In this document: positions 1 to 64,000 of the stretch, one piece after another
Position numbering within the stretch: the stretch's first letter is position 1
Layout: every line of letters begins with the position of its first letter
Origin: an uncultured Clostridia bacterium
Lineage (GTDB): Bacteria; Bacillota; Clostridia; UBA1381
Reading direction: 5' to 3'
Assembly: GCA_965151315.1 (NCBI GenBank)
Contig: CBCTZG010000002.1
Coordinates: 25,817-89,816, forward strand
Length of the DNA: 64,000 nt
Made by a program: the position numbers and the translations under genes
The notes under the pieces: model-generated
Told to the model about the DNA's origin: nothing
Seen by the model: only the letters and a program-made list of their open reading frames with translations
The model's database searches: none

Positions 1-1
1 G

Positions 2-571
2 ATCAACGAGGCCATTGCCTGCGGTGTGACAGACATTGGCGAAAACAAGGCGCAGGAAATTTTAGAAAAATATGACCGGGTAGATCCCGTGCGGTGGCAC
101 ATGATCGGACACCTGCAGACCAACAAGGTGAAATATATCATTGATAAGGTTTGCATGATCCATTCTGTGGACTCCATAAAGCTGATGGATGAAATTGACC
201 GGCAGGCGCAAAAGCACGGTCTGGTGATGGATATTTTGATCCAAGTGAATATTTCCGGCGAGGAGAGCAAATTTGGTATCCATCCGGATATGCTGCCGGC
301 GCTTTTGGAGCACGCGGGGGCGCTTTCCCATGTACGGGTATGCGGGTTGATGGCGGTCATGCCCAAAGTTAACGACAATGTGACTAACACATTACATTTT
401 GTTAACATAAATGACATTTATATTGACATCCAAAGAAAAACATATCATAATGTTAACATGAGGTATTTGTCTGTGGGGATGAGCGGCGATTACGCGTTTG
501 CTATCCAGCACGGATCGAATATGGTTCGCGTGGGCAGCGCAATTTTTGGGCTGCGGAATTATGATATTTAG
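2..571 (+). CDS. ylmE: YggS/YlmE-family pyridoxal-phosphate-binding protein; the N-terminus lies upstream of the window
   Basis: The frame is open from nt 2 (INEAIACGVTDIGENKAQE...). Motifs 'HMIGHLQTNKVKY' and 'LSVGMSGDY...RVGSAIFG' are typical of the YggS alanine-racemase-N fold. It sits directly upstream of sepF, as in Firmicutes. Confidence 0.9.
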   Translation: MNEAIACGVTDIGENKAQEILEKYDRVDPVRWHMIGHLQTNKVKYIIDKVCMIHSVDSIKLMDEIDRQAQKHGLVMDILIQVNISGEESKFGIHPDMLPALLEHAGALSHVRVCGLMAVMPKVNDNVTNTLHFVNINDIYIDIQRKTYHNVNMRYLSVGMSGDYAFAIQHGSNMVRVGSAIFGLRNYDI

Positions 572-585
572 GGAGGATATGGCGT

Positions 586-1020
586 ATGAGTTTTGTGGAG
601 GCGCTCAAGGATTTTGTGGGTTTCGGCGATGTAGATTACGAGGATGAGGAAATGGATTATGAAGATGAAGTTGTTGAGGATGTAAAACCGCAGCCGCATT
701 TTTCCAAAAAGAGCAAAGTGGTCCCAATTACTGGCCAGGGGAGCCAGGCTAAAATCGTTATTTTAAAGCCGAAATGCTTTAACGATACCACGACCGTCGC
801 AGACGAGCTGAAAATGCGCCGGCCGGTTGTGATTGATGTGGGCGCTTTGGATCCGGATGAGGCCCGGCGGGTGGTAGATTTTATCGCCGGCACGGTTTAC
901 GGTGTAGACGGCAATATGCAAAAGGTTTCCGGCGGGATTTTCCTGGCGACGCCTTCGCACATGGATATTATGGGCGAGGTGCTGAACAATAAGGGGAATT
1001 TTGAGTGGAGCATGTTTTAG
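586..1020 (+). CDS. sepF: Cell division protein SepF
   Basis: 144 aa with an acidic N-terminal linker and a conserved C-terminal core 'KIVILKPKCFNDTTTVADELKMRRPVVIDV...ARRVVDFIAGTVYGVDGNMQKVSGGIFLATP'. GGAGG lies upstream. Confidence 0.9.
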   Translation: MSFVEALKDFVGFGDVDYEDEEMDYEDEVVEDVKPQPHFSKKSKVVPITGQGSQAKIVILKPKCFNDTTTVADELKMRRPVVIDVGALDPDEARRVVDFIAGTVYGVDGNMQKVSGGIFLATPSHMDIMGEVLNNKGNFEWSMF

Positions 1021-1030
1021 GAGCGTACAT

Positions 1031-1057
1031 AAAAAGGCGGAGCTTGCTCCGCCTTTT
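1031..1057 (+). terminator. Rho-independent terminator after sepF
   Basis: A-run, then stem GGCGGAGC/GCTCCGCC (1036-1043 / 1046-1053), followed by TTTT. Confidence 0.7.
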
Positions 1058-1093
1058 CCTATATCGCGGTTATAGTTTGCTGTAGGAAACGGA

Positions 1094-1855
1094 GTGGATT
1101 GCTTGACAGACGAGGAAAAGCTCCTGCTGGCCAGAACGGAGGACTTGTTTACCCTTTGTGATAAATATTGCTGCCCCCGGTTCAGCCCATTCTTAGATGA
1201 GGCGCAGCAGCAGCTGGTTATGGAAAAAATGGGAAACCGAAGCGGGTATACCACCGGATTTTTCGGCGGCTATGCCGGGGCGCGGCGGAAGGTTTTTGGC
1301 GTATTTCCCGAATGGCTTCCCTATTCAGAAGATGATTTTTTAATAAAAGTCCTAAAATTCACAAAAAGTTATGGAGAACCGTTGACACACCGGGATTATC
1401 TTGGTACAATTTTATCATTGGGGATTGACCGGTCAAAAACCGGGGATATCCTGGTGGACGGCGACACAGCCTATGCGTTTGCGGCGGAGGATATCGCGGA
1501 ATTTATCCGGGATCAGATTACCAAAGTGGCCAACCGGGGTGTGCGGATCGAGATCGTCGGCCGCGGCCAGGTCCAGGTGCCGGAACAGAAATACGAGGAA
1601 ATCAGCACGGTGGCCGCGTCGCTGCGGCTAGACGCGGTAACGGCGGCTATGCTGCATATATCCAGGAACCTGGCGGTAAAGCTGGTGGAAGGCGGCCGGG
1701 TCAGCGTAAACCATAAAATCGCGGCAGATCCGGCAAAACAGCTGGCCCGGGACGATGTACTTTCCGTTAAGGGCTATGGGCGCTTTATATTGGCGCAGGT
1801 GGGCGGTAAAACAAGAAGTGAACGGCTTCATGTGGTTATCAAAAAATATATATAG
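1094..1855 (+). CDS. ylmH: YlmH-like RNA-binding S4-domain protein
   Basis: GTG start after AGGAAACGGAG. The C-terminal S4-like segment is 'LRLDAVTAAMLHISRNLAVKLVEGGRVSVNHK...DDVLSVKGYGRFIL'. It lies between sepF and divIVA. Confidence 0.8.
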   Translation: MDCLTDEEKLLLARTEDLFTLCDKYCCPRFSPFLDEAQQQLVMEKMGNRSGYTTGFFGGYAGARRKVFGVFPEWLPYSEDDFLIKVLKFTKSYGEPLTHRDYLGTILSLGIDRSKTGDILVDGDTAYAFAAEDIAEFIRDQITKVANRGVRIEIVGRGQVQVPEQKYEEISTVAASLRLDAVTAAMLHISRNLAVKLVEGGRVSVNHKIAADPAKQLARDDVLSVKGYGRFILAQVGGKTRSERLHVVIKKYI

Positions 1856-1867
1856 GGGGCAATTATC

Positions 1868-2308
1868 ATGTTAACACCAATTGATATTCAAAAACAGGAT
1901 TTCGGCGTAAAGCTGCGGGGGTATAACGCGGACGAAGTCGACGATTTTTTGGATCTGGTCGGCAGCGATTATGAAAAGCTGTATAAGGAAAATATCGAGC
2001 TTAGAGATAAGGTCGCGTCCATGGCTAAGGAAGTAGAGAAATACAAAGCCATGGAGGACACGCTGCAAAACTCCATTATCCTGGCCCAGGGCGCGGCGGA
2101 GGACATCAAGAAAAACGCCAGCCAGCGGGCTGACAATATCATCAGTGAAGCCCATAACAAATCCGAGGATATCCTGCGGCAGATCAATGCGGATATTCTT
2201 GCCAAGAGAAATGAACTCAATAACGTCCAGGTTGAAGTGGAAAGCTATAAAACAAGAATCAAGGGAATTTGCGCCGGACTACTTGAAATGTTAGACAAAA
2301 TAGAGTAA
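1868..2308 (+). CDS. divIVA: DivIVA-domain protein
   Basis: The N-terminus 'MLTPIDIQKQDFGVKLRGYNADEVDDFLDLV' is the canonical DivIVA lipid-binding head. The remainder is coiled-coil-like. Confidence 0.9.
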   Translation: MLTPIDIQKQDFGVKLRGYNADEVDDFLDLVGSDYEKLYKENIELRDKVASMAKEVEKYKAMEDTLQNSIILAQGAAEDIKKNASQRADNIISEAHNKSEDILRQINADILAKRNELNNVQVEVESYKTRIKGICAGLLEMLDKIE

Positions 2309-2385
2309 AATGAAAGGGATGCCGGAAAATGGAAGTTTTCTGACATCCCTGCGTTGTAAATACGAAAGAAAGGACGAAAAAGAGA

Positions 2386-5181
2386 ATGTGCGATAAATGT
2401 CAGGACTTTACCAAGTCGGTCAATCTGCCGTCTACGGATTTTCCAATGCGGGGGAACCTGCCCCAGCGAGAGCCGGAAACCGTGCGGTACTGGGAGGAGA
2501 TCGACCTGTATGGGAAATTAAAGGAGAAGAACCGGGGCAACACCCCCTTTATCCTGCACGACGGCCCGCCCTATGCCAACGGCGACCTGCATATGGGCCA
2601 TGCCCTGAATAAGATTTTAAAGGATATTATCGTCCGGTATAAGAACCTGCAGGGGTATTACGCCCCCTATGTGCCGGGCTGGGACACCCACGGCCTGCCC
2701 ATTGAGCAGCAGGCGATTAAAAAGCTGGGTATCAACCGCCACGAGGCGGGGCCGGTGAAATTTATTGAGGCCTGCCGCCAGTTCGCCCTTTCCCATGTAG
2801 AAAATCAGAAGACCCAGTTCAAGCGGCTGGGTGTGATCGGCGACTGGGATCATCCCTATCTGACTCTGAGCAACGATTTTGTGGCCAAACAGATTGAGAT
2901 TTTTGGTGAGATGGCGAAAAAGGGCTTGATCTATAAGGGCCTGAAGCCAGTATACTGGTGCCCGCACTGTGAAACGGCGCTGGCCGAGGCTGAGATTGAG
3001 TACGCCGAGGACAAAACCAACTCCATTTATGTGAAGTTTGCGGTTAAGGATGATAAGGGCCTGTTTGCGGGATTGGACAATGTATACTTCGTGATCTGGA
3101 CGACGACCACCTGGACGCTGCCCGGCAACGTGGCGATCTGTCTGAACCCGGATTTTGAGTATTCCTTGGTAAAGATGGAAAACGGAGAGATCTATGTACT
3201 AGCCACCGAGCTGATCGAAAGCGTGATGAAGGCTGCGAAAATCACAGGCGGCTATGAAATTGTTAAGCGGTTCAAGGGACAGGAATTGGAGCTGATCACC
3301 TGTCAGCATCCCTTTATGGACCGGGATTCCCTAGTGATTCTAGGCGATCATGTCACCTTAGAAGCCGGTACTGGCTGCGTCCACACCGCGCCGGGACATG
3401 GCGTGGAGGACTATCAGGTTTGCCTGCAATATCCCCAGCTGGAAATTATTGTGCCGGTGGATGACAAGGGGCACTTAAATGAACTGGCAGGCGAATTTGC
3501 GGGCCTGTATTATGAAAAATCCAACCCGAGGATCATTGAAAAGCTGCAGTCCACCGGAAACCTTCTGGCGGTTGAAGAAATTATCCACCAGTATCCCCAT
3601 TGCTGGCGGTGCGACGATCCGATCATCTTCCGGGCGGCGGATCAGTGGTTTGCTTCGGTAGACGCACTGAAAGAAACGGCGGCAAAGGCGATTCAGGGTG
3701 TAAAATGGATTCCCCAGTGGGGCGAAGACAGGATCACCAGCATGGTAATGGACCGCAGCGACTGGTGTATTTCCCGGCAGCGAACCTGGGGCGTACCCAT
3801 TCCCATGTTCTACTGTGCGGAGTGCGGTAAGGAGCTGATCAACGATGAGACCATCAGCGCAGTGAGCAGTCTGTTCCGGACGGAGGGCCCAGATCAGTGG
3901 TGGGCAAAGGAAGCAGACGAGATTCTGCCAGCGGGCACAAAATGCCCGGTTTGCGGCAGCACACACTTTACCAAGGAAAAGGACATCATGGACGTTTGGT
4001 TTGATTCCGGCTCTTCCCATGCGGCGGTATGTGAAGCCCGGGACGATCTGGTCTACCCGGCGGACATGTATTTAGAGGGAAATGACCAATATCGGGGCTG
4101 GTTCCAATCCTCTCTGCTGACCAGTATTGCCACCAAGGGCATTGCGCCGTATAAGACCGTTATTACCCACGGCATGATCCAGGACGGTGAAGGCAAGAAG
4201 ATGTCCAAATCCAAGGGCAACGCCATTCTGCCGGCGGAAATCGTGGACAAATTTGGCGCCGATGTACTGCGGCTCTGGGTCGTTTCCGCCGATTACCGGA
4301 CGGATATGCGCATGAGCCAGGACGCTTTGAAGCAGCTTTCCGAGGGCTATCGGAAGATCCGGAATACAGCCCGGTATATCCTGAGCAATATCAATGATTT
4401 TGATCCCAACAAGGACATGGCGGCTTACGGCGATATGCTGGAAATCGACAAGTGGGCGCTCCTGAAGCTGAACCAGGTGGTGGATAAAGCGATCCGCGCC
4501 TATGAGTCCTATGAATTCCATAGCTTATATAATGCGATTTTGAATTTCTGCATTGTGGATATGAGCAACCTCTATCTGGATGTGCTCAAATCCCGGCTGT
4601 ACACAGAGAAACCAGCGGCGCCGGAGCGCCGGAGCGCCCAAACAGCTATGTTCAAAATCCTGGACGCGCTGGTGAAGCTGCTTGCGCCGGTGCTGGCGTT
4701 TACAGCGGAGGAAATCTGGAAATTTATGCCCCATCTGAACGGCGAGGACACCACCAGCGTAATGCTGTCCCGGATGCCCAAGGTGGAGGCGGAATACCAG
4801 GATCCGGCCCTGGAAGAAAAATGGGCGCAGCTGACGGCTGTCCGCAGCGATGTAAACGGTGCGCTGGAACCGGCCAGAAATGAAAAGCTTATCGGGAAAT
4901 CCCTGGACGCCGAGGTGGTGGTATACGCCAAGGGCGCCTTGTATGAATTGCTGAAAGCAGAGGAGGCCGGCCTGGCCGAGCTGTTTATCACCTCAAAGGC
5001 GACAGTAGAACCTTTGGAAAATGCGTCTGCGGATGCCTTTGTCGGCGAGAACGTATTGGTTCAGGTGGCGGCCAGCCCCTATGAAAAATGCGGCCGGTGC
5101 TGGGTCCATTCCGAAACGGTCGGCACCATTCCTGGCTACGGCGGGATCTGTGCGGATTGCGTGAAAAAGCTGACAAAATAA
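2386..5181 (+). CDS. ileS: Isoleucine--tRNA ligase
   Basis: 931 aa. Class I signatures 'PYANGDLHMGHALNK' and 'KKMSKSKGN', a CP1 editing region, and C-terminal Zn cysteines 'CGRCW...CADC'. Confidence 0.97.
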   Translation: MCDKCQDFTKSVNLPSTDFPMRGNLPQREPETVRYWEEIDLYGKLKEKNRGNTPFILHDGPPYANGDLHMGHALNKILKDIIVRYKNLQGYYAPYVPGWDTHGLPIEQQAIKKLGINRHEAGPVKFIEACRQFALSHVENQKTQFKRLGVIGDWDHPYLTLSNDFVAKQIEIFGEMAKKGLIYKGLKPVYWCPHCETALAEAEIEYAEDKTNSIYVKFAVKDDKGLFAGLDNVYFVIWTTTTWTLPGNVAICLNPDFEYSLVKMENGEIYVLATELIESVMKAAKITGGYEIVKRFKGQELELITCQHPFMDRDSLVILGDHVTLEAGTGCVHTAPGHGVEDYQVCLQYPQLEIIVPVDDKGHLNELAGEFAGLYYEKSNPRIIEKLQSTGNLLAVEEIIHQYPHCWRCDDPIIFRAADQWFASVDALKETAAKAIQGVKWIPQWGEDRITSMVMDRSDWCISRQRTWGVPIPMFYCAECGKELINDETISAVSSLFRTEGPDQWWAKEADEILPAGTKCPVCGSTHFTKEKDIMDVWFDSGSSHAAVCEARDDLVYPADMYLEGNDQYRGWFQSSLLTSIATKGIAPYKTVITHGMIQDGEGKKMSKSKGNAILPAEIVDKFGADVLRLWVVSADYRTDMRMSQDALKQLSEGYRKIRNTARYILSNINDFDPNKDMAAYGDMLEIDKWALLKLNQVVDKAIRAYESYEFHSLYNAILNFCIVDMSNLYLDVLKSRLYTEKPAAPERRSAQTAMFKILDALVKLLAPVLAFTAEEIWKFMPHLNGEDTTSVMLSRMPKVEAEYQDPALEEKWAQLTAVRSDVNGALEPARNEKLIGKSLDAEVVVYAKGALYELLKAEEAGLAELFITSKATVEPLENASADAFVGENVLVQVAASPYEKCGRCWVHSETVGTIPGYGGICADCVKKLTK

Positions 5182-5186
5182 ATTTG

Positions 5187-5219
5187 AAAACAGCGGTTTT
5201 TAGAAACCGCTGTTTTTTT
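5187..5219 (+). terminator. Rho-independent terminator after ileS
   Basis: Stem CAGCGGTTT/AAACCGCTG (5191-5199 / 5204-5212) followed by T7. Confidence 0.8.
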
Positions 5220-5289
5220 CGGGAAAGCACAAAAACATCTTTTCTTTTTTTCTGGAATATGATACAATAGATAGCAAATAAGATAAGGG

Positions 5290-6384
5290 ATGGAAGATAT
5301 GGAACGGCTGCATTTAGATTTACAGGAACAGGGATACGATATTGTTTTTTCTGCGGATTTTTCCGGACTGTGTGGCTGCCTGGGGGAAATCCAGGCTCCC
5401 CAAAAGCTTTTGGTGGTAACGGACACCAATGTGGAGAAGCTTTACGGCGGCGAGGTAACGGCGCTTCTTAAGGCTGCCGGATATGATGCCAGATTGTTTG
5501 CGTTCCCGGCAGGAGAGCCCCAGAAGAATATGGATACGGTCTTAGGAATCTGCGCGGCCTGTATCGGCCATGGCATGGACCGGCGGAGTATAATCGCTGC
5601 CTTGGGCGGCGGCGTGGTGGGCGACATGGCCGGCTTCGCGGCGGCGATCTATATGCGGGGTATCCCCTTCGTGCAGGTGCCGACCACACTGCTAAGCCAG
5701 ACGGACAGCAGCGTGGGAGGGAAAACAGGGATTGATTTTCAGGACGGGAAAAATATATTGGGTGCATTTCATCAGCCAAAATTGGTATATATCAACGTGT
5801 CCGTGTTAAAAACCCTGCCGAAGCGGGAATTGATTTCTGGTATGGGGGAAGTGATTAAGCACGGCATTATCCAGGATAAGGTATTTTTTGAAGAGCTGGA
5901 GAAAAATCATGACCGGATTCAGGCGCTAGAGCCGGACGACCTGATCCGCATGACAAAGAAAAACTGCGGCATTAAGGCAGAAGTGGTTATGGAGGATACC
6001 TTTGAAACCGGCCGCCGGGCCAACCTGAACCTGGGCCACACCATTGGCCATGCGTTAGAAAGCGATCTGCATTTTACATGGCCCCACGGGGAATGCGTTG
6101 GAATTGGGACGATTGCCGCAGCGTATATCGCCTGCCGGCGGGGAATGATTTCTGAGGAGACACTGGGCCGGATAGAAAATATTTTCAGGCTATACAATTT
6201 CCGGACCCGGGTAAAGCTGGCGGATCCGGGGCGGGTGTTGATACTCATGCAGAAGGACAAGAAGAAAATTGATGGGCGGCTGAAATTTATATTGCCTACA
6301 GGGATCGGCAGCGTGATCCAGGTTACAGATGTGACGGAACAAGAGATTTTAGACGCTTTGGCATATATCCAGACGAGAAATTAG
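5290..6384 (+). CDS. aroB: 3-dehydroquinate synthase
   Basis: 'GGGVVGDMAGFAAAIYMRGIPFVQVPTTLLSQTDSSVGGKTGIDF' and 'NLGHTIGHALE' are the DHQS NAD/metal motifs. The start may instead be the ATG at 5299. Confidence 0.93.
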   Translation: MEDMERLHLDLQEQGYDIVFSADFSGLCGCLGEIQAPQKLLVVTDTNVEKLYGGEVTALLKAAGYDARLFAFPAGEPQKNMDTVLGICAACIGHGMDRRSIIAALGGGVVGDMAGFAAAIYMRGIPFVQVPTTLLSQTDSSVGGKTGIDFQDGKNILGAFHQPKLVYINVSVLKTLPKRELISGMGEVIKHGIIQDKVFFEELEKNHDRIQALEPDDLIRMTKKNCGIKAEVVMEDTFETGRRANLNLGHTIGHALESDLHFTWPHGECVGIGTIAAAYIACRRGMISEETLGRIENIFRLYNFRTRVKLADPGRVLILMQKDKKKIDGRLKFILPTGIGSVIQVTDVTEQEILDALAYIQTRN

Positions 6385-6477
6385 CAAATAGGCATCGAAA
6401 TATGGGTACGCATCTTCGGGGGAGCGTGTATGCGGCAGAGTCTTTTGCGTGCATAAATTAAGAAAGAGGTTTCAAAT

Positions 6478-7125
6478 ATGATTTTATGGCTGATTCTGGC
6501 GTTGCTGACTGTTGGCGGCGACCAGCTGACAAAATATTTCGTGGTGACGAATATCGGCGGCAGTGATACGGTCCCGGCGATTCCGGGGCTGATTGATTTT
6601 GTTAATGTACAGAATACAGGCGCGGCGTTTAGTATTCTATCTAACAATATTGAACTGCTGAGTGTGATTTCCAGTATTTTCTGTATTGGCGTCGTGGTAT
6701 ACATGGTTACGCAGCGGCCAAAGCATAAGCTGCTGATCACGTCCCTGGGGCTTTTATTCGGCGGTGCGGCGGGGAATGTGATCGACCGGATTTTCCGGGG
6801 GTATGTAGTGGATTTTATTGAAACCACCTTTATCCGGTTCCCAGTGTTTAACATAGCGGATGTAGCCATTACCATCGGCGCAGTTTTATTGGTGATCTAT
6901 ATCTTGTTTTTTGACAAAAAGGAAATGGAACGCCGGGCGCGGGAGATGGCAGCAGTTGGTGTGGTGGAGCAGGCCCAGCCCGCAGCAGCCGGGGAGCCGG
7001 AAACAGCCGAAGCGGAAGAAACAGAAGAAATAGATGAAACAAGCGAAGAAACAGACGGAGAGGAAGGACTGGGGGACCAATCCAACGAAGGAGCGGATCA
7101 TGGAGAAGCGGATTCTGACAGCTAA
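6478..7125 (+). CDS. lspA: Lipoprotein signal peptidase II with an acidic C-terminal extension
   Basis: Membrane core with 'GNVIDRIFRGYVVDF' and 'FNIADVAITIGAVLL'. The last ~65 aa are an E/D/A/T-rich tail. The RBS is AAGAAAGAGG. Confidence 0.85.
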   Translation: MILWLILALLTVGGDQLTKYFVVTNIGGSDTVPAIPGLIDFVNVQNTGAAFSILSNNIELLSVISSIFCIGVVVYMVTQRPKHKLLITSLGLLFGGAAGNVIDRIFRGYVVDFIETTFIRFPVFNIADVAITIGAVLLVIYILFFDKKEMERRAREMAAVGVVEQAQPAAAGEPETAEAEETEEIDETSEETDGEEGLGDQSNEGADHGEADSDS

Positions 7126-8017
7126 AGCGGAGGACGCCGGAGCGAGGTTGGATAAATTTATCAGCCAAGCCATGGGCCTGTCCCGCTCTTATGCGGCGAA
7201 CCTGGCCCGGGAAGGCGCGGTGACCTTGCTGGATGGGAAAAAGCTGGATAAAAATTATAAACTGCGGGGCGGGGAGGGCATCCTCCTGTGCCTGCCGGAG
7301 CCGGAAGCTTTAGAGCTGATACCGGAAAATATCCCGCTGGATATTGTTTATGAGGATCAGGATCTGTTAGTGGTGAATAAACCCCAGGGGATGGTGGTGC
7401 ATCCGGCGCCGGGGAATTACACGGGTACGCTGGTTAACGCGCTTTTATATCATTGCCGGGGGAACCTGTCCGCAATCAACGGCGTTGTGCGGCCGGGAAT
7501 TGTCCACCGGATCGACAAGGATACCAGCGGGCTGCTGGTGGTAGCGAAAAATAACGAGGCGCACGTCAAACTTTCCGGGCAGATCAAGGAAAAAAAGGCG
7601 GTGCGCCGGTATGAAGCGCTTTTAAACGGGGTTTTAAAAGAAGACGGCACAGTGAATAAGCCCATCGGCCGGCATCCGGCTGACCGGAAGAGGATGGCCG
7701 TGGTACCGGGGGGCCGGGAGGCTGTGACCCATTACCGGGTGCTGGAGCAGTTTTTGGGCTATACCTTGGCGGAGTGTATCCTGGAAACCGGCCGCACCCA
7801 CCAGATCCGGGTCCATATGGCCTCTATCGGCCACAGCGTGGTGGGTGACCCGGTATATGGTGTAAAGAAAGAAAAATTTCAGCTCAAAGGGCAGCTGCTC
7901 CATGCCAAAACTATCGGCTTTGCCCATCCCCGGACCGGGGCGTATATGGAATTTTCCGCGGAATTGCCGGAATATTTTACGGCGGTTTTGAAGATTTTGC
8001 GTAGAAAAAGTGAATAA
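7100..8017 (+). CDS. rluD: RluA/RluD-family 23S rRNA pseudouridine synthase
   Basis: N-terminal S4 segment 'ARLDKFISQAMGLSRSYAANL' and the catalytic motif 'HRIDKDTSGLLVVAKN'. The start is taken at MEKRIL; the longer ORF from 7034 overlaps the lspA tail. Confidence 0.9.
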   Translation: MEKRILTAKAEDAGARLDKFISQAMGLSRSYAANLAREGAVTLLDGKKLDKNYKLRGGEGILLCLPEPEALELIPENIPLDIVYEDQDLLVVNKPQGMVVHPAPGNYTGTLVNALLYHCRGNLSAINGVVRPGIVHRIDKDTSGLLVVAKNNEAHVKLSGQIKEKKAVRRYEALLNGVLKEDGTVNKPIGRHPADRKRMAVVPGGREAVTHYRVLEQFLGYTLAECILETGRTHQIRVHMASIGHSVVGDPVYGVKKEKFQLKGQLLHAKTIGFAHPRTGAYMEFSAELPEYFTAVLKILRRKSE

Positions 8018-8041
8018 ATTATAAATTTACCGGGAATTTGG

Positions 8042-8070
8042 TTGAAAATTCTGGGCGACGGGTGTATGAT
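8042..8070 (+). promoter_or_regulatory. Putative sigma-70-type promoter for ddl
   Basis: TTGAAA (8042-8047), 17-nt spacer, TATGAT (8065-8070). Confidence 0.4.
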
Positions 8071-8126
8071 AGAATCAGATACTGCATAAATTGATGATAG
8101 ATCAAAAAAATGGGAGTGTTATTGTT

Positions 8127-9203
8127 TTGAAAAAGAAAATCAAACTGTGTGTCGTGTTTGGCGGGCAGTCGCCGGAGCACGATATTTCCTGTAAGTCGGT
8201 GGTCTCTGTGCTGAAAAATCTGAACCGGGACCGCTATCGGATACATAAGATTTGGATCACGAAAAAGGGACAGTGGTTTTTATATACAGGCAAGGACGAA
8301 AAAATTGCCGATGGGACGTGGAAAACCGATAAACAGCATTTGCACAAGGCGGTGATCTCTCCCGACGCCGGCGACCGGGCGATCCTTGTGTTTGGGGAAG
8401 ATAAAGTTAAAAAAATTAAGCTAGACGCTGTATTTCCGGTGCTCCATGGGGAACACGGAGAGGACGGGACCATCCAGGGGCTTCTGGAGCTTGCCAATAT
8501 CCCCTATGTGGGGATGGGCGTGGTATCCTCCGCAAACAGTATGGATAAAACCTTTACGAAAATTATCCTGCAGTCGGCGGGGATCCCCCAGGCGGACTGG
8601 GTGACGGTAAACACCTGGGAGCTAGACCGGCTGGAGGAAGCCATGGACGAGGCAGAGCGGCGGCTGGGATATCCCTGCTTTGTCAAGCCGGCTACTACGG
8701 GGTCTTCCGTAGGCGTAGGCAAGGCCCATAACCGGGCCGAGCTTGCGGCTGGGATTCAAAATGCGGCAAAATTTGCCCGTAAGATCCTGGTGGAGGAGAA
8801 TATTGACGGCCGTGAGGTAGAGTGCTCCGTTTTAGGCAACGAAAAACCGGCGGCTGCCGAAGTGGGCGAGATCATGCCGACTGTTGAGTTTTATGATTTT
8901 GATGCGAAATATAACGATGAATCTACCAAGCTCCAGATCCCGGCGGATATCCCCCCAAAAACCCGGGAACAGATCCGGGAATACGCTGTCCGGGCATTCC
9001 GGGCCATGGATGGCGCGGGTCTTTCCCGGGTAGACTTTTTCATCCGCCATGCCGACGGCGCCGTGATTTTAAATGAACTGAACACCATGCCCGGGTTTAC
9101 GAATATCAGCATGTATCCCAAGCTGTGGCAAGCCATGGGCCTGGAATACGGGCCTTTATTAGACCGGCTGGTAGAGCTTGGGCTGGAGAGCAAAAAGCAG
9201 TAA
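8127..9203 (+). CDS. ddl: D-alanine--D-alanine ligase
   Basis: 'KLCVVFGGQSPEHDIS', 'FPVLHGEHGEDGTIQGLLE', and the ATP-grasp C-terminus 'GLSRVDFF...LNELNTMPGFT'. The start is uncertain: TTG at 8127 follows GGGAG, while the ORF track begins at 8091. Confidence 0.9.
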   Translation: MKKKIKLCVVFGGQSPEHDISCKSVVSVLKNLNRDRYRIHKIWITKKGQWFLYTGKDEKIADGTWKTDKQHLHKAVISPDAGDRAILVFGEDKVKKIKLDAVFPVLHGEHGEDGTIQGLLELANIPYVGMGVVSSANSMDKTFTKIILQSAGIPQADWVTVNTWELDRLEEAMDEAERRLGYPCFVKPATTGSSVGVGKAHNRAELAAGIQNAAKFARKILVEENIDGREVECSVLGNEKPAAAEVGEIMPTVEFYDFDAKYNDESTKLQIPADIPPKTREQIREYAVRAFRAMDGAGLSRVDFFIRHADGAVILNELNTMPGFTNISMYPKLWQAMGLEYGPLLDRLVELGLESKKQ

Positions 9204-9225
9204 ACAAATGGGAAGGGAAAAGCGA

Positions 9226-10047
9226 ATGGATAACAGAAGCATTGGGGTTTTTGACTCGGGCTTGGGCGGCCTGACGGCCGTCCGGGAGATCATGGCCCGG
9301 CTGCCTGGGGAGAACATCGTATATTTTGGGGATACCGGGCGGGTGCCTTATGGTACCCGGGGCGCGGATACCATTATCAAGTATGCGCATCAGGATATTC
9401 GTTTTCTGGAAAGCTTTGGCGTAAAGCTGATCGTCATTGCCTGCGGCACCGTCAGCGCTGTGGCCCTGCCGGCGCTGCAGGCGGAGTATCAGACGCCGTT
9501 AGTCGGCGTTGTAGACGCCACGGCCCGGGCGGCGGCAAAGGCGACCCGGAATCAAAGGATCGGGATCATTGGTACGCAAAGCACGATTAAAAGCGACGCC
9601 TACGCCAAGGCACTGGGCGCGATTGCACCAGAGGCAAAAACATATTCAAAAGCTTGTCCGCTGTTTGTGCCGCTGGTTGAAAACGGGCATTGGGAAACGC
9701 CGGTTGCCCGGCTGGTAGCGGAGGAATATCTGGCGGAGCTGCGGGAGCAGGATGTGGATACGCTGATTTTAGGCTGTACCCATTATCCCCATTTGAAAAA
9801 AACTATTGCGGAGGTGATGGGCCCGGCTGTGCGGCTCATTGAACCCGGGGTGGAGCTGGCTAAGTTTTTAGAACAGGCGTTGGCGGAGCAGGGACTGCAT
9901 TCCCAGACGGCAGGCCCGGCGCAATATCAGTATTTTGTCAGCGATACGCCGGAGGGTTTTGAGGCGCTTGGATCCTTATTCCTGAACCGGGATATTCATG
10001 GTAAGGTGAAAAAAATTGACATTGAAAAGTACGAAAAAAAATGCTAA
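9226..10047 (+). CDS. murI: Glutamate racemase
   Basis: 'IGVFDSGLGGLT', 'IACGTVSA' and 'LGCTHYP' are the catalytic cysteine motifs. The start is taken at MDNRSIG. Confidence 0.92.
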   Translation: MDNRSIGVFDSGLGGLTAVREIMARLPGENIVYFGDTGRVPYGTRGADTIIKYAHQDIRFLESFGVKLIVIACGTVSAVALPALQAEYQTPLVGVVDATARAAAKATRNQRIGIIGTQSTIKSDAYAKALGAIAPEAKTYSKACPLFVPLVENGHWETPVARLVAEEYLAELREQDVDTLILGCTHYPHLKKTIAEVMGPAVRLIEPGVELAKFLEQALAEQGLHSQTAGPAQYQYFVSDTPEGFEALGSLFLNRDIHGKVKKIDIEKYEKKC

Positions 10048-10462
10048 AATACATATATGCAATATCCAATCTGCCGGTGAGGACAGGGATCGGATCGAAT
10101 TATCAACAGAAGGCACCTTTTACCGGCGGGGAGAAAGCTTTTATCTTCTGTACCAGGAGCCAGATCCGGAAACGGGGCTTTGGGGAGATTCGATCCTGTT
10201 AAAGGTGGTGGATGGTACAGTCGTTATGAAACGGATCGGCGGTGTTTCCTCGGAAATGCGTTTTAAACCCGGGAAAACGGAGAATTGCTGTTACCGAATG
10301 CCCTACGGGAGTCTGGAAATAACATTGGACTGCCGGCGGGCGGCAGTAGAGCTCAACGACCAGGGCGGATGGATCCAGTTAGATTACATACTAAAGATCG
10401 GCAGCGGAATATACCAAAACGATCTGACGATTCAGGTGGAAGCCGGAAAGGACGACGTATGA
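10016..10462 (+). CDS. DUF1934-like small beta-barrel protein
   Basis: The pattern 'IELSTEGTFYRRGESFYLLYQE...' and ~145 aa size resemble YwiB/DUF1934. It has a TTG start inside the murI 3' end, and its stop overlaps the next ATG (ATGA). Confidence 0.55.
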   Translation: MTLKSTKKNAKIHICNIQSAGEDRDRIELSTEGTFYRRGESFYLLYQEPDPETGLWGDSILLKVVDGTVVMKRIGGVSSEMRFKPGKTENCCYRMPYGSLEITLDCRRAAVELNDQGGWIQLDYILKIGSGIYQNDLTIQVEAGKDDV

Positions 10463-11904
10463 AAAGAAAAAAATTGTCAGCATTGATTCTGGCTGGCGCG
10501 TTGCTTTTGCAAACGACGGCGCTGGCAAAGCCGGAGGAACAGCCCAGCCCGGAATATAATTATTTTCAAACCATGCTGGAATATGCGGCGGAGCTGTATA
10601 TTGATGAATCGGTCACTTCAGACCAGTTGATGGAAAAGGCGATTTCTAAGCTGTTGGAGGAGCATCCGGAGCTGGTGGAAGAAGCCCTGAAATACGGTTT
10701 TGGCAGCCTGGATGAATACAGCGAGTTTTATACAGCGGAGGAATACTATCAGTTTCTGAATAATATTAACCACACCTTTTATGGGATTGGCGTGATCATC
10801 CAGAAAATTGGCGATTACACAACGGTGGTGCGCTGCCTGGAGGATGGCGGCGGCGCAAAGGCCGGGGTGCAGGAGGGCGACCAGATCGTCAGCGTGGACG
10901 GCCAGAGCGCGGTTGGGAAAACGATCGACGAGGTCCAGAACATGATCCTGGGCGAGCCGGATACAGATGTGGTGATTGAATTCCTGCGGGACGGGCAGAC
11001 GGTAACCCTGACCATCCGGCGGCAGCAGGTGGAGTCGGAAACAGTGGGCATGACGATCCTGCCGGGGAATATCGCCTACATACAGATTATCAATTTCGCT
11101 ATGAATACAGACAAGGAATTCAGCCAGAAGCTGCAGGAACTGGACGAAAAAGGGATTACCAATATTATTTTGGACCTGCGGGACAACCCGGGCGGCTATT
11201 TGGAGTCTGCGGTTAATGCGGCGAAAATGATCGTGCCTGCGGGCATTATTGTGCAGACTATATACCGGCAGGAGGAGAATAACGAAACGTTTTATTCCGA
11301 CCTGCAGGATCCCAAATATAAATTTGCGGTTTTAGTCAACCAGAATACGGCCAGCGCCGCGGAGATTTTGTCCGGCGCCCTGCAGGATTCCGGCGTGGGG
11401 ACCTTGATCGGGGAAACCACCTATGGAAAGGCGGTGATCCAGAGTATGTTCCAGTTGGGGGACGGCCGCGGGTTTAAGCTGACCACCGGACATTATCTGA
11501 CCCGGGACGGCCACGAGATTAACCATGTAGGGATCGATCCGGACGAATATGTGATCAATGTTACCCAAAATATTGATACCGCCCAGTTCCAGCCCTTTGA
11601 CTACATCACCAAGTGGTCAGTGGGGCAAAGCGGCGCCGCTGTACAGGGGGCTAAGGAGCGGCTGAAAGTTTTAGGCCTCTATACAGGGGAGATTAACGAT
11701 CAGTTTGACGCGGAGCTGGAACAGGCAGTAACACAGTTCCAGGCGGATGTGTATCTGTATCCCTACGGTGTGCTGGATATTTCTACCCAGCTCCGGCTGG
11801 AAAACATATTTGATGAAATCGAGGCAGAAGCGGATAAGCAGATGAAGGCGGCATACGAATTCTTTGGCGGCGACCCCGCGGATATTGGGTTGGATTGGTT
11901 TTGA
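10459..11904 (+). CDS. S41 C-terminal processing peptidase with PDZ and a C-terminal peptidoglycan-binding-like domain
   Basis: Signal peptide 'MKRKKLSALILAGALLL', PDZ 'GAKAGVQEGDQIVSVDG', 'ILDLRDNPGGYL', 'NQNTASAAEILSGALQD', and a tail 'GAAVQGAKERLKVLGLYTGEINDQFD...'. The start is taken at 10459. Confidence 0.88.
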   Translation: MKRKKLSALILAGALLLQTTALAKPEEQPSPEYNYFQTMLEYAAELYIDESVTSDQLMEKAISKLLEEHPELVEEALKYGFGSLDEYSEFYTAEEYYQFLNNINHTFYGIGVIIQKIGDYTTVVRCLEDGGGAKAGVQEGDQIVSVDGQSAVGKTIDEVQNMILGEPDTDVVIEFLRDGQTVTLTIRRQQVESETVGMTILPGNIAYIQIINFAMNTDKEFSQKLQELDEKGITNIILDLRDNPGGYLESAVNAAKMIVPAGIIVQTIYRQEENNETFYSDLQDPKYKFAVLVNQNTASAAEILSGALQDSGVGTLIGETTYGKAVIQSMFQLGDGRGFKLTTGHYLTRDGHEINHVGIDPDEYVINVTQNIDTAQFQPFDYITKWSVGQSGAAVQGAKERLKVLGLYTGEINDQFDAELEQAVTQFQADVYLYPYGVLDISTQLRLENIFDEIEAEADKQMKAAYEFFGGDPADIGLDWF

Positions 11905-11940
11905 TCTTGCAGGATGGCCATGATTTGGTGGCAATGAAAA

Positions 11941-11985
11941 GCAAAACAAAAGAGATGCAGCAAGCCTGTATCTCTTTTGTTTTGC
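11941..11985. terminator. Bidirectional hairpin between convergent genes
   Basis: Perfect 16-bp stem GCAAAACAAAAGAGAT / ATCTCTTTTGTTTTGC (11941-11956 / 11970-11985) with a 13-nt loop. Confidence 0.7.
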
Positions 11986-12003
11986 GCATGTCTATTTTCC
12001 GCG

Positions 12004-12201
12004 TCAGTCTGTTACGGTAAAGATCTCTTCGATCGAAACATCAAAGACCTTTGCGATATTCCAAGCCAAAACCAGGGATGGGTTATATTTCCCTTTTTCC
12101 AAATTGCCGATGGTTTCACGGCGGACCCCTACTAGCTTTGCCAAATCCTCTTGTTTCATATCGTGCTTTGCCCGGAGCTCCTTTAATCGGTTTTTAATCA
12201 T
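12004..12201 (-). CDS. XRE-family helix-turn-helix transcriptional regulator (65 aa)
   Basis: '[48 protein letters not shown]' is a classic HTH_3 pattern. Confidence 0.85.
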
Positions 12202-12556
12202 TTTCTACTCCTTTTTGTTCATTCCATTCTAAAACAGCAAGCGTGATTGTGAAAGCCAGCACGGTGACAGCAAAACCCAAGCTAAAGGCCAACGGCACTG
12301 CCTTATTGACGCCGTAAAGACAGGAACAGATAAACATGAATGGGATCAGGGAAAGCATTTCCGCCAGGAAGGCAAAGGTTGACGCTTTCTGGATATTGAA
12401 CCGGAAGGACTCGTCGGGGATGACCCAAAAGTACCGGAGATAATAAATAAAGCCTAAAAATCCAAATAATCCAGGGGTATCCGTAATCCATCCTAAGATT
12501 GCGATCAGTGACAAAAGCGATAAAAAACCTAAATAATTGATCTGTTTCTTCATCAT
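12194..12556 (-). CDS. Small multi-pass membrane protein (DUF3796-like), co-operonic with the XRE regulator
   Basis: 3-4 hydrophobic segments. It overlaps the HTH gene by 8 nt. GGAGG lies 5 nt upstream of the ATG at 12556. The family name is from memory only. Confidence 0.6.
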
Positions 12557-12591
12557 TATAACCTCCAAATTGTGATGTATTTCGCTCTTAA

Positions 12592-12607
12592 TGATATAAA
12601 TATATCA
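12592..12607. promoter_or_regulatory. Inverted repeat TGATATA-AA-TATATCA overlapping the -10 box; candidate XRE operator
   Basis: The arms at 12592-12598 and 12601-12607 are exact reverse complements. Confidence 0.4.
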
Positions 12608-12627
12608 CATAAATAAGCCAATGTCAA
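12599..12627 (-). promoter_or_regulatory. Putative promoter of the membrane-protein/XRE operon
   Basis: On the minus strand: TTGACA (12627-12622), 17-nt spacer, TATATT (12604-12599). Confidence 0.5.
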
Positions 12628-12673
12628 GGGAAAATTTCAAAATTTTTCAACAGGATCAATAAATCTTTTAAAC

Positions 12674-12707
12674 AATAAAAATCAGCAGGCTTTAAAAGAG
12701 CCTGCTG
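12674..12707 (-). terminator. Rho-independent terminator after the L,D-transpeptidase gene
   Basis: Stem CAGCAGGC/GCCTGCTG (12683-12690 / 12700-12707), followed on the minus strand by ATTTTTATT. Confidence 0.7.
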
Positions 12708-12712
12708 AAACG

Positions 12713-14149
12713 CTATTCTGTAATATAAATTTTTGTGTATAAGGGAACATTGTTAACCAGCCAGTTCATGTCGTCGGGATGTACCCGGACGCAGCCATGG
12801 GAAATCATCATGCCCAGCCGGCCGTCGGCGGTAGAGCCGTCATAGCGCAGAAGGGTGCTGTGAATGGCATATCCCCGATAGAACCGCATAATGGGGCCTA
12901 CATAGTAGGTGGGATAGCTCCAGCGGGATTCTCGGGAAAAATATTCATACTGCCCGGTAATGGTAGGCGTTGCGGGGGCGCCGATGGAACACTTGATGGT
13001 GCGGATACAGTTCCAGTTATTGGTGGTGCCGTGGAACACGCTGACCGTGTAGTTGCTTTTGGATATCCAGATCATATAGTCTGTCTGACTGGAAATATTC
13101 CGGGCATTGACAAATTTGCTGGCCGCGGCATTCCGGGGCAGGGTAATATAAATATTGATCGCGTCGCCGTCCTCGTGGGCTGTCAAGGTACAGCCTAAAT
13201 TCTGCGCTGCAAACCGCAGTGGTATGTAGGTTTCGCCGCCAATTTTCCGGGTTTTGGTTTCGGCCTGCACCAAATTGCCGTTTACCAGCACATCCTGGGA
13301 ATCCAGGAAAAAGACCAGCTGATTTCCGTTGGCATCAATCTGGATCCGGCCTACATCCTCGTTATACTGAATGTTATAAACCGAAACCCCCAGCTTGACC
13401 ATCAGCTCATACAGCGGTGCGATGGTATAGTTATCCCGGATTTTAATACGCCCGGTCATGGTCTGGCGGGTAAGCTCCACCCATAAATTGACCTGCCGGT
13501 CAAAATCAGGCGTGGCGGTTAGGATAAAGCGGTTGCCCACGCCGGTGTCCTCCGGCGTCAGGGGCAGATAGGCAAAGGTGGAAAGGGGGATGTACTGGCC
13601 CATCTGATATTCGGTGTCACAGTAGCGGACAGATTTTAAACCGCTGATGGGCATCAGGTAAAACACCTCACCGGTATAATACTCCGGCACTAAAAAGACC
13701 AGCGTATGGGTCACATTTGTCTGGGTCACGTCAATTTTCTGGGCGCTTAGGAACACCTTGTCCTTTGTGTAGATCCCGAATACAGCTCCGTCTGGAATCA
13801 AATTGGGCACATCGGCAATATCAATGTCGATGACCAGGTAGTTTGCCTTGAGTCCGTCAGGCTCCGGCGTGGGCTCTGGGGTGGGGACGGGCGTTTCCGC
13901 CGGCGCTTGCGTGGGCTGCGCGTCTTCAGCAGATTCCGCAGGCGGCTCTGTGGACGCCGGGGCTGTGGAGCTTGGATCTGCCGCTTCCGGCGCGGCGGTT
14001 ACTGCAGGGGAAATATCGGATTCGACTGCGGCGGCCGTGGGCTCGGGGGTGGCTGCCGGCGCCGGATCCTCAGCCAGTGCGGGGACGGATAACATCCCCG
14101 CCATCCAGACGATGGCCATGAACAGTGCGGTTTTTCTAAAATAATGCAT
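12713..14149 (-). CDS. Secreted L,D-transpeptidase (YkuD domain) with a P/A/T/E-rich linker and a Cu-amine-oxidase-N-like domain
   Basis: Signal peptide 'MHYFRKTALFMAIVWMAGMLSVPALA'. Catalytic 'ISHGCVRVHPDDMNWL'. The middle segment is 'LVNGNLVQAETKTRKIGGETYIPLRFAAQNLGC'. Confidence 0.85.
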   Translation of the reverse strand: MHYFRKTALFMAIVWMAGMLSVPALAEDPAPAATPEPTAAAVESDISPAVTAAPEAADPSSTAPASTEPPAESAEDAQPTQAPAETPVPTPEPTPEPDGLKANYLVIDIDIADVPNLIPDGAVFGIYTKDKVFLSAQKIDVTQTNVTHTLVFLVPEYYTGEVFYLMPISGLKSVRYCDTEYQMGQYIPLSTFAYLPLTPEDTGVGNRFILTATPDFDRQVNLWVELTRQTMTGRIKIRDNYTIAPLYELMVKLGVSVYNIQYNEDVGRIQIDANGNQLVFFLDSQDVLVNGNLVQAETKTRKIGGETYIPLRFAAQNLGCTLTAHEDGDAINIYITLPRNAAASKFVNARNISSQTDYMIWISKSNYTVSVFHGTTNNWNCIRTIKCSIGAPATPTITGQYEYFSRESRWSYPTYYVGPIMRFYRGYAIHSTLLRYDGSTADGRLGMMISHGCVRVHPDDMNWLVNNVPLYTKIYITE

Positions 14150-14179
14150 ATACTCTCCTCCTATTGTTCTCTTGTCTCC

Positions 14180-14208
14180 AGTATATCATAACTTGTCCCA
14201 GGAATCAA
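14180..14208 (-). promoter_or_regulatory. Putative promoter of the L,D-transpeptidase gene
   Basis: On the minus strand: TTGATT (14208-14203), 17-nt spacer, TATACT (14185-14180), preceded by TGA (extended -10). Confidence 0.4.
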
Positions 14209-14254
14209 TGATAACTTCTGTCGAAACCTGGAAGATTTTTGGAGGAAAGGGGAA

Positions 14255-14283
14255 TTTACAAACGGAGAAAGCTATGGTATAAT
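14255..14283 (+). promoter_or_regulatory. Putative promoter of ppa
   Basis: TTTACA (14255-14260), 17-nt spacer, TATAAT (14278-14283). Confidence 0.45.
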
Positions 14284-14332
14284 GAAGCAAACAGGTTCAC
14301 AAGAAAATACTGGAAGAAAGGAAGCGGATACA

Positions 14333-14863
14333 ATGACAAATATATGGCATGATATCAGCCCCAAGCGGATCTCCCCAGGAGATTTTATGGCCTGTATCGA
14401 AATCCCCAAGGGCGGAAAGAATAAATATGAAATGGACAAGGAAACGGGGCTTTTATGCCTGGACAGAGTGCTGTATACATCGACCCATTATCCGGCGAAT
14501 TATGGGTTTATTCCACGGACATATGCCTCGGATAACGACCCCTTGGACGTACTGGTATTGTGCCAGGAATCTATTGTGCCTATGACGCTGGTCCGGTGTT
14601 ATCCCATTGGGGTAGTCAAGATGATCGATAACGAACAGGAGGATGAAAAGATTATCGCTATCCCATTTAATGATCCATCACTGACTGTATATTCGGATAT
14701 TACCCAGCTGCCCAAGCATACCTTTGATGAAATTTCCCACTTTTTCCGGGTCTATAAGTCGCTGGAGGGGAAGGAAACCGTTGTCAATGAGATGCAGGGC
14801 GCGGAAGCGGCCATGGAAATCATCGCCAAAAGCATTGACCGCTATAAGGATTGCTATTGCTGA
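14333..14863 (+). CDS. ppa: Family I inorganic pyrophosphatase
   Basis: 'IEIPKGGKNKYEMDKETG', 'YPANYGFIPRTYASDNDPLDVLVL' and 'DEKIIAIP' are typical. The start is taken at MTNIWHD. Confidence 0.92.
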   Translation: MTNIWHDISPKRISPGDFMACIEIPKGGKNKYEMDKETGLLCLDRVLYTSTHYPANYGFIPRTYASDNDPLDVLVLCQESIVPMTLVRCYPIGVVKMIDNEQEDEKIIAIPFNDPSLTVYSDITQLPKHTFDEISHFFRVYKSLEGKETVVNEMQGAEAAMEIIAKSIDRYKDCYC

Positions 14864-14880
14864 GAAGAGGGGAACGGAGT

Positions 14881-15816
14881 ATGATTCTAAGCGCGAGCCG
14901 GCGGACAGATATCCCGGCGTTTTATCCCCAATGGCTGATGAACCGCCTGCGGGCCGGGGAAGTGCTGGTGCCGGCGGTACGTAATCCCCGGCAATACCGG
15001 CGGATTGTTCTGTCGCCGGAGGTAATCGACTGTATTGTATTTTGGACGAAAAATCCCATGCCGCTGATGCCGGCTTTGCCGGTCATCCAGGACATGGGAT
15101 ATCCGTTTTATATACAGTTTACCCTGACGGGCTATGGAAAAGATATCGAACCTGGCCTGCCGGATAAGGCGGAGCTGGCCGGGGCCTTAATAGAATTGGG
15201 GAAAACCTTTGGCCCCCAGGCAGTGGTGTGGCGGTATGATCCTATCTTGATTGACGAATACCACACGGCAGTATGGCATATTCAGAAGTTCCAGGATTTG
15301 TGCGGCCGTCTGGCGGGATATACCGACCGATGCGTGATCAGCTTTATCGACCTATACGCCAAGCTAAAGGGCCGGTTCCGGGCGTTGACGCAGCCGGAAA
15401 TCACCATGTTGGCCGCCGCCTTTTCCGATGCGACCGCCGCCTGTGGGTTACCCTTGTATACCTGTGCGGAAGAAGTGGATTTGTCCAGCTTTGGCATCCG
15501 GCATGGTGCTTGTATAGACCCGGATTTGGCGCAGTGGGCCGCAGGCGTCCCCCTGCGGCTCAGAAAAGAGCCGGGCCGGGCCGTGTGCCACTGTGCGCAG
15601 AGCGTCGATATTGGCGTATATAATACTTGCGGCCATGGCTGCGCCTACTGCTACGCCAACCAGGACGGCCGCCGGGCCGCCGCCTATGCCCGCCAGCTTG
15701 ACCCTGCGGCGCCGTCGATTGCCGGCTGGCCTGGGGAAGCGGATGTGATTGTAGAAAAGCCAATGGCGACCTGCCGCCGGGCCCAGAAATCTATTTTTGA
15801 CCCAGATGAAGGATGA
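14881..15816 (+). CDS. DUF1848-family protein with a C-terminal CX3CX2C cluster motif
   Basis: The N-terminus 'MILSASRRTDIPAFYPQWLMNRL' is characteristic of DUF1848. Near the C-terminus is 'YNTCGHGCAYCYAN'. Confidence 0.75.
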   Translation: MILSASRRTDIPAFYPQWLMNRLRAGEVLVPAVRNPRQYRRIVLSPEVIDCIVFWTKNPMPLMPALPVIQDMGYPFYIQFTLTGYGKDIEPGLPDKAELAGALIELGKTFGPQAVVWRYDPILIDEYHTAVWHIQKFQDLCGRLAGYTDRCVISFIDLYAKLKGRFRALTQPEITMLAAAFSDATAACGLPLYTCAEEVDLSSFGIRHGACIDPDLAQWAAGVPLRLRKEPGRAVCHCAQSVDIGVYNTCGHGCAYCYANQDGRRAAAYARQLDPAAPSIAGWPGEADVIVEKPMATCRRAQKSIFDPDEG

Positions 15817-18337
15817 TCCGATCCCGGATCGTCCTTTTTTCGAACCGGGCGGTATGGCTGGTCCAGGTCATAGCCAGCGGCTGGCCGTCAGCCTCTCCGG
15901 CATGGACCGTATCCGCAAAAGGCAGCCGGACGGCGCTGATTTCCAGGCTGCCGCCCATAATCCGGATTGTTACGGCGGACGGGGTGATTTCCACAGTGCC
16001 CCAGCCGCTGCCCAGGCTCCAGAAACACTGGAAGCGGTCAGTCTTGATAACCGGGTTAAAACCGATCTCGCCCTGGGGCATATGGAAGTAAAAACCGGAA
16101 AAAATGGGCAGCAGCGCGAAGCTGGCCATGGAGCGGGCATAATTATTGCCGCATTCGATTTCATTCCAAGGATTGCGGTTTTTACCGTTATACCGGTCCC
16201 GGACGCCCCGGACGATATGTAAGCCCTCTTCGATGAAGCCCTCGCTGATCAAAAGCCCTGCCAGCTGGTATTCAAAGCCGTGCATGGTTTCCTCGCAGTA
16301 GGGAACAGGGATGGCGGGCTTCTTTGCCCCCTGCGGATAATCACAGATCACCGCGCCCTTTTCATCATTGACGGCGAAGATCCGCCAGGGATTCACAAAC
16401 TCCCGCATGGACGGCTTGAAGTGGTTTTTATACATGTTTTCCAGCGCGGTTTGAACCTGACTGGGGTCAAACAAATCCCCAAGGCCTAAAATATTAGCGT
16501 GCCACTGGGCGCAGAGCTGATCAATGCTGGAGCCTTCGCCGATCTGGTATTTGATCTCGCCGGTTTCTGTGTTCCAGTATGTATCCGCGCAGCCAAACCG
16601 GTCAACAATGGATTTATCGGTTAAGTCAATTTTATGGATAAAATATTGGCCGTTAAAGAGGTTTTCCTGGGTATATCGCCGGCCGTTTTCATATAACGCC
16701 TGATATTCGGCCTTGGCTTGGGTATCCCCTAGGGCGTCCGCCATTTCGCCGGCAGCCTGCAGGGCGGCTAAATAGAAGCCTTCCAGCCAGGCCGAGGGGC
16801 CGAACAGCTCTACGTCCAGGGTATGGTGCTGGCGGCCTTCTAAGACCCCGTCCTTGTCCCTGTCCCAGTCCATTGGGTTTTCCGGGCTCCAGGCGTAGGC
16901 TAAAATTTTCTTTACGGATTCCCAGTGCCCTTTAAGCCAGGCGGTATCGCCGGAAATTTTCCACTCCCGGTAGGTCTTAATAACACTGCCCATCTGCCCG
17001 TCCAGGCAGGCAAAGCCGTCGTGGGCCCGCTTGCCCAGGGGGAGCTTTTGGCGGAAATCCATTTTCCCGTTGCCGTCAGTGGCGTAGGTATACTCCAGAT
17101 CCCGGATGGAGCGTTCTAATTGCGGGAACAGGAAGCAAAGGGCATAGGCGTAGTTCCAGACGTGCTGGCAGGTGCCCTCGCAGGATCCGGATGTCTCGTT
17201 GACGCCTTCCCAGCCGTAAAAGGCTCCGTCCTCCAGCCGAAGCACTGTGGGGGATTTTAAAACGGCAAGATTACTCCCCGCCGCATCCAGCACCGCCGGA
17301 TCCAAGGTGCTTGCGTACAGCGCCTGCCGGAAAGCGTCGGTTTTTGCGTACAGCATATCCCAGTTTTTCAGGGCATACAGGGCGCTGGCCGCAGAATCCG
17401 CAAACAGCGTGGCGTAATAATTCCGCCAGGTGACGTCCCTGCCGTCTTGGTCTTTGACAGGCGTCCAGTAGTTATAGTTATTCGGGATATTCCAAGACAG
17501 GACAAAGGGAATCCTCTTCGTGCCGTGGGCAGGGACGGTTACCTGGCCGGCAATGGAGCAGGTGTCGTTTTTCCCGGGGGTGTCATAGTGCCGGCGGCTG
17601 AGTCCGGCCGGGCTGGTGAGTTCCCGCCAGAAGCTGACGATATTGTCCTGCCAGATGCCCCGGTACCAATATTCCTGGACGGCAGCCCCCGCCAGGCCGC
17701 AGGCCACGGTCAGATCCCCATAGGCCGGGTCACCGGGGTCTATGCCGTGATGCGCAAGCTGCACCATGGAAAACCCATCCTTGCATAGGCCTGTATTTAC
17801 GGTAGAAGCAAAGGGGTTTTGCACAGAGAACACCGCCGTATAATCAACGGTTTTGTCAGTTGTATTTTCAAAAACCACCTCAAAAAAGGCGGCGGGGATA
17901 CTGGAATCCCGATCGTTTAAGGGAATCATAGGATTAAAAGCCAGGAGCTTTACCGTCCCTGGAAAGTGGGGGTCTTGAAAAGTCAGCTCAGCAATGGGGA
18001 ACTGACCGGAAAACGTGCAGCTTTGGAAATGGGGAAAGCCCGCCATCGTTTCCTTTGCGGGCCCAAAGCCGAAGCCGGTATACTCCGTTTTGCTGTGCAT
18101 GCCCGTCAGGTTGGTGGCCAGATCCCCGTTTAAAACCCGTATGTCGGTTTCGCCGGAAGCCTTTGCAGCCTTGACGGCAAAGTGGGAATATCCGTTCATC
18201 CCGCCTTTGTTAGGCCGGTTAAAAATTTCCCAATCAATAAGCCGGCCGTTGCCGGCCAAGCCGATACAGCCGCTGCCAATCCCGCCCAGGGGGAAAGAAA
18301 TTTCATTTTGATATGCCTGCGTATATTCCATAGCCAT
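15791..18337 (-). CDS. GH116-family (GBA2-type) beta-glucosidase/glucosylceramidase
   Basis: 'FPLGGIGSGCIGLAGNGRLIDWEIFNRPNKG' is the N-terminal GBA2 motif, followed by a large (alpha/alpha)6-type C-terminal part. AGGAGG lies 3 nt upstream of the ATG at 18337. Confidence 0.85.
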   Translation of the reverse strand: MAMEYTQAYQNEISFPLGGIGSGCIGLAGNGRLIDWEIFNRPNKGGMNGYSHFAVKAAKASGETDIRVLNGDLATNLTGMHSKTEYTGFGFGPAKETMAGFPHFQSCTFSGQFPIAELTFQDPHFPGTVKLLAFNPMIPLNDRDSSIPAAFFEVVFENTTDKTVDYTAVFSVQNPFASTVNTGLCKDGFSMVQLAHHGIDPGDPAYGDLTVACGLAGAAVQEYWYRGIWQDNIVSFWRELTSPAGLSRRHYDTPGKNDTCSIAGQVTVPAHGTKRIPFVLSWNIPNNYNYWTPVKDQDGRDVTWRNYYATLFADSAASALYALKNWDMLYAKTDAFRQALYASTLDPAVLDAAGSNLAVLKSPTVLRLEDGAFYGWEGVNETSGSCEGTCQHVWNYAYALCFLFPQLERSIRDLEYTYATDGNGKMDFRQKLPLGKRAHDGFACLDGQMGSVIKTYREWKISGDTAWLKGHWESVKKILAYAWSPENPMDWDRDKDGVLEGRQHHTLDVELFGPSAWLEGFYLAALQAAGEMADALGDTQAKAEYQALYENGRRYTQENLFNGQYFIHKIDLTDKSIVDRFGCADTYWNTETGEIKYQIGEGSSIDQLCAQWHANILGLGDLFDPSQVQTALENMYKNHFKPSMREFVNPWRIFAVNDEKGAVICDYPQGAKKPAIPVPYCEETMHGFEYQLAGLLISEGFIEEGLHIVRGVRDRYNGKNRNPWNEIECGNNYARSMASFALLPIFSGFYFHMPQGEIGFNPVIKTDRFQCFWSLGSGWGTVEITPSAVTIRIMGGSLEISAVRLPFADTVHAGEADGQPLAMTWTSHTARFEKRTIRDRIILHLGQK

Positions 18338-18361
18338 ATACCTCCTGTTTAAACTGCCTTT

Positions 18362-18390
18362 AGCATAGCTGGAAATCCATGCTTTGTCAA
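18362..18390 (-). promoter_or_regulatory. Putative promoter of the GH116 gene
   Basis: On the minus strand: TTGACA (18390-18385), 17-nt spacer, TATGCT (18367-18362). Confidence 0.45.
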
Positions 18391-18447
18391 GGGGAAACGG
18401 ATGACTTTTTTTCAAAATCTATTGCATTTTTTCCCATTTCCAGCTAT
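18365..18447. repeat. Perfect 12-bp inverted repeat (ATAGCTGGAAAT ... ATTTCCAGCTAT) occupying both divergent promoters
   Basis: The arms lie at 18365-18376 and 18436-18447, 59 nt apart. Each spans the spacer end and the first three bases of a -10 box. Confidence 0.8.
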
Positions 18448-18450
18448 AAT
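18422..18450 (+). promoter_or_regulatory. Putative promoter of the membrane-protein/hydrolase pair
   Basis: TTGCAT (18422-18427), 17-nt spacer, TATAAT (18445-18450). Confidence 0.5.
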
Positions 18451-18469
18451 GGGCACAGGAGGGGAGAAT

Positions 18470-19051
18470 ATGCGGTTTTTAGAGCATCCTGCTGCGTTCC
18501 TGGCGGGCCTATACGGCCTGTTCCTGACGTTTTGGGGCGCCATGGCTTATCGCTTGCTGGGGGATTCAGTATGGATCTTGACGGGAATTACCATACTGTG
18601 GGGCCTGAGCCTGATCTGGCTTTTAGCGGCGGCGGTGTTTTGCGCCCGGCAGGCGAACCGGCAGCAAAAAGCGAAAGAACTTTCGGCACTGGTGAAAATG
18701 GCCGGCAGGCTGAAGCTGGGAACCATACCGTTTTTTATTTTGAATTTCCTGTTCTGGCTTATCCTTGGTGCTGGATTTATGATTGCCACCCGCGGCTTGC
18801 TGATTGTATTTTCCATTCCCGTATGGATGGCTTTAGCGGGCCTTACCTACGTCTTGCTTTTGTATACCGGCTGGTTTTCGGTAAATGCCCTGGCGCTGGC
18901 TGCCCGTATGGGCTGCCTGACAAAGCGGCGGATGGCTTTTGGGATTTTAGGACAGCTGGTATTTGTTGTGGATATAGCCGCATGGCTGCTTTGCAGCCGG
19001 CGGATCAAAAAAGCCTTAGGAGGAGATACATATGGGATTGCAAAAAAGTGA
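18470..19051 (+). CDS. Hypothetical polytopic membrane protein
   Basis: About 5 hydrophobic helices. AGGAGGGGAG lies upstream of the ATG at 18470. I recognise no motif. Confidence 0.55.
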   Translation: MRFLEHPAAFLAGLYGLFLTFWGAMAYRLLGDSVWILTGITILWGLSLIWLLAAAVFCARQANRQQKAKELSALVKMAGRLKLGTIPFFILNFLFWLILGAGFMIATRGLLIVFSIPVWMALAGLTYVLLLYTGWFSVNALALAARMGCLTKRRMAFGILGQLVFVVDIAAWLLCSRRIKKALGGDTYGIAKK

Positions 19052-19748
19052 ATGGAAGGGATATCCTCGGTATGATTTTCAGGTCAACGGTCACGACTGC
19101 CTGCTGATCGCCCCAAAGGAAGCGGCGGCGGGGAAGCCCTGGGTATGGCGGGCGGAGTTTTTTGACGCATTTGCCTATGCGGATATGGCGCTGCTGGCGG
19201 AAGGGTGGCATATTGCCTACTGCGATCTGCACGACCGGTTCGGCAGTCCCGGAGCGGTGCGGGAAATGAAAGCGTTTCATGACGCTTTAGTTTTGGAGAT
19301 GGGGCTTTCTGGGCAGGCGGATCTGTTTGGCTTCAGCCGGGGCGGCCTGTATGCCGTCAATTATACGGCCGCCTATCCGGCGGATGTGGCGGTTTTATAC
19401 CTGGACGCACCTGTACAAGACCTAAGGAGCTGGCCTCTGGGCGCGGGAAAAGGCGTGGGGAGCCCGCGGGATACGGAGCTTTGCCTGGCGGAATTCGGTG
19501 TGACGGATATTGCGGAAATCCGGGATATGCCGGTTAATAACATCCCCCGTCTGAACGGCGCCGGCGTACCGATCCTGCTGGTATACGGCGATGCGGACGA
19601 GGTGGTGCCTTATGCGGAAAACGGCGCCGTGCTGGCGGCTGGCTTTACAGGCGAGATAAAAATCATTCCCAAGCCCGGGGTGGGGCATCATCCCCACAGC
19701 CTGGAGCCTCCGACGGCCATCGTAGAGTTTATCAAAGCCCATCATTGA
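19032..19748 (+). CDS. Alpha/beta-fold hydrolase (esterase-like)
   Basis: Nucleophile elbow 'GFSRGGLYAV', then later 'YGDADEVVP' and 'GHHPH'. AGGAGG lies upstream. It overlaps the preceding gene by 20 nt. Confidence 0.7.
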   Translation: MGLQKSEWKGYPRYDFQVNGHDCLLIAPKEAAAGKPWVWRAEFFDAFAYADMALLAEGWHIAYCDLHDRFGSPGAVREMKAFHDALVLEMGLSGQADLFGFSRGGLYAVNYTAAYPADVAVLYLDAPVQDLRSWPLGAGKGVGSPRDTELCLAEFGVTDIAEIRDMPVNNIPRLNGAGVPILLVYGDADEVVPYAENGAVLAAGFTGEIKIIPKPGVGHHPHSLEPPTAIVEFIKAHH

Positions 19749-19753
19749 CCGGG

Positions 19754-19789
19754 AAATGCGTTTCTTTTCCAAAAGAAACGCATTTTTTT
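19754..19789 (+). terminator. Rho-independent terminator after the hydrolase gene
   Basis: Stem AAATGCGTTTCTTTT / AAAAGAAACGCATTT followed by a T-run. Confidence 0.8.
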
Positions 19790-19790
19790 A

Positions 19791-19818
19791 TTGTCATTTC
19801 CCTGCTTTGTGGTATAAT
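19791..19818 (+). promoter_or_regulatory. Putative promoter of murD
   Basis: TTGTCA (19791-19796), 16-nt spacer, TATAAT (19813-19818), with TGG just upstream (near-extended -10). Confidence 0.4.
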
Positions 19819-19858
19819 ATGTATGGATATAATTTTTTGAAAAATTTGGAGGCATAGT

Positions 19859-21226
19859 ATGAATGAGAAGTTGGAACAATTTAAGGAGGATATAAAGCGT
19901 AAATCGGTATCTGTGATCGGCATTGGGATCAGCAACCGGCCTTTGATCCGGTATCTGCGGAGCCTGGGTGCCCGAGTGACGGCACGCGACCGCCGGAGCC
20001 GGGCCGAGCTGGGGGAGATTGTTCCCGAGCTGGAAGCGCTGGGGGTCACCCTTCGGCTGGGGGATGATTATTTGGAGGAGCTGCCGGAGGAAGTGATTTT
20101 CAAGACCCCGGGGATGCGGTTCGACGAGCCGGCCCTGTGCCGGGCCCGGGCCGCCGGGGCGTCCGTTACCTCGGAGATGGAGGTATTTTTTGATGTTTGC
20201 CCGGCAAAAATCATTGCGGTCACCGGCAGCGACGGGAAAACCACTACCACCACGCTGATCCACCAGATGCTGCAAAGGTCCGGCCATAAAACCTGGCTGG
20301 GCGGGAATATCGGCAATCCGCTGCTGGTGGAAACAGAAAGGATGTCGCCGGAAGACTGGGTGGTTTTGGAGCTGTCCAGCTTCCAGCTGCACACCATGAA
20401 AAAATCGCCGCATATCGCGGTTATGACCAATATATCCCCCAACCATCTGGACATGCATAAGGACTATCAGGAATATATTGACGCCAAGAAAAATATTATG
20501 CTGTATCAAGAGCCGGGGGATGTCCTGGTAGTGAACGGCGACAACACGGAGACGGCCCGGATCGGCGGGGAAGCCCGGGGAGAAGCCCGGGTGTTCAGCC
20601 GGCAGGGACAAGGAATGGTATATTGTAAGGACGGGACAATTTACCGGCAGGATACACCGGTTTTGGATATTGCGGATATTAAAATTCCCGGTATGCATAA
20701 TGTGGAAAATTACATGGCGGCCATCGCGGCGGTAGACGGGCTGGCGGCGGACGATGTGATCCGCGTCGTAGCCCGGGAATTCGGCGGTGTACCCCACCGG
20801 ATTGAGCTGGTACGGACGCTGGACGGCGTACGGTATTACAACAGCTCCATTGATTCCAGCCCCAATCGGACGATCAATACCCTTCGGGTATTCCCGGAAA
20901 AGGTGATCCTGATTGCCGGCGGCAAGGATAAGGGCATCCCCTACGACGATATAGGTCCGGCTATCGCAGACCATGTGAAGCTGCTGATCTTGATCGGCGC
21001 CACTGCTGGAAAAATCGCCCAAGCGCTGGAAAAGGCGCCGGGCGGGGAACAGGTAGAGGTGCTGCGGCTGGACAGCTATCCGGCGGTGGTGGAAGCAGCC
21101 AGGGCACACGCGCGGCCGGGAGATGTCGTGCTGCTGTCGCCGGCCAGTACCAGCTTTGATATGTTTGCCAACTTTGAGGAGCGGGGTAATTTATTTAAGG
21201 ATTTAGTCAACGGATTATCAGAATAG
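19859..21226 (+). CDS. murD: UDP-N-acetylmuramoyl-L-alanine--D-glutamate ligase
   Basis: 'VTGSDGKTTTTTLI' P-loop, 'NISPNHLDMH', 'PHRIELV' and 'LLSPASTSFDMF' are Mur-ligase/MurD signatures. Confidence 0.95.
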   Translation: MNEKLEQFKEDIKRKSVSVIGIGISNRPLIRYLRSLGARVTARDRRSRAELGEIVPELEALGVTLRLGDDYLEELPEEVIFKTPGMRFDEPALCRARAAGASVTSEMEVFFDVCPAKIIAVTGSDGKTTTTTLIHQMLQRSGHKTWLGGNIGNPLLVETERMSPEDWVVLELSSFQLHTMKKSPHIAVMTNISPNHLDMHKDYQEYIDAKKNIMLYQEPGDVLVVNGDNTETARIGGEARGEARVFSRQGQGMVYCKDGTIYRQDTPVLDIADIKIPGMHNVENYMAAIAAVDGLAADDVIRVVAREFGGVPHRIELVRTLDGVRYYNSSIDSSPNRTINTLRVFPEKVILIAGGKDKGIPYDDIGPAIADHVKLLILIGATAGKIAQALEKAPGGEQVEVLRLDSYPAVVEAARAHARPGDVVLLSPASTSFDMFANFEERGNLFKDLVNGLSE

Positions 21227-21243
21227 GAAAGAGTGGATGAGAT

Positions 21244-22281
21244 TTGGAAGAATTGATCAAAAAGCTCAGCGATCTGCGGGGGATTTCCGGGTTTGAATAC
21301 CGGCTGTCGGATGAACTTGCAGCGCTGTTTGGCCCATATGCCGATGAAGTCACGTTTGACAGCCTGGGCAGTATGATTGCCGTCCGCCGGTCTGAGACAA
21401 AGGACGCCAAAAAAATTATGATTGAAGCCCATTGCGACGAGATCGGGCTCATGGTGCAGGATATCGATGACCGGGGTTTTATTACGTTTGTAAATATTGG
21501 CGGCGTAGACCCGCGGGTACTGCCTGCCGCGGAGGTAGTCGTCCATGGCCGGCGGGATCTGCCGGGGGTAATCGGCGCGAAGCCGCCCCATTTAATGGGG
21601 GAGAAAGAGCAGGACAAGGCCGCGAAGCTGACGGATATGGCCATCGACGTGGGGATGCCCGCCCAGGCGGTACGGTCGCTTGTCGGCGTAGGGGACAGCA
21701 TTACCCTGCCCCAGTCCGTAGGCCGGCTGGCCGGCACCCGGTTCAGCGGCAAAACCCTGGACGACCGGGCTGGCGTGGCGGCGCTTTTAGGGGTTATGCA
21801 GGGATTGCCGCGGAATTTGCAAGCAGACGTGTACGCGGTGGTAGCCGTCCAGGAGGAGGTGGGCTGCCGGGGGGCGAAAACAGCGGCGTATGGTATCCTG
21901 CCGGATGTGGCCCTTGTGGTGGATGTTTGCCACGGTGTTACGCCGGACAACAGCGATAACGCCTTTGCCATCGGCTCCGGCACGGTGATTTCCTTAGGCC
22001 CCAATATCCATCCCTATATAAGCCGGCGGCTGACAGCGCTGGCAAAGCAGTATCAGATACCATACTCCATTGATGTGGACGGGGGAAACACAGGCACGGA
22101 CGCCTGGACGATCCAAGTGGCCAGGACCGGCGTTGCCACAGGCCTTTTATCCATCCCGCTCCGGTATATGCACACTGGGGTCGAAACGGTGGACATTGCC
22201 GACGTGGAGGCCACCAGAGATTTGATCAGCCGGTTTATCGCAGAGTTTGATACGGATTTGGAGGGATGGCTGTGCTATTAA
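21244..22281 (+). CDS. M42-family metallo-aminopeptidase (paralog 1 of 3)
   Basis: TTG start. 'GISGFEY', 'EAHCDEIGLMV', 'KTLDDRAGVAALL', 'VQEEVGCRGA' and 'IPLRYMHT' are M42 (FrvX/TET-like) metal-ligand blocks. Confidence 0.85.
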   Translation: MEELIKKLSDLRGISGFEYRLSDELAALFGPYADEVTFDSLGSMIAVRRSETKDAKKIMIEAHCDEIGLMVQDIDDRGFITFVNIGGVDPRVLPAAEVVVHGRRDLPGVIGAKPPHLMGEKEQDKAAKLTDMAIDVGMPAQAVRSLVGVGDSITLPQSVGRLAGTRFSGKTLDDRAGVAALLGVMQGLPRNLQADVYAVVAVQEEVGCRGAKTAAYGILPDVALVVDVCHGVTPDNSDNAFAIGSGTVISLGPNIHPYISRRLTALAKQYQIPYSIDVDGGNTGTDAWTIQVARTGVATGLLSIPLRYMHTGVETVDIADVEATRDLISRFIAEFDTDLEGWLCY

Positions 22282-23288
22282 AAACATTGTGTGAGATCAA
22301 CGGGGTCAGCGGCAACGAAGGATCTGTCCGCCAATTTATTTTAGGCCGGATACAAGGCCTGGCCGATGAGATCCGGGTGGACAGCATCGGCAATATCCTG
22401 GCCCTGAAAAAAGGCGAAAAGCCGGGAAAAACGGTTATGCTGGCAGCCCACATGGACGAGGTGGGGCTGATTATCAGCGGGATTACGGATCAAGGCTTTT
22501 TAAAGTTTAAAACGGTGGGGGGGATCGACACCCGGGTGTTGATTTCCAAAAAAGTCGCGGTGGGGGAAAACCGGATCCCGGGCGTGATCGGGATCAAAGC
22601 CATTCACTTGCAGGAAAAGGCGGAGCGGGAAACCGTACCTAAGGTCAAGAGCCTGTATATCGACATTGGCGCGGCGGACAAGGCCCAGGCGGAAATGCTG
22701 GTGCAGTTGGGGGACTATGCCGCTTTTGATACGGAATTCGCGGAATTCGGCGACGGGAAATTGAAAGCCAAAGCCATTGATGACCGGGCGGGCTGCATGG
22801 TCTTGCTGGACCTGATCCAGAGGCCTTGCCGGTATGACACCTACTTTTGCTTTACGGTGCAGGAGGAGGTGGGGCTGCGGGGCGCCCAAGCGGCGGCCAG
22901 CCGGATTCAGCCGGACATTGCCCTGGTGTTAGAGGCTACCACCTGCTCCGACGTGTTTGGCTCAAAGCCCCACGAATATGTAACCAGACTGGGGGAAGGG
23001 GTAGCGGTATCCTTTATGGATCGCTCCACCATCGTGCCGGACCGGCTCCGGACTTGGCTGTACGAAACAGCCCGGCAGGAAAATATTCCAGTACAGTATA
23101 AAAACACCACCATGGGCGGAAATGACGCGGGGGCCATTCATGTGGCGTGCCGGGGCGTACCGGCGGCGTCCTTGTCCATCCCCTGCCGGTATCTCCATTC
23201 CCCTGCCGGCGTTGCGGCTTGGGCAGACATTGACGCAATGGAATCGCTGGCAAAATTATTTTTGGAAAGAATCGATGAGGTGATATAA
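22266..23288 (+). CDS. M42-family metallo-aminopeptidase (paralog 2 of 3)
   Basis: 'GVSGNE', 'AAHMDEVGLII', 'KAIDDRAGCMVLL', 'VQEEVGLRGA' and 'IPCRYLHS'. It overlaps the upstream gene by 16 nt. Confidence 0.85.
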   Translation: MAVLLKTLCEINGVSGNEGSVRQFILGRIQGLADEIRVDSIGNILALKKGEKPGKTVMLAAHMDEVGLIISGITDQGFLKFKTVGGIDTRVLISKKVAVGENRIPGVIGIKAIHLQEKAERETVPKVKSLYIDIGAADKAQAEMLVQLGDYAAFDTEFAEFGDGKLKAKAIDDRAGCMVLLDLIQRPCRYDTYFCFTVQEEVGLRGAQAAASRIQPDIALVLEATTCSDVFGSKPHEYVTRLGEGVAVSFMDRSTIVPDRLRTWLYETARQENIPVQYKNTTMGGNDAGAIHVACRGVPAASLSIPCRYLHSPAGVAAWADIDAMESLAKLFLERIDEVI

Positions 23289-24254
23289 ATGGATTTCTTG
23301 GAAAAGCTGACCCAGACAGACGGTGTGTCCGGGCACGAACAGGCAGTGACAGCGGCAATCTGGGCGGAGGCGGCAAAATATGCGGATGAAATCAGGACAG
23401 ACCCGCTGGGGAACCTGATCGTCCGGAAACAGGGGACGGGCAAAAAGATTTTGTTCGCGGCGCATATGGATGAGATCGGCATTGTGGTAACGTATATTGA
23501 CGAGCATGGTTTTCTTCGGTTTTCCGGCGTAGGCGGCCTGGAGAAACGGGATCTGGCCGGCCGGCGTGTCCGGTTTGCCAATGGGACCGTAGGTGTGATC
23601 GGTACGGAGGAGAACAATCAGGATCGTGACGTTGCGAAACTTTATATTGATATTGGAGCAGAAGACCGGCAGCATGCCCAGGAATTGGTGGCTGTAGGCG
23701 ATACAGCGGCGTTTGTCGGCGGGTTTGCGCGGGGAAACGGCATAGTGACCGCAAAGGCGTTGGATAACCGAATCGGCTGCTATGCGCTGCTGGAGGCGAT
23801 AAAGCAGATCCAGAGCCCAAATGATCTGTATTTTGTATTTACTGTCCAGGAGGAGGTAGGCCTGCGGGGAGCGAAAACAGCGGCGTTTGATATTATGCCG
23901 GACTTTGCTGTGGCCATAGACGTAACCGATACCGGCGACACCCCCAACGCGCCGAAAATGGCCGTCAAGCTTGGAAAAGGCGCTGCGGTGAAGATCATGG
24001 ACCGGTCGGTCATATGCTCCGCAAATGTCCGGAGCGCATTGATCGCGTTAGCCAAAGAACATAAAATCCCCTATCAGCTGGAGGTCATGACAGACGGCGG
24101 CACTGACGCCGGCGCGTTGTCCTTGACCGGCGCCGGGATCCAGACGGGCGGCATTTCCATCCCTTGCCGGTATATCCATTCTCCATCAGAAATGATATCG
24201 GAAAAGGATGTGCGGGCAGCGGTTGACCTCATTGCCGCGTATGCGGCCATATAA
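23289..24254 (+). CDS. M42-family metallo-aminopeptidase (paralog 3 of 3)
   Basis: 'GVSGHE', 'AAHMDEIGIVV', 'KALDNRIGCYALL', 'VQEEVGLRGA' and 'IPCRYIHS'. It starts at the nucleotide after the previous stop. Confidence 0.85.
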   Translation: MDFLEKLTQTDGVSGHEQAVTAAIWAEAAKYADEIRTDPLGNLIVRKQGTGKKILFAAHMDEIGIVVTYIDEHGFLRFSGVGGLEKRDLAGRRVRFANGTVGVIGTEENNQDRDVAKLYIDIGAEDRQHAQELVAVGDTAAFVGGFARGNGIVTAKALDNRIGCYALLEAIKQIQSPNDLYFVFTVQEEVGLRGAKTAAFDIMPDFAVAIDVTDTGDTPNAPKMAVKLGKGAAVKIMDRSVICSANVRSALIALAKEHKIPYQLEVMTDGGTDAGALSLTGAGIQTGGISIPCRYIHSPSEMISEKDVRAAVDLIAAYAAI

Positions 24255-24260
24255 GCCTGC

Positions 24261-24291
24261 AAAAAACCACACGCCATGCGTGTGGTTTTTT
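24261..24291. terminator. Bidirectional terminator between the M42 cluster and the AraC gene
   Basis: A6, then stem CCACACG / CGTGTGG, then T6. Confidence 0.8.
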
Positions 24292-24297
24292 GCAATT

Positions 24298-25167
24298 TTA
24301 CACTGGACCAGCCGCCGGCCTGTTTTGATATACACGGCGGAATTCCCCGGGGGTCGCATCCAGACATTTTTTAAAAATCATGTGGAAAAAGTTTAAATCT
24401 CGATAACCAACCAGCGCGGCAATCTCGCTGACAGGCTTGCTCGTATTCAGCAGCAGCCAGCAGCTGCGTTCGATCCGGACCTTCTGCAAATACGCGATAA
24501 AGGGAATCCCCATAGTCTGCTTGAATTTCTGGCTCAGATAAGGCAGACTATAGTTGAGCGACCGGCTGATCTGGGTGAGGGTAATGTCCTGGTCGTAATG
24601 CCCGTGGATATACGCAAGCATCTGGCTGATGGTTTTGTCCGTATAGTCTGTCCGTTCTTCACGAATAATTTTCCGCATAGTCAGGATCAGCAGCTCGATC
24701 AGCTTACTGCGGATCAATTCGATATAACCATAGGGCTTATTTTCATATTCTTCTACTAATGCTTCAAACAAGGCGCTGATCCTGCCGTCGTCATCATGGA
24801 ACACATAGTTTGCCGGATTTGTTTTGAGAATGTTATTGCTGAAATGGATCAGATGGTTGTTGATCAGGGTTTCAAAGCTCCGGCAGTTTTTCAGGACAGG
24901 ATCAATTAAAGAAGGGAGGAAAAGGCAGTTGATCAGCTGGCAGGAGCTGTCCTGAATGGCAGTATAGCTGTGGGGCGTATCGTAATCAATAATAAAAAAA
25001 TCCCCTTTTGCAACGGTACTTTCCGTCCCATTGACTGTATGCCGGATTTGGCCGCGCGCAATATATACCAGCTCCAGATAGTCATGGGTATGGGCGCGCA
25101 TGTCATTTTGTATAAACGGCATAAGCCGTACCTGCTCCGCGCCTAAGGTGTTAGGAAGAACGGGCAT
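24298..25167 (-). CDS. AraC-family transcriptional regulator with an N-terminal cupin-like domain
   Basis: The C-terminal double HTH is 'ITLTQISRSLNYSLPYLSQKFKQTMG...VSEIAALVGYRDLNFFHMIFKK'. Confidence 0.85.
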   Translation of the reverse strand: MPVLPNTLGAEQVRLMPFIQNDMRAHTHDYLELVYIARGQIRHTVNGTESTVAKGDFFIIDYDTPHSYTAIQDSSCQLINCLFLPSLIDPVLKNCRSFETLINNHLIHFSNNILKTNPANYVFHDDDGRISALFEALVEEYENKPYGYIELIRSKLIELLILTMRKIIREERTDYTDKTISQMLAYIHGHYDQDITLTQISRSLNYSLPYLSQKFKQTMGIPFIAYLQKVRIERSCWLLLNTSKPVSEIAALVGYRDLNFFHMIFKKCLDATPGEFRRVYQNRPAAGPV

Positions 25168-25234
25168 TTAAAAATCCCCCTTATTTAACAAAATATATCC
25201 TGTATTTTTATTATAAAGAGGCAGCCGGTTCCTG

Positions 25235-25813
25235 TCAAGCTTTTTTGGGCAGGGAAAGCAAAATATCGGCCAGCGGCCGCTTCGGTACCTGTAAAATACC
25301 CTGGCTGTCAAAATAATATTTGCAATTGCCCTCTGTTATTGGCCGGATAACGCTTTCCTGGTCGGGATAACCCACAGCCAGCAGATAAAGAAGCCGCAGA
25401 CGATCGTCAAAGCCTAGCAGTGACTGGAGCGCCGGCCGGTCGATGGCGCCCAGCCAGCAGGTGGCAAGCCCCAGCTCCACAGCAGCCAGCATCATGGTGG
25501 TAACAGCGGCGCCGGCGTCGGTTTCAAAAGCGCTGCTGATAGTGGTATCCCCAAAAACGGCAATGTAGGCCGGAGGCCCCTCCATCGGCGCGGGATTCCA
25601 GTCCGGCAGATAGCCGGCCCACTTGACCAACGGGAATATGGCCTGTACAATATCCCTGTTATCTAAAACGGCATATTTTAAAGGCTGCAGATTGGCGCCG
25701 CTGGCACAGAGGCGGGCTGTATCCACCAGGTCGGTCAGGATCGTATGGTTTATCGGCGTCTGTAAAAATTTGCGGATACTCCGCCGGCTTTTGATCGCTT
25801 CTCGTACGTTCAT
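25235..25813 (-). CDS. Nitroreductase-family protein
   Basis: 'AIKSRRSIRKF', 'SGANLQPLKY' and 'GLATCWLGA' fit the nitroreductase fold pattern. Confidence 0.85.
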   Translation of the reverse strand: MNVREAIKSRRSIRKFLQTPINHTILTDLVDTARLCASGANLQPLKYAVLDNRDIVQAIFPLVKWAGYLPDWNPAPMEGPPAYIAVFGDTTISSAFETDAGAAVTTMMLAAVELGLATCWLGAIDRPALQSLLGFDDRLRLLYLLAVGYPDQESVIRPITEGNCKYYFDSQGILQVPKRPLADILLSLPKKA

Positions 25814-25964
25814 AGTACACTCCTTCCGCCGGCCTGGGCCGGCTTATGTGATTTGCTGTTCAGCATAGCTATTATAACACAATCTGGAAAAAGGCGCAAT
25901 TCACTCTTTACACAAACAAAGTTTTGTGCTATTATGAAAAGAGAACCCAAAAGGAGTATGAAGA

Positions 25965-27359
25965 ATGGAAAAGACGCCAATTTTTTCTATGCTGGAGCAT
26001 TATCGAAAAAAAGAACGGATTTCCTTCGCGATGCCCGGGCACAAAGGGGGCCGGGGGCTGGGGCAAGGGGCCGGATTGTTTTCCCTGGACGTAACAGAGC
26101 TGGCGGATACGGATAATTTATATACATCCACTGGGGCGGTTGAAAAAGCCCGGCGCTTGGCCGCAGAATTTTTTGGCGCGGAAGAAACCTATTTCCTGAC
26201 CAATGGAACCACCGGCGGGATTTTTACTATGCTGGCGGCGGTATGCCGGCGGGGGGATCGGGTGTTGGTGAACCGGGGCTGTCATGCTTCCGTGATGAAT
26301 GCCTGCAGCCTTTTAGGGCTGGAACCGGTTTTTGCGGAGCATCCCTTGATCCCCGGCTTTTCTGTGCTGGGCGGCGTGACGCCGGCGGAGATCCGGCGGC
26401 GGCTAGGACCGGAGATCCGGGCGGTATTGATCACCTCGCCTAGCTTTTATGGGGCTTGTGCGGATGTGGAGGCAATTGCGGAAATTACCCGCCAGCACGG
26501 TATCCCCCTGCTGGTAGACGAAGCCCATGGCGCCCACTATAGCGCGGAGCCGGCCCTGTTTCCGAAGCCTGCGCTGCGGTGCGGCGCAGATCTTGTGGTT
26601 CAGAGCGCCCATAAGACTCTGAATGCGGTGAACCAGACATCTTATCTCCATGTGCGGTCTGCGCTGGTGGATCATAAACGGCTGCGGGACTGTGTGCAGA
26701 TGCTGCTGACCTCCAGCCCGTCCTTTGTCATGGCGGGCTTTTTGGACAGCGCCCGGGCGGAGCTGGCTGGGGATAACGGCTGGCGGGCAGCATGGGAATG
26801 CTGCCGCCGGATTAAGGCGGAGATTACCCAAAATACGGCGGTTCAGGTTTTAGGCCGGGATACGGACGGGGTGTTTGATATGGATGAAACCCGGCTGGTA
26901 TTCAATTTTGCCGCGTATGAAACCACAGGCTTTGCCGTACAGAAGGCGCTGCGGGAACGGTATAATATTGATGTGGAGATGGCGGATCTATATAATATTA
27001 TTTGTATTGCCACCGCCGCCAATACCCAGGCGGAAATTGAAAGCCTGGGCCGGGGGATCCGGGAAATTGCCAAGCGTCTGCCCCAGAGGGAAACGCCGCT
27101 TTTGCACAAGGCGTTCCCCCGGGTAGAATGCGTACTGCCGCCCCAGGCGGCCTTTGACGCGCCGGGAGAATGGATCCGGCCGGAAGCGGCGGCGGGCCGG
27201 ATCGCAAAAAGCATGGTAACTGTATATCCGCCGGGGATCCCAGTACTTTTCCCCGGGGCTGCGGTAACGCGGGAGGCTGTGGAATATTTAGCGGTCTACG
27301 GCGCGGCCGGCGGGGAAATTATCGGCTTGGAACAGGATCAATTATATGTGGTGAAATGA
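25965..27359 (+). CDS. PLP-dependent Orn/Lys/Arg decarboxylase-family protein
   Basis: 'FAMPGHKGGRG', 'DEAHGAH' and 'SAHKTL' (the PLP lysine) match the OKR_DC_1-type fold. Confidence 0.85.
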   Translation: MEKTPIFSMLEHYRKKERISFAMPGHKGGRGLGQGAGLFSLDVTELADTDNLYTSTGAVEKARRLAAEFFGAEETYFLTNGTTGGIFTMLAAVCRRGDRVLVNRGCHASVMNACSLLGLEPVFAEHPLIPGFSVLGGVTPAEIRRRLGPEIRAVLITSPSFYGACADVEAIAEITRQHGIPLLVDEAHGAHYSAEPALFPKPALRCGADLVVQSAHKTLNAVNQTSYLHVRSALVDHKRLRDCVQMLLTSSPSFVMAGFLDSARAELAGDNGWRAAWECCRRIKAEITQNTAVQVLGRDTDGVFDMDETRLVFNFAAYETTGFAVQKALRERYNIDVEMADLYNIICIATAANTQAEIESLGRGIREIAKRLPQRETPLLHKAFPRVECVLPPQAAFDAPGEWIRPEAAAGRIAKSMVTVYPPGIPVLFPGAAVTREAVEYLAVYGAAGGEIIGLEQDQLYVVK

Positions 27360-27368
27360 GATAGGATT

Positions 27369-29612
27369 ATGGATGAAATATTTCAGCTGACGGGAACGGT
27401 CACAGAAATTATTTATACAAATACAGAAAACGGCTACACCGTCTGTGATATCGACAGTGCGGCGGAAGGACTTTTTACGGCGACAGGCTATATGCCCTAT
27501 TTGAGCGAAGGCGAAAATGTATGCGTTACCGGCTGCTGGGTCACCCATCCGGACTATGGGGAACAGTTCAAGGTATCCTATTACGAATCGGTTTTGCCAA
27601 AGGATACGGATGCCATTCTCCGGTATCTGTCCTCTGGGATCGTGCCGGGGATCCGGGAGGCCACGGCGAAAAAGCTGGTTGACCATTTTGGAAGCCAGGT
27701 TTTAGAAATTATGCTGGATGATCCGCGGCGGCTCAGCGAGGTGAAGGGAATTACCAAGGATAAGGCGGAAAAGATGGGGGAGGCCTTCGCGAAGCTCCAG
27801 TCTATGCAGAATATTGTTATGTTTCTGCAGCAGTACAGCATTTCCGCCAACATGGCCATGCGGGTGCACCAGGCCTTGGGCCAGAACGCAGTGGAAAAAA
27901 TCAAAGCGAATCCCTACGTGTTAGTGAACCAAGTGGATGGCATCAGCTTTAAAACGGCGGATAATATCGCCTTTGTCCGGGGTGTGGCGAAGGACGACCC
28001 GGAACGGGTTAAGGCGGGGATCCGGTATATGCTGACCAACGCGGCCTATGCCAGCGGCCATACTTACCTGCCCAGACAGCTTCTGGTGGAGCATGGGGCA
28101 TACAATCTGACTGTGCCGGAGGAGATTATCCAGAATGGGATCGACGGGCTGGCGCTGGAAAAGGACGTGTATATCGATAACATGGCCGGCCAAGAGGTCT
28201 GCTATTTGTCCGCGTTTTTATCGGCGGAGCTGTATGTGGCCCGGCGGATCTCCGCTATGGCCGTGTTCGCGCAGCCGTTTGCCATGGACGAGGAGGCGGC
28301 CCAGGCGCTGATCGGCAAGGTTTCCCTGGAAGAGGGAATTACATTGGCGCCGGAACAGGCGGAGGCGGTGACGGCTGCGGTAAAATCCAGCTGTGTGATC
28401 ATAACCGGCGGGCCGGGAACTGGAAAAACAACCGCCATCAAAACCATTATCCGGCTGATGGAAGCGCTGCGGCTGTCCGTGGCCCTGACCGCGCCCACGG
28501 GCCGGGCTGCCAAGCGCATGAGCGAGGTGACCGGCCTAGAGGCGAAAACGATCCATCGGCTTTTGGGGGTGCAGCGGTCCGGAGATAAGCAGGTATTTTC
28601 AAAAAATGAGGAAAACCCGCTGTCGGCGGATGTGGTAATTGCCGACGAGATGAGTATGGTGGATATTCTGCTGATGAGCGCTTTTTTGCGGGCGGTCAAG
28701 CCGGGAGCCCGGCTGATTCTCACCGGGGACGCGGATCAGCTTCCCTCTGTAGGGCTTGGAAATGTGCTGCGGGATTTGATCGCCAGCGGGGCTGTACCGG
28801 TGATCCGGTTAGAGCAGATCTTCCGTCAGGCCCAGGAAAGCCTGATCGTCGTCAACGCCCATAAAATCAACCGGGGCGAACTGCCGGAAATCGCCAGCAG
28901 GAACCAGGATTTCTTTTTCCTTCGGCGGCAGAGCCCGGAGGTCATTGCCCAGACTGTGGTGGATTTATATAAAAACCGTCTGCCCCAAAGCTACGGAATC
29001 GACCCGGCGGCCAGCATCCAGGTGCTGAGCCCCTCTCGGAAGGGGATCGCGGGGGTGTATAATCTGAACCAGGAAATCCAGGCGGCAGTCAATCCGCCGG
29101 ATATGCTGAAGCCGGAATTCCAGTATGGCAGGGTCCGGTTCCGGGTGGGGGATAAGGTTATGCAGATCAAAAATAATTATGATATTCCCTGGAGCCGGGA
29201 AAACGGCGAGATGGGCATGGGGATTTTTAACGGGGACATGGGTGTGATTACCGGTATTTCTGTTAAGGACAAGGTTATGAATATCGTATTTGACGAGGAT
29301 AAGGAAGTGGAATACCTGTTTTCATATCTGGATGAGCTGGAGCTGGCGTATGCAATTACCGTGCATAAAAGCCAGGGCAGCGAATTCCCGGTGGTGATCA
29401 TGCCCGTTTGCAGCTTCCCGCCGATGCTGATGTGCCGGAACCTGTTTTATACAGCAGTGACCCGGGCCAAGGAAATGGTGATTTTGGTGGGTAATGAAAA
29501 GGCGATCGTCCAGATGGTGCACAATAACAGCCAGCAGGAACGGTATACAGGCCTGCATGAAAAGCTCCGGCAAATCCAGACTATGCTGGAGGACGAAGCG
29601 CTATTTGAATGA
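27369..29612 (+). CDS. recD2: RecD2-type SF1B ATP-dependent DNA helicase
   Basis: Walker A 'ITGGPGTGKTT', 'LTAPTGRAAKRM', 'VIADEMSMVD', 'GDADQLPSVG', 'ITVHKSQGSEFP' and 'LFYTAVTRAK'. Confidence 0.9.
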   Translation: MDEIFQLTGTVTEIIYTNTENGYTVCDIDSAAEGLFTATGYMPYLSEGENVCVTGCWVTHPDYGEQFKVSYYESVLPKDTDAILRYLSSGIVPGIREATAKKLVDHFGSQVLEIMLDDPRRLSEVKGITKDKAEKMGEAFAKLQSMQNIVMFLQQYSISANMAMRVHQALGQNAVEKIKANPYVLVNQVDGISFKTADNIAFVRGVAKDDPERVKAGIRYMLTNAAYASGHTYLPRQLLVEHGAYNLTVPEEIIQNGIDGLALEKDVYIDNMAGQEVCYLSAFLSAELYVARRISAMAVFAQPFAMDEEAAQALIGKVSLEEGITLAPEQAEAVTAAVKSSCVIITGGPGTGKTTAIKTIIRLMEALRLSVALTAPTGRAAKRMSEVTGLEAKTIHRLLGVQRSGDKQVFSKNEENPLSADVVIADEMSMVDILLMSAFLRAVKPGARLILTGDADQLPSVGLGNVLRDLIASGAVPVIRLEQIFRQAQESLIVVNAHKINRGELPEIASRNQDFFFLRRQSPEVIAQTVVDLYKNRLPQSYGIDPAASIQVLSPSRKGIAGVYNLNQEIQAAVNPPDMLKPEFQYGRVRFRVGDKVMQIKNNYDIPWSRENGEMGMGIFNGDMGVITGISVKDKVMNIVFDEDKEVEYLFSYLDELELAYAITVHKSQGSEFPVVIMPVCSFPPMLMCRNLFYTAVTRAKEMVILVGNEKAIVQMVHNNSQQERYTGLHEKLRQIQTMLEDEALFE

Positions 29613-29653
29613 GCCTTATTTTTAATCAACAATCGTTTGCAGGAGGTAAGAAA

Positions 29654-30184
29654 ATGGCACAGCACATTGTTGTGAAAGAATATAATCCAGCCTGGCGGGA
29701 AATGTTTCAAGAAGAAGCGGCGGTTATTAAAGAGATCCTCGGCGATAACTGTGTAGAAGTCCATCATATTGGGAGCACGGCTGTTGCCGGTCTGGCGGCA
29801 AAACCAGTCATTGATATCATGCCGGTGATCTATCGTTTAGACAAGGTGGATGCGGCCGCCCGCAAGTTCGAAAATATAGGATATGAATATTTGGGCGAAT
29901 TTGGTATACCGGGAAGGCGCTATCTGCGTAAAGGCGGTGACGAGCGGACCCATCAAATCCATATTTTTTCTGTTCGCAGCCAACGGGACATCGAACGGCA
30001 TCTGGCTGTACGGGATTACCTGCGGACGCATGCGGCGGCCAGAGCTGCGTATGCAAAACTGAAGCTGGGGCTTGCGGAAAAATATCCCTATGATATTGAC
30101 GGCTATTGTGACGGAAAAGAACAATTTGTGGAGCAAATGGAACGCGCGGCGCTGCGATGGAAGGAGATTGAAGATAAAAACTGA
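29654..30184 (+). CDS. GrpB-family protein (nucleotidyltransferase-like)
   Basis: 'YNPAWREMFQEE', 'HIGSTAVAGLAAKPVIDIM' and 'FRDYLRTH'-like 'VRDYLRTHAAARAAY'. AGGAGG precedes the ATG at 29654. Confidence 0.8.
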   Translation: MAQHIVVKEYNPAWREMFQEEAAVIKEILGDNCVEVHHIGSTAVAGLAAKPVIDIMPVIYRLDKVDAAARKFENIGYEYLGEFGIPGRRYLRKGGDERTHQIHIFSVRSQRDIERHLAVRDYLRTHAAARAAYAKLKLGLAEKYPYDIDGYCDGKEQFVEQMERAALRWKEIEDKN

Positions 30185-30187
30185 GTC

Positions 30188-30227
30188 AAAGAGAAAACAC
30201 CGTGCTTATGCACGGTGTTTTCTCTTT
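30188..30227. terminator. Bidirectional terminator (GrpB / GNAT convergent pair)
   Basis: 18-bp stem AAAGAGAAAACACCGTGC / GCACGGTGTTTTCTCTTT with loop TTAT. Confidence 0.8.
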
Positions 30228-30726
30228 AAAGCGTTGATAAGGATATGTAAAATAAAATAATGTCTTCGAAACGGCCGTTCGCCAGCCGGTATCCGCCCGG
30301 GACAGTCCCCAGCCGGGAAAAGCCCAGTTTCTCATACAGATGAATTGCTGCGGTATTTGTGGCTACAACAGCGTTAAATTGTAAAATCCGAAAACCTAGA
30401 GCCCGGCCTTTGACCATAGAGTCCAGAACCAGGGCCTCGCCGATCCCGTGGCCCCGCAGACCGCCATTGACGGCATAGGAAGCGTTGGCAATATGGCCGC
30501 ACCGGCCCACATTGTTAGGGTGCAGAATATAGAGCCCAGCAATCCGGCCTTCGTCATCCTCCGCCACGCCGGTATAGGATTGGCTGGCAAAAAATGTTTC
30601 CGCTTCCGCTAAAGAAAACGGCTCCGCCTGAGGGAAGGCGTTGGCCTCCCGGACTACCGCGTTCCAGATGTCTGTCATAGCCGGTAAGTCGCCGGCCGCG
30701 TATTGTCTGATTTTCAACGAAAACAC
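30226..30726 (-). CDS. GNAT-family N-acetyltransferase
   Basis: The acetyl-CoA motif region is 'RGHGIGEALVLDSMVKGRALGFRILQFNAVVATNTAAIHLYEKLGF'. Confidence 0.8.
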   Translation of the reverse strand: MFSLKIRQYAAGDLPAMTDIWNAVVREANAFPQAEPFSLAEAETFFASQSYTGVAEDDEGRIAGLYILHPNNVGRCGHIANASYAVNGGLRGHGIGEALVLDSMVKGRALGFRILQFNAVVATNTAAIHLYEKLGFSRLGTVPGGYRLANGRFEDIILFYISLSTL

Positions 30727-30729
30727 CTC

Positions 30730-32427
30730 TTACATGCTTTCCACGGTTTGGATCCCCAACAGGGATAATGCGGTGCGAATCACCTGGGTTACCGCGTCTA
30801 CAATAGCCAGCCGGGCCTTTTGCACATTTTCCGGCACATCAGATTTCAAAATCGGATAGCTGTTGTAGAATTTGTTAAAGCTCCGGGCTAGGCTGGTTAC
30901 ATACCGGTTGATATAGAACGGCTCATTTTTCGCCGCCGCATCCCGGACGGCATCGCCGAAGGCATTGAGCTGGCTGATCAGCGCATACTCGTCATCAGAA
31001 ACCGTTCCGGAAAATTCGGCGTCCTGATAACTGATGCCACACCGACGCAGAATACTGCGGCCCCGGGCGTAGGTATACTGCACATAGGGGGCGGATTCCC
31101 CCTCAAAGTCCAGCATGCTGTCCCAGGAGAACACAATGTCCTTTTCCCGGCTGTTGTGCAGGAAGGTATACAGCACCGCGCCGATGCCTACCTTTTGGGC
31201 TACTTCTTCTTTATTTTCCAGATCCGGATTGTTGGCAGTGATGATTTCCAGTGTTTTCTGTACGGATTCATTTAAGACGTCCTCTAAGAAAACAACGTCC
31301 CCGTGCCGGGTTGACAGCTTTTTATCCGGGAATTTTACCAAGCCGAAGCCGACGTGGATACAGTCTTTGGCCCACGCGTAGCCGGCCTTATCCAATACGG
31401 CGAAGATCTGCCGGAAATGCAGGGATTGGGGAAGCCCCACCACATAAATGTTTTTGTGGAAATGATATGTACGGTGACGGTACAGGGCCGCCGCAATATC
31501 CCGGGTAGCGTAAATGGTAGCCCCGTCGGATTTTAAGATGATGCAGGGCGGGATGTTCAGCTCGTCCAGCAGAACAACCTGGGCCCCCTCGCTTTCTGTC
31601 AGAAGCTTTTTTTCCGACAGGATCTGTACGACTTCATCCATTTTATCGCTGTAAAAGCTTTCCCCGGCATAGGAGTCAAAGCTGACCCCCAGCTTGTCAT
31701 AAACCCGATTGAACTCTAACAGGCTGACGTCCCGGAAATACTGCCAAAGCGCCGTGGTTTCCGGGTCGCCGTCCTCTAAGCGCTTGAAATATTCCCGGGC
31801 CTCCTCTTCCAGCTCCGGATGCTTTTCCGCCTCTTCGTGGAATTTGACATAGATCTTCAAAAGCTCGTTGATGGGATCCTGTTCAATGACGGCCTTGTCG
31901 CCCCACCGCTTGTAAGCGGAGATCAGCTTTCCGAACTGTGTGCCCCAATCGCCCAAATGGTTAATTTTTACAGTAGTATAGCCTAAATGTTTATAGATTC
32001 GCTCCACGGAATTGCCCACTGCCGTGGAATACAGATGGCCGATATGAAAGGGCTTCGCGATGTTGGGGGAGGAAAATTCGACTAAAACGGTTTTCCCGCT
32101 GCCCTCCGTGGAGCTGCCGAATTTTTCGCCGGCCTGGAAAACAGACTGGATCACCGCGGCCGTAAATTTTTCCCGGTTATAGAAAAAGTTTAGATAACCG
32201 CCGACGGCTTCCGCCTTCGTAATATTTTCATCAGCGGTGAATTTTTCAGCAAGCTCCTTTGCGATCAGCGGCGGCGCTTTTTTCAGGCTCCGGGCCAGAA
32301 CAAAGCAGGGGAAGGCCAGGTCACCCAGCTTCTGCTCCGGCGGCGTCTCCACCGCTCCGGCGATCACATCCCGGTCAAGGCCGGAAATATCTGTCAGTTT
32401 GTCGATCACATACGCTTTAAAATCCAT
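30730..32427 (-). CDS. argS: Arginine--tRNA ligase
   Basis: 565 aa. 'EFSSPNIAKPFHIGHLYS' (HIGH), a typical ArgRS N-terminal add-on domain, and the DALR anticodon-binding C-terminus. Confidence 0.96.
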   Translation of the reverse strand: MDFKAYVIDKLTDISGLDRDVIAGAVETPPEQKLGDLAFPCFVLARSLKKAPPLIAKELAEKFTADENITKAEAVGGYLNFFYNREKFTAAVIQSVFQAGEKFGSSTEGSGKTVLVEFSSPNIAKPFHIGHLYSTAVGNSVERIYKHLGYTTVKINHLGDWGTQFGKLISAYKRWGDKAVIEQDPINELLKIYVKFHEEAEKHPELEEEAREYFKRLEDGDPETTALWQYFRDVSLLEFNRVYDKLGVSFDSYAGESFYSDKMDEVVQILSEKKLLTESEGAQVVLLDELNIPPCIILKSDGATIYATRDIAAALYRHRTYHFHKNIYVVGLPQSLHFRQIFAVLDKAGYAWAKDCIHVGFGLVKFPDKKLSTRHGDVVFLEDVLNESVQKTLEIITANNPDLENKEEVAQKVGIGAVLYTFLHNSREKDIVFSWDSMLDFEGESAPYVQYTYARGRSILRRCGISYQDAEFSGTVSDDEYALISQLNAFGDAVRDAAAKNEPFYINRYVTSLARSFNKFYNSYPILKSDVPENVQKARLAIVDAVTQVIRTALSLLGIQTVESM

Positions 32428-32439
32428 GCTGATACCTCT

Positions 32440-33450
32440 TTATATTTGTTTATTTTCAAAGGCCGCCAGGGCCTTTACATCCTGCATAACCTCGTCGAAC
32501 TGGGCTGGCGTCAAAGACTGGGCGCCGTCGCAGAGCGCCTTTTGGGGGTTGTTGTGCACCTCGATCATGATACCGTCCGCGCCAACGGCAATCGCTGCCT
32601 TGGTCAGGGGCTTTACCATCCAGGGAAGCCCGGTAGCGTGGCTGGGATCGACGATGACCGGCAGGTGCGACAGCGCCTTCATGGCCGGAACCGCCGACAA
32701 ATCCAGCGTATTCCGGGTAAAGGTTTCGTAGGTACGGATCCCCCGTTCACAGAGAATGACCCGTTCGTTACCGCCGGCCATAATATATTCCGCGCTCATG
32801 AGCCACTCCTCAATAGTGTTGGAGAGGCCCCGCTTCAATAAGATGGGCTTATCGCAATGCCCCAGTTCTTTTAACAGCTCAAAATTCTGCATATTCCGGG
32901 CGCCCACCTGGATCACGTCCACATCCTGGAACAGATCCAAATGATGCTGATTCATGATTTCGGTCACAATAGGGAGCCCGGTGGCTCGTTTTGCCTCGGT
33001 CAGAAGCCGGATTCCTTCGTCCTTCAGCCCCTGAAAGGCATACGGCGAGGTCCTGGGCTTGAAAGCGCCGCCCCGCAGGAACGCCGCGCCGCTTTTTTTC
33101 ACATCTTCCGCCACCGCGATGATTTGCTCCGCCGATTCAATAGAGCAAGGTCCTGCGATCACGCTGAAATTTCCTTCGCCTACCATTCTGCCCGCAATAT
33201 CAAACACGCTGTCTAAGGGATGGAATTTCCGGTTAGCCAGCTTATAGGGCTCGGAAACCCGCTTTACATCGGCCACAATCTCGTTGGCCTTGAGCATATC
33301 GGTATCTACCTGGGAGGTGTCGCCGATAATGCCGACGATGGTGGAGTTTTGCCCTTCGCTGTAATGGTAGGAAAAGCCCATGCCTTCTAAATCCCGCAAA
33401 AGGTGGTCTTTTGCTTGCTTGTCTGCGTTTTCTTTCAGAATTACAATCAT
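32440..33450 (-). CDS. aroF: Type I-beta 3-deoxy-7-phosphoheptulonate (DAHP) synthase with an N-terminal ferredoxin-like regulatory domain
   Basis: 'MIVILKENA...IVGIIGD' is the N-domain. It is followed by 'VIAGPCSIES', 'RGGAFKPRTSPYAFQG', 'IQVGARNMQNF', 'LLKRG' and 'DPSHA'. Confidence 0.88.
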   Translation of the reverse strand: MIVILKENADKQAKDHLLRDLEGMGFSYHYSEGQNSTIVGIIGDTSQVDTDMLKANEIVADVKRVSEPYKLANRKFHPLDSVFDIAGRMVGEGNFSVIAGPCSIESAEQIIAVAEDVKKSGAAFLRGGAFKPRTSPYAFQGLKDEGIRLLTEAKRATGLPIVTEIMNQHHLDLFQDVDVIQVGARNMQNFELLKELGHCDKPILLKRGLSNTIEEWLMSAEYIMAGGNERVILCERGIRTYETFTRNTLDLSAVPAMKALSHLPVIVDPSHATGLPWMVKPLTKAAIAVGADGIMIEVHNNPQKALCDGAQSLTPAQFDEVMQDVKALAAFENKQI

Positions 33451-33495
33451 TTTTTCTTCTCCTTTTCTACCATATTACTATACTACTATCTAAAA

Positions 33496-33524
33496 AGTAT
33501 AGCTTTTTTTTCAGGGTTTGTCAA
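33496..33524 (-). promoter_or_regulatory. Putative promoter of the aroF-argS(-GNAT) operon
   Basis: On the minus strand: TTGACA (33524-33519), 17-nt spacer, TATACT (33501-33496). Confidence 0.5.
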
Positions 33525-33574
33525 GGCTGGAAGGAATAAATTGCAGAAGAACAAGAGTTTTGTAAAAAATAGGC

Positions 33575-33603
33575 TTGCGATTTGGCCATCTTTTGTATAT
33601 AAT
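33575..33603 (+). promoter_or_regulatory. Putative promoter of the AIM24-like gene
   Basis: TTGCGA (33575-33580), 17-nt spacer, TATAAT (33598-33603). Confidence 0.5.
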
Positions 33604-33631
33604 GGAAGAAAAAAGGAAGGGAGACATTGCT

Positions 33632-34318
33632 ATGGATTACGAAATTTTTGGCGGGAACCTGCCGGCAGTCACGGTGAAGCTGGAGGCGGGAGAAGCGGTC
33701 TATACCCAATCCGGCGGCATGAGCTGGATGACGGACGGGATCGAGATGGAAACGAATATGAAGGGCGGATTTTTGAAGGGCCTTGGCCGAATGATCAGCG
33801 GGGAATCACTGTTTATGGCCACCTATACGGCGAAGCGGCCGGGACAGAGCATTACCATTGCCTCGTCGTTCCCCGGGAGTATACGCTGTTTGGAATTGGA
33901 TCCGCAGATGGATTATATCTGCCAGAAAAACGCGTTTTTGTGCGCCCAGGAAAGCGTCGAGCTTTCGGCTTATGTGGTAAAAAATATGACTGGCGGCCTG
34001 TTTGGCGGCGAGGGTTTTGTGCTGCAGCGGCTGCATGGCAGCGGCAAAGCGTTTATTGAGCTGGATGGCAGTGTCCAGGAAATCGATCTCGCGCCGGGAG
34101 AGCGGATCAAGGTAGATACGGGAAATGTGGCCTATTTTGAGGCGACGGTGGGTTATTCTGTGGAAACCGTAAAAGGCTTTAAAAATATTTTATTCGGCGG
34201 TGAGGGACTGTTCCTGACGACGCTGGAGGGCCCGGGCAGGGTGTATCTCCAAACAGTGAATCTGCCTAAGTTTGCCAGCCGGATTGTTCCGTATATCCCA
34301 ATACAGCATAACAATTAA
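33632..34318 (+). CDS. AIM24/TIGR00266-family (DUF124) protein
   Basis: 'MDYEI.GGNLPAVTVKLEAGEAVYTQSGGMSWM', 'GESLFMATY' and 'GGEGFVLQRLHGSGKAFIE...GEGLFLTTLEGPGRVYLQT'. Confidence 0.8.
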   Translation: MDYEIFGGNLPAVTVKLEAGEAVYTQSGGMSWMTDGIEMETNMKGGFLKGLGRMISGESLFMATYTAKRPGQSITIASSFPGSIRCLELDPQMDYICQKNAFLCAQESVELSAYVVKNMTGGLFGGEGFVLQRLHGSGKAFIELDGSVQEIDLAPGERIKVDTGNVAYFEATVGYSVETVKGFKNILFGGEGLFLTTLEGPGRVYLQTVNLPKFASRIVPYIPIQHNN

Positions 34319-34566
34319 AAAAGTTTCCGAGATTAGTTGGGCAGTGATAAGGGGGTTTTGCAAATATCACTATTTACCCAACAAGCGGGGATGAAAGAAA
34401 GTCAAGCATATCGCTTTTTAGCGGTATGCTTGTTCGCATTTATATCTGAAAAATGTAATGCAACAGGTGTTTATCCCTGATAAAAAGGAAATTCCGCGGG
34501 ACTATCTATAATCCTGCGGAATATACCTCTTTATGAAGCGCTGCTATGTCGGCGCTTTTTGTGCTA

Positions 34567-35874
34567 TTATTTTGTATATACAGATAATTCCCGGATAATA
34601 GGCGTATCTTTTGCTTCTTGGCAGGTTAGGCGAATTTTGCTGAAAGGGGAAACCGCGGCAATGGGGATAATGCGTTTATGGCCGATGCTTTTCCCGCTGG
34701 CCAGCGGCTGCCAGCCTGTTTCTGCCAGACCCTCCACAGTAAACGACAGCACACGCTGCCCTTCTAGAATTTCTTCCATTAAAACAACATCCCGTACAGG
34801 CATAGCTTTCTGCAGGTCTAAAATCAATGTATTTCCTTTGCCGGATGCGGATGCGGCAGGAGTAGAAAACTGTTTGCTTAGGAGTCTGCCGAATTCCTGA
34901 AATACAGCCGCGTCGGCGTCTGGCACCAGACCGCGGTTATCAATCACCATACCAATCAGCAGGTTGGAATTGCGGCCTACTGACTTATAGTAGCGGTCTA
35001 AAAGGTATTCAGGTGAATGCACAAGATGGTCTTCGCCGTCTTTCCAGAACCAGCCGCTGCAGTAGGCCGTTTTCCAGTGCCGGATTGGCGTATCACTCTC
35101 CGCCGGCGCCCAGAGTTCACCGGCCGGCGAACCGGGGATATAAAAATTTTCTTCCCCGTTATAGGTGTCCCCCTGGGCACTGGTAGTAGACCAGCAGTCC
35201 TCAGGGGCTTCGCCGTCCTCATTGCCAACCCAGCGAATCAGAGATTTCGTTCCCGGCGGGCCCTGGAACACCACAGCGTCTGGCTGTAGCTTGTGCAGCA
35301 GAGGGATTACGGCCGGGCCGCCTTCCTCCTCAGGAAGGCAGCCGCCGTCAAACCAGATTTCAAAAAGCTTGCCGTAGTTTGTCCAGAGCTCTTCTAATTG
35401 GCGCAGAGCGATGGCGTTATAAGCCTGCTGCTCTTCGGCCGTACCGCCGACCACCCGGCCGGGGTTATCTACCCGCAGATAGCTGTTGCAGGCCAGACTG
35501 TAATACAGTCCAGGCCGAATTCCGTATTTTTTGCAGGAGGCGATAAAATCACCTACAATATCACCCTGCCCCTGTTTCCAGGGAGAATTCTGAATGCTGA
35601 AGGGATGTGCCGCCGTGGGCCAAAGGCTGAAGCCGCTGCAATGTTTGGCCACTAAGACGGCATATTTGGCGCCGGCTGCCGCAGCGGTCTCCATCCATTG
35701 GTCTGTGTCCAGCATTGTTGGATTAAAAACAGAGGACGGCGGGTTTTTCCCAAAATGATCCCGGAAATTATACGGCATAAAGGTTTGCAGATCCATGTGA
35801 ATCAGGACGCCGATTTCACAGTCGGACCATTGGGCCTGCTCTGGTGTTGGTTTAACATTAGGATAAGTATACAT
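34567..35874 (-). CDS. GH29 alpha-L-fucosidase with a C-terminal beta-sandwich domain
   Basis: 'GVLIHMDLQTF', 'FNPTMLDTDQWMETAAAAGAKYAVLVAKHCSGFSLWPT', 'FEIWFDGG'. It is the last gene of the RR-HK operon, with a 25-nt gap to the HK gene. Confidence 0.85.
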   Translation of the reverse strand: MYTYPNVKPTPEQAQWSDCEIGVLIHMDLQTFMPYNFRDHFGKNPPSSVFNPTMLDTDQWMETAAAAGAKYAVLVAKHCSGFSLWPTAAHPFSIQNSPWKQGQGDIVGDFIASCKKYGIRPGLYYSLACNSYLRVDNPGRVVGGTAEEQQAYNAIALRQLEELWTNYGKLFEIWFDGGCLPEEEGGPAVIPLLHKLQPDAVVFQGPPGTKSLIRWVGNEDGEAPEDCWSTTSAQGDTYNGEENFYIPGSPAGELWAPAESDTPIRHWKTAYCSGWFWKDGEDHLVHSPEYLLDRYYKSVGRNSNLLIGMVIDNRGLVPDADAAVFQEFGRLLSKQFSTPAASASGKGNTLILDLQKAMPVRDVVLMEEILEGQRVLSFTVEGLAETGWQPLASGKSIGHKRIIPIAAVSPFSKIRLTCQEAKDTPIIRELSVYTK

Positions 35875-35899
35875 ATATTTTCCTCTTTTCTTCTTTTAT

Positions 35900-37651
35900 T
35901 TATGCCGGTGTAACCGGAAGCTTAATGTAGACGGTTGTGCCTGCTGGGGAGGAGGTAATGGAGCACCCGTATTTTTCTCCAAAAATCAGCTGGATTCGCC
36001 GGTTCACATTACAGATTCCAATATTTTTTGATTCCGGCAGCTGCCCGGAGGCTAAGAGCGCCCGAACGGCCCGGAGCCGTTCTGGGGACATACCGCGCCC
36101 GTTGTCCTGAACGGTAAAGATGAGGATATGCTCCTGGATCCTTGCCGAAATCTGAATGCGGGCCGAACTGTCCTGTTTGTGCTTGAAGCCGTGGGAAAAT
36201 GAATTTTCCACAATGGGCTGCAAAATAAACTTAACCGTTCTCAGCCGCAGAATCTCGTCAGGGATTTCCCATTCTACCCGGAACTGATTCCGGTATTTAA
36301 TCCGCTCGATTTCGATGTATTTCTTCGTATAGGAAATTTCATCCGCAATGGGAATGATATTTTCTTTTGTATTCAGCGAGAAGTACAAAATGTCGGATAA
36401 AAGCCGGATCAGCACGTCCGCATCGTTATTCTGGCTGCCGCTGCCCGCGTACAAAAGGGTTACGGCGTTTAGGGTATTGAACAGAAAATGTGGGTTGAGC
36501 TGGGTCTGCAGGGCGATGGCCTGGGATTTTTTCAGTTCTACCACTTTATTAACCAACTCTTCTTCAATGTGCTGGTTGTTCGTAATGATATTCATTATAT
36601 TTTGATTGATATACGCCAGTTCATTGAAATTTGAGCCTGGCGAATGATCCGGATCGCCAGCCTGGAGCCGGGCCGCAATTTCCGCGATGGATTTATAAAA
36701 ATCCGACGACAGAAAAAAGGAGATTAAAAGCGGGACAGTCAGCGCGGTCAGAACCAGAAGCAGGATAAATGTGATATTGGACAAAAGCGTGTCCTTGCGG
36801 AAGCCGGACACATCATTGTCAATAACCAGATACAAATCCCGATCCTGCAGCGTGTCGGAAAAGGTCAGGATGTTTTTATGCTTCGTACAGACCAGTCTGC
36901 CGCTTTCCGTGTATTGGCCGATGGCCTGCTGTTGGCCGATTTCCTCAAAATTTGTGGAAAACAGGACTGTACCATCCGGCTGATATAGGCGGATGCCTTC
37001 GTCAGCGGTGGCAGACAGTACACGCGTTAGATTCTGGGGCGCGATATTGTAAACAATCAGGCCGTCCAGCATCCCATAGCTATAGACGCCGTAGACTACA
37101 GAGATTATAGCCTGCTGCGCGGCAGCGTCATAATAGGCGGTAATAAAATTTGAATTGCCTGTCCGCTCATATTCCGTATACCAGGCCAGATCGTTAAAAT
37201 CGAGGCGGGTATTGCCATTGCGGGAGGATGTCACATAATCGCTTTTCAAGCTATACAGATATATGGAATCCAGATAATTGTTACTGGTCAGATTGCTGCG
37301 GATCAGCTTGTTGACCTGGTAGGATAAATGGTAGTTATCCTGGCTATAGGTTTCTTCCTCGGTCAGTTTGAAAAACAGCCTGACGTAGTCGTCTGAGTCA
37401 AAGAATACAAAGCTTTTATCCAGTTGGTTTAAAAGATCCTCAAAGATGTTCTGAGTTTTTTTATAGTTGGTGGCCAGAGACGCCTGCTGATCGGTGGCGG
37501 TGTACTTTGCATAGTAGACATAAATACAGCTGCAAACCAAAATAAACGGTATGGTAAAACAGAGCAGCATCTTTTTCCAATATTGAAAAAAGATACTGTT
37601 CCAGCGGTGCTGCCTGATCATGTCATAGGAATCGCGCAAAAAATGTTCCAT
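35900..37651 (-). CDS. YesM-like sensor histidine kinase (two TM segments, extracellular sensor, HAMP, His_kinase, HATPase)
   Basis: 'ALQTQLNPHFLFNTLNAV' is the PF06580-type H-box. The ATPase motifs are 'VQDNGRGM' and 'NIGICNVNRRIQLIFG'. Confidence 0.88.
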   Translation of the reverse strand: MEHFLRDSYDMIRQHRWNSIFFQYWKKMLLCFTIPFILVCSCIYVYYAKYTATDQQASLATNYKKTQNIFEDLLNQLDKSFVFFDSDDYVRLFFKLTEEETYSQDNYHLSYQVNKLIRSNLTSNNYLDSIYLYSLKSDYVTSSRNGNTRLDFNDLAWYTEYERTGNSNFITAYYDAAAQQAIISVVYGVYSYGMLDGLIVYNIAPQNLTRVLSATADEGIRLYQPDGTVLFSTNFEEIGQQQAIGQYTESGRLVCTKHKNILTFSDTLQDRDLYLVIDNDVSGFRKDTLLSNITFILLLVLTALTVPLLISFFLSSDFYKSIAEIAARLQAGDPDHSPGSNFNELAYINQNIMNIITNNQHIEEELVNKVVELKKSQAIALQTQLNPHFLFNTLNAVTLLYAGSGSQNNDADVLIRLLSDILYFSLNTKENIIPIADEISYTKKYIEIERIKYRNQFRVEWEIPDEILRLRTVKFILQPIVENSFSHGFKHKQDSSARIQISARIQEHILIFTVQDNGRGMSPERLRAVRALLASGQLPESKNIGICNVNRRIQLIFGEKYGCSITSSPAGTTVYIKLPVTPA

Positions 37652-38880
37652 TATTGTTTACCATGCTTTTCTTTATATTGGGCCGGCGTCATGCCCGTAA
37701 GGTTTTTAAAGGTTTTAAAAAAGTACCGGGAGCTTTTATAGCCCACGGCTTCTCCGATATAAAACAGCTTGATATTATTTTCAGAAAGCAAGCGCTTGGC
37801 CTGCTCAATTCGGATCTTATTCAGATATGTGTTAACGTTTTCCTGCATATGCTGCTTGAAAAACCGGCCGAAATATACAGGGCTTAGATGTACGTGCTTG
37901 GCCACATCCTCCAGCGAGGTGATGGAGGCGTAATTTTCCCGCATATAATCCACAGCCTGCTGAATAGTATCATTTAAAATAATCTCCTCCGTAGCCGGCT
38001 GATCTTTAACGGTTTGCAGCATATCGGAAACAGCGGGATATTCCCGGATTACGGTAATCTCCGCGTTAAGCCGCAAAGCAGAACGCAGTTTTTCCTGAAG
38101 AGTCTGCATATGCTGTTTTAACCGCCCGGAAAAATCATTTGCGTGTTCCTTGCAGATTACGATAATTTCAATATTTCCCTGGGCGTAAAGAACGGACAGG
38201 ATATAGCAGTCCGGCTGTTCAAAGGGGATTAGCAAGTTGATGGCGTTGTACAGACGGAATTCGTCATATTTCCAAACTTCGTCTAAATATTTCCGGAAAT
38301 CCTGGAGATGAATATTCAATAAAGCGCAAGGGGAGCGGTCAGGGTCAATATCAACGGTTAATGCGGAAAGTCTGTCCGCCAACTCCTCCGATGTATGGAT
38401 GACGCCGCAGAACAAATCAGAAAAGATTTGCTGACAATCATCCTGGATTTTTAAATCGGTAAAGCTTTCCGAAGTAAAGGTAGGGGAAGAAGGCATTGCT
38501 ATCCGCTGATCTAGGATAACCTTAATCTTTTTACACAGGTCAAATAGCTCCTGGCGCAGGATGGGCTTTAAAATATAACCCACAACATTATAGTCAATGG
38601 CAGCCCGGGCATACTCAAAATCCCGATAGGCGCTGATAAAAGCGATCACCGTTTCCGGATATTCTCTCTGGCATAAGGCGGCAAAATCCAAACCGTTGAC
38701 CTCATCCATCTGAATATCTGTGATCACCGCGTCCGTGTGGTTTTCCGCCATATAGGCAAGCGCGGCGGCGCCGCTGGAAAACGTGCCCGCCACATAAAAT
38801 CCAAAAGAAGCCCAGTCGATAAACTGTTCAAGCTGCGACAACACCAGTTCCTCGTCATCGATAAGAATCAGTTGATACAT
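37651..38880 (-). CDS. YesN-like response regulator (receiver domain plus AraC-type HTH)
   Basis: The receiver is 'MYQLILIDDEELV...VITDIQMDEVNGLDF'. The C-terminus is 'LEDVAKHVHLSPVYFGRFFKQ...IGEAVGYKSSRYFFKTFK'. Its stop overlaps the HK start by 1 nt. Confidence 0.88.
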   Translation of the reverse strand: MYQLILIDDEELVLSQLEQFIDWASFGFYVAGTFSSGAAALAYMAENHTDAVITDIQMDEVNGLDFAALCQREYPETVIAFISAYRDFEYARAAIDYNVVGYILKPILRQELFDLCKKIKVILDQRIAMPSSPTFTSESFTDLKIQDDCQQIFSDLFCGVIHTSEELADRLSALTVDIDPDRSPCALLNIHLQDFRKYLDEVWKYDEFRLYNAINLLIPFEQPDCYILSVLYAQGNIEIIVICKEHANDFSGRLKQHMQTLQEKLRSALRLNAEITVIREYPAVSDMLQTVKDQPATEEIILNDTIQQAVDYMRENYASITSLEDVAKHVHLSPVYFGRFFKQHMQENVNTYLNKIRIEQAKRLLSENNIKLFYIGEAVGYKSSRYFFKTFKNLTGMTPAQYKEKHGKQ

Positions 38881-38993
38881 GGGCGTCCCCTCCTGCGGAT
38901 AATATCGATTATATTATAGCATACTCAGCTTCAAAAGCAAGGGGATATAATACAGGATATTTAATTTGAGCCCTGGAAGGTTTAAAATGAGCA

Positions 38994-39023
38994 TTGCTTT
39001 GCAAAGAACGGTTCCGGTATAAT
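38994..39023 (+). promoter_or_regulatory. Putative promoter of the ABC/surface-protein operon, with a 10-bp palindrome over the -35 box
   Basis: TTGCTT (38994-38999), 18-nt spacer, TATAAT (39018-39023). The palindrome CTTTGCAAAG lies at 38997-39006. GGATAT direct repeats lie at 38943-38948 and 38955-38960. Confidence 0.35.
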
Positions 39024-39054
39024 GAAACCATGAAACAGAAAGGACATGATATGC

Positions 39055-40005
39055 ATGCGGGTAAAACAAGTAAAAGCGTCAAATGGACAGCTCCGGCGGG
39101 GAAAGCGGCTTTCGAAGGATGAGTGGCAGCTTTATTCCTTCTGCTTGATTCCGATTCTGCTGGTGTTTATTTTTTGCTATCTCCCGATGGGCGGTATTAT
39201 TATCGCGTTTAAGGACTATCGGTTTGATAAAGGAATTCTTGGCAGCGAGTGGGTAGGCTTTAAAAATTTTGAATTCTTCTTAAAATCCAATGAGTTTGTA
39301 AAACTGACCCGGAACACTTTATATTTAAACGCGCTGTTTATCGTCGTGGGAATCATCGCGGCTTTGGCTGTGGCGATACTTCTTTTTCAGCTTCGGAGCC
39401 GGACCGCGACGAAAGTATATCAAACCATGCTGATTACCCCGAATTTTATCTCCTGGGTTGTGGCTTCCTATATGGTTTACGCGCTTTTAAATCCATCCTA
39501 CGGTGCAATCAATATGCTTTTGCAGAAAATGGGCTTAGAGGGAGTAGACTGGTATAATACCCCGGCGGCATGGCCCGCGATCTTGACCATTGCCGGTGTT
39601 TGGAAAAATGTAGGAATGGACTGCGTAATCTACTATGCTGCACTGATGGGGATTGATCCTACCCTCTTTGAGGCGGCGGAAATCGATGGTGCGGGAACCT
39701 GGCAGAAAATCCGGCGGATTACTATCCCAAGTCTCGTGCCGTTGGTAACGATTTTAACAATTCTAAAGGTCGGCGGTATTTTTCGGGCGGATTTTGGTAT
39801 GTTCTACCAGCTGACTCGGGATGTGGGCGCTTTGTATGACATGACGGACGTCATCGACACCTATGTGTTCCGGACGATGCGTGTGCTGGGCGATATGGGA
39901 ATGGGCTCGGCTATCGGCCTTTTGCAGTCCGTCGTGGGTATTGTTATGGTGCTGGGGACAAACTGGCTGAGTAAGAAAATTGATCCCGATCTGGGCTTGT
40001 TTTAG
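39055..40005 (+). CDS. Sugar ABC transporter permease (LplB-like)
   Basis: Six TM pattern. The EAA loop is 'EAAEIDGAGTWQKIRRITIPSLVP'. The N-terminal basic region is typical of LplB-type permeases. Confidence 0.85.
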   Translation: MRVKQVKASNGQLRRGKRLSKDEWQLYSFCLIPILLVFIFCYLPMGGIIIAFKDYRFDKGILGSEWVGFKNFEFFLKSNEFVKLTRNTLYLNALFIVVGIIAALAVAILLFQLRSRTATKVYQTMLITPNFISWVVASYMVYALLNPSYGAINMLLQKMGLEGVDWYNTPAAWPAILTIAGVWKNVGMDCVIYYAALMGIDPTLFEAAEIDGAGTWQKIRRITIPSLVPLVTILTILKVGGIFRADFGMFYQLTRDVGALYDMTDVIDTYVFRTMRVLGDMGMGSAIGLLQSVVGIVMVLGTNWLSKKIDPDLGLF

Positions 40006-40014
40006 GAGGCAATT

Positions 40015-40905
40015 ATGGAAAAAACAAAAAAACATAGATTTCAGTTCGGCGTACATTTTGTGTTTATTCTGCTGTGCGCCTGCTGCGTACTGCCGTTTCT
40101 CCTGCTGGCGGCGATCTCTTTCTCCAGCGAGGCAGACGTGGCAAAATACGGCTACAGCCTGATCCCCAAAAACTTTGATTTGTCAGCGTACAAATATGTG
40201 TTCTCTAATCCGCAGGCAGTATTTAACGCCTATAAGGTGACGATTATCTTCTCGGTAGTAGGAACCGTTTTAAGTGTGCTGTTGATGGCAATGACGGCTT
40301 ATCCCTTGTCAAAGCGCTGGCTCCGGGGAAGGGGCAAAATCACCTTTTATTTATACTTTACCACCCTGTTCAGCGGCGGCATGGTACCTACTTACATACT
40401 GATTACCCAATACCTGCATTTGCAGAATACCATTTGGGTCTATATCCTGCCCGCCTTGATCAACCCCTGGTACATTTTTATGATCCGGACATTTTTCCAG
40501 GGGCTGCCGGAGGAAATCTTCGAGTCGGCGAAAATTGACGGGGCCAGCGAGTACAATATTTTTTTCCAGTTTGTATTGCCGCTGTCTAAGCCAGTTTTGG
40601 CAACTATTGCGCTGATGACATTTTTAGGCAAATGGAATGAGTGGTATACAGCGATGCTTTATATCAATGACGACAATCTGATCAGCCTGCAGTATCTGCT
40701 TCAGCGGATCATGCAGAATATCCAACTTTTGCAGAACGCGTCCACGGACTTAAACACAGCGTCGATGCTGTCTGCCTATGACATCCCGACAGAAACAGTT
40801 CGGATGGCCATGGCGGTTGTTGTGGCGGGACCGGCGCTTTTGATCTTCCCGTTTTTCCAGAAGTACTTTGTTAAGGGCCTGACTATCGGCTCTGTCAAGG
40901 GTTAA
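40015..40905 (+). CDS. Carbohydrate ABC transporter permease (LplC-like)
   Basis: The EAA loop is 'ESAKIDGASEYNIFFQFVLPLSKP'. There is a 9-nt gap to the upstream permease. Confidence 0.88.
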   Translation: MEKTKKHRFQFGVHFVFILLCACCVLPFLLLAAISFSSEADVAKYGYSLIPKNFDLSAYKYVFSNPQAVFNAYKVTIIFSVVGTVLSVLLMAMTAYPLSKRWLRGRGKITFYLYFTTLFSGGMVPTYILITQYLHLQNTIWVYILPALINPWYIFMIRTFFQGLPEEIFESAKIDGASEYNIFFQFVLPLSKPVLATIALMTFLGKWNEWYTAMLYINDDNLISLQYLLQRIMQNIQLLQNASTDLNTASMLSAYDIPTETVRMAMAVVVAGPALLIFPFFQKYFVKGLTIGSVKG

Positions 40906-40941
40906 TTGTCAATTTGTACAATATAAAAGGAGGAATTTTAT

Positions 40942-42411
40942 ATGAAAAAAAGAACACTCGCCGCGGCGCTAGCCATGGTTATGACCCTGGGATTGGCTTC
41001 CGGCTGCGGCAAAACCCAAGACACCGCGTCTGGCGGTGATGTTCCTACGTTGACCTGGTATGTGCCCGGCGATAAGCAGCCGGATATGGCCCTGGTTATG
41101 GAGGAGGCAAACAAAATTGTTGAACCGGCCATCGGCGCGAAAATTGATCTGCAGATGATTGACGCCGGCGCGTTCCAGGAAAAAATGACCATGATGATGG
41201 CATCCGGCGAAGTTTTTGACATGACATTTACCGGCGCTGGAAACGACTACATGACCGCAGTAGAAAAAGGCGGCCTTTTGGACATTACCGACATGATTGA
41301 TACGGAAGCGCCCAAGCTCCGGGAGGTTGTCCGGGATTATGCGTTTGAGGAAGTGACCGTTGACGGTCGGATTTATGGTGTGCCCAATATGCAGATCCTG
41401 GCAGGGAAGCGGAGTCTGTTTATTCCCAAAGATATCGCCGAGGAATATGGCCTGGAGGAACTGAACAAAATTAAGAAGATTGACGACGCGGAGCCATTTT
41501 TGGCCTGGGCTCATGAAAAATATCCGGATATGTATCCCCTGCAGATCGGCCAGGGCTTGACTAACTGGGATTTCGCAGAATATCTGGAGCTGGGTGTAAA
41601 CAACATGGGAATTTCCTATGAGGACCTGTTGGACGGCGACGGCAAGATGGAGGTTGTTTGGCTGCGGGATACAGATATTGACAAGCATGCACTGGAAAAA
41701 TTGCATGACTGGTATCAGAAAGGCTATATCCGCAAGGATGTGCTGAGCGTAACCGATGACTCCCTGGATGTAAAGGCCGGCAAATATATTGTAGAAACCG
41801 GGCTCTGGAAGCCAGGCGCAGAAGCGGAGTATTACAACAAGACTGGCCGGGAGTGCGTAATCATCCAGCTGGATTTTCCAACCCTGGTTAACGGCGCGGT
41901 TAACACGATGATTTCTGTCAGCCGGACCAGCAAAAACCCGGAAAAGTCCCTGCAGTTCATTGAACTGATTAACACCAATAAAGAGCTCTATAATCTGATT
42001 GCTTTCGGTATCGAGGGCAAGCATTATACGAAAAATGAAGAAGGTAAGATTGTGCTGAACCCGCAGTCCGGGTATTTCCAGAATGCTTCCTGGAAATTTG
42101 GCTGTGTATTTAACGCATTGGTTCAGGAAGGCCAGGACGACGACGTTTGGGAGCAGACGATCGCGTTGAATGACAGCGCCGTTGTTTCCCCGTTGTTAGG
42201 CTTTAAGCTGGACAGCAAACCAATCGCTACGGAGATTTCTGCGGTAACGTCCATTTCTTCACAGTATAAGGTTATGCAAACCGGCGCGGAAGACCCGGAC
42301 AGCTACTGGACCGAGTATCTGCAAAAGGTGGAAACAGCAGGGATCCGCAAAATCCAGGAGGAGACGCAGCGGCAGGTAGACGAGTATTTGAAAATGAAAA
42401 ACAACCAGTAA
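40942..42411 (+). CDS. Extracellular solute-binding lipoprotein (LplA-like, ~490 aa class)
   Basis: Lipobox 'MTLGLASGCG'. Its size and position after LplB/LplC-like permeases fit. The family call comes from context and general SBP pattern. Confidence 0.8.
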   Translation: MKKRTLAAALAMVMTLGLASGCGKTQDTASGGDVPTLTWYVPGDKQPDMALVMEEANKIVEPAIGAKIDLQMIDAGAFQEKMTMMMASGEVFDMTFTGAGNDYMTAVEKGGLLDITDMIDTEAPKLREVVRDYAFEEVTVDGRIYGVPNMQILAGKRSLFIPKDIAEEYGLEELNKIKKIDDAEPFLAWAHEKYPDMYPLQIGQGLTNWDFAEYLELGVNNMGISYEDLLDGDGKMEVVWLRDTDIDKHALEKLHDWYQKGYIRKDVLSVTDDSLDVKAGKYIVETGLWKPGAEAEYYNKTGRECVIIQLDFPTLVNGAVNTMISVSRTSKNPEKSLQFIELINTNKELYNLIAFGIEGKHYTKNEEGKIVLNPQSGYFQNASWKFGCVFNALVQEGQDDDVWEQTIALNDSAVVSPLLGFKLDSKPIATEISAVTSISSQYKVMQTGAEDPDSYWTEYLQKVETAGIRKIQEETQRQVDEYLKMKNNQ

Positions 42412-42455
42412 GAAAAACCATGCACTGGTAAAATAAATTGAGGAGGAACGAAACG

Positions 42456-43844
42456 ATGCGGAGCCTTCAAAAAACGTTGGTTAGTTTTCTTTTATCTGCG
42501 GCAATGCTGATGACGGCAGCAGTACCGGCTGTATTGGCCGCCGAGGGCGATGCGGCTGCGGCGTTGAACGGGGCCGGGGATATCGTTGAAGTGCAGGCTG
42601 TTTTAGAGCAGTATGGCGATGAATTGGATCTGGATTTGGAAACCTTAAGTAAGATTTCCAAAAAAGACGCTGTTTATCAGGCTATGCTGGACGCGGAGTT
42701 CGCCACTGATGCAGACGTGCAGAAAATGTTTGCACAAGCGCTGGGTGAACAGGCGGCAGTGATTAAAAATATTGCCGTGGCAGACGCAAGGGTAGATTGG
42801 AACAATAATATTTTTAATGATAACGGCGGAGAAAACGACTGGGCGCCATACTTTATGATCAACCGGCTGGTATACACGGAAACCGTTCCTATGACCGCGG
42901 AAGGCGGCCAGTGGGGGACGATAGATCTGAAGACAGGGGCAAAAACACAAGGGGCAGATCCCTGGCTGTTTGTTCCGGGCTGGGCCCAGAGATATAACCA
43001 GGCCTACTTTACCTTTGACCAGACAGCCACTTATGGCAAGGAACATATTGTAGGCGCGCAAGCCAATCTCCGCCGTGGATATGAGGAAAGCGCCCAGGAC
43101 GGCGTTGCCCGTTATTTGCTGCTGTATGATGATACTGAAACCAGAAACGCCATCGGATTTAGTAATGACACAAAACAGCAGGGGGATATGATCCGGGCGG
43201 ATGTGACAGAATTGGTTAAGAATAACGATACGTTTACGATTTACGCGGCAGGCGCTGTGGACGGTGTGACAGCCGGCGGCAGTGCGCTGACAACACCGAA
43301 GGACGAAGGTCTGAAAGACAACGCGATGTTTTTAACGATATCTTATGACAAGCTGGCGTTTGCGAACGAGGTGGGCAAAGCCAGCAACGCGGAAGCTGCC
43401 CAGAGCTTGGTTGAAAATTACAGAACGATTCTGGGCATTCCGGAGGACGCGGATACAATGGCGTACGCGGTTGCGATGATGGGAACGGAGTTTACTTCTG
43501 CCGCGCAGCTGGAAAGCGTTTTCGAGCGGGCAGCGCTGCGGGAGGTTATGATTGCTGATGTAATGCCGCAGCCGGGACAAATCTCCAGAGGTTCAGTAAC
43601 AATCAGGAATTTGACGGCGGAGGTAAAGGATATTCAGGTCGTTGTAGCTGGATATAATGAAAACGGCCAGATGGTGGATTCCGTATTTTTGACGCTTGCG
43701 AATCCACAGCTGAACGGGTATACATCTGTCAGCGGCCTATATAGAATGTCCGCGGATAATATTGTGGAAATTAAAGCATTCTTATGGGATAGCTTAGAGT
43801 CCCTCCAGCCGCTGGACATGCCGGGCGTTTATCGTCAGCAATAA
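42456..43844 (+). CDS. Secreted protein of unknown function (ORF A, 462 aa): helical modules, beta-rich middle, and a C-terminal 'FLWD' module
   Basis: GAGGAGG lies 8 nt upstream of the ATG at 42456. Signal peptide 'MRSLQKTLVSFLLSAAMLMTAAVPAVLA'. I recognise no catalytic motif. Confidence 0.75.
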   Translation: MRSLQKTLVSFLLSAAMLMTAAVPAVLAAEGDAAAALNGAGDIVEVQAVLEQYGDELDLDLETLSKISKKDAVYQAMLDAEFATDADVQKMFAQALGEQAAVIKNIAVADARVDWNNNIFNDNGGENDWAPYFMINRLVYTETVPMTAEGGQWGTIDLKTGAKTQGADPWLFVPGWAQRYNQAYFTFDQTATYGKEHIVGAQANLRRGYEESAQDGVARYLLLYDDTETRNAIGFSNDTKQQGDMIRADVTELVKNNDTFTIYAAGAVDGVTAGGSALTTPKDEGLKDNAMFLTISYDKLAFANEVGKASNAEAAQSLVENYRTILGIPEDADTMAYAVAMMGTEFTSAAQLESVFERAALREVMIADVMPQPGQISRGSVTIRNLTAEVKDIQVVVAGYNENGQMVDSVFLTLANPQLNGYTSVSGLYRMSADNIVEIKAFLWDSLESLQPLDMPGVYRQQ

Positions 43845-43886
43845 TCGGATGTTTTGCGGCAAGCCGGGTTTATTAGGAGGATGAGC

Positions 43887-46800
43887 ATGAAGATGCAATA
43901 CAAAAAAATTACAGCATTGCTTTTGTCGGCTGCTATGCTGACAGCATGCCTGCCGGGAATCGCTTTCGGCCAGCAGACAGATCCTGTTCCGCTGGATATT
44001 AAAGCAGAAAATCAAATATCCGATGATTCTGTGCAGGACGGTAAAACGGAGTTACCGCTGACAGAAGAGGAGGACTGTGGGAAACCAGGGGGCCAGGCGC
44101 CTGCCCCTGCTGAATCTCCAGTACCGCCGGAAGAGCCGGAAGCAGAGCCAACACAGTCTGCAAAACCGGAATTAGAATCGGAACCGATTAGAAAAGTAAA
44201 ACCTATGCATGAGCAGACAGAGGCAGAGGTATACTCCGCCGATCAGATTGAGATCCAGCATCCAATGGCTGGAGATTTGATCCTGACGAGGGATGGAAAC
44301 GAGGACAATTTTAACGGCGCGGGTTCGCAGACCGGTACGCTGAAGCTGTTAACCAAGTTTGCGAAAACTGAAGATATTAACGTGGATCCGAAATATATTG
44401 TATCTGTCCAATATCATTTGACGCTGGATATGTGTGACGCTATGTTTGATCCGCAAACCTGGCATTTTTACATGACAGACGGAAACTGGCAGGAGTTCCA
44501 GGCTACATATGACTCCCTGGGAGACGCGGTCACGGATACGTCAAGAGAACTTCTTACGGAGGCGGCTTTTCTGCCGCTGTTTGACAACACCTTTGACATT
44601 ACCGATGGTTATAAGACATTGATTGATAAACAAGACGGTGATTTTGGTATCCGGGTAGACTTGGAACAATACGAAGCGGTTTTTAAGAACAATTCCAGTA
44701 CTGCGGACAATTATCTGACCTATACAATCGACCGCGGCGCAATTTGGGAAGATATAGAAAACGCGGCCGATTTAGATATGCTGGACAGCATGATCCTGAA
44801 AAACGGAGCGGCTGTTGGAATCAATACAGGGCTTTACCGGGCGGTTGCCGACCGGTCGGAAATGCTTGCGGAGATTGCCGGTCTGGAGAAGGTGACAGCG
44901 GAAACAGTAAATGAAGTGATTGCGGCAGCGGCCGATCAGGTACTGACGGCCCCGGTAATAATCCCAAATGACGGGAATATCTACCGGTATGAGACCGCGC
45001 CCCAACAAAACGCATCTGCTAAGCTGATCCGGCAAAGCGGCCAGAATATGGCCACAGAAAGTACCACAGCTTCCCGGTTTGTAGTGGCGTTTGATTTGGG
45101 GGATACACCGGCTGCCTCTGCGGCCGATGTTCAGTTTTCTATCCTGCGGGCCGCCAGCGGCGCAGAAGAAGGAACAATTCGAAACTTGACGGTTTCCGTG
45201 GCAGACTCTGCGGGAGAAAATGCGGATCCGCAGGATACACCGTTTTATTTGGACTTTGAACAGGCTCCGGTTGGCCTAGCCTCTCAGTCTAAAACGGAAA
45301 ATCCGTATGTAGAAATTACAGGGATGATTGATCCAGCAGCGGACAAGCTGTACGTTTCCCTTTTGGGAATTGATGACAGTGACCGATTATCCAATCAGGC
45401 TGTTCTGGCCGTTCGATACAATTTAACAGATATTTTTGCGATGATTGCCAAGGCATCTGTTGTAGAAACAATCAGCCTATTAACCCAATATGGCAGTGTG
45501 CTGGGCCTGCCAGAGGAAGACTTGACCGGAGATCGGCTTTTGAAGATTGCGTTAGGCGTATATGGCCGAACCATTGATAGTACAGACACGTTTTTGGCAA
45601 TGGCAGAAAATGCTGCAAATAATATGGGAAAAGCAGATATTTTAGGGGCCCTGAACCAAACGGCGGAAGAAGCTGCGTATGGAGAAGTGATATTGGCTTA
45701 CAGCGGGCTTTTAGAGGTACAAAATACGATGATTGCAAATCTGCCAATGGAGTATCAGAAGCAGGCCATTGCTGAAATTTTCCGTGGCGGCGAGGATTAT
45801 CATTCAGTTTCCGAACTGATCGCGGCGGTCCGCAAAGCAGCTGCCAAGCAATATAAGCTGCTTTTATCTGGCCTGGATGGTATTGATTATGCGGCGACTA
45901 AGGCATATCTCCAGGAGTGTGGAGAGGCTTTGGGGATTTCAGCGGAAGATCTCAGCACAAATATTGACAAGCTGACAATGGCGTACCTGATTGGAAGACC
46001 GATAACAGATATTTTAGAGTTTCAGGCCATTTACGCTGATTATGAAACCTATGCAAGCAATAATATTGTTGGTCTTTTAAACCGCAGTCAGAATGTGGAA
46101 GAGTTTGACGCCTTGCTTCACCAGTATCAGGAAGCGCTAGGCTTAGATTTACGGGTATATGACACCTTTGAAAATAAGGAAGGGATATATCTTTCCATGC
46201 GGGGCGCCGCAGATAATCCAGCGGATTTTGCAGTGCGGTTTGCGGAGGAATTGCAAAAATACCTGGCCCAGCCGCAGACAACCTATGCAATTGAAGAATC
46301 CTGGATTAAAACGGACAGAGACGATCCAAACTATGGTAACTGGAATGAAGAGTGGATGGGCAGAAAGGATGACGCAAGCCATCTGCTGAAATATGATTTA
46401 TCCGGGATTGCAATTGATCCACAGAAGCTGGTGAGCGCGACAGTCACGCTTTCGATTCCAGTTAGAAACGAAACGGCGGATGTTGCGGATACGACCTTTT
46501 ATCTGTACACACTGCGCAATGACTGGAAGGAGTCGACAGCAACGTATAAGCTGCTGGAAGAGCAGGGCTTCTTCGCAGAGCAGAAAATTGCGGGACAAGC
46601 GTATGAGGCCATGCTCCACGGCGGCGACAAAATTGTGATTGATATTACGGATTACATCATAGAGCAGGCACAGCAGGGTCAAATTGGGCAGTTGTCCTTC
46701 CAGTTTGCCGCTGTTAATCCAAACGGCGGCCTGATCATCACCCGCAAGGGTGACAGTGTGACATACGCGCCTATGGATTTGGTCTTTGCTGAGGGCGTTA

Positions 46801-47456
46801 GCTCAACGGTTAACTATACGCCGGCAGGAGGCAGCCAGAATGTGCCAGTTGATACCCAGGAAATTCTTATCCAATTTCCAAAGGCTGTGGATCCTGTCAC
46901 CATGACGGACAAGGCGGTAACCGTACAGGAAAATGGAACGGCGGTGTCCAACTGGACACTGCAGAGTGTAAACAGTACAACATATAAGATTGTATTTGAC
47001 TCCAGACTGGCATATGACACCACGTATACAGTAAGCCTGGCGAACAGTATTCAATATGCGGGCGATAGCGGGACTTACGTAATGAATGCATTATCGTTTA
47101 CTACAGAAAAGCAGCCGCTGGTATTTGGCGGAATGCAGGTTTATTCTGATGGCAAGCAGATTCAGCAGCTGTCGGAGCGGACCAGTGATACAGTAACAGT
47201 ATCTGCTCGAGTGGAGAATAACGGAGAGGAAACTCAGCCGGCGGCAATTACTTTGGCGCTGTATGCGGAGGAAAACGGAGTATGGCAGATGATTGCCGCG
47301 AAAGCTGTATCTGATGTAATTGATCTGGATGGCTATCTCCTGTGCGAAACAGATTTTGATATTCCTGATGCCCCGGGAATAACATATTCGATTGCATGCC
47401 ACGTGTGGGATTCCTATGAATCTATGAGTAGCATGTATTACGCGCGGATGCAGTAA
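43887..47456 (+). CDS. Giant secreted protein of unknown function (ORF B, ~1,190 aa): P/E linker, beta-sandwich modules, helical repeat modules, SbsA-type Ig domain, and a C-terminal 'VWD' module
   Basis: AGGAGG at 43875-43880. Signal peptide 'MKMQYKKITALLLSAAMLTACLPGIAFG'. The start is ambiguous (43881, 43887 or 43893). Confidence 0.75.
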   Translation: MKMQYKKITALLLSAAMLTACLPGIAFGQQTDPVPLDIKAENQISDDSVQDGKTELPLTEEEDCGKPGGQAPAPAESPVPPEEPEAEPTQSAKPELESEPIRKVKPMHEQTEAEVYSADQIEIQHPMAGDLILTRDGNEDNFNGAGSQTGTLKLLTKFAKTEDINVDPKYIVSVQYHLTLDMCDAMFDPQTWHFYMTDGNWQEFQATYDSLGDAVTDTSRELLTEAAFLPLFDNTFDITDGYKTLIDKQDGDFGIRVDLEQYEAVFKNNSSTADNYLTYTIDRGAIWEDIENAADLDMLDSMILKNGAAVGINTGLYRAVADRSEMLAEIAGLEKVTAETVNEVIAAAADQVLTAPVIIPNDGNIYRYETAPQQNASAKLIRQSGQNMATESTTASRFVVAFDLGDTPAASAADVQFSILRAASGAEEGTIRNLTVSVADSAGENADPQDTPFYLDFEQAPVGLASQSKTENPYVEITGMIDPAADKLYVSLLGIDDSDRLSNQAVLAVRYNLTDIFAMIAKASVVETISLLTQYGSVLGLPEEDLTGDRLLKIALGVYGRTIDSTDTFLAMAENAANNMGKADILGALNQTAEEAAYGEVILAYSGLLEVQNTMIANLPMEYQKQAIAEIFRGGEDYHSVSELIAAVRKAAAKQYKLLLSGLDGIDYAATKAYLQECGEALGISAEDLSTNIDKLTMAYLIGRPITDILEFQAIYADYETYASNNIVGLLNRSQNVEEFDALLHQYQEALGLDLRVYDTFENKEGIYLSMRGAADNPADFAVRFAEELQKYLAQPQTTYAIEESWIKTDRDDPNYGNWNEEWMGRKDDASHLLKYDLSGIAIDPQKLVSATVTLSIPVRNETADVADTTFYLYTLRNDWKESTATYKLLEEQGFFAEQKIAGQAYEAMLHGGDKIVIDITDYIIEQAQQGQIGQLSFQFAAVNPNGGLIITRKGDSVTYAPMDLVFAEGVSSTVNYTPAGGSQNVPVDTQEILIQFPKAVDPVTMTDKAVTVQENGTAVSNWTLQSVNSTTYKIVFDSRLAYDTTYTVSLANSIQYAGDSGTYVMNALSFTTEKQPLVFGGMQVYSDGKQIQQLSERTSDTVTVSARVENNGEETQPAAITLALYAEENGVWQMIAAKAVSDVIDLDGYLLCETDFDIPDAPGITYSIACHVWDSYESMSSMYYARMQ

Positions 47457-47474
47457 TTTGAAAGGATTTTAAAG

Positions 47475-50400
47475 ATGAAAGCAGGTACCGCAGTAAAACT
47501 TGGACTACTGATTACAATTTTATTATTGCTTACCCCGGTAATCCATGGTTTTGCCGCTGTTGTCAATTCTGTGGACATACAGGGAGAAAAGCTGACGGTA
47601 CAGGGCAACCTTTCCCAGTATACCCCGGCGCAGATTGTGGGCGTATATATTTTAAAGGAAGGAAAAGCGCCTGCGGATATCGCTGGCGCGGCTCAGCCGG
47701 GAGATGTATTTGACCAGATTGGTATGGCGGCCGTAGACGATAACGGGAAATATACTTGTCAGCTGATATGCAGCGATACGTCGGAGAAGGGCAGTTTATA
47801 TGTAAAAAGCGGTGCGGAAGAAATTCTACTGCCGGTGGAAAATTATAAAAGTCCTGGCCGGACACTGTATGTCGCGCCGGATGGAAACGATCTGGCGCCC
47901 GGAACCAAGGACGAGCCTCTTGCCACATTGACCGGTGCCCGGGATCTAATCCGGGCCTGGCGGGCGGAGCGGGGCGAACTGCTAGAGGCGGTAACGGTAT
48001 ACATTATGCCCGGAGAATACCGCATGACGGAAACTGCCGTGTTTACCCGGGAAGACAGCGGAACGGCGGAATGCCCAATTACTTATCGGGCGTATGCGCC
48101 AGGAACGGTAACATTTAAGGGATCGGTGAAGCTGCCGGCGGAAGATTTCCGGCAGGTTACAGATCGGGAAACTTTACAGCGGCTGCCGATACAGGCGGCG
48201 GGCCGTGTATATCAAATGGATCTGGGAAACTACGGTATTACGCCGGACCAGGTGCAATTCAAGGATATCTGGGGCCGGGACGCCTTTTCACAGGCGGTAT
48301 CTCCGGCTGTTCCAGGCCTTTATTTAAACGGAAAACGGCAGGATATTGCCCGGTGGCCCAATGTGGGCTATGCGGATTTTAGTCTTCCCGATGGCTCCAG
48401 CGCTATTTTAGATCCAGGCGAGGAACAGGGCCGGGGAGCGGTATTCTATTTCCGGGAACCCAATCTGCAGCGGTGGATAACCGCTAAGGATATGTTTATT
48501 GATGGTTATCTGGCTGTGCAGTATGCGGGTGCGTATCGGCGGGTCAAAGCGATTGACCCGGAAGCAGAGACCATAGCCCTGGTAGGCGGCGTGATCGCCG
48601 GGCCGGAACGGCGGTGGACGGCAGTGAATCTTTTGGAGGAGCTGGATATGCCGGGTGAGTTTTATATTGACCGGGATAACATGCGGCTTTACTATTATCC
48701 TGCCTATGACCTGACCGAAACGGATGTATTAGAATATGCGGCCATGCAGACGCCGCTGATCCAGCTGGAGAATGTATCCTATATGCAGCTGCAGGATCTG
48801 GACTTTGCGCAGGTCTATGCCGCGGGTATCACAGGCAGCGGTATTGATCATATCCAGGTTTCCGACTGTGAAATTTCCTTTACGGCAGGACATGGAATTT
48901 GGTTTTCCGACGCAAGAAATACAGAGGTTACCGGCTGTACGGTTCATAATACTGGTGGGAACGGCATTGTAGTGGACACAAATACAACTCAGCAGGAGTT
49001 ATTTTCCCTGACGGCTTGCGGGAACCGGATAATCAATAACCATGTATATAACGTCAGCGATCAGGTACGGACAATGGGCTCTGGTATTAGCGGCAACGGC
49101 GTTGGACTTCTGATTCAGAACAACCTGGTGCATCTGAGTCCTAATATGGGCGCTAGCGGCGGCGGCGCGGAAAGCGAGGTCAGCTATAATGAGCTGTATA
49201 ACCTGATCCGGGATACTGCCGACGCCGGCGGCGTTTATATCGGCAGGACGCTGATCTCCTATGGGAACCGGTACGCGTTCAATTATATTCACGATATGGG
49301 GATCGAGGGATTTTTGGAAAACGAACATACCTCCGGAATTTTCTGGGATGATTTCCTAAGCGGCCAGACAGCGGAGAATAATATTATTGTCAATGATTAC
49401 CCGGGAACGGCTTATGGTATCAATATCAACGGCGGCCGGGATCTGCGGGTGAACGGGAACATTTTCGTCGGAATGGATTATGCCGTACGCAATACGGACC
49501 GGTCTAATCAGCCGGTGGATCAGGTGAACTTTATGCCGGAGATTGTAGAGGATTTAAAATGGGTTGCCGCGGCAGACTCCGAATATACCCGGAAATATCC
49601 GCAGATGGTCCAGACCTATCGAGAAATTCAGGAAGATGGAAAATTCAATCCAAAGAATATGGATTTTTCCGGAAACATCGTTTTTAACTGCCGGCAGGCT
49701 GCGGCTGAAAACGGCGGCGTATTTACAAACGGCAGAATCGCCGGCGAATTTTCGGATACAGTTAACATTGATAACTTTGTGACAAAGAATTCATCTATTT
49801 TTGTTGATCCAAAACAGGGAGATTACCGCCTGACGGAAGCCGGAAAAGCGGCGGCAGGATTGCAGGATTTCGTGTTGGACGAAGATTTTGATCTGGACAC
49901 AATTGGTTTCCAGGGAGTTGTTCCTTTAGGGGATGGTTTTCGGAAAACATATCCCCAAAATGGCGCGGCAGTCGGCGGTGGGATAACCCTGGCCTGGGAG
50001 CAGGCGCTGTTTGCGGATGAATACGTCTATACTGTATCGGAAAATCCGGATTTATCCGATCCGATATATCAGGGGATAACAATTTACCGGCATGCAGAGC
50101 TTTTCGGATTGGAGCCGGGCAAGACATATTATTGGAATGTTACGGCAAGGCATACTTCCCGGAAATTTGCCGGGGCGTGGGAAAGCGGTCCGGTTTATAG
50201 CTTTCGGACAACCACATGTCCCGTTCAGGTGCAGGATATGCAGGCAGAAGCTTCTGCCGATGCGCTGACGGTCACGATGCGGACATATAACGGAAGCGCA
50301 GAAGCGGCCGGAACCTTGCTGTTGGCAGGCTACCAGCCGGATGGAAGCCTGGCCGGGGTCACCGCAGCAAAAATCACAGTCCCTGCCGGCGCGGCGGCTA

Positions 50401-50510
50401 TACACGCTGTGGCGCGGGCTGTGCCGGAAGCTGTGGACTATACGGCGTTCCTATGGGATGGAATAGATACTATGCAGCCCCTTGGGGACTGTAAAATTTA
50501 TGTGAGGTAG
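47475..50510 (+). CDS. Secreted right-handed parallel beta-helix protein (ORF C, 1,011 aa); candidate polysaccharide hydrolase or lyase
   Basis: Signal peptide, then an Ig-like N-module, then 'LYVAPDGNDLAPGTKDEPLATL' and many short G/N-rich coils ('NTGGNGIVVD', 'NRIINNHVYN', 'LLIQNNLVH'). It continues with an Fn3-like 'YYWNVTAR' domain and a C-terminal 'FLWD' module. Confidence 0.75.
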   Translation: MKAGTAVKLGLLITILLLLTPVIHGFAAVVNSVDIQGEKLTVQGNLSQYTPAQIVGVYILKEGKAPADIAGAAQPGDVFDQIGMAAVDDNGKYTCQLICSDTSEKGSLYVKSGAEEILLPVENYKSPGRTLYVAPDGNDLAPGTKDEPLATLTGARDLIRAWRAERGELLEAVTVYIMPGEYRMTETAVFTREDSGTAECPITYRAYAPGTVTFKGSVKLPAEDFRQVTDRETLQRLPIQAAGRVYQMDLGNYGITPDQVQFKDIWGRDAFSQAVSPAVPGLYLNGKRQDIARWPNVGYADFSLPDGSSAILDPGEEQGRGAVFYFREPNLQRWITAKDMFIDGYLAVQYAGAYRRVKAIDPEAETIALVGGVIAGPERRWTAVNLLEELDMPGEFYIDRDNMRLYYYPAYDLTETDVLEYAAMQTPLIQLENVSYMQLQDLDFAQVYAAGITGSGIDHIQVSDCEISFTAGHGIWFSDARNTEVTGCTVHNTGGNGIVVDTNTTQQELFSLTACGNRIINNHVYNVSDQVRTMGSGISGNGVGLLIQNNLVHLSPNMGASGGGAESEVSYNELYNLIRDTADAGGVYIGRTLISYGNRYAFNYIHDMGIEGFLENEHTSGIFWDDFLSGQTAENNIIVNDYPGTAYGININGGRDLRVNGNIFVGMDYAVRNTDRSNQPVDQVNFMPEIVEDLKWVAAADSEYTRKYPQMVQTYREIQEDGKFNPKNMDFSGNIVFNCRQAAAENGGVFTNGRIAGEFSDTVNIDNFVTKNSSIFVDPKQGDYRLTEAGKAAAGLQDFVLDEDFDLDTIGFQGVVPLGDGFRKTYPQNGAAVGGGITLAWEQALFADEYVYTVSENPDLSDPIYQGITIYRHAELFGLEPGKTYYWNVTARHTSRKFAGAWESGPVYSFRTTTCPVQVQDMQAEASADALTVTMRTYNGSAEAAGTLLLAGYQPDGSLAGVTAAKITVPAGAAAIHAVARAVPEAVDYTAFLWDGIDTMQPLGDCKIYVR

Positions 50511-50519
50511 GATGATTCG

Positions 50520-53500
50520 ATGAAGAAAGTGCTGGTATTGATTCTAATATACGGCATGGTGCTGGGCGGGCTTCCGGCATATGCGGCAGACAGCGGGACA
50601 GACAACACAACTGTCCTGCATGTAAGCCCCAATGGCAGCGATACCAATCCGGGAACGGAAGACAGGCCGCTGGCGACCTTAGACGCCGCCCGCCGGATCG
50701 TCCGGGGTATGGCAAAGAAAGAGCCTATTGAGGTTCTGTTCCATGCGGGGGAATACCGGGTGAGCCAGACAGTATGGTTTGATTCCGGAGATGCCGGGAC
50801 AGAACAGGCGCCGATCACATATAAAAGCGCCGGGGACGGCGAAGTCATTTTTAACGGTGCAAAAATATTGGATATTTCGGCTTTCGAACCAGTTACGGAC
50901 CAAAAAATTCTGAAACGGCTGCCGGCTTCGGCAGTCGGACGGGTAGGACAGATGGATTTAGGTGCCCAGGGAATTACCCAGGATCAAATTATTTCGATCC
51001 ATACCCAGTGGAATCAGAATCCATACGAACAGTTCTGTACGCCGCAGATTCGGAACATCTACGTAAACGGCAGGGAACAGCAGCTGGCCCGGTGGCCCAA
51101 TAAGAATTTTTTATCCATCAGTAATGTAGTGTCGGACAATACGTTTGTCTACACGGAAACCAATCCCTCTAACTGGACGGAGGCAAAAGATGTATTTATT
51201 GCCGGATATATGTTCTCGGAGTGGGAAGGCGGCTGGGCGCAGATTGAGCGGATTGATCCGGCGAATAGAACAATTACCTTAAAAAACAGTTCCGTGTTGG
51301 CGAACCATCGCTGGTCAGCGGTTAATTTGCTGGAGGAGATGGATATTCCTGGGGAATGGTACGCGGATCGGGAAACGATGACTCTCTACTATTATCCGGA
51401 AAAGCTTTTAGAGCCGGGACGGGACGTTATGGAGCTGCCGGTTCTGCGGGACGCGTTTATCGGCATGACCCAGTGCCCCTATGTGAATTTTGAGGGGTTG
51501 ACCTTTGAGCGGGGCTACTGCGACGGTATTCGCAGCTATAATTCGGATCATGTGATCGTCCGCAACTGTGTTATGCGGGATCTGGCCGGAGCTGGCATTT
51601 ACAGTGATAATGGACGATACGCGCTGTTTGAGGATAATACCATTTATAATACAGGGATGCACAATATTTATTATAACTTTACCGATAGCCAGTCAGACAA
51701 GGACAACATTGTTCACACCGGTACAGTGATCCGCAACAATCACTGTTATAACGGTGCAAATCATGGTATTGGTATGAGCGCGGCCAATATTTCGTTCTCT
51801 GGGATCGGCACAGTGGTAGAAAACAATACCGTTCACCGGGGGATCAACAGCGGTATTATTGGCACAGGGCCGGAGTGCGCTGTCCGCTATAATGAGATTT
51901 ATAACATGGTTCGGGAATCTGCTGACGCCGGCGCTTATTACATGGGCCGGACTTGGACAAACTACGGGACAGATTTCTCCTATAATTACATCCACGACTT
52001 AGGTGACCGGGAATTTGACGCGGCTAACCTGGTGGACTGTGTATTCTGGGACGACGCGGCCAGTGGTCAGACGGCTAGATACAATATTATGTGGCCAAAC
52101 TCAAAAACAAGAACCTATGGCGTTATCAGCGGCGGCGGCCGGGATAATGATATTTCTTATAATATTATCGTAGATTCAGACCAGTCCATCGGTATGCAGG
52201 ACAGAACTACATATCTGACGGATGTAAAGACGGGATATTTCGACGGTGTGGCCTACAAGGGTCTGGAAGCTGCTGTGGCCACGTCGACGCCCTACAACCG
52301 GAAGTATCCGCAGATGTTAAAGACTTATCAGGAATTAGAGCAAACCGGGATATTTTATCCCAATAACAATACATTGATGCACAATGTGATCATCAATTCT
52401 GCGGACATCAACTACGCCAATGCCGTAAAGGATTCGCCCACCACCAAAGCGGAAGGGAATTATGTGGGTACCGGATATGACATTTTTGTGGATCCGGAGA
52501 ATCAGGATTTCCGGATTAAGAAGTCGGCTAAGGCAGAGCTTGGATTAGACGACGGTGTTTTGGACGAGGACTTTGACATTACCCAAATTGGCATGCAGCG
52601 GGAAATGATAGATGTAGACCGGAGCTTTGCCAAGACCTATCCCCGCAACGGCGATTCCGGCCTGAACGCTGCGAATGTAACCCTTTCCTGGCAGCAGTCA
52701 GCCTTTGCCGACGAATATGTGTATGAGGTTGCTACCGATCCAGACTTTAACAATATTGTCCGGACAGGAACAACCATCTATACCAACACGGAAATAGAAA
52801 ATTTGGAAAAAGACACCAATTATTACTGGCGTGTGAAGGCAAAAACGATTTCGAGGGCATTTCCAAGCGAAACGGAATCAGAGGACGTTCCATTCCTGTT
52901 TAAAACAGCGGCGTACGACATTTTAGTAACGGATAATTTAAAGTCTGCCGTGGAGAAAGCGGAACTCTTTGCGGAATCCATTACAGAGGGCGAAGAACTG
53001 GGACAGTATAAGCCGGGGACAAAGGACGCGCTGAACACGGCAATTGCGTCCGCGGACGCAATTTTAAAAATGACCAGCGGTCAGCAGGCAACCATCAACA
53101 ATGCAGAATTAGACTTAAACGCGGCGCTGGAGCAGGCCAAATCCTCCATTAACGTAGGATATATGGGAACGATTGACACATCACCGGAGTCAGAATGGGT
53201 AACACAGCAGCCGGATCATATCCAAATTACCCGGGAGGACGGCGGCGTAACAGTGACCCGGGCTTCTACAGAGGGCATGGCGGCTTCCGGTGTGGAATAC
53301 CCCAGCTATGGCATTTATCAATTCCAGATCAAGGCAAGCCTGGGAGACGGCTGGTGCGCTGTGGGCATGCGGCACTCCAACATCAATAGCCATCAGATTT
53401 ATTATTCTGAAGATAATAAACTGAATAACTACTTTATCATAATCAAAAAGGATGCCTTCGAGCTGCAAAGCCGAAACTCTGATAATGTAGGCGCGACCGT

Positions 53501-54683
53501 TATGGTATCTGCCCCGAACAATGGTATATTTAAAGAAAACGAGTGGAACGACATTGAGATGGGCATGATTCCGGCAGGCAAAGGGAATCTTTGTTTAGTC
53601 AAGATCAACGGGCAGGCGGTATTCAGTTATTTAGATGAAGCCAATCCAGTCCGGGCAGAGGGGAGAATTTCCTTGCAGCCGGCGGACGGCTCCTGGATTT
53701 CCATTCGGTCGGCAGAGAACGCAAAGACCGGACCATATACGCCGCCGGAAGAACTTCTTCAAAGTGATGAGGGCTTACCCATTTACTATACAACTGAATC
53801 TCCGGAGTATACTGAATCCGGTACATGGGCAGTAGATGATCAAAAAGGTTATCAGGATATGGCATCACGTTCTACGAAGGAGACCGGTGCTTATGCCCAG
53901 TTCAGCCTAAAGCCGGCCGATGAGATCAGAACCTATCGCGTTTCGTATTATCATGTCCCCGGCGAGGATAATGATCCGGCAGCGTCCGTTTATTTCCGGA
54001 ACCTGTATACCAGCTATACCCGGAAATTGGATCTCACCAAGGGAGAAGCCGGCTGGATAGAGCTGGGGGTTTTTAACTTTGCCAATGAAGCGGCAAAGGG
54101 TGTTATGGATATCCAATTTACTGCCGGCGGACAGGGAACCATGCGGATATCTGCACTAAAGATTGAGCAAGTAGAAGAATCTATGCGGGAATTTTCCGAA
54201 GTGTTTACGCTGCACGCGAAAAACGCGTTGCTTTTAAAGGCCGGTGACAATCGGGCGTTTAAAGATATCAGCGAATATACGCTGGACACGGCACCAACGA
54301 TTTTAAACGGACGGACGCTGATCCCGCTTCGGTTTGTATCAGAAGCCTTTGACACGCAGGTGGATTGGCAGCCGGATACCCGGGCGGCAACAATTCAGAC
54401 GAGTGATAAGCAGATTATATTTCAGGCGGACAGCCGAACATATACAGATGGTGGCAGCACCATGACCTTAGATCAACCGCCGGTGATCCAAGAAGACCGG
54501 ATGATGGTTCCTCTGCGGGCCTTGGCGGAAGCTTTGGGTAACCAGGTGATGTGGGATGACCGGTATCAGCTGATTTTAATTGCGAAAGAGTTCCAGTTTG
54601 AGGAACAGAACAAAGAAAAGATATTCGACGTCTGCAATGCGGCATTTATGCAGACGGAAAATGGAGGGGCAAATGAAACGTAA
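50520..54683 (+). CDS. Secreted right-handed parallel beta-helix protein (ORF D, 1,387 aa), a paralog of ORF C with a long multi-domain tail ending in a Cu-amine-oxidase-N-like domain
   Basis: Signal peptide 'MKKVLVLILIYGMVLGGLPAYA', then 'LHVSPNGSDTNPGTEDRPLATL'. It is colinear with ORF C through the Fn3-like domain. The tail ends 'ILNGRTLIPLRFVSEAF...MMVPLRALAEALG'. Confidence 0.75.
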   Translation: MKKVLVLILIYGMVLGGLPAYAADSGTDNTTVLHVSPNGSDTNPGTEDRPLATLDAARRIVRGMAKKEPIEVLFHAGEYRVSQTVWFDSGDAGTEQAPITYKSAGDGEVIFNGAKILDISAFEPVTDQKILKRLPASAVGRVGQMDLGAQGITQDQIISIHTQWNQNPYEQFCTPQIRNIYVNGREQQLARWPNKNFLSISNVVSDNTFVYTETNPSNWTEAKDVFIAGYMFSEWEGGWAQIERIDPANRTITLKNSSVLANHRWSAVNLLEEMDIPGEWYADRETMTLYYYPEKLLEPGRDVMELPVLRDAFIGMTQCPYVNFEGLTFERGYCDGIRSYNSDHVIVRNCVMRDLAGAGIYSDNGRYALFEDNTIYNTGMHNIYYNFTDSQSDKDNIVHTGTVIRNNHCYNGANHGIGMSAANISFSGIGTVVENNTVHRGINSGIIGTGPECAVRYNEIYNMVRESADAGAYYMGRTWTNYGTDFSYNYIHDLGDREFDAANLVDCVFWDDAASGQTARYNIMWPNSKTRTYGVISGGGRDNDISYNIIVDSDQSIGMQDRTTYLTDVKTGYFDGVAYKGLEAAVATSTPYNRKYPQMLKTYQELEQTGIFYPNNNTLMHNVIINSADINYANAVKDSPTTKAEGNYVGTGYDIFVDPENQDFRIKKSAKAELGLDDGVLDEDFDITQIGMQREMIDVDRSFAKTYPRNGDSGLNAANVTLSWQQSAFADEYVYEVATDPDFNNIVRTGTTIYTNTEIENLEKDTNYYWRVKAKTISRAFPSETESEDVPFLFKTAAYDILVTDNLKSAVEKAELFAESITEGEELGQYKPGTKDALNTAIASADAILKMTSGQQATINNAELDLNAALEQAKSSINVGYMGTIDTSPESEWVTQQPDHIQITREDGGVTVTRASTEGMAASGVEYPSYGIYQFQIKASLGDGWCAVGMRHSNINSHQIYYSEDNKLNNYFIIIKKDAFELQSRNSDNVGATVMVSAPNNGIFKENEWNDIEMGMIPAGKGNLCLVKINGQAVFSYLDEANPVRAEGRISLQPADGSWISIRSAENAKTGPYTPPEELLQSDEGLPIYYTTESPEYTESGTWAVDDQKGYQDMASRSTKETGAYAQFSLKPADEIRTYRVSYYHVPGEDNDPAASVYFRNLYTSYTRKLDLTKGEAGWIELGVFNFANEAAKGVMDIQFTAGGQGTMRISALKIEQVEESMREFSEVFTLHAKNALLLKAGDNRAFKDISEYTLDTAPTILNGRTLIPLRFVSEAFDTQVDWQPDTRAATIQTSDKQIIFQADSRTYTDGGSTMTLDQPPVIQEDRMMVPLRALAEALGNQVMWDDRYQLILIAKEFQFEEQNKEKIFDVCNAAFMQTENGGANET

Positions 54684-56390
54684 AACATGGATCCTAATCA
54701 CACTCATATGCATACTTCACGGGGCGGCTGCCCAAGCTGCCGAGGTGGTGTTAGACGATATTGCCGAAGGTATCGTAAAAGTAAGCGGCTACGGCCAGGC
54801 CGCCGGGGAGCAGGTGAATCTGGTTGTGCTGAACCCAGGCGCGGAACTGGGTGAGGCTGGCAACGACGCCGCCCTGTCCCAGTATGTCGATGCGGTTCCT
54901 GTCGCAGAAGACGGGAGCTACAGCGCGAAATCCAGTTAGAAGGCACAGCTGGGCAGTCCGGCACGTATGATATTTATGTGCGGGAGCCGGGCGACAGCGC
55001 ACCTGTCCAATTTTCGGTCTATTGGGCCTCAGCGGACGAAATGATTCAGGCGGCTAAAGCGATTGTAGAAAATCAGGACACGGCTTCGATCCAGCAAGGG
55101 AAAAAAGCCCTGGCACTGGATATAGACCTAATCAACAAAACAGACCTAAACCTGACCGCACAGCATTTTGCCCGGTATTTGCAGGAAAACCCAATTCTAT
55201 TCGACGGTAACAATGACTTGCAAAAGGCAGCAGAAGTGCAGAGCCAGCTCAAGGCTTGCGCCCTGTTGGCGGCATACAATAAGGGAATTTCCGAATTGGC
55301 CTTTTTAAACGACGGACAGTTCCGCTATAACGAAATTACCAATATGACAGGCATGGATCAGGAATATGATATTACGGCCTATAGTCTGTACAGCACTAAG
55401 CTGAGTGACACGGGGAAAAAGCTGGTGCGGGATGGGCTCCTCGGCATAAATGCGGAGGGTCTGACAGACGTTAAGCGTCAGTTTACGGATCTTGTTCTGT
55501 ATTATGGAATCGGCAATCATGCGGTAGCTGGTTATAACCATGTGTCCGAATACATTACAGAGGCCAATGTCCGATTTGCGGAAAATGTGGACAAGGATCA
55601 AAATCCGGTAAAAACATACCTGGGGCTGACAAATCCGTCCAGTGTAAACGCTGAGATCGTACGGAATTACGGCCAAATGACATTGGAAAATTATAAAGCA
55701 AAGATTGAAGAATTGGCGAAAGGAAGCAGCGGTAATGATCCGGCGCCGGGCGGCGGCAGCGGAGGATCATCGGGCGGTGGCAGCAGCCCGTCTGCCGGAA
55801 ATGGAATTTTTGCGCCGAATACTGGCGATAAAGCGGATCCTACGCCGGAGCAGCAGCCCGAAGGTGCTTTTACGGATATGCAGAATGCCCAGTGGGCAAA
55901 AGAAGCGGTTGAAGCCTTGGCAGCGCGAGGGGTAATCAACGGCTACGGTGACGGCCGGTTCGGGCCGGGGGATTTTTTAACCCGGGAGCAGGCTGCAAGA
56001 ATTATTTGCACATATTTTGAAATACCAACCAGCGATGGCGCAAATACCGGTTTTTCTGATGTGGATGCGGATGCCTGGTATGCACCGTATGTGGCCGGTG
56101 CAAAGGACGCTGGTGTTTTATACGGCGTCCAGGAGAATCAATTCGGAATAGGCGCCGAGATTACAAGACAAGACCTGGCTGTATTAATTTATCGAGCTTT
56201 AGGCGAACCGGCCCCAGCGGCGGAAGCAATGTTTACAGATATGGATGAAATTGCGGATTACGCTAAACCAGCGGTATTGTATTTGAAGGAACAGGGGATA
56301 ATTAACGGCTATGAAGACGGCACTTTCTTGCCGGGACATTTTGTGACCCGGGCAGAAACTGCGCAGATGCTTTTTGGGATTTCCAGATAG
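54673..56390 (+). pseudogene. SLH-anchored surface protein (ORF E) split by an apparent 1-nt deletion near 54928-54933; intact length would be ~572 aa
   Basis: ORF 54673-54939 (signal peptide plus half an Ig-like module) stops at TAG. The 0-frame is open from 54855 and continues the same module ('IQLEGTAGQSGTYDIYVREPG') into ORF 54978-56390, which ends in three SLH repeats. Confidence 0.7.
55867..56387 (+). other. Three tandem SLH (S-layer homology) repeats at the C-terminus of ORF E
   Basis: 'FTDMQNAQWAKEAVEALAARGVINGYGDGRFGPGDFLTREQAA', 'FSDVDADAWYAPYVAGAKDAGVLYG...ITRQDLA' and 'FTDMDEIADYAKPAVLYLKEQGIINGYEDGTFLPGHFVTRAETA'. Confidence 0.85.
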
Positions 56391-56403
56391 GGAGGTAGTT
56401 TAA

Positions 56404-59334
56404 ATGAAAAAGTTAGTATCGCTTTTCCTGGCTTTGGGAATCTTGCTTGGCGGAATGCCAATAATCCAGGCTGGTGCGGTGGAAGACGTACCGAACCAGA
56501 AGGCTATAGACCTTGTCACCGGATTAGGGCTGATGACGGCGGATGAGGAAGAAGGCTTCCAGCCAGACAGTACCGTTGCCCGTTCGGAAATGGCTATAAT
56601 TATTGAGCGGATTTACCGCTTTGACGAAGAAAAGGCAGAGGATATTTGGGAATTTTATGGAACCACTGAAAATGTATTGCTGACCCCAGAGGAGGGAGGA
56701 CAGGCATCTGTTTTTGCGGATGTAACCCCCGGGAATCCAGCTTATAACGCCATTGCATTTGCAGCAATGCAGGGAATCATGGTGGGTACCGGACCGGATC
56801 GATTTGAACCAGAACGGGAATTGACGAACCAGGAGGCACTGAACGTATTGGTCAATCTGTTGGGCTATAAAGTCCAGGCGCAGATGCAGGGTGGTTATCC
56901 GAATGGATATCTGCAGACAGCTGCACAGATTGGGCTCGTAACAGGCAGCCCAGAAGAGCCCATTATAAAAGGAAAGCTGGCGGCCTTGCTTGCCAAAACG
57001 CTGGATAGTGACCTGATGCAGACATCTATTGTCAACGGCGGGATTCACTATGCGGTGGCACAGGACTGCACTGTGCTGTCAGAAATCATGGGGATTACGA
57101 ATATTACCGGACAAATCAAACAAAACGGTGTGACTTCACTGACTGGGGAAAGCGATCTTGCGCCGGAAGGGCTGCAGGTGGAAAACACCCGGCTGCTGAC
57201 TACCACGCAGACAGCTTACGCGGCGGAATGGATCGGCCGGAATGTGGACTGCTACTATAAATCCCAGAACACGGAGGACGAATACACTGTGGTGTATTGC
57301 GCACTGTCGGAGAAGGACACGAGCGTGACATTTCCCATAGGTGATTTTGTTTCTTATGACGGAACAAAAATTATCTATGAAACAGAAACAAAAAATGTAT
57401 CGAAACCAATTCTAAACGGAGCATATGTGATTTACAACGGATTAGCTGCGGGCGAACTGCCATCTGCATATTTTGATTATGAAGATGGTACCGTAACGCT
57501 GGTTGCTTCGGATAATGGGGCACAGTATGATATTGTGATCATTAACGGTTATGAAAACTGGTATGTCAGCAGTGTTGACACTACCGATGCGGATAGTGTA
57601 ATTCTGACCAATAAAATTAAAGATTCCCGGCCGGATACAGACGACGTGCAGTTGGCGCTTCCGTATGAGGATTTTGGAAAAACAATATCGATTGTGGATA
57701 AAAACGGCGCGGCAATGGAATTGGATCAGTTGACACCCAATATGGCGGTAGATGTATCCAGAAATGGAAATGTGATCCGGCTTCGGGTTTCTGAAGACCG
57801 AATCAGTGACTTTAAGATTCAGTCTATTGACACCGAAGAGGGGATCCTTTCCGACGGCGAGCTGGAATATGAACTATCCCAGGCTTTTCTGGACTGCACA
57901 GAACGGGAGCAATACCAGGTGGGGCAGGCCTATACGCTGTGTTTAAACAGCTTCGACCGGATTGTCTGGATGGAAGGCGCCGGGACAGACGATTCTGTAC
58001 GGTTTGGCTATGTGATGAATTTTAAGAATTATGAAGAAGAAGAAAAAATTGTAGCAAAAATCTGTACAGCAGACAAGACATTCCAGAATTTTTATTTGGC
58101 AGATAAAATCAAGCTCAGCGATAACCGTGGGAATGACAACAAGCGTGTAGAAGCGTTGAATGTTTTCGGGATTCTACAGGAGTTTGACAACAGTGTAATC
58201 CGATATAAACTGAACAGTGAGGATGTAATTACAGAAATTGAATTGCCGCTGGATCCGGATGTGAAGACAAATAAGCTTGATCGGCTGTATACCATGGTGA
58301 TCAGTGACGAATCCAATAAGGCCGATTATTCTTATTCCCAGAACCAGTACACGTTTGGTGCAAAGGTTTTCATCAGCGCTGCGGGAACACAGGTTTTGAG
58401 CGTACCGGCTGACATAACAGATCAGTCCAAATACAGGTTTATCAGTCCGGACGATATTACCAACGGCGAATGGAGCTTTAAAGCTTATGGCACCAACAAG
58501 CGGTCTGTTTTGGCAAAATTCCTCTGCCTGTCCGGTTCAGTATCCACAGCGCTCGGAGACCAGAATTATCCGGTGGTTGTTACAGATGTCGATATGCTGT
58601 TGGATGAGAATGATGAAATTGTAACGAAGATTTCGATTTTCCGGCAGGGGAAGGACGAGGTCATCTATGACAGCGCGGAAAACGATTTTGTGCATAAAGC
58701 GCTGCCTCGGACTTTGAACCAAAACACTGCTGCAGAAGATGATTATCTAACGATTTCCCCGGGAGATATAATCCGGGTAGCTACGGATTCCAGCGGGTAT
58801 ATCAGCTTTGTGGAAATGCTGTTTGACGCCGATGCCGTATATGACAATTCCAAGTATTCCGATTATTTTGCAGGAAGAGACTCCTTTGACGAAGAGTTTA
58901 CTTGGGAGCAGACCGGTATGCTGGCCGGAACTGTTGGATATTACGCCAATGATATTCAGAATACCAATCCATTGGCATCTCAGTTTGTAGGCGTAACCTC
59001 CAGCAATCTTGCCAACCGATTTGATTACGGTGTGCCCCGGTTTATTCTGGGCTATGTTTACGATATGCAGGATGGCTATATCACCTATACAACCCAGAAT
59101 ATTATGGAGTCCAGTTATGATCCGAACAACAGCAAGTTTGTTACAGAAAGCCGGAATATGGACTTTGTAACTACGTTGGTTGACCTGAGCGGTAAAAAGG
59201 TTACCGCTAGAACGGGAACGGCCAATGATATCCGTACCTATCAGGATTTCCCCAAAAGCTGCTCCAGGGTTTTAGTGATGACAGCTTCCGCGGATAAACG
59301 GTTTATGTTTATTATTAACGGAGAAATCAAGTAA
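56404..59334 (+). CDS. SLH-domain surface protein (ORF F, 976 aa): N-terminal SLH triplet plus ~750 aa of beta-rich sequence of unknown function
   Basis: GGGAGG RBS. Signal peptide 'MKKLVSLFLALGILLGGMPIIQAGA'. SLH-like 'FADVTPGNPAYNAIAFAAMQGIMVGTGPDRFEPERELTNQEA'. I recognise nothing in the remainder. Confidence 0.75.
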   Translation: MKKLVSLFLALGILLGGMPIIQAGAVEDVPNQKAIDLVTGLGLMTADEEEGFQPDSTVARSEMAIIIERIYRFDEEKAEDIWEFYGTTENVLLTPEEGGQASVFADVTPGNPAYNAIAFAAMQGIMVGTGPDRFEPERELTNQEALNVLVNLLGYKVQAQMQGGYPNGYLQTAAQIGLVTGSPEEPIIKGKLAALLAKTLDSDLMQTSIVNGGIHYAVAQDCTVLSEIMGITNITGQIKQNGVTSLTGESDLAPEGLQVENTRLLTTTQTAYAAEWIGRNVDCYYKSQNTEDEYTVVYCALSEKDTSVTFPIGDFVSYDGTKIIYETETKNVSKPILNGAYVIYNGLAAGELPSAYFDYEDGTVTLVASDNGAQYDIVIINGYENWYVSSVDTTDADSVILTNKIKDSRPDTDDVQLALPYEDFGKTISIVDKNGAAMELDQLTPNMAVDVSRNGNVIRLRVSEDRISDFKIQSIDTEEGILSDGELEYELSQAFLDCTEREQYQVGQAYTLCLNSFDRIVWMEGAGTDDSVRFGYVMNFKNYEEEEKIVAKICTADKTFQNFYLADKIKLSDNRGNDNKRVEALNVFGILQEFDNSVIRYKLNSEDVITEIELPLDPDVKTNKLDRLYTMVISDESNKADYSYSQNQYTFGAKVFISAAGTQVLSVPADITDQSKYRFISPDDITNGEWSFKAYGTNKRSVLAKFLCLSGSVSTALGDQNYPVVVTDVDMLLDENDEIVTKISIFRQGKDEVIYDSAENDFVHKALPRTLNQNTAAEDDYLTISPGDIIRVATDSSGYISFVEMLFDADAVYDNSKYSDYFAGRDSFDEEFTWEQTGMLAGTVGYYANDIQNTNPLASQFVGVTSSNLANRFDYGVPRFILGYVYDMQDGYITYTTQNIMESSYDPNNSKFVTESRNMDFVTTLVDLSGKKVTARTGTANDIRTYQDFPKSCSRVLVMTASADKRFMFIINGEIK
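56485..56950 (+). other. SLH repeat region at the N-terminus of ORF F
   Basis: There are three degenerate SLH-like units. The second is the clearest. The first and third, 'GFQPDSTVARSEMAIII' and 'GGYPNGYLQTAAQIGLVTG', are weaker. Confidence 0.65.
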
Positions 59335-59361
59335 ACAAAAGGTTTGTGCCTGATGTGAGAT

Positions 59362-59404
59362 AAAAAGCCTCCTATGGTAAAGTGATAACATAGGAGGTTT
59401 TTTT
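59362..59404 (+). terminator. Rho-independent terminator ending the ~20-kb plus-strand gene string
   Basis: Stem CCTCCTATG / CATAGGAGG (59368-59376 / 59389-59397), flanked by an A-run and T7. This is the first convincing terminator downstream of 39055. Confidence 0.8.
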
Positions 59405-59483
59405 ATAAAAATTAATAAAAGAGGTAGATTTTTAAATCCTATTATGGTAAAATAAAACAAAAAATGAAGGTGGGATTTTGCAT

Positions 59484-60806
59484 ATGCATGAATATTTTAA
59501 AACAGTACCAAAAATCCAATACGAAGGGGCGGCGTCGAAGAACCCCTTTAGCTTCAAGCACTACAACCCAGAGCAGATTGTTGCCGGCAAGCCCATGCGG
59601 GAGCAGCTGAAATTTGCCATGAGTTATTGGCATACCCTTTGCGGCGATGGGACAGACATGTTTGGCCGGGGGACGATGGATAAGACCTTCGGCGGGAAAA
59701 CACCTATGGAAATTTATGAAAATAAGGCGTATGCCGCCTTTGAGCTGATGGATAAGTTGCAGATTGAATATTTCTGCTTCCACGATCGGGATATTGCCCC
59801 GGAAGGGGAGACTTTGGCGGAATGCAACGCCAACCTGGATAAAATCGTGCCGCTATTAAAAGAGCTGATGGGAAAATACAACAAAAAGCTTTTGTGGGGG
59901 ACTGCCAACTGCTTTAATAACCCACGGTATGTGCATGGCGCAGGAACTGCCTGCAGCGCGGATGTGTTCGCTTATGCCGGTGCGCAGATCAAAAAAGCCA
60001 TTGAGACTACAGTCGCCCTGGGCGGCCAGGGGTATGTGTTCTGGGGCGGCCGGGAAGGCTATGAGACCCTTTTGAATACAGATATGGGCCTGGAGCTGGA
60101 TAATATGGCCCGGCTTTTGCAGATGGCGGTGGATTATGCCCGGAAGATCGGCTTTACTGGGGATTTCTATATTGAACCAAAGCCGAAAGAGCCCACGAAG
60201 CATCAATATGACTTTGATGTGTCTACAGTGCTGGGATTCCTGCGTAAATATGGTCTGGACAAGGATTTCAAAATGAATATTGAGGCCAACCATGCCACAT
60301 TAGCGGCCCATACATTCCAGCACGAGCTGCGGGTAGCCCGAATAAACGGCGCGTTTGGTTCCATTGACGCAAACCAGGGCGACATGCTCCTGGGCTGGGA
60401 TACGGACCAATTCCCGACCAATATTTACGATACATCGCTGTGTATGTATGAGGTATTCAAGGCCGGCGGCTTTACCAATGGCGGCCTGAACTTTGATGCC
60501 AAGGTCCGCAGGGGATCCATGACGGACGAGGATATTTTCCTGGCCTATATTGCCGGTATGGACGCGTTTGCCCTGGGGTTAAAGGTGGCGGATAAGCTGA
60601 TCCAGGACGGCCGGATTGACGAATTTGTACGGAATCGATACGCAAGCTTTTCTGCGGGTATTGGCGCGAAGATCCAGGCGGGCAGCGTCAGCCTGGAAGA
60701 GCTGGAGCAGTATGTGCTGGAAAAAGGTGATGTTCAGGAGCAGGGCAGCGGAAAGCAGGAATATCTGGAATCTGTCATCAATGAGATTATGTTCGCGGGG
60801 GTATGA
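59484..60806 (+). CDS. xylA: Xylose isomerase
   Basis: '[12 protein letters not shown]', 'FCFHDRD', 'WGGREGY', '[18 protein letters not shown]', '[18 protein letters not shown]' and 'GSIDANQGD'. The start is the ATG at 59484, after GAAGGTGGG. Confidence 0.95.
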
Positions 60807-62701
60807 TTATGGATTATGAATCGCTATATCGGCAGCGGGCCAAGGATCTGGTAGGGAAAATGACCCTGGCGGAAAAATTGGCCCAAATGCGCTATGACGC
60901 ACCGGCGATACCTAGGTTGGGTGTGCCCGCGTACAACTGGTGGAACGAGTGTCTCCATGGCGTGGCCCGTTCCGGCTGCGCCACCGTTTTCCCCCAGGCC
61001 ATCGGCATGGCAGCCAGCTTTGACGAGGAACTTTTGGAAACGGTTGCCAGCGCGATCTCGGATGAGGCGCGGGCAAAATACAACGCCTACCGGGAATTCG
61101 GCGATACCCAAATTTATCAGGGCTTGACTATGTGGTCCCCCAATATCAATATTTTCCGGGATCCTAGGTGGGGCCGGGGCCATGAAACCTATGGGGAAGA
61201 TCCGTATCTCACCGGCCGGATGGGCACGGCTTTTGTTAAGGGCCTGCAGGGATATGATGAAAAGTACAGAAAGGTGGACGCCACCCTGAAGCATTATGCC
61301 GTGCACAGCGGCCCGGAAAGCGACCGGCACAGCTTTGACGCCCAGGTTTCAGACAAGGATTTGTACGAGACCTATCTCTGGGCATTCCGGTACTGTATTG
61401 AAAATGCCAATCCGTCGGCGGTAATGGGGGCGTATAACCGGATTAACGGGGAAGCGGCCTGTGCCAGCCCCACCTATTTAAAAAAGGTGCTATATGAGGA
61501 TTTTGGCTTTGATGGTTATGTGGTTTCTGACTGCGGTGCGATCTGTGACATCAATGCGCACCATAAGCTGACCCAAACGCCGGCAGAAAGCGCGGCATTA
61601 GCTGTGAACAACGGCTGCCAGCTGAACTGCGGTGACGCGTACAAATTCTTAAAAACCGCAGTGGCCATGGGGCTTTTGGATGAGGATACGGTGACCGAGG
61701 CGGTAGAACGGCTGTTTACAGCACGGTTCCGGTTGGGCATGTTTGACGATGACTGCCCCTATGATCAGATTTCTCTGGATGTAGTCGAATGCGATGCGCA
61801 CAGAACGCTTAATCGGAAAATGGCCCGGGAGAGTATTGTTCTTTTGAAAAATGACGGGATCTTACCGCTGAAAAAAGGCAGTAAAATTGCAATGATCGGC
61901 CCCAATGCGGATGACAAGTCCATTTTGCTGGCAAATTATAACGGAACACCCTCCGAATACTGTACGCTTTTGCGGGGCGTCCAAGAATACAATGGCGGTA
62001 ATGTGCGCTACGCTTATGGCTGCCATATTGCCCGGGAGGAAATCGGCGCCTGGGAGGAGCACCCGGCCCGAGAGGCTCTGGTCGCTGCGCGAAACGCGGA
62101 CGTGGTCATTTTATGCATGGGCCTGCAGCCTTGCTTAGAGGGGGAAGAAGGAGACGCGTATAACGGCGACATCAGCGGCGACAAAAAAGACCTGGAGCTG
62201 CCTGCCCCCCAGAAGAAGCTGTACGGCGAGATTATGCAGCTTGGCAAGCCGGTGATTTTTGTAAACGTCAGCGGCAGCTGCGTGAATCTTTGGGAGCAGG
62301 ATCAGCAGTGCAGCGCTGTTTTGCAGTGCTTCTATCCCGGGGCGGAAGGCGGCCGGGCGCTGGCGGAAATCTTATTTGGGGAATACAGTCCCAGCGGCCG
62401 TCTGCCGGTTACATTTTATCGGTCAGCCGACGATCTTCCGGATTTTAAGGATTATTCCATGGAAAACCGGACCTATAAGTTTTTCAAGGGACCGGTGGTG
62501 TACCCCTTTGGCCATGGCCTGACCTACGGCGATGTAGAGGAGCGCTGGATTGATGAAAAGACAGCCGAGCTTACCAACCGGGGCGGTATGGATACGGATT
62601 ATACGGTTCTGCGGTTTGAGTATATTCCGCATAAAAGCCTATGCGGTTTTCAGCGGGTACACATTCGGACTGGAGAAACGATCCGGGTAGAATTCCCATA
62701 A
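60803..62701 (+). CDS. GH3-family glycoside hydrolase (beta-xylosidase/beta-glucosidase type)
   Basis: '[10 protein letters not shown]', '[19 protein letters not shown]', 'KHYAVHSG' and '[10 protein letters not shown]' (nucleophile region). The ATGA overlaps the xylA stop. Confidence 0.85.
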
Positions 62702-62710
62702 AAGAGAATC

Positions 62711-62745
62711 AAAAAAAGATCCGCAATATCTGCGGATCTTTTTTT
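62711..62745. terminator. Bidirectional terminator between the GH3 and GH78 genes
   Basis: A7, then GATCCGCA / TGCGGATC, then T7. Confidence 0.8.
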
Positions 62746-62747
62746 GA

Positions 62748-64000
62748 TTATTTTGTTGTGTAAAACGTATATTTGCCGGAATCGACAGTATGCGTCTGGC
62801 CGTCAGGCAGGGTAACGATGACGGACGTGCCCTGGGGGACGGTAATTTCATATACGACATAGCCGTCTTTATAGTACCAGTTGCTGGATACATCGCCGTA
62901 AGCCGTATTAATCCTTGCGTTTAAATACCCAAGCCGCTGGTCAGGCTTTGGGGCGATGCTGATTTTTTGATATCCCGGCGCTTCAGCCAAGGGGGTGATC
63001 CCTGCCGCGACGCCGAAGATCCAGTCGCAGACGGCGCCGTAAGCGTAATGGTTAAACGAGTTCATATCCGCGCTCCACAATTCCCCGTCCTCGTTTACAC
63101 CATCCCAGTGTTCCCAGATTGTGGTGGCGCCTTGGTTGACCGAATACAGCCAGGATGGGAAGGCTTCCTGCAAAAGCAAGTCATAAGCAAGGGTTGTATA
63201 TCCGTTCCCCGAAAGGGCATGGAGGAGATACGGCGTACCGATAAAGCCAGTGGTGAGCCGTTTGCCGTTTGCCTCCACCATTTCGGCTAACAGCTTGGCA
63301 AGCTCCGCCCGGTTTTCGCTGATGCCAAAATGCAGAAGGAGTACACAGGCAGTCTGGGTTTGGATTTTGGGAATCCCATTGTCTGTAAAGGCTTCTAAAA
63401 TCGCAGCCTTGATTTGGGGCAAACGTTTTTGATATTGCGTCATATCATAGCCTAAAACCAGGCCGGCCTGAACAAGCAGGCTGGTGGAGTAGTAATAATA
63501 GCAGGAAGCGATCAGCTCTGGGTCTGTAGCGCCTATATAGGCTCCGGGTTCTGCGTCCAAGGCGACCCAGTCCCCATAGGGCTGCTTGCCCAGCCAGAGG
63601 TACTCGCCGCCCGGCGCGGCACAGAGATAGTCCACCCATTTACGCATGGAGGGGAACTGTGCCTTTAAAATATCCGCGTCGCCATAAGCCAAGTACAGCT
63701 CCCAGGGGCAGATTACACAGGCGTCGCCCCAGCCTGCCGCGCCGTCGTGGCGGACGCCGGGTGTGGCTACCGGGACCCAATGGGGAATGGCCCCGTCGGC
63801 GTATTGCTCCAGGGCAAGGTCCGTCAGCCATTTTGTAAAGAATTTTTTTACATCAAAATTGATCGCCGCAGTCCGGCAGAAAATTTCTGCGTCGCCGGTC
63901 CAGCCCAAACGTTCGTCGCGCTGGGGGCAGTCGGTGGGCACGTCCACAAAATTACTGCGCTGGCCCCAGAGGATATTATGATAAAGCTGGTTGATTTTCA
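62748..64000 (-). CDS. GH78 alpha-L-rhamnosidase, C-terminal part (the gene continues beyond the window end)
   Basis: 'PTDCPQRDERLGWTGDAEIF' is the GH78 catalytic-domain hallmark. The frame stays open to nt 64000 (...KINQLYHNILWGQRSNFVDVPTDC), so the GTG at 63947 is not the true start. Confidence 0.85.
   Translation of the reverse strand, partial: KINQLYHNILWGQRSNFVDVPTDCPQRDERLGWTGDAEIFCRTAAINFDVKKFFTKWLTDLALEQYADGAIPHWVPVATPGVRHDGAAGWGDACVICPWELYLAYGDADILKAQFPSMRKWVDYLCAAPGGEYLWLGKQPYGDWVALDAEPGAYIGATDPELIASCYYYYSTSLLVQAGLVLGYDMTQYQKRLPQIKAAILEAFTDNGIPKIQTQTACVLLLHFGISENRAELAKLLAEMVEANGKRLTTGFIGTPYLLHALSGNGYTTLAYDLLLQEAFPSWLYSVNQGATTIWEHWDGVNEDGELWSADMNSFNHYAYGAVCDWIFGVAAGITPLAEAPGYQKISIAPKPDQRLGYLNARINTAYGDVSSNWYYKDGYVVYEITVPQGTSVIVTLPDGQTHTVDSGKYTFYTTK

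What the first reader, a model, noticed from the sequence alone, without database searches (positions are those of the whole stretch)
34567..59334. A ~25-kb sensor/importer/surface-protein locus: candidate undescribed SLH-tethered glycan-processing system
Seen in sequence:
- A minus-strand operon runs RR (37651-38880), HK (35900-37651), GH29 (34567-35874).
- It diverges from nine plus-strand ORFs separated by 9-44 nt or overlapping. There is no hairpin/T-run terminator until 59362-59404.
- The nine ORFs are two LplB/LplC-like permeases, a 489-aa lipoprotein SBP, then six signal-peptide proteins of 462, ~1,190, 1,011, 1,387, ~572 (frameshifted) and 976 aa.
- By eye I can assign only beta-helix cores, an SbsA-type Ig, Fn3-like, ConA-like and Cu-amine-oxidase-N-like domains, and SLH repeats.
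- Well over half of the ~5,600 aa carries no motif I recognise.
- The proteins share private modules, reported as separate findings.

Established knowledge: YesMN-type two-component systems with LplABC-type importers accompany oligosaccharide-utilisation genes in Firmicutes. SLH triplets tether proteins non-covalently to secondary cell-wall polymer.

Inference: this is one transcription unit encoding a wall-tethered multiprotein apparatus that binds and cuts a complex glycan and imports the products. I found no cohesin/dockerin-type calcium-binding repeats, no LPXTG signals, and no Sus-like genes. It therefore does not fit the described cellulosome, sortase or PUL paradigms.
Basis: partly seen in the sequence, partly recalled or inferred. 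Interest (0 to 1): 0.8.

Follow-up and report, generated by a model that had tools for sequence, protein, structure and literature searches.

The report
Gut Clostridia fucose-glycan locus, surface proteins
This is a sugar-polymer utilisation gene cluster of an uncultured gut Clostridia bacterium (sensor, importer, two GH141-type cutting enzymes). Its new feature is a conserved pair of wall-anchored proteins of unknown fold that recurs in many such clusters and has never been studied.

Summary
In detail: gene layout, spacing, terminator, frameshift and most domain calls are as described.

The locus meets the published definition of a Gram-positive polysaccharide utilisation locus (enzyme, transporter and regulator), so "fits no paradigm" is overstated.

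- **Enzymes.** The two beta-helix proteins (O9, O10) are paralogous enzymes with the GH141 fold. Their family profile hits BT_1002 at E 1e-59, and the O9 model matches it by Foldseek at E 2e-24. Both catalytic Asp residues are conserved.
- **Synteny.** The whole gene order recurs in another organism, with a GH95 gene in place of GH29. That locus runs two-component system, ABC importer, CBM96/Big_5 protein, two beta-helix enzymes, SLH-566, SLH-993. The four-gene core recurs in at least four more places in gut MAGs, twice in one MAG as deep paralogues.
- **SLH pair.** O11 plus O12 also accompanies a GH10 xylanase in a xylan locus. O12 belongs to a very large unnamed family known only from metagenomes (more than 150 full-length representatives below E 1e-100). 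Its 770-aa body has a confident model with no structural match. Some members carry a fused GDSL esterase or a CBM32-like domain.
- **Frameshift.** It is one missing C. Two other assemblies have the gene intact.

Best reading: a wall-proximal system for a fucose-containing glycan. Substrate, co-transcription and any physical complex are untested.

The parts
34567..35874 (-). GH29 alpha-L-fucosidase, no signal peptide (cytoplasmic)
   Evidence: Pfam Alpha_L_fucos 6.2e-33. The N-terminus MYTYPNVKPTPEQ has no hydrophobic leader.
35900..37651 (-). YesM-type sensor histidine kinase
   Evidence: Pfam His_kinase 3e-19, HATPase_c and dCache_1. An orthologue sits in the syntenic locus L038 (34% identity).
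37651..38880 (-). YesN-type response regulator (receiver plus AraC HTH)
   Evidence: Pfam Response_reg 2.5e-22 and HTH_18 1.4e-17. 35% identical to the L038 orthologue.
38881..39045 (.). Divergent intergenic region with candidate promoters; a perfect -10 TATAAT lies at 39018-39023
   Evidence: Read directly from the sequence. The scanner did not score it because the -35 is weak. Its function is inferred only.
39046..40005 (+). ABC permease (LplB-like)
   Evidence: Pfam BPD_transp_1 4.9e-11. 59% identical to the L038 orthologue.
40015..40905 (+). ABC permease (LplC-like)
   Evidence: Pfam BPD_transp_1 2.6e-9. 64% identical to the L038 orthologue.
40942..42411 (+). Lipoprotein solute-binding protein (LplA-like)
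   Evidence: Pfam SBP_bac_1 plus DUF3502 1.4e-19. Lipobox LASGC. 51% identical to the L038 orthologue.
42438..43844 (+). O7: secreted 468-aa (462 aa from the ATG) accessory protein with no known family and a C-terminal Ig-like 'FLWD..QPL' module
   Evidence: No Pfam, NCBIfam or PDB sequence hit. Its C-terminus is weakly similar to that of O9 (6e-4), and a helical module is similar to O8 (5e-5). Its C-terminal part is 27% identical to the L038 682-aa protein.
43854..47456 (+). O8: secreted accessory protein of about 1190 aa with CBM96/DNRLRE-like and Big_5 domains and a C-terminal Ig-like module; putative glycan binder
   Evidence: Pfam CBM96 7.8e-7 (above the cutoff) and Big_5 1.7e-9. NCBIfam DNRLRE 1.5e-7. 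Residues 670-1195 are 33% identical to the L038 727-aa CBM96+Big_5 protein.
47475..50510 (+). O9: secreted GH141-fold beta-helix glycosidase (N-terminal Ig, catalytic core, Fn3, C-terminal Ig-like module)
   Evidence: - Family profile against PDB: 9rx2 at 2e-108, BT_1002 at 1.4e-59.
- AF2 model pLDDT 89, pTM 0.85.
- Foldseek top hit 5mqp at E 1.8e-24, TMt 0.64.
- D583 and D625 align to BT1002 D523 and D564.
50520..54683 (+). O10: secreted paralogous GH141-fold glycosidase with a long C-terminal extension ending in a Cu_amine_oxidN1 ('stalk') domain
   Evidence: 37% identical to O9 over 818 aa. Pfam Beta_helix and Cu_amine_oxidN1 3.4e-30. D469 and D511 are the catalytic equivalents. 48-51% identical to orthologues in L038 and L001.
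54673..56390 (+). O11: 573-aa protein (N-terminal Ig, helical domain of about 280 aa, Gly/Ser linker, C-terminal SLH triplet); broken here by a 1-nt deletion between 54923 and 54924
   Evidence: Pfam SLH, three stretches, 4.9e-38. The intact P0258 is 99% identical. The missing C is shown by the DNA alignment. N-terminal homologues occur in L003-L008.
56404..59334 (+). O12: 976-aa protein with an N-terminal SLH trimer and a 770-aa all-beta body of unknown fold; member of a very large unnamed family
   Evidence: - AF2 model pLDDT 88.9.
- Foldseek matches only residues of about 30-200, to the SpaA and Sap SLH domains.
- Profile search: more than 150 full-length representatives below 1e-100.
- Orthologues at 27-39% identity in L003-L006 and 35% in L038.
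59362..59404 (+). Intrinsic terminator ending the nine-gene unit
   Evidence: Hairpin with a 12-nt loop and a run of 7 T, read from the sequence.
59478..62701 (+). Adjacent xylose isomerase and GH3 genes (a separate unit, probably related catabolism)
   Evidence: TIGR02630 6e-212. Glyco_hydro_3 N- and C-terminal domains. The arrangement is conserved in the same-species contig L035.
62748..63947 (-). GH78 alpha-L-rhamnosidase (C-terminal part; the gene runs off the window)
   Evidence: Bac_rhamnosid6H 2.5e-96. The full 726-aa gene is present in L035.

Best explanation
**What it is.** The locus is a Gram-positive polysaccharide utilisation locus (gpPUL) of an uncultured gut-type Clostridia bacterium. 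It probably targets a fucose-containing complex glycan. The best guess is a plant pectic or hemicellulosic glycan carrying fucose, xylose and rhamnose.

**Proposed mechanism**
1. The YesMN-type sensor and AraC-type regulator sense breakdown products. They activate the divergent nine-gene unit. This step is inferred.
2. O9 and O10 are paralogous secreted GH141-fold glycoside hydrolases that cut the glycan outside the cell. Fold and catalytic residues are shown; activity is inferred.
3. O10 is held at the wall by its C-terminal Cu_amine_oxidN1 domain. O11 and O12 are held on secondary cell-wall polymer by their SLH triplets. This step is inferred from what those domains are known or reported to do.
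4. O7 and O8 (CBM96/DNRLRE-like, Big_5) and the SLH pair O11/O12 are non-catalytic surface proteins. They are proposed to bind or present the glycan, or the enzymes, next to the importer.
5. The LplABC-like ABC system takes up the oligosaccharides.
6. Cytoplasmic GH29 removes fucose. Neighbouring GH3, GH78 and xylose isomerase may continue the breakdown.

**The SLH pair.** O11/O12 is a substrate-independent module. Each such locus in this lineage carries its own diverged copy.
For: - **gpPUL definition met.** Enzyme, transporter and regulator are all present (definition in PMC5320581).
- **GH141 fold for O9 and O10.**
  - Single sequences hit BT_1002 at 2.4e-12 and 4.9e-9.
  - A 43-sequence family profile hits 9rx2 at 2e-108 and BT_1002 at 1.4e-59 over the whole catalytic domain.
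  - The O9 model (pLDDT 89, pTM 0.85) has 5mqp as top Foldseek hit at E 1.8e-24, TMt 0.64. The next-best fold is 17 orders of magnitude weaker.
  - BT1002 D523 and D564 (PMC12786026) align to O9 D583 (41 of 43 sequences) and D625 (43 of 43).
- **Conserved unit.**
  - L038/L039 repeat the full gene order at 35-64% identity, with GH95 downstream.
  - The four-gene core is in L003, L004, L005 and L006 (the last without an O9-type gene) and, rearranged, in L037.
  - Short gaps and a single terminator fit one operon.
- **Fucose theme.** GH29 here, GH95 in L038, and a Fuc/Ara-isomerase-like gene in L005.
- **SLH pair is generic.**
  - O12-like proteins lie next to a protein with a C-terminal SLH triplet in 19 of 32 loci.
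  - O11 N-terminal homologues occur in the GH10 xylan locus L007/L008.
  - The two cassettes in one MAG are deep paralogues, 31-40% identical.
- **O12 scaffold is used for glycan work.** Family members carry a fused GDSL esterase or an F5/8 type C domain.
- **Cu_amine_oxidN1 is a wall-associated module.** Papers describe it as frequent in cell-wall hydrolases and list it among predicted wall-binding modules (PMC4137172; bioRxiv 10.64898/2026.09.23.753664). A YkuD L,D-transpeptidase in this window carries it too.
- **Cytoplasmic steps.** GH29, GH3 and XylA lack signal peptides.
Against: - There are no expression, localisation or activity data.
- Promoter-like hexamer pairs are somewhat enriched inside the unit (48 against 30.5 +/- 4.9), so internal starts cannot be excluded.
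- The substrate is a guess. GH141 already includes a fucosidase, a xylanase and endo-fucanases. Homologous cassettes sit next to heparinase II/III-FGE-sulfatase fusions, GDSL esterases and GH42-like genes, which could point to other glycans.
- O7 and O8 are poorly conserved outside L038.
- O11 is frameshifted in this assembly.
- O12's conserved residues are mostly Gly, Pro and aromatic, and its body has no CBM-like structural match. A binding role is therefore not demonstrated.
- No ABC ATPase gene lies in the locus. This is usual for LplABC-type systems, but it was not checked here.
Confidence: 0.62

Rival explanations
1. This is an ordinary gpPUL in which the six secreted proteins act independently. 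O11 and O12 are simply wall proteins that happen to be co-regulated, for example as local S-layer or envelope remodelling components. There is no docking or cooperative surface assembly.
For: - No cohesin, dockerin or other known interaction module is present.
- The O12 body has no CBM-like or enzyme-like structural match.
- Its conserved residues look structural.
- Nothing tested here shows protein-protein contact.
Against: - The pair is encoded inside utilisation loci next to permeases and enzymes in many MAGs. It is duplicated and diverged per cassette within one genome, which is not expected of a general envelope protein.
- Fusions of the O12 scaffold to a GDSL esterase or a CBM32-like domain tie it to glycan processing.
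Confidence: 0.25
2. O9 and O10 are polysaccharide lyases or non-hydrolytic beta-helix proteins (epimerases, adhesins) rather than GH141-type hydrolases.
For: - The precomputed Pfam assignment includes Pel9A-like_beta_helix.
- The family profile also hits the PL6 alginate lyase 7dmk (1.5e-9) and chondroitinase B weakly.
- Foldseek lists capsule lyases and AlgE epimerases further down.
- Neighbouring cassettes encode heparinase-like proteins.
Against: - The GH141 match is far stronger than any lyase match (1e-59 against 1e-9 by profile; 2e-24 against at best 4e-7 by fold).
- It covers the N-terminal domain plus the helix.
- Both BT1002 catalytic Asp residues are conserved in 41-43 of 43 family members.
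Confidence: 0.08
3. The locus acts on the cell's own envelope glycans or on an exopolysaccharide (turnover of secondary cell-wall polymer or capsule), not on a nutrient.
For: - SLH and Cu_amine_oxidN1 are wall-targeting modules that are also typical of autolysins.
- Beta-helix depolymerases often act on capsules.
Against: - The locus is linked to a sugar-sensing YesMN-type system, an LplABC-type importer, a cytoplasmic GH29, xylose isomerase, GH3 and GH78.
- The same SLH pair sits in a GH10/CBM9 xylan locus.
Confidence: 0.05

Closest known systems
Gram-positive polysaccharide utilisation loci (gpPULs) of Roseburia and Eubacterium rectale (Sheridan et al. 2016, PMC5320581)
   Same: Glycoside hydrolases are clustered with an ABC importer and an HK/RR(AraC-CheY) regulator. 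There are no SusC or SusD genes.
   Different: This locus has six large secreted proteins, four of them non-catalytic. Anchoring is by SLH or Cu_amine_oxidN1 domains. It also carries a conserved pair of SLH proteins; I did not check that paper for such a pair.
Paenibacillus sp. JDR-2 surface-anchored polysaccharide bioprocessing systems (PMC4765114)
   Same: SLH-mediated wall anchoring places depolymerisation next to substrate-specific ABC importers, followed by cytoplasmic trimming.
   Different: In all 29 proteins listed for JDR-2, the SLH domains and the functional (mostly catalytic) domain are on one multimodular polypeptide. Here the enzymes O9 and O10 carry no SLH, and the SLH triplets are on separate non-catalytic proteins O11 and O12.
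GH141 enzymes: BT_1002 alpha-L-fucosidase (PDB 5mqp), Xyn141E xylanase, Wf141 endo-fucanases (PMC5593877, PMC12786026)
   Same: O9 and O10 share the N-terminal domain plus right-handed beta-helix fold, and both catalytic Asp residues.
   Different: - Identity to BT_1002 is only about 18%.
- By sequence they are closer to the uncharacterised PDB entry 9rx2.
- They carry extra Ig, Fn3, FIVAR-like and stalk modules.
- Specificity is unknown, and CAZy membership was not testable here.
Cellulosome scaffoldin/anchoring systems of Clostridia (SLH-bearing anchoring scaffoldins)
   Same: Non-catalytic SLH proteins are encoded together with SLH-less secreted enzymes. This suggests enzymes held at the wall through partner proteins.
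   Different: The window proteins have no cohesin or dockerin modules. Any docking would have to use other modules, such as the C-terminal Ig-like 'WD..QPL' module or Cu_amine_oxidN1. That is unproven.
Bacteroidota Sus-like surface glycan-binding proteins (SusD/E/F)
   Same: Non-catalytic surface proteins specific to each locus are encoded next to the transporter and enzymes. They diverge from locus to locus.
   Different: There is no sequence or fold relationship. Anchoring is to a Gram-positive wall rather than by an outer-membrane lipid anchor. Glycan binding by O11 and O12 is not shown.

Membership tests
Gram-positive PUL (gpPUL; definition in PMC5320581) | At least one polysaccharide-degrading enzyme in the locus | tested here: met
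   GH29 (6e-33). O9 and O10 have the GH141 fold.
Gram-positive PUL (gpPUL; definition in PMC5320581) | A carbohydrate transport system in the locus | tested here: met
   Two BPD_transp_1 permeases and an SBP_bac_1/DUF3502 lipoprotein.
Gram-positive PUL (gpPUL; definition in PMC5320581) | A transcriptional regulator in the locus | tested here: met
   HK (His_kinase/HATPase_c/dCache_1) and RR (Response_reg plus AraC HTH), divergently transcribed.
Glycoside hydrolase family 141 (O9, O10) | Sequence homology to characterised GH141 members across the catalytic domain | tested here: met
   The family profile hits BT_1002 at E 1.4e-59, profile positions 25-527 against chain residues 24-584. Single sequences hit only the N-terminal ~90 residues.
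Glycoside hydrolase family 141 (O9, O10) | N-terminal domain plus right-handed parallel beta-helix fold as in 5mqp | tested here: met
   The O9 AF2 model matches 5mqp at E 1.8e-24, prob 1.0, TMt 0.64-0.65 over about 650 columns.
Glycoside hydrolase family 141 (O9, O10) | Catalytic Asp pair (BT1002 D523 and D564) | tested here: met
   They align to O9 D583 and D625, and to O10 D469 and D511. The residues are D in 41 of 43 and 43 of 43 family members.
Glycoside hydrolase family 141 (O9, O10) | Pfam GH141_M insertion domain above the gathering score | tested here: inconclusive
   Scores of 16.3 and 19.0 bits against a cutoff of 27.
Glycoside hydrolase family 141 (O9, O10) | CAZy/dbCAN family assignment and hydrolytic activity | not testable with these tools
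   No dbCAN or CAZy library is available, and no biochemistry.
SLH-anchored surface proteins | Three tandem SLH motifs forming the pseudo-trimeric wall-binding domain | tested here: met
   O11: Pfam SLH, three stretches, 4.9e-38. O12: Pfam finds one repeat, but model residues of about 30-200 match the SpaA and Sap SLH trimers at prob 1.0, TMt about 0.7.
SLH-anchored surface proteins | Binding to pyruvylated secondary cell-wall polymer; csaB in the genome | not tested
   No csaB-type gene was looked for, and the window covers only 64 kb. Binding needs experiment.
Paenibacillus JDR-2-type surface-anchored multimodular glycoside hydrolase | Catalytic domain, CBM and SLH triplet on the same polypeptide | tested here: not met
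   O9 and O10 have no SLH. O11 and O12 have SLH but no catalytic domain.
Cellulosome | Cohesin and dockerin modules | tested here: not met
   No Cohesin or Dockerin_1 hit at E <= 0.01 in any of the six proteins.
Sortase-anchored surface proteins | C-terminal LPXTG sorting signal | tested here: not met
   A regex search finds no LPxTG in O7-O12.
Bacteroidota Sus-like PUL | SusC (TonB-dependent transporter) / SusD gene pair | tested here: not met
   No such Pfam hit among the locus proteins.

The most novel reading that the evidence does not exclude
The O11/O12-type SLH pair would be a locus-specific surface platform of uncultured gut Clostridia. It would be a Gram-positive functional counterpart of Sus-like surface glycan-binding proteins or of anchoring scaffoldins.

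Each utilisation locus would encode its own diverged pair. That pair would capture the target glycan and/or hold the locus's SLH-less proteins at the wall. The holding would use new docking modules: the C-terminal Ig-like 'F-L-W-D...Q-P-L' module of O7, O8 and O9, and the Cu_amine_oxidN1 domain of O10 and of the GH10 xylanase in L008.

The 770-aa body of O12 would then be a new fold family serving this role.
Probability: 0.2. Interest if true: 0.8.

Novelty: new variant of a known kind. Interest (0 to 1): 0.5.

Why it matters
- **An unstudied group.** Little is known about how uncultured gut Clostridia, which are abundant in ruminant, bird, rabbit and human gut metagenomes, organise glycan capture at their surface.
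- **A marker.** The locus points to a recurrent and so far unnamed pair of wall-anchored proteins. That pair accompanies different enzyme sets (GH141-like here, GH10 elsewhere). It could serve as a genomic marker for utilisation loci in these organisms.
- **A test case.** It offers a concrete question: do Gram-positive bacteria have dedicated surface glycan-binding or docking proteins for each locus?
- **New enzymes.** It adds a distinct, multi-modular branch of GH141-fold enzymes. These are linked to fucosidase genes (GH29 or GH95) and are candidates for new specificities on fucosylated plant glycans.

Tried and rejected
- **Source organism.** Exact-sequence look-up of O9 and P0001 found no contig. 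Cluster look-ups gave no names. The source stays 'uncultured Clostridia'.
- **O12 homologues.**
  - The word-index homology search found only 5 relatives and missed 30-40% identical orthologues. The exhaustive profile search was needed.
  - Alignment A3 was too divergent for the genome scan, so I used A4 instead.
- **Frameshift.** I first placed it at a missing A in an AAA run. That was wrong. DNA alignment with two other assemblies shows a missing C at 54923/54924.
- **O11 structure.** The O11 N-terminal domain therefore has no model.
- **O12 body.** Foldseek against PDB and BFVD found nothing credible. The DDB1 and LEF-3 hits have TM below 0.1-0.16.
- **PDB sequence searches.** O7, O8 and the O11 family gave nothing beyond SLH.
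- **'Private modules'.** All-against-all BLASTP supports only the O9-O10 paralogy. The other shared modules are marginal (5e-5, 6e-4).
- **Literature.** Searches for 9RX2 and for Monoglobus with SLH found nothing in the held library. From memory only: the Monoglobus pectinilyticus genome paper (Kim et al. 2019, ISME J) proposed SLH-bearing surface pectinases. I could not check it.
- **Rejected readings.** Cellulosome, sortase anchoring and Sus-like PUL all failed their defining-feature tests.

Full report

Yes. The ORF table reproduces every gene at the stated coordinates.

Pfam confirms the minus-strand genes:
- GH29 at 34567-35874 (Alpha_L_fucos, 6e-33).
- A YesM-type kinase at 35900-37651.
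- An AraC-type response regulator at 37651-38880.

It also confirms the start of the plus-strand unit: two BPD_transp_1 permeases and a 489-aa SBP_bac_1/DUF3502 lipoprotein (lipobox). Six ORFs with signal peptides follow: 468, 1200, 1011 and 1387 aa, a broken one of about 573 aa, and 976 aa.

Intergenic distances are 9, 36, 26, 9, 18, 9, -11 and 13 nt. The hairpin and T-run at 59362-59404 is genuine. It has a 12-nt loop, which is why the automatic scan missed it. Terminator-like matches inside the unit are at chance level (19 against 19.4).

The frameshift in O11 is one missing C between 54923 and 54924. Two independent metagenome assemblies of the same organism (97-100% identical proteins) have the C and encode an intact 573-aa protein.

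No LPXTG, cohesin, dockerin or SusC/D signature is present.

**2. What the two beta-helix proteins are.**

O9 and O10 are paralogues, 37% identical over 818 residues.

- Single-sequence searches of the PDB hit BT_1002, the founding GH141 enzyme, only in the N-terminal domain.
- A 43-member family profile hits the uncharacterised entry 9rx2 at 2e-108. It hits BT_1002 at 1.4e-59 across the whole catalytic domain.
- BT1002's essential D523 and D564 (PMC12786026) align to O9 D583 and D625, and to O10 D469 and D511. These positions are Asp in 41 of 43 and 43 of 43 family members.
- An AlphaFold model of O9 (pLDDT 89, pTM 0.85) has BT_1002 as by far its best structural match: E 1.8e-24, TMt 0.64. 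The next fold is at 1.5e-7.
- The C-terminal 200 or so residues of O9 match tandem Fn3 domains.

O9 and O10 are therefore GH141-fold glycoside hydrolases. Formal CAZy membership and specificity remain untested. GH141 already contains an alpha-L-fucosidase, an endo-xylanase and endo-fucanases (PMC5593877, PMC12786026).

**3. The locus is a conserved unit.**

A contig from another organism (L038, and L039 from a second data set) repeats the entire arrangement:

| Gene in L038 | Identity to the window protein |
|---|---|
| HK, RR (divergent) | 34%, 35% |
| Permease 1, permease 2 | 59%, 64% |
| SBP | 51% |
| 682-aa protein with no Pfam hit | partial matches to O8 and to the O7 C-terminus |
| 727-aa CBM96+Big_5 protein | 33% (O8 residues 670-1195) |
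| Beta-helix, 1033 aa | 39% (O9) |
| Beta-helix plus Cu_amine_oxidN1, 1406 aa | 48% (O10) |
| SLH protein, 566 aa | 36% (O11) |
| SLH protein, 993 aa | 35% (O12) |
| GH95 gene | takes the place of GH29 |

The four-gene core also occurs elsewhere:
- Twice in the MAG SUG3072 (L003, L004).
- In the goat-gut MAG RGIG1932 (L005).
- In the goat-gut MAG RGIG2049 (L006), with an O10-type enzyme but no O9-type gene, and a second O10-like gene downstream.
- Rearranged, in L037.

The two cassettes within SUG3072 are deep paralogues: 34, 40, 36 and 31% identical for the four proteins.

Neighbouring genes differ from place to place. They include heparinase II/III-FGE-sulfatase fusions, GDSL esterases with SLH, a GH42-like gene, a Fuc/Ara-isomerase-like gene and a Pect-lyase_RHGA gene. 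The recurrence of GH29, GH95 and a fucose-isomerase-like gene suggests a fucose-bearing substrate. That is the weakest part of the model.

**4. The SLH pair is the really undescribed part.**

O12:
- It has only one Pfam SLH hit. A confident model (pLDDT 88.9, 90-sequence alignment) shows a complete SLH trimer at residues of about 30-200, matching SpaA and Sap (prob 1.0, TMt about 0.7).
- A 770-residue all-beta body follows. It has no credible match in the PDB or BFVD.
- An exhaustive profile search of 1.84 billion representatives found more than 150 full-length relatives below 1e-100. It found 6,527 proteins below 1e-30, a count partly inflated by the SLH region.
- None of the sampled clusters carries a name, and all come from metagenomes.

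Distribution:
- A genome scan found 32 loci, all in uncultured gut Clostridia MAGs: goat, deer, rabbit, bird and human.
- In 19 of them the O12-like gene lies directly beside a gene whose product ends in an SLH triplet. This is often downstream of LplB/C-like permeases and an SBP.
- Iterative search shows that the O11 N-terminal region (Ig plus helical domain) is homologous over its full length in L003-L008 and partly in L013, L020, L033 and L034.
- L007/L008 is a xylan locus. Its order is permeases, SBP, GH10-CBM9-Cu_amine_oxidN1, a 465-aa protein, O11-like, O12-like, GH10, then HK and RR.

The pair therefore does not depend on the substrate.

Some O12-family members of about 1350 aa carry an N-terminal GDSL esterase. 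One carries an F5/8 type C domain. This ties the scaffold to glycan processing at the wall.

Conserved residues in the family are mostly Gly, Pro and aromatic. I see no catalytic signature.

**5. Tethering.**

O10 ends in Cu_amine_oxidN1 (3.4e-30). This domain is reported to be frequent in cell-wall hydrolases and is listed among predicted wall-binding modules (PMC4137172; bioRxiv 10.64898/2026.09.23.753664). A YkuD L,D-transpeptidase elsewhere in the window carries it too.

O7, O8 and O9 have neither SLH nor this domain. All three end in an Ig-like module with a tail such as FLWDSLESLQPL. Similar tails end non-SLH proteins in eight related loci, against 1.5 expected. Whether this module docks onto the SLH pair is speculation.

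**6. Comparison with what is known.**

- The locus meets all three criteria of a gpPUL (PMC5320581).
- It follows the logic of the Paenibacillus JDR-2 systems: SLH-anchored depolymerisation, ABC import, then cytoplasmic trimming (PMC4765114).
- It differs from JDR-2 because the enzymes and the SLH anchors are on separate polypeptides.
- It differs from cellulosomes because there are no cohesin or dockerin modules.
- It differs from all of these in its dedicated, diverging SLH pair of unknown fold.

I therefore rate it a new variant of a known kind. The claim that it lies outside all paradigms is overstated. The 'multiprotein apparatus' remains a hypothesis.

**7. Verdict.**

| Reading | Confidence or score |
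|---|---|
| gpPUL with GH141-fold enzymes and wall-associated accessory proteins | about 0.6 |
| O11/O12 as a per-locus capture or docking platform | about 0.2 |
| Interest | 0.5 |

The enzymology and regulation are ordinary for the field. The widespread, unnamed and structurally unmatched SLH pair is a worthwhile lead for gut-microbiome glycobiology.

Noticed in passing
window 12713-14149 (-): A YkuD L,D-transpeptidase carries a Cu_amine_oxidN1 domain (1.1e-13). This is the same C-terminal module as on the O10 glycosidase. It fits the idea that this domain targets proteins to the cell wall in this organism.
   Followed up: partly
window 43700-43844, 47320-47456, 50370-50510 (C-termini of O7, O8, O9); L003, L007, L008, L009, L011, L015, L020, L028: A recurrent C-terminal Ig-like module ends in a tail of the form [FHY][LVI]W[DSNE]...[PS][LMF]. 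It is found on secreted proteins that lack SLH, in loci that carry the O11/O12-type pair. Eight tails were found against 1.5 expected. Its function is unknown; it could be a retention or docking module.
   Followed up: partly
L037 14800-18876; proteins P0119, P0120, P0128, P0163, P0183, P0233: These are natural fusions of the complete O12-type protein (SLH plus body). Most carry an N-terminal GDSL esterase; one (P0233) carries an F5/8 type C (CBM32-like) domain.
   Followed up: yes
window 54923/54924: The O11 frameshift is a single missing C relative to two other assemblies of the same organism (L035, L036). It is either an assembly or sequencing error, or a strain-specific pseudogene.
   Followed up: yes
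window 62707-62749: A long, near-perfect palindrome (19-20 bp stem with A and T runs on both sides) lies between the convergent GH3 and GH78 genes. It looks like a bidirectional terminator.
   Followed up: no
window 15791-18415 (-): A GH116-family protein (Glyco_hydr_116N plus DUF608) sits among housekeeping and cell-wall synthesis genes (Ddl, Mur ligase), about 16 kb upstream of the locus.
   Followed up: no
window 36000-60000 versus flanks: G+C content in most of the locus is 0.44-0.51, against about 0.52-0.58 in most of the flanking housekeeping regions. The difference is small and could reflect horizontal acquisition or gene-class composition.
   Followed up: no
L009 12768-16442: In a related locus, the gene after the O12-like gene encodes a protein of 1224 aa with F5/8 type C, DUF7402 and a Dockerin_1 domain (9.7e-7). 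Some relatives therefore combine the SLH pair with cellulosome-type modules.
   Followed up: no
L003 14788-17601; L004 14823-17627; L037 24421-24734 (gene runs off the locus end): Proteins of about 935 aa that fuse an FGE-sulfatase-like domain to heparinase II/III-like domains recur downstream of homologous cassettes in L003 and L004. The L037 gene shows only a weak Hepar_II_III_C hit and is cut off by the end of the locus. Their role and substrate are unknown.
   Followed up: no

What the first reader, a model, noticed from the sequence alone, without database searches (positions are those of the whole stretch)
43540..50510. A private C-terminal ~100-aa module ending in (F/V)(L/V)WD...M..(L/M) on the three proteins that lack any anchor
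ORF A (nt 43540-43841), ORF B (47112-47453) and ORF C (50215-50507) all end with the same pattern.
- Each has a strand like 'VTIRN' / 'VTVSARVENN' / 'LTVTMRTYN'.
- Next comes 'VVVAGYNENGQM' / 'LALYAEENGVWQM' / 'LLLAGYQPDGSL'.
- Each terminates in 'IKAFLWDSLESLQPL' / 'IACHVWDSYESMSSM' / 'YTAFLWDGIDTMQPL' within 4-9 residues of the stop.
- ORF D ends in a Cu-amine-oxidase-N-like domain and lacks this module. The two SLH proteins also lack it.

Inference (speculative): a shared terminal beta-sandwich restricted to the non-anchored members is what a docking or sorting module would look like. It could bind the SLH proteins ORF E/F or the cell wall. It could instead be just a common carbohydrate-binding module.
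Basis: partly seen in the sequence, partly recalled or inferred. Interest (0 to 1): 0.6.

Follow-up and report, generated by a model that had tools for sequence, protein, structure and literature searches.

The report
Expanded C-terminal Ig-like tag domain
The shared tail of three secreted proteins is one copy each of an undescribed ~90-residue Ig-like domain that ends 46 of the 65 secreted proteins carrying it in this gut Clostridia genome, almost never coincides with the SLH wall anchor, and sits beside SLH-anchored surface-protein genes, so it may be a new way of holding enzymes at the cell surface.

Summary
ORFs A, B and C each end in a ~90-aa module with the motif A-x-Y-D..G-x-L … K-x-F-x-W-D…P-L. 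An iterated HMM finds one copy in 65 ORFs of this 2.93-Mb genome. In 46 of them the module ends 3-17 aa before the stop codon.

- **Fold and family:** AlphaFold gives a six-strand Ig-like beta-sandwich (pLDDT 84). No Pfam, NCBIfam or PDB family covers it. It is not dockerin, a T9SS CTD, or R. albus CBM37.
- **Carriers:** They are Sec-secreted CAZymes, esterases, LRR proteins and beta-helix proteins.
- **Relation to SLH:** The genome has 95 SLH ORFs. Only 4 ORFs carry both domains, and none of the 46 terminal-module proteins has SLH.
- **Neighbourhood:** Module genes cluster with SLH genes, 35% directly adjacent against 6% background. The main partner is a recurring gene pair: a C-terminal-SLH protein followed by an ORF F-like protein with N-terminal SLH (19 paralogs).
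- **Distribution:** Among 250 sampled Clostridia genomes, 73 have the module. All 73 have SLH and 66 have F-like genes.

Best reading (inferred, about 45%): a non-covalent surface-retention or docking module, functionally like CBM37 or dockerin. Rivals are a glycan-binding CBM or a structural Ig cap. I rate it a new variant of a known kind.

The parts
43551..43835 (+). Module copy at the C-terminus of ORF A (aa 372-466 of 468). The HMM envelope is aa 386-458, nt 43593-43811.
   Evidence: AF2 model of this copy: pLDDT 83.8, six beta-strands.
47160..47453 (+). Module copy at the C-terminus of ORF B (aa 1103-1200 of 1200). This is the most divergent of the three and has a longer beta4-beta5 insertion.
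   Evidence: E=7.8e-11 with the genome profile.
50226..50504 (+). Module copy at the C-terminus of ORF C (aa 918-1010 of 1011).
   Evidence: E=2.2e-15.
42438..43844 (+). ORF A: a 468-aa Sec-secreted protein with no Pfam domain, ending in the module.
43854..47456 (+). ORF B: a 1200-aa secreted protein with CBM96-like and Big_5 domains, then the module.
47475..50510 (+). ORF C: a 1011-aa secreted right-handed beta-helix (GH141-like) protein with an Fn3-like domain, then the module.
50520..54683 (+). ORF D: a paralog of C that lacks the module and ends in a Cu_amine_oxidN1 domain.
   Evidence: PF07833, E=3e-30. Absent from the module hit list.
54978..56390 (+). ORF E: the 's' protein of the cassette, with three SLH repeats at its C-terminus. 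It sits directly upstream of F.
56404..59334 (+). ORF F: a member of the 19-paralog 'F-like' family, with N-terminal SLH plus about 750 aa of beta-rich sequence of unknown fold.
35900..42411 (.). Locus context: histidine kinase and AraC-type response regulator (minus strand), then two ABC permeases and a solute-binding protein (plus strand). This is a Gram-positive PUL-like arrangement upstream of ORFs A-F.

Best explanation
**What it is**
The three tails are copies of a large, so far undescribed Ig-like beta-sandwich domain family. The module is about 90 aa, with the motif ..N.t….lAvYD..GrL……vKaFvWDs…m.Pl. In this uncultured gut Clostridia bacterium it is attached, one copy per protein and usually as the very last domain, to 65 different Sec-secreted proteins. 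These include glycoside hydrolases, beta-helix enzymes, esterases, CBM-bearing proteins and LRR proteins.

**What it most likely does**
It acts as an alternative to the SLH wall anchor. After secretion, the module most likely holds its passenger non-covalently at the cell surface. It would do this by docking either onto SLH-anchored surface proteins encoded next door, or onto a wall-associated glycan. The candidate protein partners are the ORF E-type 's' proteins and the ORF F-like family. On this reading the enzymes of each polysaccharide-utilisation locus stay next to the cell and its ABC importer. That is the job dockerin-cohesin does in cellulosomes and CBM37 does in Ruminococcus albus.

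**Shown versus inferred**
- Shown: family membership, fold, copy number, position in the protein, secretion signals, exclusivity with SLH, gene neighbourhood and phyletic co-distribution.
- Inferred: binding itself, and the identity of the partner.
For: **Family and position**
- An iterated HMM finds 65 ORFs with one copy each. 46 of 65 copies end 3-17 aa before the stop codon.
- In public data, 12,655 clusters at 50% identity match. 115 of the top 148 have a copy within 25 aa of the C-terminus.
- The profile is specific. It finds nothing in 177 of 250 Clostridia genomes, and nothing in two cellulosome producers rich in Ig and CBM domains.

**Fold**
- The AF2 model has pLDDT 84 and six strands.
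- The best Foldseek PDB matches are Ig-like domains of GH66 and GH2 enzymes, TM 0.66-0.70.

**Passengers**
- 61 of 65 carriers have a Sec signal peptide. The other four are cut by contig ends or have uncertain starts.
- Passenger domains are diverse: CBM6, CBM4_9, beta-helix, GH42, GH10, GDSL, LRR_5 and others.

**Alternative to other anchors**
- The genome has 95 SLH ORFs but only 4 with both domains. None of the 46 terminal-module proteins has SLH.
- Among about 105 putative secreted proteins of 800 aa or more: 31 have the module only, 45 SLH only, 4 both and 25 neither. Odds ratio 0.07, p=3e-7.
- The genome has no dockerin and only two sortases.

**Link to SLH partners**
- 35% of module genes have an SLH gene as a direct neighbour, against 6% background.
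- 16 of 19 F-like genes have a module gene within five genes, against 13% background.
- 15 of 19 F-like genes are directly preceded on the same strand by a gene for a C-terminal-SLH protein.
- Three of those upstream proteins are natural fusions of the form X - module - body homologous to small s proteins - SLH.
- The same module-(s)-F order is visible in other families, on G016:C119, G040:C8, G045:C15 and C25, G086:C3, G092:C98 and G209:C8.

**Phyletic pattern in 250 Clostridia genomes**
- 73 have the module. All 73 have SLH, against a base rate of 160 of 250.
- 66 of the 73 have F-like genes, odds ratio 74. First-look candidate counts correlate with Spearman 0.68.
Against: - No binding was observed or modelled.
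- Paralogous copies are very divergent, with mean column identity 19%. That is low for modules recognised by one common receptor.
- The conserved residues may be mainly structural. I could not map them onto the model.
- 19 of 65 copies are internal. Six of these sit just before a GDSL or SASA esterase domain. Top database hits often have 2-3 tandem copies. Both patterns also fit a plain spacer or a CBM.
- 26 of 65 module genes have no SLH gene within three genes.
- One module-rich genome, G081, shows no F-like gene. Twenty genomes have F-like genes without the module.
- Co-distribution and adjacency are not corrected for phylogeny. They could reflect shared ancestry and common membership of glycan-utilisation loci.
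- The module is acidic, median pI 4.5, like the rest of the proteins. There is therefore no charge signature of a wall-polymer binder.
Confidence: 0.45

Rival explanations
1. The module is a substrate-targeting carbohydrate-binding module. It would be a new CBM family with an Ig-like fold that binds dietary or host glycans. It would raise enzyme concentration on the substrate and have nothing to do with the cell surface.
For: - Most passengers are CAZymes or carry other CBMs.
- CBMs are commonly terminal, can be tandem and can sit between domains.
- The fold resembles beta-sandwich accessory domains of GH2 and GH66 enzymes.
- The loci look like Gram-positive PULs.
Against: - The same module sits on 65 proteins with very different predicted specificities, including BspA-type LRR proteins and proteins with no catalytic domain.
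- Many carriers already have classical CBMs.
- Strong mutual exclusion with SLH is not expected for a substrate-binding CBM. SLH-anchored enzymes usually carry CBMs too.
- Confinement to SLH-positive genomes and tracking of the F-like family are unexplained by this reading.
- No match to any CBM family in Pfam or the PDB.
Confidence: 0.25
2. The module is a purely structural Ig-like terminal cap or spacer that has spread by domain shuffling in a lineage with a huge secreted proteome. It would stabilise or space the passenger and have no ligand.
For: - The fold is a generic Ig-like sandwich with only weak links to CARDB and FxLYD-type domains.
- Sequence conservation is low.
- Copies occur internally and in tandem.
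- Its pI is the same as the rest of the protein.
Against: - In this genome there is exactly one copy per protein, and 71% of copies lie within 17 aa of the stop. Spacer Ig domains such as Big_5 in the same proteins occur as internal tandem arrays.
- A cap would not be expected to avoid SLH proteins or to co-vary with one particular SLH protein family.
Confidence: 0.2
3. The module is a cleavable C-terminal secretion or sorting signal recognised by a dedicated export or attachment machine, analogous to the T9SS C-terminal domain or to sortase and exosortase signals.
For: - It has a similar size, a beta-sandwich fold, a terminal position and high copy number, like T9SS CTDs.
- Two of 65 copies give very weak hits to TIGR04183 (E of 0.13 or worse).
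Against: - All carriers have ordinary Sec signal peptides.
- The genome has no Omp85/BamA, so it is probably monoderm.
- 19 of 65 copies are internal, and tandem copies exist elsewhere.
- The tails have no LPXTG motif, no transmembrane helix and no basic end.
- Only two sortases are present.
Confidence: 0.05

Closest known systems
CBM37 of Ruminococcus albus (Xu et al. 2004; Ezer et al. 2008; summarised in PMC4081043)
   Same: - It is about 100 aa, with 51-102 copies per genome.
- It is usually C-terminal and sometimes tandem.
- It sits on many different GH, CE and PL enzymes and on non-catalytic proteins.
- It very rarely occurs together with the other tethering module of that organism (dockerin there, SLH here).
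- It is reported to attach enzymes to the bacterial surface as well as to polysaccharides.
   Different: - There is no sequence relationship. The module profile scores -2.3 bits on the CBM37 tail of R. albus 7 xylanase WP_013483737.
- CBM37 is reported as unique to R. albus. This module was found in 73 of 250 sampled Clostridia genomes, and not in a Ruminococcus MAG.
- Binding has been demonstrated for CBM37 and is untested here.
Type I/II dockerin-cohesin with SLH-anchored scaffoldins (for example the C. thermocellum SdbA/OlpB type; from established knowledge)
   Same: - A small, mostly C-terminal module on dozens of secreted enzymes.
- Neighbouring genes encode proteins with a C-terminal triple SLH after a linker. 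That is the architecture of anchoring scaffoldins, seen here in ORF E and other 's' proteins.
   Different: - The module is a beta-sandwich, not a Ca-binding duplicated F-hand.
- There is no Dockerin_1 hit anywhere in the genome.
- Only 2-3 weak cohesin-like hits exist, and none lies next to module genes.
- No repeated receptor module has been identified.
T9SS C-terminal domain (TIGR04183, Bacteroidota)
   Same: - An 80-100-aa Ig-like beta-sandwich at the extreme C-terminus of many secreted proteins.
- Very divergent in sequence.
   Different: - There is no significant HMM match.
- The organism lacks Omp85.
- Internal and tandem copies exist.
CARDB (PF07705), FxLYD domain (NF038353) and the GH2/GH66 Ig-like accessory domains
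   Same: - The same general fold, with a similar first half (…v.N.G/t…; (F/A)xLYD-like strand-turn).
- Weak hits: FxLYD in 7 of 65 copies (best E=3e-4), CARDB in 2 of 65.
- Foldseek TM 0.66-0.70 to 3vmp, 5t98 and 2vo5.
   Different: - All hits fall below family thresholds.
- The defining second half (K-x-F-x-W-D…P-L plus the last strand) is not part of those families.
- Those domains have no comparable terminal bias or genome-wide expansion.

Membership tests
Ig-like / E-set beta-sandwich fold | Two-sheet beta-sandwich of about 90 aa that superposes on known Ig-like domains | tested here: met
   AF2 with a 65-sequence alignment gives pLDDT 83.8, pTM 0.72 and six strands. Foldseek PDB gives TM 0.66-0.70 to GH66 and GH2 Ig-like domains, but E is only 8e-3 to 9e-2.
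CBM37 | Sequence homology to R. albus CBM37 modules | tested here: not met
   The A4 profile against R. albus 7 GH11-CBM22-GH10-CBM37 xylanase, with all filters off, scores -2.3 bits on the tail.
CBM37 | High-copy, mostly C-terminal module on diverse secreted CAZymes, rarely combined with the organism's other tethering module | tested here: met
   65 copies, 46 of them terminal, and only 4 of 65 together with SLH.
CBM37 | Binds polysaccharides and the bacterial cell surface | not testable with these tools
   This needs recombinant protein binding assays.
Dockerin (PF00404) | Duplicated Ca-binding F-hand motif that matches Dockerin_1 | tested here: not met
   No Dockerin_1 match in ORFs A-C, in the 65 module segments, or anywhere in the genome.
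T9SS C-terminal domain (TIGR04183) | HMM match, strict C-terminal position, and a diderm host with T9SS | tested here: not met
   Only 2 of 65 copies hit, at E of 0.13 or worse. 19 of 65 copies are internal. No Omp85 is present in the genome.
Sortase (LPXTG) sorting signal | LPXTG-like motif, then a hydrophobic helix, then a basic tail at the C-terminus | tested here: not met
   The tails after the module are 3-17 aa, with no motif and no hydrophobic helix.
CARDB (PF07705) / FxLYD (NF038353) | Score above the curated family threshold | tested here: inconclusive
   CARDB hits 2 of 65 copies (best E=0.034). FxLYD hits 7 of 65 (best E=3.3e-4). Most copies do not match. This is probably a distant superfamily relationship only.
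SLH (PF00395) | SLH repeats within the module-bearing protein | tested here: not met
   None in ORFs A-C. Genome-wide, 4 of 65 proteins have both, always with an internal module and a C-terminal SLH.

The most novel reading that the evidence does not exclude
The module is the enzyme-borne half of a cohesin/dockerin-independent display system. In each glycan-utilisation cassette, secreted enzymes ending in the module dock onto the SLH-anchored 's' protein and/or the ORF F-like protein encoded beside them. Together they would form locus-specific, S-layer-tethered enzyme complexes in abundant uncultured gut Clostridia.
Probability: 0.3. Interest if true: 0.8.

Novelty: new variant of a known kind. 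Interest (0 to 1): 0.6.

Why it matters
Uncultured Clostridia of this type are common in human and animal guts. Relatives here come from Hadza, Nepali, ruminant and rabbit samples. How they organise fibre degradation is unknown.

A domain that ends roughly a fifth of the large secreted proteins, replaces SLH, and travels with a new family of SLH proteins would define a third way of keeping enzymes cell-associated in Gram-positive bacteria, besides cellulosomes and CBM37.

Even if it proves to be a CBM or a cap, the family deserves a database model. It has more than 12,000 clusters at 50% identity and no Pfam or NCBIfam entry. It would annotate tens of thousands of "hypothetical" tails and help delimit secreted CAZymes in metagenomes.

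Tried and rejected
- **Pfam and NCBIfam:** Scans of full proteins and of the 65 module segments found no covering family.
- **PDB by sequence profile:** The best hit is E=0.075, to an Ig-like domain of a cell-surface protein (8c8k). I treat this as not significant.
- **CBM37 identity:** Rejected by direct scoring against an R. albus 7 xylanase fetched from plasmid pRUMAL02.
- **The search for related loci with the domain alignment:** It failed because no conserved 7-10-column stretch exists. I used the single genome-contig scan on IleRS to name relatives instead.
- **The search for homologous proteins on the ORF A tail:** It returned only the protein itself.
- **Cluster look-up of top database hits:** It gave only unnamed or "hypothetical" proteins.
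- **Ortholog comparison for selective constraint:** Not possible. The best match to ORF C in same-genus or sister genomes is only 31-35% identical, because the beta-helix family is itself hugely expanded.
- **Fold of ORF F:** Only its SLH part matches solved structures, so no cohesin-like receptor could be recognised.
- **Basic-charge wall-binding idea:** Rejected, because the modules have a median pI of 4.5.
- **Literature searches:** Searches for the motif or domain, FxLYD, and Gram-positive PUL/SLH systems found no description of this module.

Full report
**1. The observation**

The region holds three co-directional ORFs: A (42438-43844, 468 aa), B (43854-47456, 1200 aa) and C (47475-50510, 1011 aa). 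They are followed by D (50520-54683), E (54978-56390) and F (56404-59334).

- The quoted strings are present.
- The FLWD/HVWD…P(L) motif ends 8-10 residues before each stop.
- BLASTP of the A and C tails gives E=1e-6. B against A or C gives only 2e-3 to 3e-3.
- Pfam finds nothing on the three tails.
- D ends in Cu_amine_oxidN1. E has three C-terminal SLH repeats. F has N-terminal SLH.

So the resemblance is real and the description of D, E and F is right.

**2. The module is not private**

I laid out the whole 2.93-Mb assembly (158 contigs, 97.7% complete) and iterated an HMM seeded with the three tails. The search converged on 65 ORFs, each with exactly one copy.

- 46 of 65 copies end 3-17 aa before the stop codon. 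The other 19 are internal.
- A, B and C are not each other's nearest relatives.
- The consensus over about 90 residues is ..N.t……v.lAvYD..GrL……………vKaFvWDs…m.Pl, followed by a last short strand.
- 62 of 65 copies keep the A-x-Y-turn motif, and 48 of 65 keep the x-W-polar motif.

**3. Fold and family**

- AlphaFold2 with the 65-sequence alignment gives a six-strand beta-sandwich, pLDDT 83.8 and pTM 0.72.
- Foldseek against the PDB returns only generic Ig-like domains. These are the GH66 dextranase N-domain, GH2 Ig-like domains, PDE6D and IL-17RA, at TM 0.55-0.70 and E of 8e-3 or worse.
- A profile search of PDB sequences has no significant hit.
- None of the 65 segments reaches a Pfam or NCBIfam threshold. 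The most frequent weak hits are FxLYD (7 of 65, best E=3e-4) and CARDB (2 of 65).
- The profile finds 12,655 clusters (50% identity) among 1.84 billion representatives at E of 1e-3 or better.
- Among the top 148 of those, 115 have a copy within 25 aa of the C-terminus, and 60 carry two or three copies, often tandem.
- The sampled members are unnamed or "hypothetical".

**4. Who has it**

- IleRS from the window is 84% identical to an uncultured Clostridia MAG from Hadza stool. It is 65-71% identical to Candidatus Aphodoplasma and Congzhengia.
- In the organism's own family, all 18 other genomes searched carry the module. Fifteen have 12 to 93 matches, one small genome has 3, and the two same-genus genomes, both incomplete, have 27 and 28.
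- The Hadza MAG has 66 matches. Congzhengia has 4 and Ca. Aphodoplasma has 1.
- None was found in Zongyangia hominis, a Ruminococcus MAG, Ruminiclostridium sufflavum, Acetivibrio mesophilus, a Mahella MAG or Ca. Alloruminococcus.
- In an even sample of 250 Clostridia genomes that are at least 90% complete, 73 have it. The hits concentrate in about a dozen families.

**5. What it is attached to**

- 61 of 65 carriers have a typical Sec signal peptide. The other four are cut by contig ends or have uncertain starts.
- Passenger domains include CBM6, CBM4_9, CBM35, beta-helix/GH141-like, GH42, GH10, GDSL and SASA esterases, BspA-type LRR, Laminin_G_3, Big_5 and F5/8-C. Several carriers have no known domain.
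- In six internal cases the module is followed by an esterase domain: within 12-30 aa by a GDSL domain in five, and about 100 aa downstream by a SASA domain in the sixth. It looks as if an esterase was appended to a protein that once ended with the module.
- The tails after the module have no LPXTG motif, no hydrophobic helix and no basic end.
- The module is acidic, median pI 4.5.

**6. Relation to anchors**

- The genome encodes 95 ORFs with SLH repeats (46 C-terminal, 38 N-terminal).
- It has one CsaB-type pyruvyl transferase, two sortases, no dockerin, no Omp85, and only 2-3 weak cohesin-like hits.
- Only four ORFs have both the module and SLH. In all four the module is internal and SLH is terminal. 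None of the 46 terminal-module proteins has SLH.
- I used a heuristic set of putative secreted, non-membrane proteins of 800 aa or more. In that set 31 have the module only, 45 have SLH only, 4 have both and 25 have neither. The odds ratio is 0.07, p=3e-7.

**7. Neighbourhood**

- 23 of 65 module genes have an SLH gene as direct neighbour, against 6.3% for any gene. 39 of 65 have one within three genes, against 13.9%.
- ORF F belongs to a family of 19 paralogs, with N-terminal SLH plus about 750 aa. One further protein clusters with them through its non-SLH region.
- 16 of the 19 have a module gene within five genes, against 13% background.
- 15 of the 19 are directly preceded on the same strand by a gene for a protein with a C-terminal triple SLH. 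Stop and start often overlap. ORF E and F are one such pair.
- Three of these upstream proteins are fusions of the form X - module - body - SLH. The body is homologous (phmmer 1e-7 to 7e-19) to the pre-SLH part of small 's' proteins. This is a Rosetta-stone-type hint that module-ending proteins and 's' proteins act together.
- The module-(s)-F order recurs in genomes of other families, as listed in the evidence field.
- ORF F's non-SLH part has no sequence or fold relative in the PDB. The AF2 model has mean pLDDT 69, and only the SLH part matches Sap and SpaA.

**8. Phyletic pattern**

In the same 250-genome sample:

| Feature | Genomes |
|---|---|
| Module | 73 |
| F-like | 86 |
| Both module and F-like | 66 |
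| Module only | 7 |
| F-like only | 20 |
| Neither | 157 |
| SLH | 160 |

- The odds ratio for module against F-like is 74. First-look candidate counts correlate with Spearman 0.68.
- All 73 module-positive genomes are SLH-positive.
- These statistics are not corrected for phylogeny.
- There are exceptions. G081 is rich in modules and has no F-like hit, and one whole family has F-like genes without the module.

**9. Interpretation**

The combination of features is the signature of an address or tethering module rather than a catalytic accessory or a spacer:

- one copy per protein;
- a terminal position;
- many unrelated secreted passengers;
- avoidance of the organism's main anchor;
- restriction to SLH-type cell surfaces;
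- clustering with SLH-protein genes and co-variation with one SLH protein family.

The nearest functional precedent is CBM37 of R. albus, with 51-102 copies, mostly C-terminal, very rarely combined with dockerin, and reported to attach enzymes to the cell surface (PMC4081043). The two are not homologous. I therefore favour a non-covalent surface-retention or docking role, at roughly 45%. The partner is unknown. It could be an 's' or F-like protein, or a wall glycan.

A substrate-binding CBM (about 25%) and a ligand-less structural cap (about 20%) remain serious rivals. The reasons are that the copies are very divergent, that internal and tandem copies exist, and that nothing here demonstrates binding. 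A T9SS-like or sortase-like sorting signal is unlikely (about 5%).

**10. Novelty**

The kind of thing is known: a high-copy C-terminal non-catalytic module on secreted enzymes. The domain family itself is undescribed in Pfam, NCBIfam, the PDB and the searchable literature. Its association with a second undescribed family of SLH proteins in recurring cassettes is new. I rate it a new variant of a known kind.

Noticed in passing
window 56404-59334 (ORF F) and 18 paralogs elsewhere in the genome (loci L147-L165): This is a 19-member paralog family: N-terminal triple SLH plus about 750 aa of beta-rich sequence with no sequence or fold relative in the PDB. It is present in 86 of 250 sampled Clostridia genomes, with up to about 57 candidates per genome. 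The architecture recalls S-layer proteins such as Sap and EA1, but the copy number and PUL-like context suggest locus-specific surface components.
   Followed up: partly
window 54978-59334 (ORFs E and F); G000 contigs C1, C11, C21, C32, C38, C47, C59, C69, C75: In 15 of 19 cases the F-like gene is directly preceded on the same strand by a gene for a protein with a C-terminal triple SLH. Stop and start often overlap, so this is a conserved two-gene unit with opposite SLH topology.
   Followed up: partly
L058 (G000:C69:1877-5365), L064 (C10:22272-25361), L065 (C18:34863-38228): Three proteins are fusions of the form X - module - about 300-aa body homologous to small 's' proteins (C59_4704, C3_17495) - triple SLH. 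All three sit directly upstream of an F-like gene.
   Followed up: partly
L048, L052, L054, L056, L057 (GDSL) and L051 (SASA): In six proteins the module is followed by an esterase domain: a GDSL domain within 12-30 aa in five, and a SASA domain about 100 aa downstream in the sixth. This suggests repeated C-terminal addition of an esterase cassette to module-ending proteins.
   Followed up: no
whole genome G000: The SLH surface proteome is extraordinarily large: 95 SLH-bearing ORFs in 2.93 Mb, with one CsaB-like pyruvyl transferase. There is no dockerin and no Omp85.
   Followed up: partly
G000:C4:33139-33486 and C31:28668-28994: These cohesin-like domains score above the Pfam cut-off, in a genome with no dockerin at all. 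The C4 ORF (1052 aa) also carries SLH repeats.
   Followed up: no
window 47475-54683 (ORFs C and D); sister MAG G275: The ORF C/D beta-helix (GH141-like) family is hugely expanded, with 58 matches in the sister MAG. The best match is only 31-35% identical, so no true ortholog of ORF C was found even in close relatives.
   Followed up: partly
C-terminal tails of the 46 terminal-module proteins: Roughly a third of the tails have a Cys 1-5 residues after the conserved P-L (for example PLC, PLCE, PLAPC). Its meaning is unknown.
   Followed up: no
window 35900-42411 and 59478-62701: The locus context is a histidine kinase with an AraC-type response regulator, an ABC sugar importer (two permeases and an SBP with DUF3502), a 442-aa ORF with no Pfam hit, and a GH3. 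ORFs A-F therefore sit inside a Gram-positive PUL-like locus.
   Followed up: partly

Follow-up and report, generated by a model that had tools for sequence, protein, structure and literature searches.

ORF C and ORF D, two adjacent genes in the window (the entire 64-kb stretch of uncultured Clostridia DNA analyzed here), are predicted to encode secreted, multidomain, Asp/Asp-type hydrolases of the GH141 type that would act at the cell surface and feed a sugar transporter encoded in the same operon. We assign this account, in which the catalytic modules of C and D are divergent GH141-type members and not a new family, a probability of roughly 70%.

Paralogy and domain architecture of C and D

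ORF C (47475..50510, plus strand, 1011 aa) and ORF D (50520..54683, plus strand, 1387 aa) are separated by only 9 nt. By BLASTP, they share 300 of 818 aligned positions (37% identity, 54% positives, E 3e-166) in a colinear alignment spanning residues 131-932 of C and 33-822 of D. An earlier, sequence-only reading of this DNA had described a tandem paralogous pair, colinear over ~850 aa; the pair and its colinearity hold, and every shared block that was quoted lies within the BLASTP alignment, although the aligned length is 818 columns. That reading also took the duplication to be old, with which the phylogeny agrees: a neighbor-joining tree built from the catalytic module separates C-type from D-type proteins into two clades (bootstrap values of 76 and 81), each with orthologues at two loci from other Clostridia metagenome-assembled genomes (MAGs) (L001 and L002), and the duplication is therefore old. 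C and D are ancient paralogues that have stayed in tandem, with the catalytic dyad retained in both and with differing accessory modules. Subfunctionalization of C relative to D, suggested earlier, may have followed.

ORF C begins with a signal peptide (aa 1-27, visible in the translation), followed in the AF2 model by an N-terminal Ig-like β-sandwich (about aa 30-125). The GH141-type β-helix catalytic module (47859..49919, plus strand; about aa 129-815), assigned from profile matches to 9rx2 and 5mqp and a Foldseek match to 5mqp, starts with an N-terminal cap (LYVAPDGNDLAPGT..PLATL). It also carries an inserted β-rich domain (about aa 212-410; AF2) that ends with a NLLEELDMPGEFY..LYYYP motif and leads into the β-helix core. 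An FN3-like domain (about aa 820-912) precedes a C-terminal β-sandwich of about 95 aa (50223..50507, plus strand; aa 917-1011; ending ..FLWDGIDTMQPL..). According to an HMM constructed from three C termini, this last module also terminates the upstream proteins A and B, and the same HMM matches the C orthologue at locus L002 (E 8e-7). The core of the AF2 model of C (pLDDT 89.8, pTM 0.85) is a right-handed β-helix, and both C and D exceed the Pfam Beta_helix (PF13229) threshold, in agreement with the fold read from the sequence earlier.

In ORF D, a signal peptide (about aa 1-23, visible in the translation) and the GH141-type catalytic module (about aa 31-700) are followed by five accessory domains. 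The first two, an FN3-like β-sandwich (aa 705-796) and a three-helix FIVAR-like bundle (aa 805-874), together occupy 52632..53141 (plus strand) and are supported by weak Pfam fn3 and FIVAR matches and by AF2 secondary structure. Next is a concanavalin-A-like (lectin/glucanase) β-jelly-roll (53157..53711, plus strand; aa 880-1064), identified using AF2 and Foldseek; its domain-sized matches include a legume-lectin domain (7elv, target-normalized TM score [TMt] of 0.51) and 2uwb, and it was modeled with moderate confidence (pLDDT 74). This domain is probably carbohydrate binding, as judged from the modeled fold. A Golvesin_C-like β-sandwich (53793..54173, plus strand; about aa 1092-1218) was recognized from AF2 strands and a below-threshold Pfam match (PF25275, 20.7 bits). 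The protein ends with a Cu_amine_oxidN1 "stalk" domain (54180..54653, plus strand; aa 1221-1378; PF07833, E 3.4e-30; pLDDT >90), which is kept in the D orthologues P0009 and P0012 and at loci L001 and L002.

Relationship to GH141 and the catalytic residues

The sequence-only reading had recommended comparing AlphaFold models by Foldseek. For C, the top PDB matches were the four chains of 5mqp (BT_1002, GH141), with E values of 2e-23 to 4e-22 and TMt values of 0.64-0.66 over about 660 aligned columns; the next-best fold match was the GH120 structure 3vst (E 7e-14). At the sequence level, a family profile (A1) built from 44 sequences was searched against the PDB and retrieved 9rx2 over its full length (E 1.6e-85, 291 bits, residues 3-716), followed by 5mqp (E 1.5e-37), with every other PDB match at E 2.5e-10 or weaker. 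The 9rx2 protein (Mariniflexile fucanivorans WP_132215995.1) is 77% identical to the Wenyingzhuangia fucanilytica protein P0259, whose 90% cluster contains ANW96099.1, i.e., Wf141_2, a characterized GH141 endo-1,4-α-L-fucanase (PMC12786026). Since this orthologue of Wf141_2 constitutes what is essentially a confident, full-length match to a characterized GH family, and since BT_1002 is the best fold match, the earlier suggestion of a possibly unclassified CAZyme family is left without support.

The scores against Wf141_2 are 83-105 bits for core members of the C/D clade (P0020, P0034, and P0082), whereas Wf141_2 itself reaches about 11 and 30 bits against the BT_1002 fragments (about 40 in sum). 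The core relatives are thus nearer to Wf141_2 than BT_1002 is, which places C and D inside sequence space that CAZy already calls GH141.

The catalytic pair of GH141 is preserved. In the profile alignment to 5mqp, BT_1002 residues D523 and D564 (chain indices 528 and 569) share family columns with D583 and D625 of C and with D469 and D511 of D. Asp583 of C (codon 49221..49223, plus strand; within DTADAGG) and Asp469 of D (51924..51926, plus strand; within ESADAGA) are thus the equivalents of D523, the BT_1002 nucleophile (PMC10154630), and Asp583 is the putative nucleophile of C. Asp625 of C (49347..49349, plus strand) and Asp511 of D (52050..52052, plus strand), both within FWDD, are the equivalents of D564, with Asp625 as the putative acid/base. 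Among 248 relatives, the D583 column contains 238 Asp and 5 Glu and the D625 column contains 243 Asp; approximately 20 further polar or Gly positions of the helix core are near-invariant across these sequences, which represent many phyla. The proposal that the DTADAGG, NYIHD, and FWDD blocks are active-site elements is therefore reinforced by the alignment of the Asp pair with D523/D564, and the His is likewise common to GH141 members.

The same residues bear on whether C and D could instead be polysaccharide lyases or C5-epimerases of the pectate-lyase-fold superfamily, a reading that we consider very improbable. It draws on weak profile matches to alginate lyases, PL6, and rhamnogalacturonan lyase (E 1e-6 to 1e-3), on Foldseek matches to AlgG/AlgE epimerases and lyases (E 1e-4 to 1e-6), and on a subthreshold Pel9A-like Pfam match at the N-terminal cap. 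However, these matches fall short of the GH141 matches by 15-30 orders of magnitude, reach TM scores of only 0.2-0.5, and involve generic helix turns or the cap only, and the near-invariant residues are the two Asp aligned with the GH141 catalytic pair.

Individual β-helix families other than GH141 were also considered and rejected. Polysaccharide lyases (PL6, PL9, rhamnogalacturonan lyase 5olq, and alginate lyases) aligned over short stretches only, at E values of 1e-6 to 0.1, and for PL9 the Pel9A-like Pfam score was 14.5 bits against a threshold of 25.2. The GH120 β-xylosidase XylC (3vst) resembles C and D in having a β-helix and in its N-terminal cap (profile E 2.5e-10; Foldseek E 7e-14), but significant sequence alignment is confined to the cap (profile positions 26-125), and with a TMt of 0.52 and an rmsd of 9.9 Å, it is clearly more distant than GH141.

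The compact clade and its characterized relatives

Two insertions that are present in the three characterized-type GH141 sequences compared (5mqp, 9rx2, and Wf141_2) are absent from C, D, and about 235 close relatives. Loop 1 carries an active-site residue, which is Gln in BT_1002 (Q336) and Xyn141E (Q356) and Trp in Wf141_1/2/4 (PMC12786026), and loop 2 precedes the first catalytic Asp. The Gln/Trp loop measures 46 aa in 5mqp and 21-26 aa in 9rx2/Wf141_2 but has a length of 0 in C, in D, and in almost every close relative. This loop is a feature of the characterized members and not CAZy's family criterion. Because both loops are missing, the active-site architecture of C and D must differ from that of characterized GH141 enzymes. 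Tentatively, this compact, uncharacterized clade may have a new substrate specificity and represent either a subfamily with its own function or a family sister to GH141.

The loops are also part of what favors treating C and D as a separate, unclassified GH family that is sister to GH141 within the same β-helix clan. Both loops are present in BT_1002, 9rx2/Wf141_2, and the GH141_M-positive matches P0086-P0092, and apparently in Xyn141E, as judged from spacing in the literature. The compact clade is large and coherent, with >150 cluster representatives scoring >770 bits against its profile. Pairwise phmmer scores of C and D against BT_1002, Wf141_2, and 9rx2 are marginal (32-56 bits), and in single-sequence searches against GH141 (E 1e-6 to 1e-12), only the N-terminal cap aligns significantly. 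Pfam GH141_M (PF21231) stays below its 27-bit threshold in both C (16.3 bits, aa 383-409) and D (19.0 bits), covering only the last ~30 profile positions, and no NCBIfam model matches either protein. We nonetheless regard a separate family as unlikely. Bona fide GH141 proteins also miss the GH141_M threshold at the same positions (Wf141_2, 21.6 bits; 9rx2, 23.6 bits), and CAZy GH141 already takes in both BT_1002 and Xyn141E, which are 20.7% identical (PMC5593877), in addition to the Wf141 enzymes, to one of which the core clade is closer than that enzyme is to BT_1002. The dyad, the conserved His, the N-terminal cap, and apparently the inserted domain are common to GH141, and dbCAN-based surveys list GH141 in Pirellulales and Armatimonadota, two groups that contain the C/D clade.

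As divergent GH141-type proteins, C and D resemble each characterized member in some respects and depart from it in others. With Wf141_2 and 9rx2, they share the N-terminal cap, an NxLExLDxPGEW motif, the Asp pair, an NYxHH motif, and an extension of roughly 170-190 aa past the second Asp. However, these two proteins, both from marine Flavobacteriia, are lipoproteins with a single module and a length of about 720 aa, and their substrate is sulfated fucan. Their pairwise scores to C and D are just 32-44 bits, and they have both of the loops missing from C and D, at roughly 21-26 aa (..LQHDWDMLD) and roughly 40 aa. No sulfatases were found near C and D within the 64-kb window. BT_1002 from Bacteroides thetaiotaomicron, the GH141 founder, is an α-L-fucosidase that releases 2-O-Me-Xyl-α1,3-L-Fuc from RG-II; it is the best fold match of C and shares the catalytic Asp pair and, apparently, an inserted β-sandwich domain. 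It is 18% identical, has about 55 residues past the second Asp compared to about 190 in C, carries the 46-aa Q336 loop, and works in the periplasm as an exo/disaccharide-releasing enzyme that has a pocket.

The GH141 endo-xylanase Xyn141E (Cthe_2195, Acetivibrio thermocellus), compared here through its published description, is likewise a modular extracellular protein from the Clostridia (GH141 + CBM6 + dockerin); about 190 residues separate D577, its second catalytic Asp, from the module that follows, as in C (PMC5593877). Unlike C and D, it is anchored by a dockerin and not via S-layer homology (SLH) partners. Its Q356-D540 spacing of 184 residues is near that of BT_1002 (187), compared to about 138 in the compact clade, and therefore suggests that the loops missing from C and D are present in Xyn141E (PMC12786026, PMC5593877).

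Operon context and proposed function

Based on gene order and spacing, an ABC sugar transporter and genes A through F form one operon on the plus strand. It starts with two ABC permease genes (39046-40005 and 40015-40905) and a solute-binding protein with DUF3502 (40942-42411), continues with the secreted proteins A (468 aa, for which no family match was found) and B (1200 aa, CBM96/DNRLRE + Big_5) at 42438..47456, and proceeds through C and D to genes E and F. Gene E (54673..56390), whose ATG falls in an 11-nt overlap with the end of D, encodes a secreted product carrying three SLH domains at its C terminus; in this window, the gene is split by a -1 frameshift at an A-run near 54928-54939. 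Its orthologues (564 and 566 aa) follow D at loci L001 and L002. The product of gene F (56404..59334), also secreted, is 976 aa long and has an SLH domain at its N terminus. Intergenic gaps are 9-36 nt throughout, apart from the D/E overlap, and a terminator-like hairpin with a U7 tract (59367..59403, plus strand; CCUCCUAUG..CAUAGGAGG then U7; ΔG -20.2 kcal/mol, z -5.7) is present only after F, where it ends the operon. This hairpin was missed by a consensus scan because its loop is 12 nt.

The C-D-E-F order is repeated at L001 and L002 and in part at L004, L005, L006, L031, L053, and L074; by this comparison, a cell-surface-type C-D-SLH-SLH cassette is conserved in gut-type Clostridia. Gene F is a conserved partner of the β-helix enzymes, with F-like genes adjoining family members at L001, L002, L004, L006, L031, L053, and L074.

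With signal peptides visible in the translations and SLH and stalk domains present for secretion and anchoring, C and D, whose genes are transcribed together with those for an ABC sugar importer and for two SLH proteins (cell-wall anchored), would be secreted, cell-surface proteins. Their catalytic modules combine the right-handed β-helix, the cap, and the inserted β-domain with an Asp pair on adjacent helix turns, and are predicted to cleave a complex glycan outside the cell, at its surface, presumably in endo fashion, through Asp/Asp acid-base hydrolysis. The oligosaccharides released would then enter through the operon's ABC transporter and be broken down further by the products of neighboring genes, namely, a GH29 fucosidase, a GH3 enzyme, a GH78 rhamnosidase, and xylose isomerase. 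The many Ig-, FN3-, and lectin-like modules and the genetic linkage to SLH proteins would also suit noncatalytic surface proteins (adhesins or S-layer-associated glycan binders) with the β-helix as a scaffold. We consider such a role highly improbable given that the Asp dyad and the ~20 core positions are near-invariant in 248 sequences from many phyla and retained in both old paralogues, and that the genes are co-transcribed with a sugar importer.

For the predicted hydrolases, a further possibility, as tentative as the new specificity suggested for their clade, is that in gut Clostridia they work within a non-cellulosomal, S-layer-tethered, multiprotein glycan-degrading assembly. In such an assembly, A, B, and C have their C-terminal module in common, D carries the stalk, and E and F would supply the SLH anchors.

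Among the neighboring enzymes named above, the GH3 protein has β-xylosidases as its closest solved relatives. The xylA and GH3 genes are located behind a terminator and are thus neighbors and not operon members. CAZyme neighbors vary among orthologous cassettes (GH42-like and sulfatase/heparinase-like at L001; pectate-lyase-like at L002), and the window context therefore says little about the substrate.

Tandem pair of C and D and the age of its duplication

ORF C (47475-50510, + strand, 1011 aa) and ORF D (50520-54683, + strand, 1387 aa) are separated by 9 nt, and both are present as the sequence-only reading described them. In a BLASTP alignment of 818 columns (C131-932/D33-822; E 3e-166), 37% of positions in the two products are identical and 54% are positives, a similarity far above chance level, and every shared block quoted in that reading is found in the alignment. 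Judged by sequence, C and D are a real, ancient pair of paralogues and are predicted to be GH141-type beta-helix hydrolases of a compact clade.

The proposal that the duplication is old was borne out by a neighbor-joining tree built on 635 columns of the catalytic module, in which C- and D-clades separate and each includes orthologues from two further loci, L001 and L002. The C-clade (bootstrap 76) unites the window's C with its counterparts at both loci and with the relatives P0002-P0008; the D-clade (bootstrap 81) unites the window's D with P0009 and the corresponding D genes; and the two clades are sisters (bootstrap 53). The catalytic Asp dyad is kept in both copies. Their long retention and unlike accessory modules are compatible with sub-functionalisation, as had been suggested; a difference in specificity is not evident here.

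In the same tree, the family genes at 3209-7555 and 10001-13063 of locus L004 are mutual closest relatives (bootstrap 74), as are those at 9908-12412 and 12430-15054 of L074 (bootstrap 98), so the enzyme has duplicated, in tandem or locally, several times independently in Clostridia. Additionally, for three top-scoring representatives, P0103 (1513 aa), P0104, and P0105, the match to the catalytic profile is divided into two or three stretches whose totals (1033-1571 bits) exceed those of most single-module matches. These proteins may be single chains with two catalytic modules, a fused counterpart of the tandem pair.

Family assignment and candidate catalytic residues

Both C and D pass the Pfam Beta_helix threshold, and no NCBIfam model matches either. 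Matches to GH141_M, the Pfam domain inserted in GH141, fall below threshold at the motif NLLEE(L/M)D(M/I)PGE..LYYYP. This shortfall is no argument against GH141, because the endo-fucanase Wf141_2 and the PDB entry 9rx2 are likewise subthreshold at the same profile positions. Single-sequence searches of the PDB returned only the GH141 founder BT_1002 (5mqp) and 9rx2, at E 2e-12 and 3e-10, respectively, for C and at 5e-9 and 1e-8 for D, chiefly via the N-terminal cap. When the PDB was searched with A1, a profile of 44 C/D-family homologues, 9rx2 was matched over residues 3-716 (E 1.6e-85), followed by 5mqp (E 1.5e-37) and the GH120 beta-xylosidase XylC (3vst; E 2.5e-10), with lyases no better than 1e-6. 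An AlphaFold2 model of C built on A1 (pLDDT 89.8, pTM 0.85) had 5mqp chains and then 3vst as its top PDB matches in Foldseek, with E 2e-23, a target-normalised TM score of 0.66, and 18% identity over ∼660 columns for 5mqp; the library covered entries released by April 2026, 9rx2 not being among them. A search of representative genomes' contigs with ORF C alone as the query yielded no relative.

To identify 9rx2, its sequence was reconstructed from the A1-PDB alignment and used as a query, which returned Mariniflexile fucanivorans WP_132215995.1 (P0247). This protein is 77% identical to P0259 of Wenyingzhuangia fucanilytica, whose 90% cluster contains ANW96099.1. This last protein is Wf141_2, which has been characterised biochemically as a GH141 endo-1,4-alpha-L-fucanase (PMC12786026). 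Given the kinship of 9rx2 to Wf141_2, the protein that A1 matches over its full length is of a genuine GH141 lineage. The literature searched for 9RX2 and for accessions of relatives yielded the Wf141 paper alone and none that cites 9rx2.

GH141 as defined by CAZy is already broad, grouping BT_1002, the endo-xylanase Xyn141E, and the Wf141 enzymes. Xyn141E is 20.7% identical to BT_1002 (PMC5593877). In pairwise phmmer comparisons, C or D scored 32-44 bits against Wf141_2/9rx2 and about 45-56 bits against BT_1002 fragments, compared to about 40 bits for Wf141_2 against BT_1002 fragments; core clade members P0020, P0034, and P0082 scored 83-105 bits against Wf141_2. Given this breadth, the pairwise scores place the C/D clade inside the sequence space spanned by GH141, so the possible unclassified CAZyme family of the sequence-only reading is not supported. 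A literature search for a new family close to GH141 found nothing relevant. We conclude that C and D are probably divergent GH141-type enzymes.

Two Asp residues, D523 and D564, are required for BT_1002 activity (PMC10154630, PMC12786026). They correspond to indices 528 and 569 of the 5mqp chain (an offset of 5 for both) and fall on the A1 columns "tdDaGA" and "ylDD." The aligned equivalents are D583 (in DTADAGG) and D625 (in FWDD) in C and D469 and D511 in D. Of 248 family sequences, 238 have Asp and 5 have Glu in the first column, and 243 have Asp in the second. The His of NYIHD is common to the C/D family, BT_1002, and the Wf141 enzymes. On the strength of this alignment, the Asp conservation, and the common His, the three blocks singled out earlier as candidate active-site or metal-site elements (DTADAGG, NYIHD, and FWDD) were correctly chosen; they correspond to GH141 blocks, two of which hold the predicted catalytic-Asp equivalents. 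Readings of C and D as lyases or epimerases, or as pure adhesins, were rejected, given how strong the matches are, where they fall, and how invariant the Asp dyad is.

Compact clade and the accessory modules of C and D

C, D, and almost all of their close relatives lack two insertions, which comprise 46 and about 9 aa in BT_1002; in 9rx2 and Wf141_2, their lengths are about 21-26 and about 40 aa. Both are also found in the GH141_M-positive distant matches P0086-P0092. The first insertion, absent from C/D, holds Q336 of BT_1002 or the Trp of Wf141, described as active-site residues (PMC12786026). For Xyn141E, the published numbering (Q356, D540) gives a spacing like that of BT_1002 and, taken by itself, suggests that this enzyme probably has both loops. 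The compact clade containing C and D has no characterised member. GH141 is very diverse, with alpha-L-fucosidase, endo-xylanase, and endo-fucanase activities so far and BT_1002, Xyn141E, and four Wf141 enzymes (two studied in detail) characterised.

Out of 1.84 billion cluster representatives, A1 retrieved 12,900 with E ≤1e-30, a total that takes in GH141 broadly defined; each of the best 150 scores >770 bits. Members of the clade come from Paenibacillus, many Actinobacteria, and MAGs of Clostridia and PVC/Armatimonadota; none of the matches listed in a profile search of a large protein database was from Acetivibrio thermocellus. The clade is large and abundant, with a simplified active-site region. 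Characterising one member would probably reveal a new specificity and improve the annotation of many "right-handed parallel beta-helix repeat-containing" proteins, a gain in incremental enzymology rather than a surprise in kind.

In an AlphaFold2 model of the C-terminal half of D (pLDDT 74 overall, >90 for the stalk), a predicted FN3-like domain comes first, then a FIVAR-like bundle of three helices and a jelly-roll of ConA type. A disordered linker leads on to a Golvesin_C-like sandwich and to the Cu_amine_oxidN1 stalk, which Pfam recognises at E 3e-30. As Foldseek gave mostly meaningless long alignments for this multidomain region, only the domain-sized matches of the jelly-roll, to a legume-lectin domain and a GH16 fold, were used. 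A YkuD L,D-transpeptidase at 12713-14149 (- strand) carries the same stalk domain as D, which hints at a cell-wall relation of this domain in the organism.

C instead shares a C-terminal beta-sandwich of ∼95 aa with A and B, the secreted products encoded just upstream (A, 43545-43841; B, 47140-47453; C, 50223-50507). These modules end in WD(S/G)..(S/T)(L/M), reading ..FLWD....QPL in A and C and ..HVWDSYESMSSM in B. The module has no Pfam match, recurs at E 8e-7 in the protein orthologous to C at L002, and could serve in assembly or anchoring.

Operon and conserved cassette for predicted surface proteins

The genes at 39046-59334 overlap or lie 9-36 nt apart. The first three specify the ABC system (two permeases, then a solute-binding protein with DUF3502), and six more follow in this order: A, whose 468-aa product matches no family; B, with CBM96/DNRLRE and Big_5; C; D; E, with three SLH domains; and F, whose 976-aa product has an SLH domain at its N-terminus. 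Directly after F lies a strong terminator-like hairpin (59367-59403) with a 12-nt loop, a U7 tail, a deltaG of -20.2 kcal/mol, and a z of -5.7, which a consensus terminator scan missed. The xylose isomerase (xylA; E 4e-194 to 1a0e) and GH3 genes at 59478-62701 were at first assumed to be operon members, no consensus terminator having been found; the hairpin and U-run ruled this out and leave them as neighbours only. The nine best PDB matches of the GH3 protein, its closest solved relatives, are beta-xylosidases. Genes for a GH29 fucosidase, for a histidine kinase, and for a divergent response regulator of AraC type are located upstream of the operon, and one for a GH78 rhamnosidase is located downstream of it.

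The C-D-E-F order occurs twice in one Clostridia MAG, GCA_034101885.1 (L001 and L002), and E-like and/or F-like genes lie beside family members in L004, L006, L031, L053, and L074. L001 is flanked by GH42-like and FGE-sulfatase/heparinase II/III-like genes and L002 by a pectate-lyase/RHGA-like gene; since the flanking CAZymes vary among cassette loci, this context gives no substrate reading. The conserved C-D-SLH-SLH cassette offers a defined model for surface display of glycanases by non-cellulosomal gut Clostridia, and it is this cassette and the loop-less active site that deserve experiment.

In the mechanism we propose, C and D would be surface-located glycoside hydrolases using Asp/Asp catalysis, kept near the wall alongside E and F, the two products with SLH domains. 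Their oligosaccharide products would be imported via the operon's ABC system and trimmed inside the cell. Speculatively, C and D may be endo-acting, because the pocket-forming loops are lost. The neighbouring genes and known GH141 activities, the sole basis for a guess, suggest as a possible substrate a heteroglycan of plant or host origin with Xyl, Fuc, or Rha in it.

Gene E is split at 54673-54980: the part with the signal peptide starts from the ATG at 54673 and is ended by the TAG at 54937-54939, and the remainder is a 470-aa ORF in a different frame. One added A in "gcgAAAtcc" (54928-54930) would join the parts into a product of about 572 aa, comparable to its orthologues in L001 (564 aa) and L002 (566 aa). 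Either the assembly is wrong at this point or the frameshift is genuine.

Outside the operon, the window also encodes a GH116-like protein (15791-18415, - strand), and the upstream GH29 alpha-L-fucosidase lies at 34567-35874 (- strand). Housekeeping genes make up the remainder of the first 34 kb (a class I aminoacyl-tRNA synthetase of the Ile/Leu/Met/Val type, ArgRS, Ddl, a Mur ligase, and RecD2), which indicates that the window is chromosomal. At the other end, a 19-20-bp bidirectional terminator at 62707-62749 is shared by the end of the GH3 gene and the convergent GH78 rhamnosidase gene.
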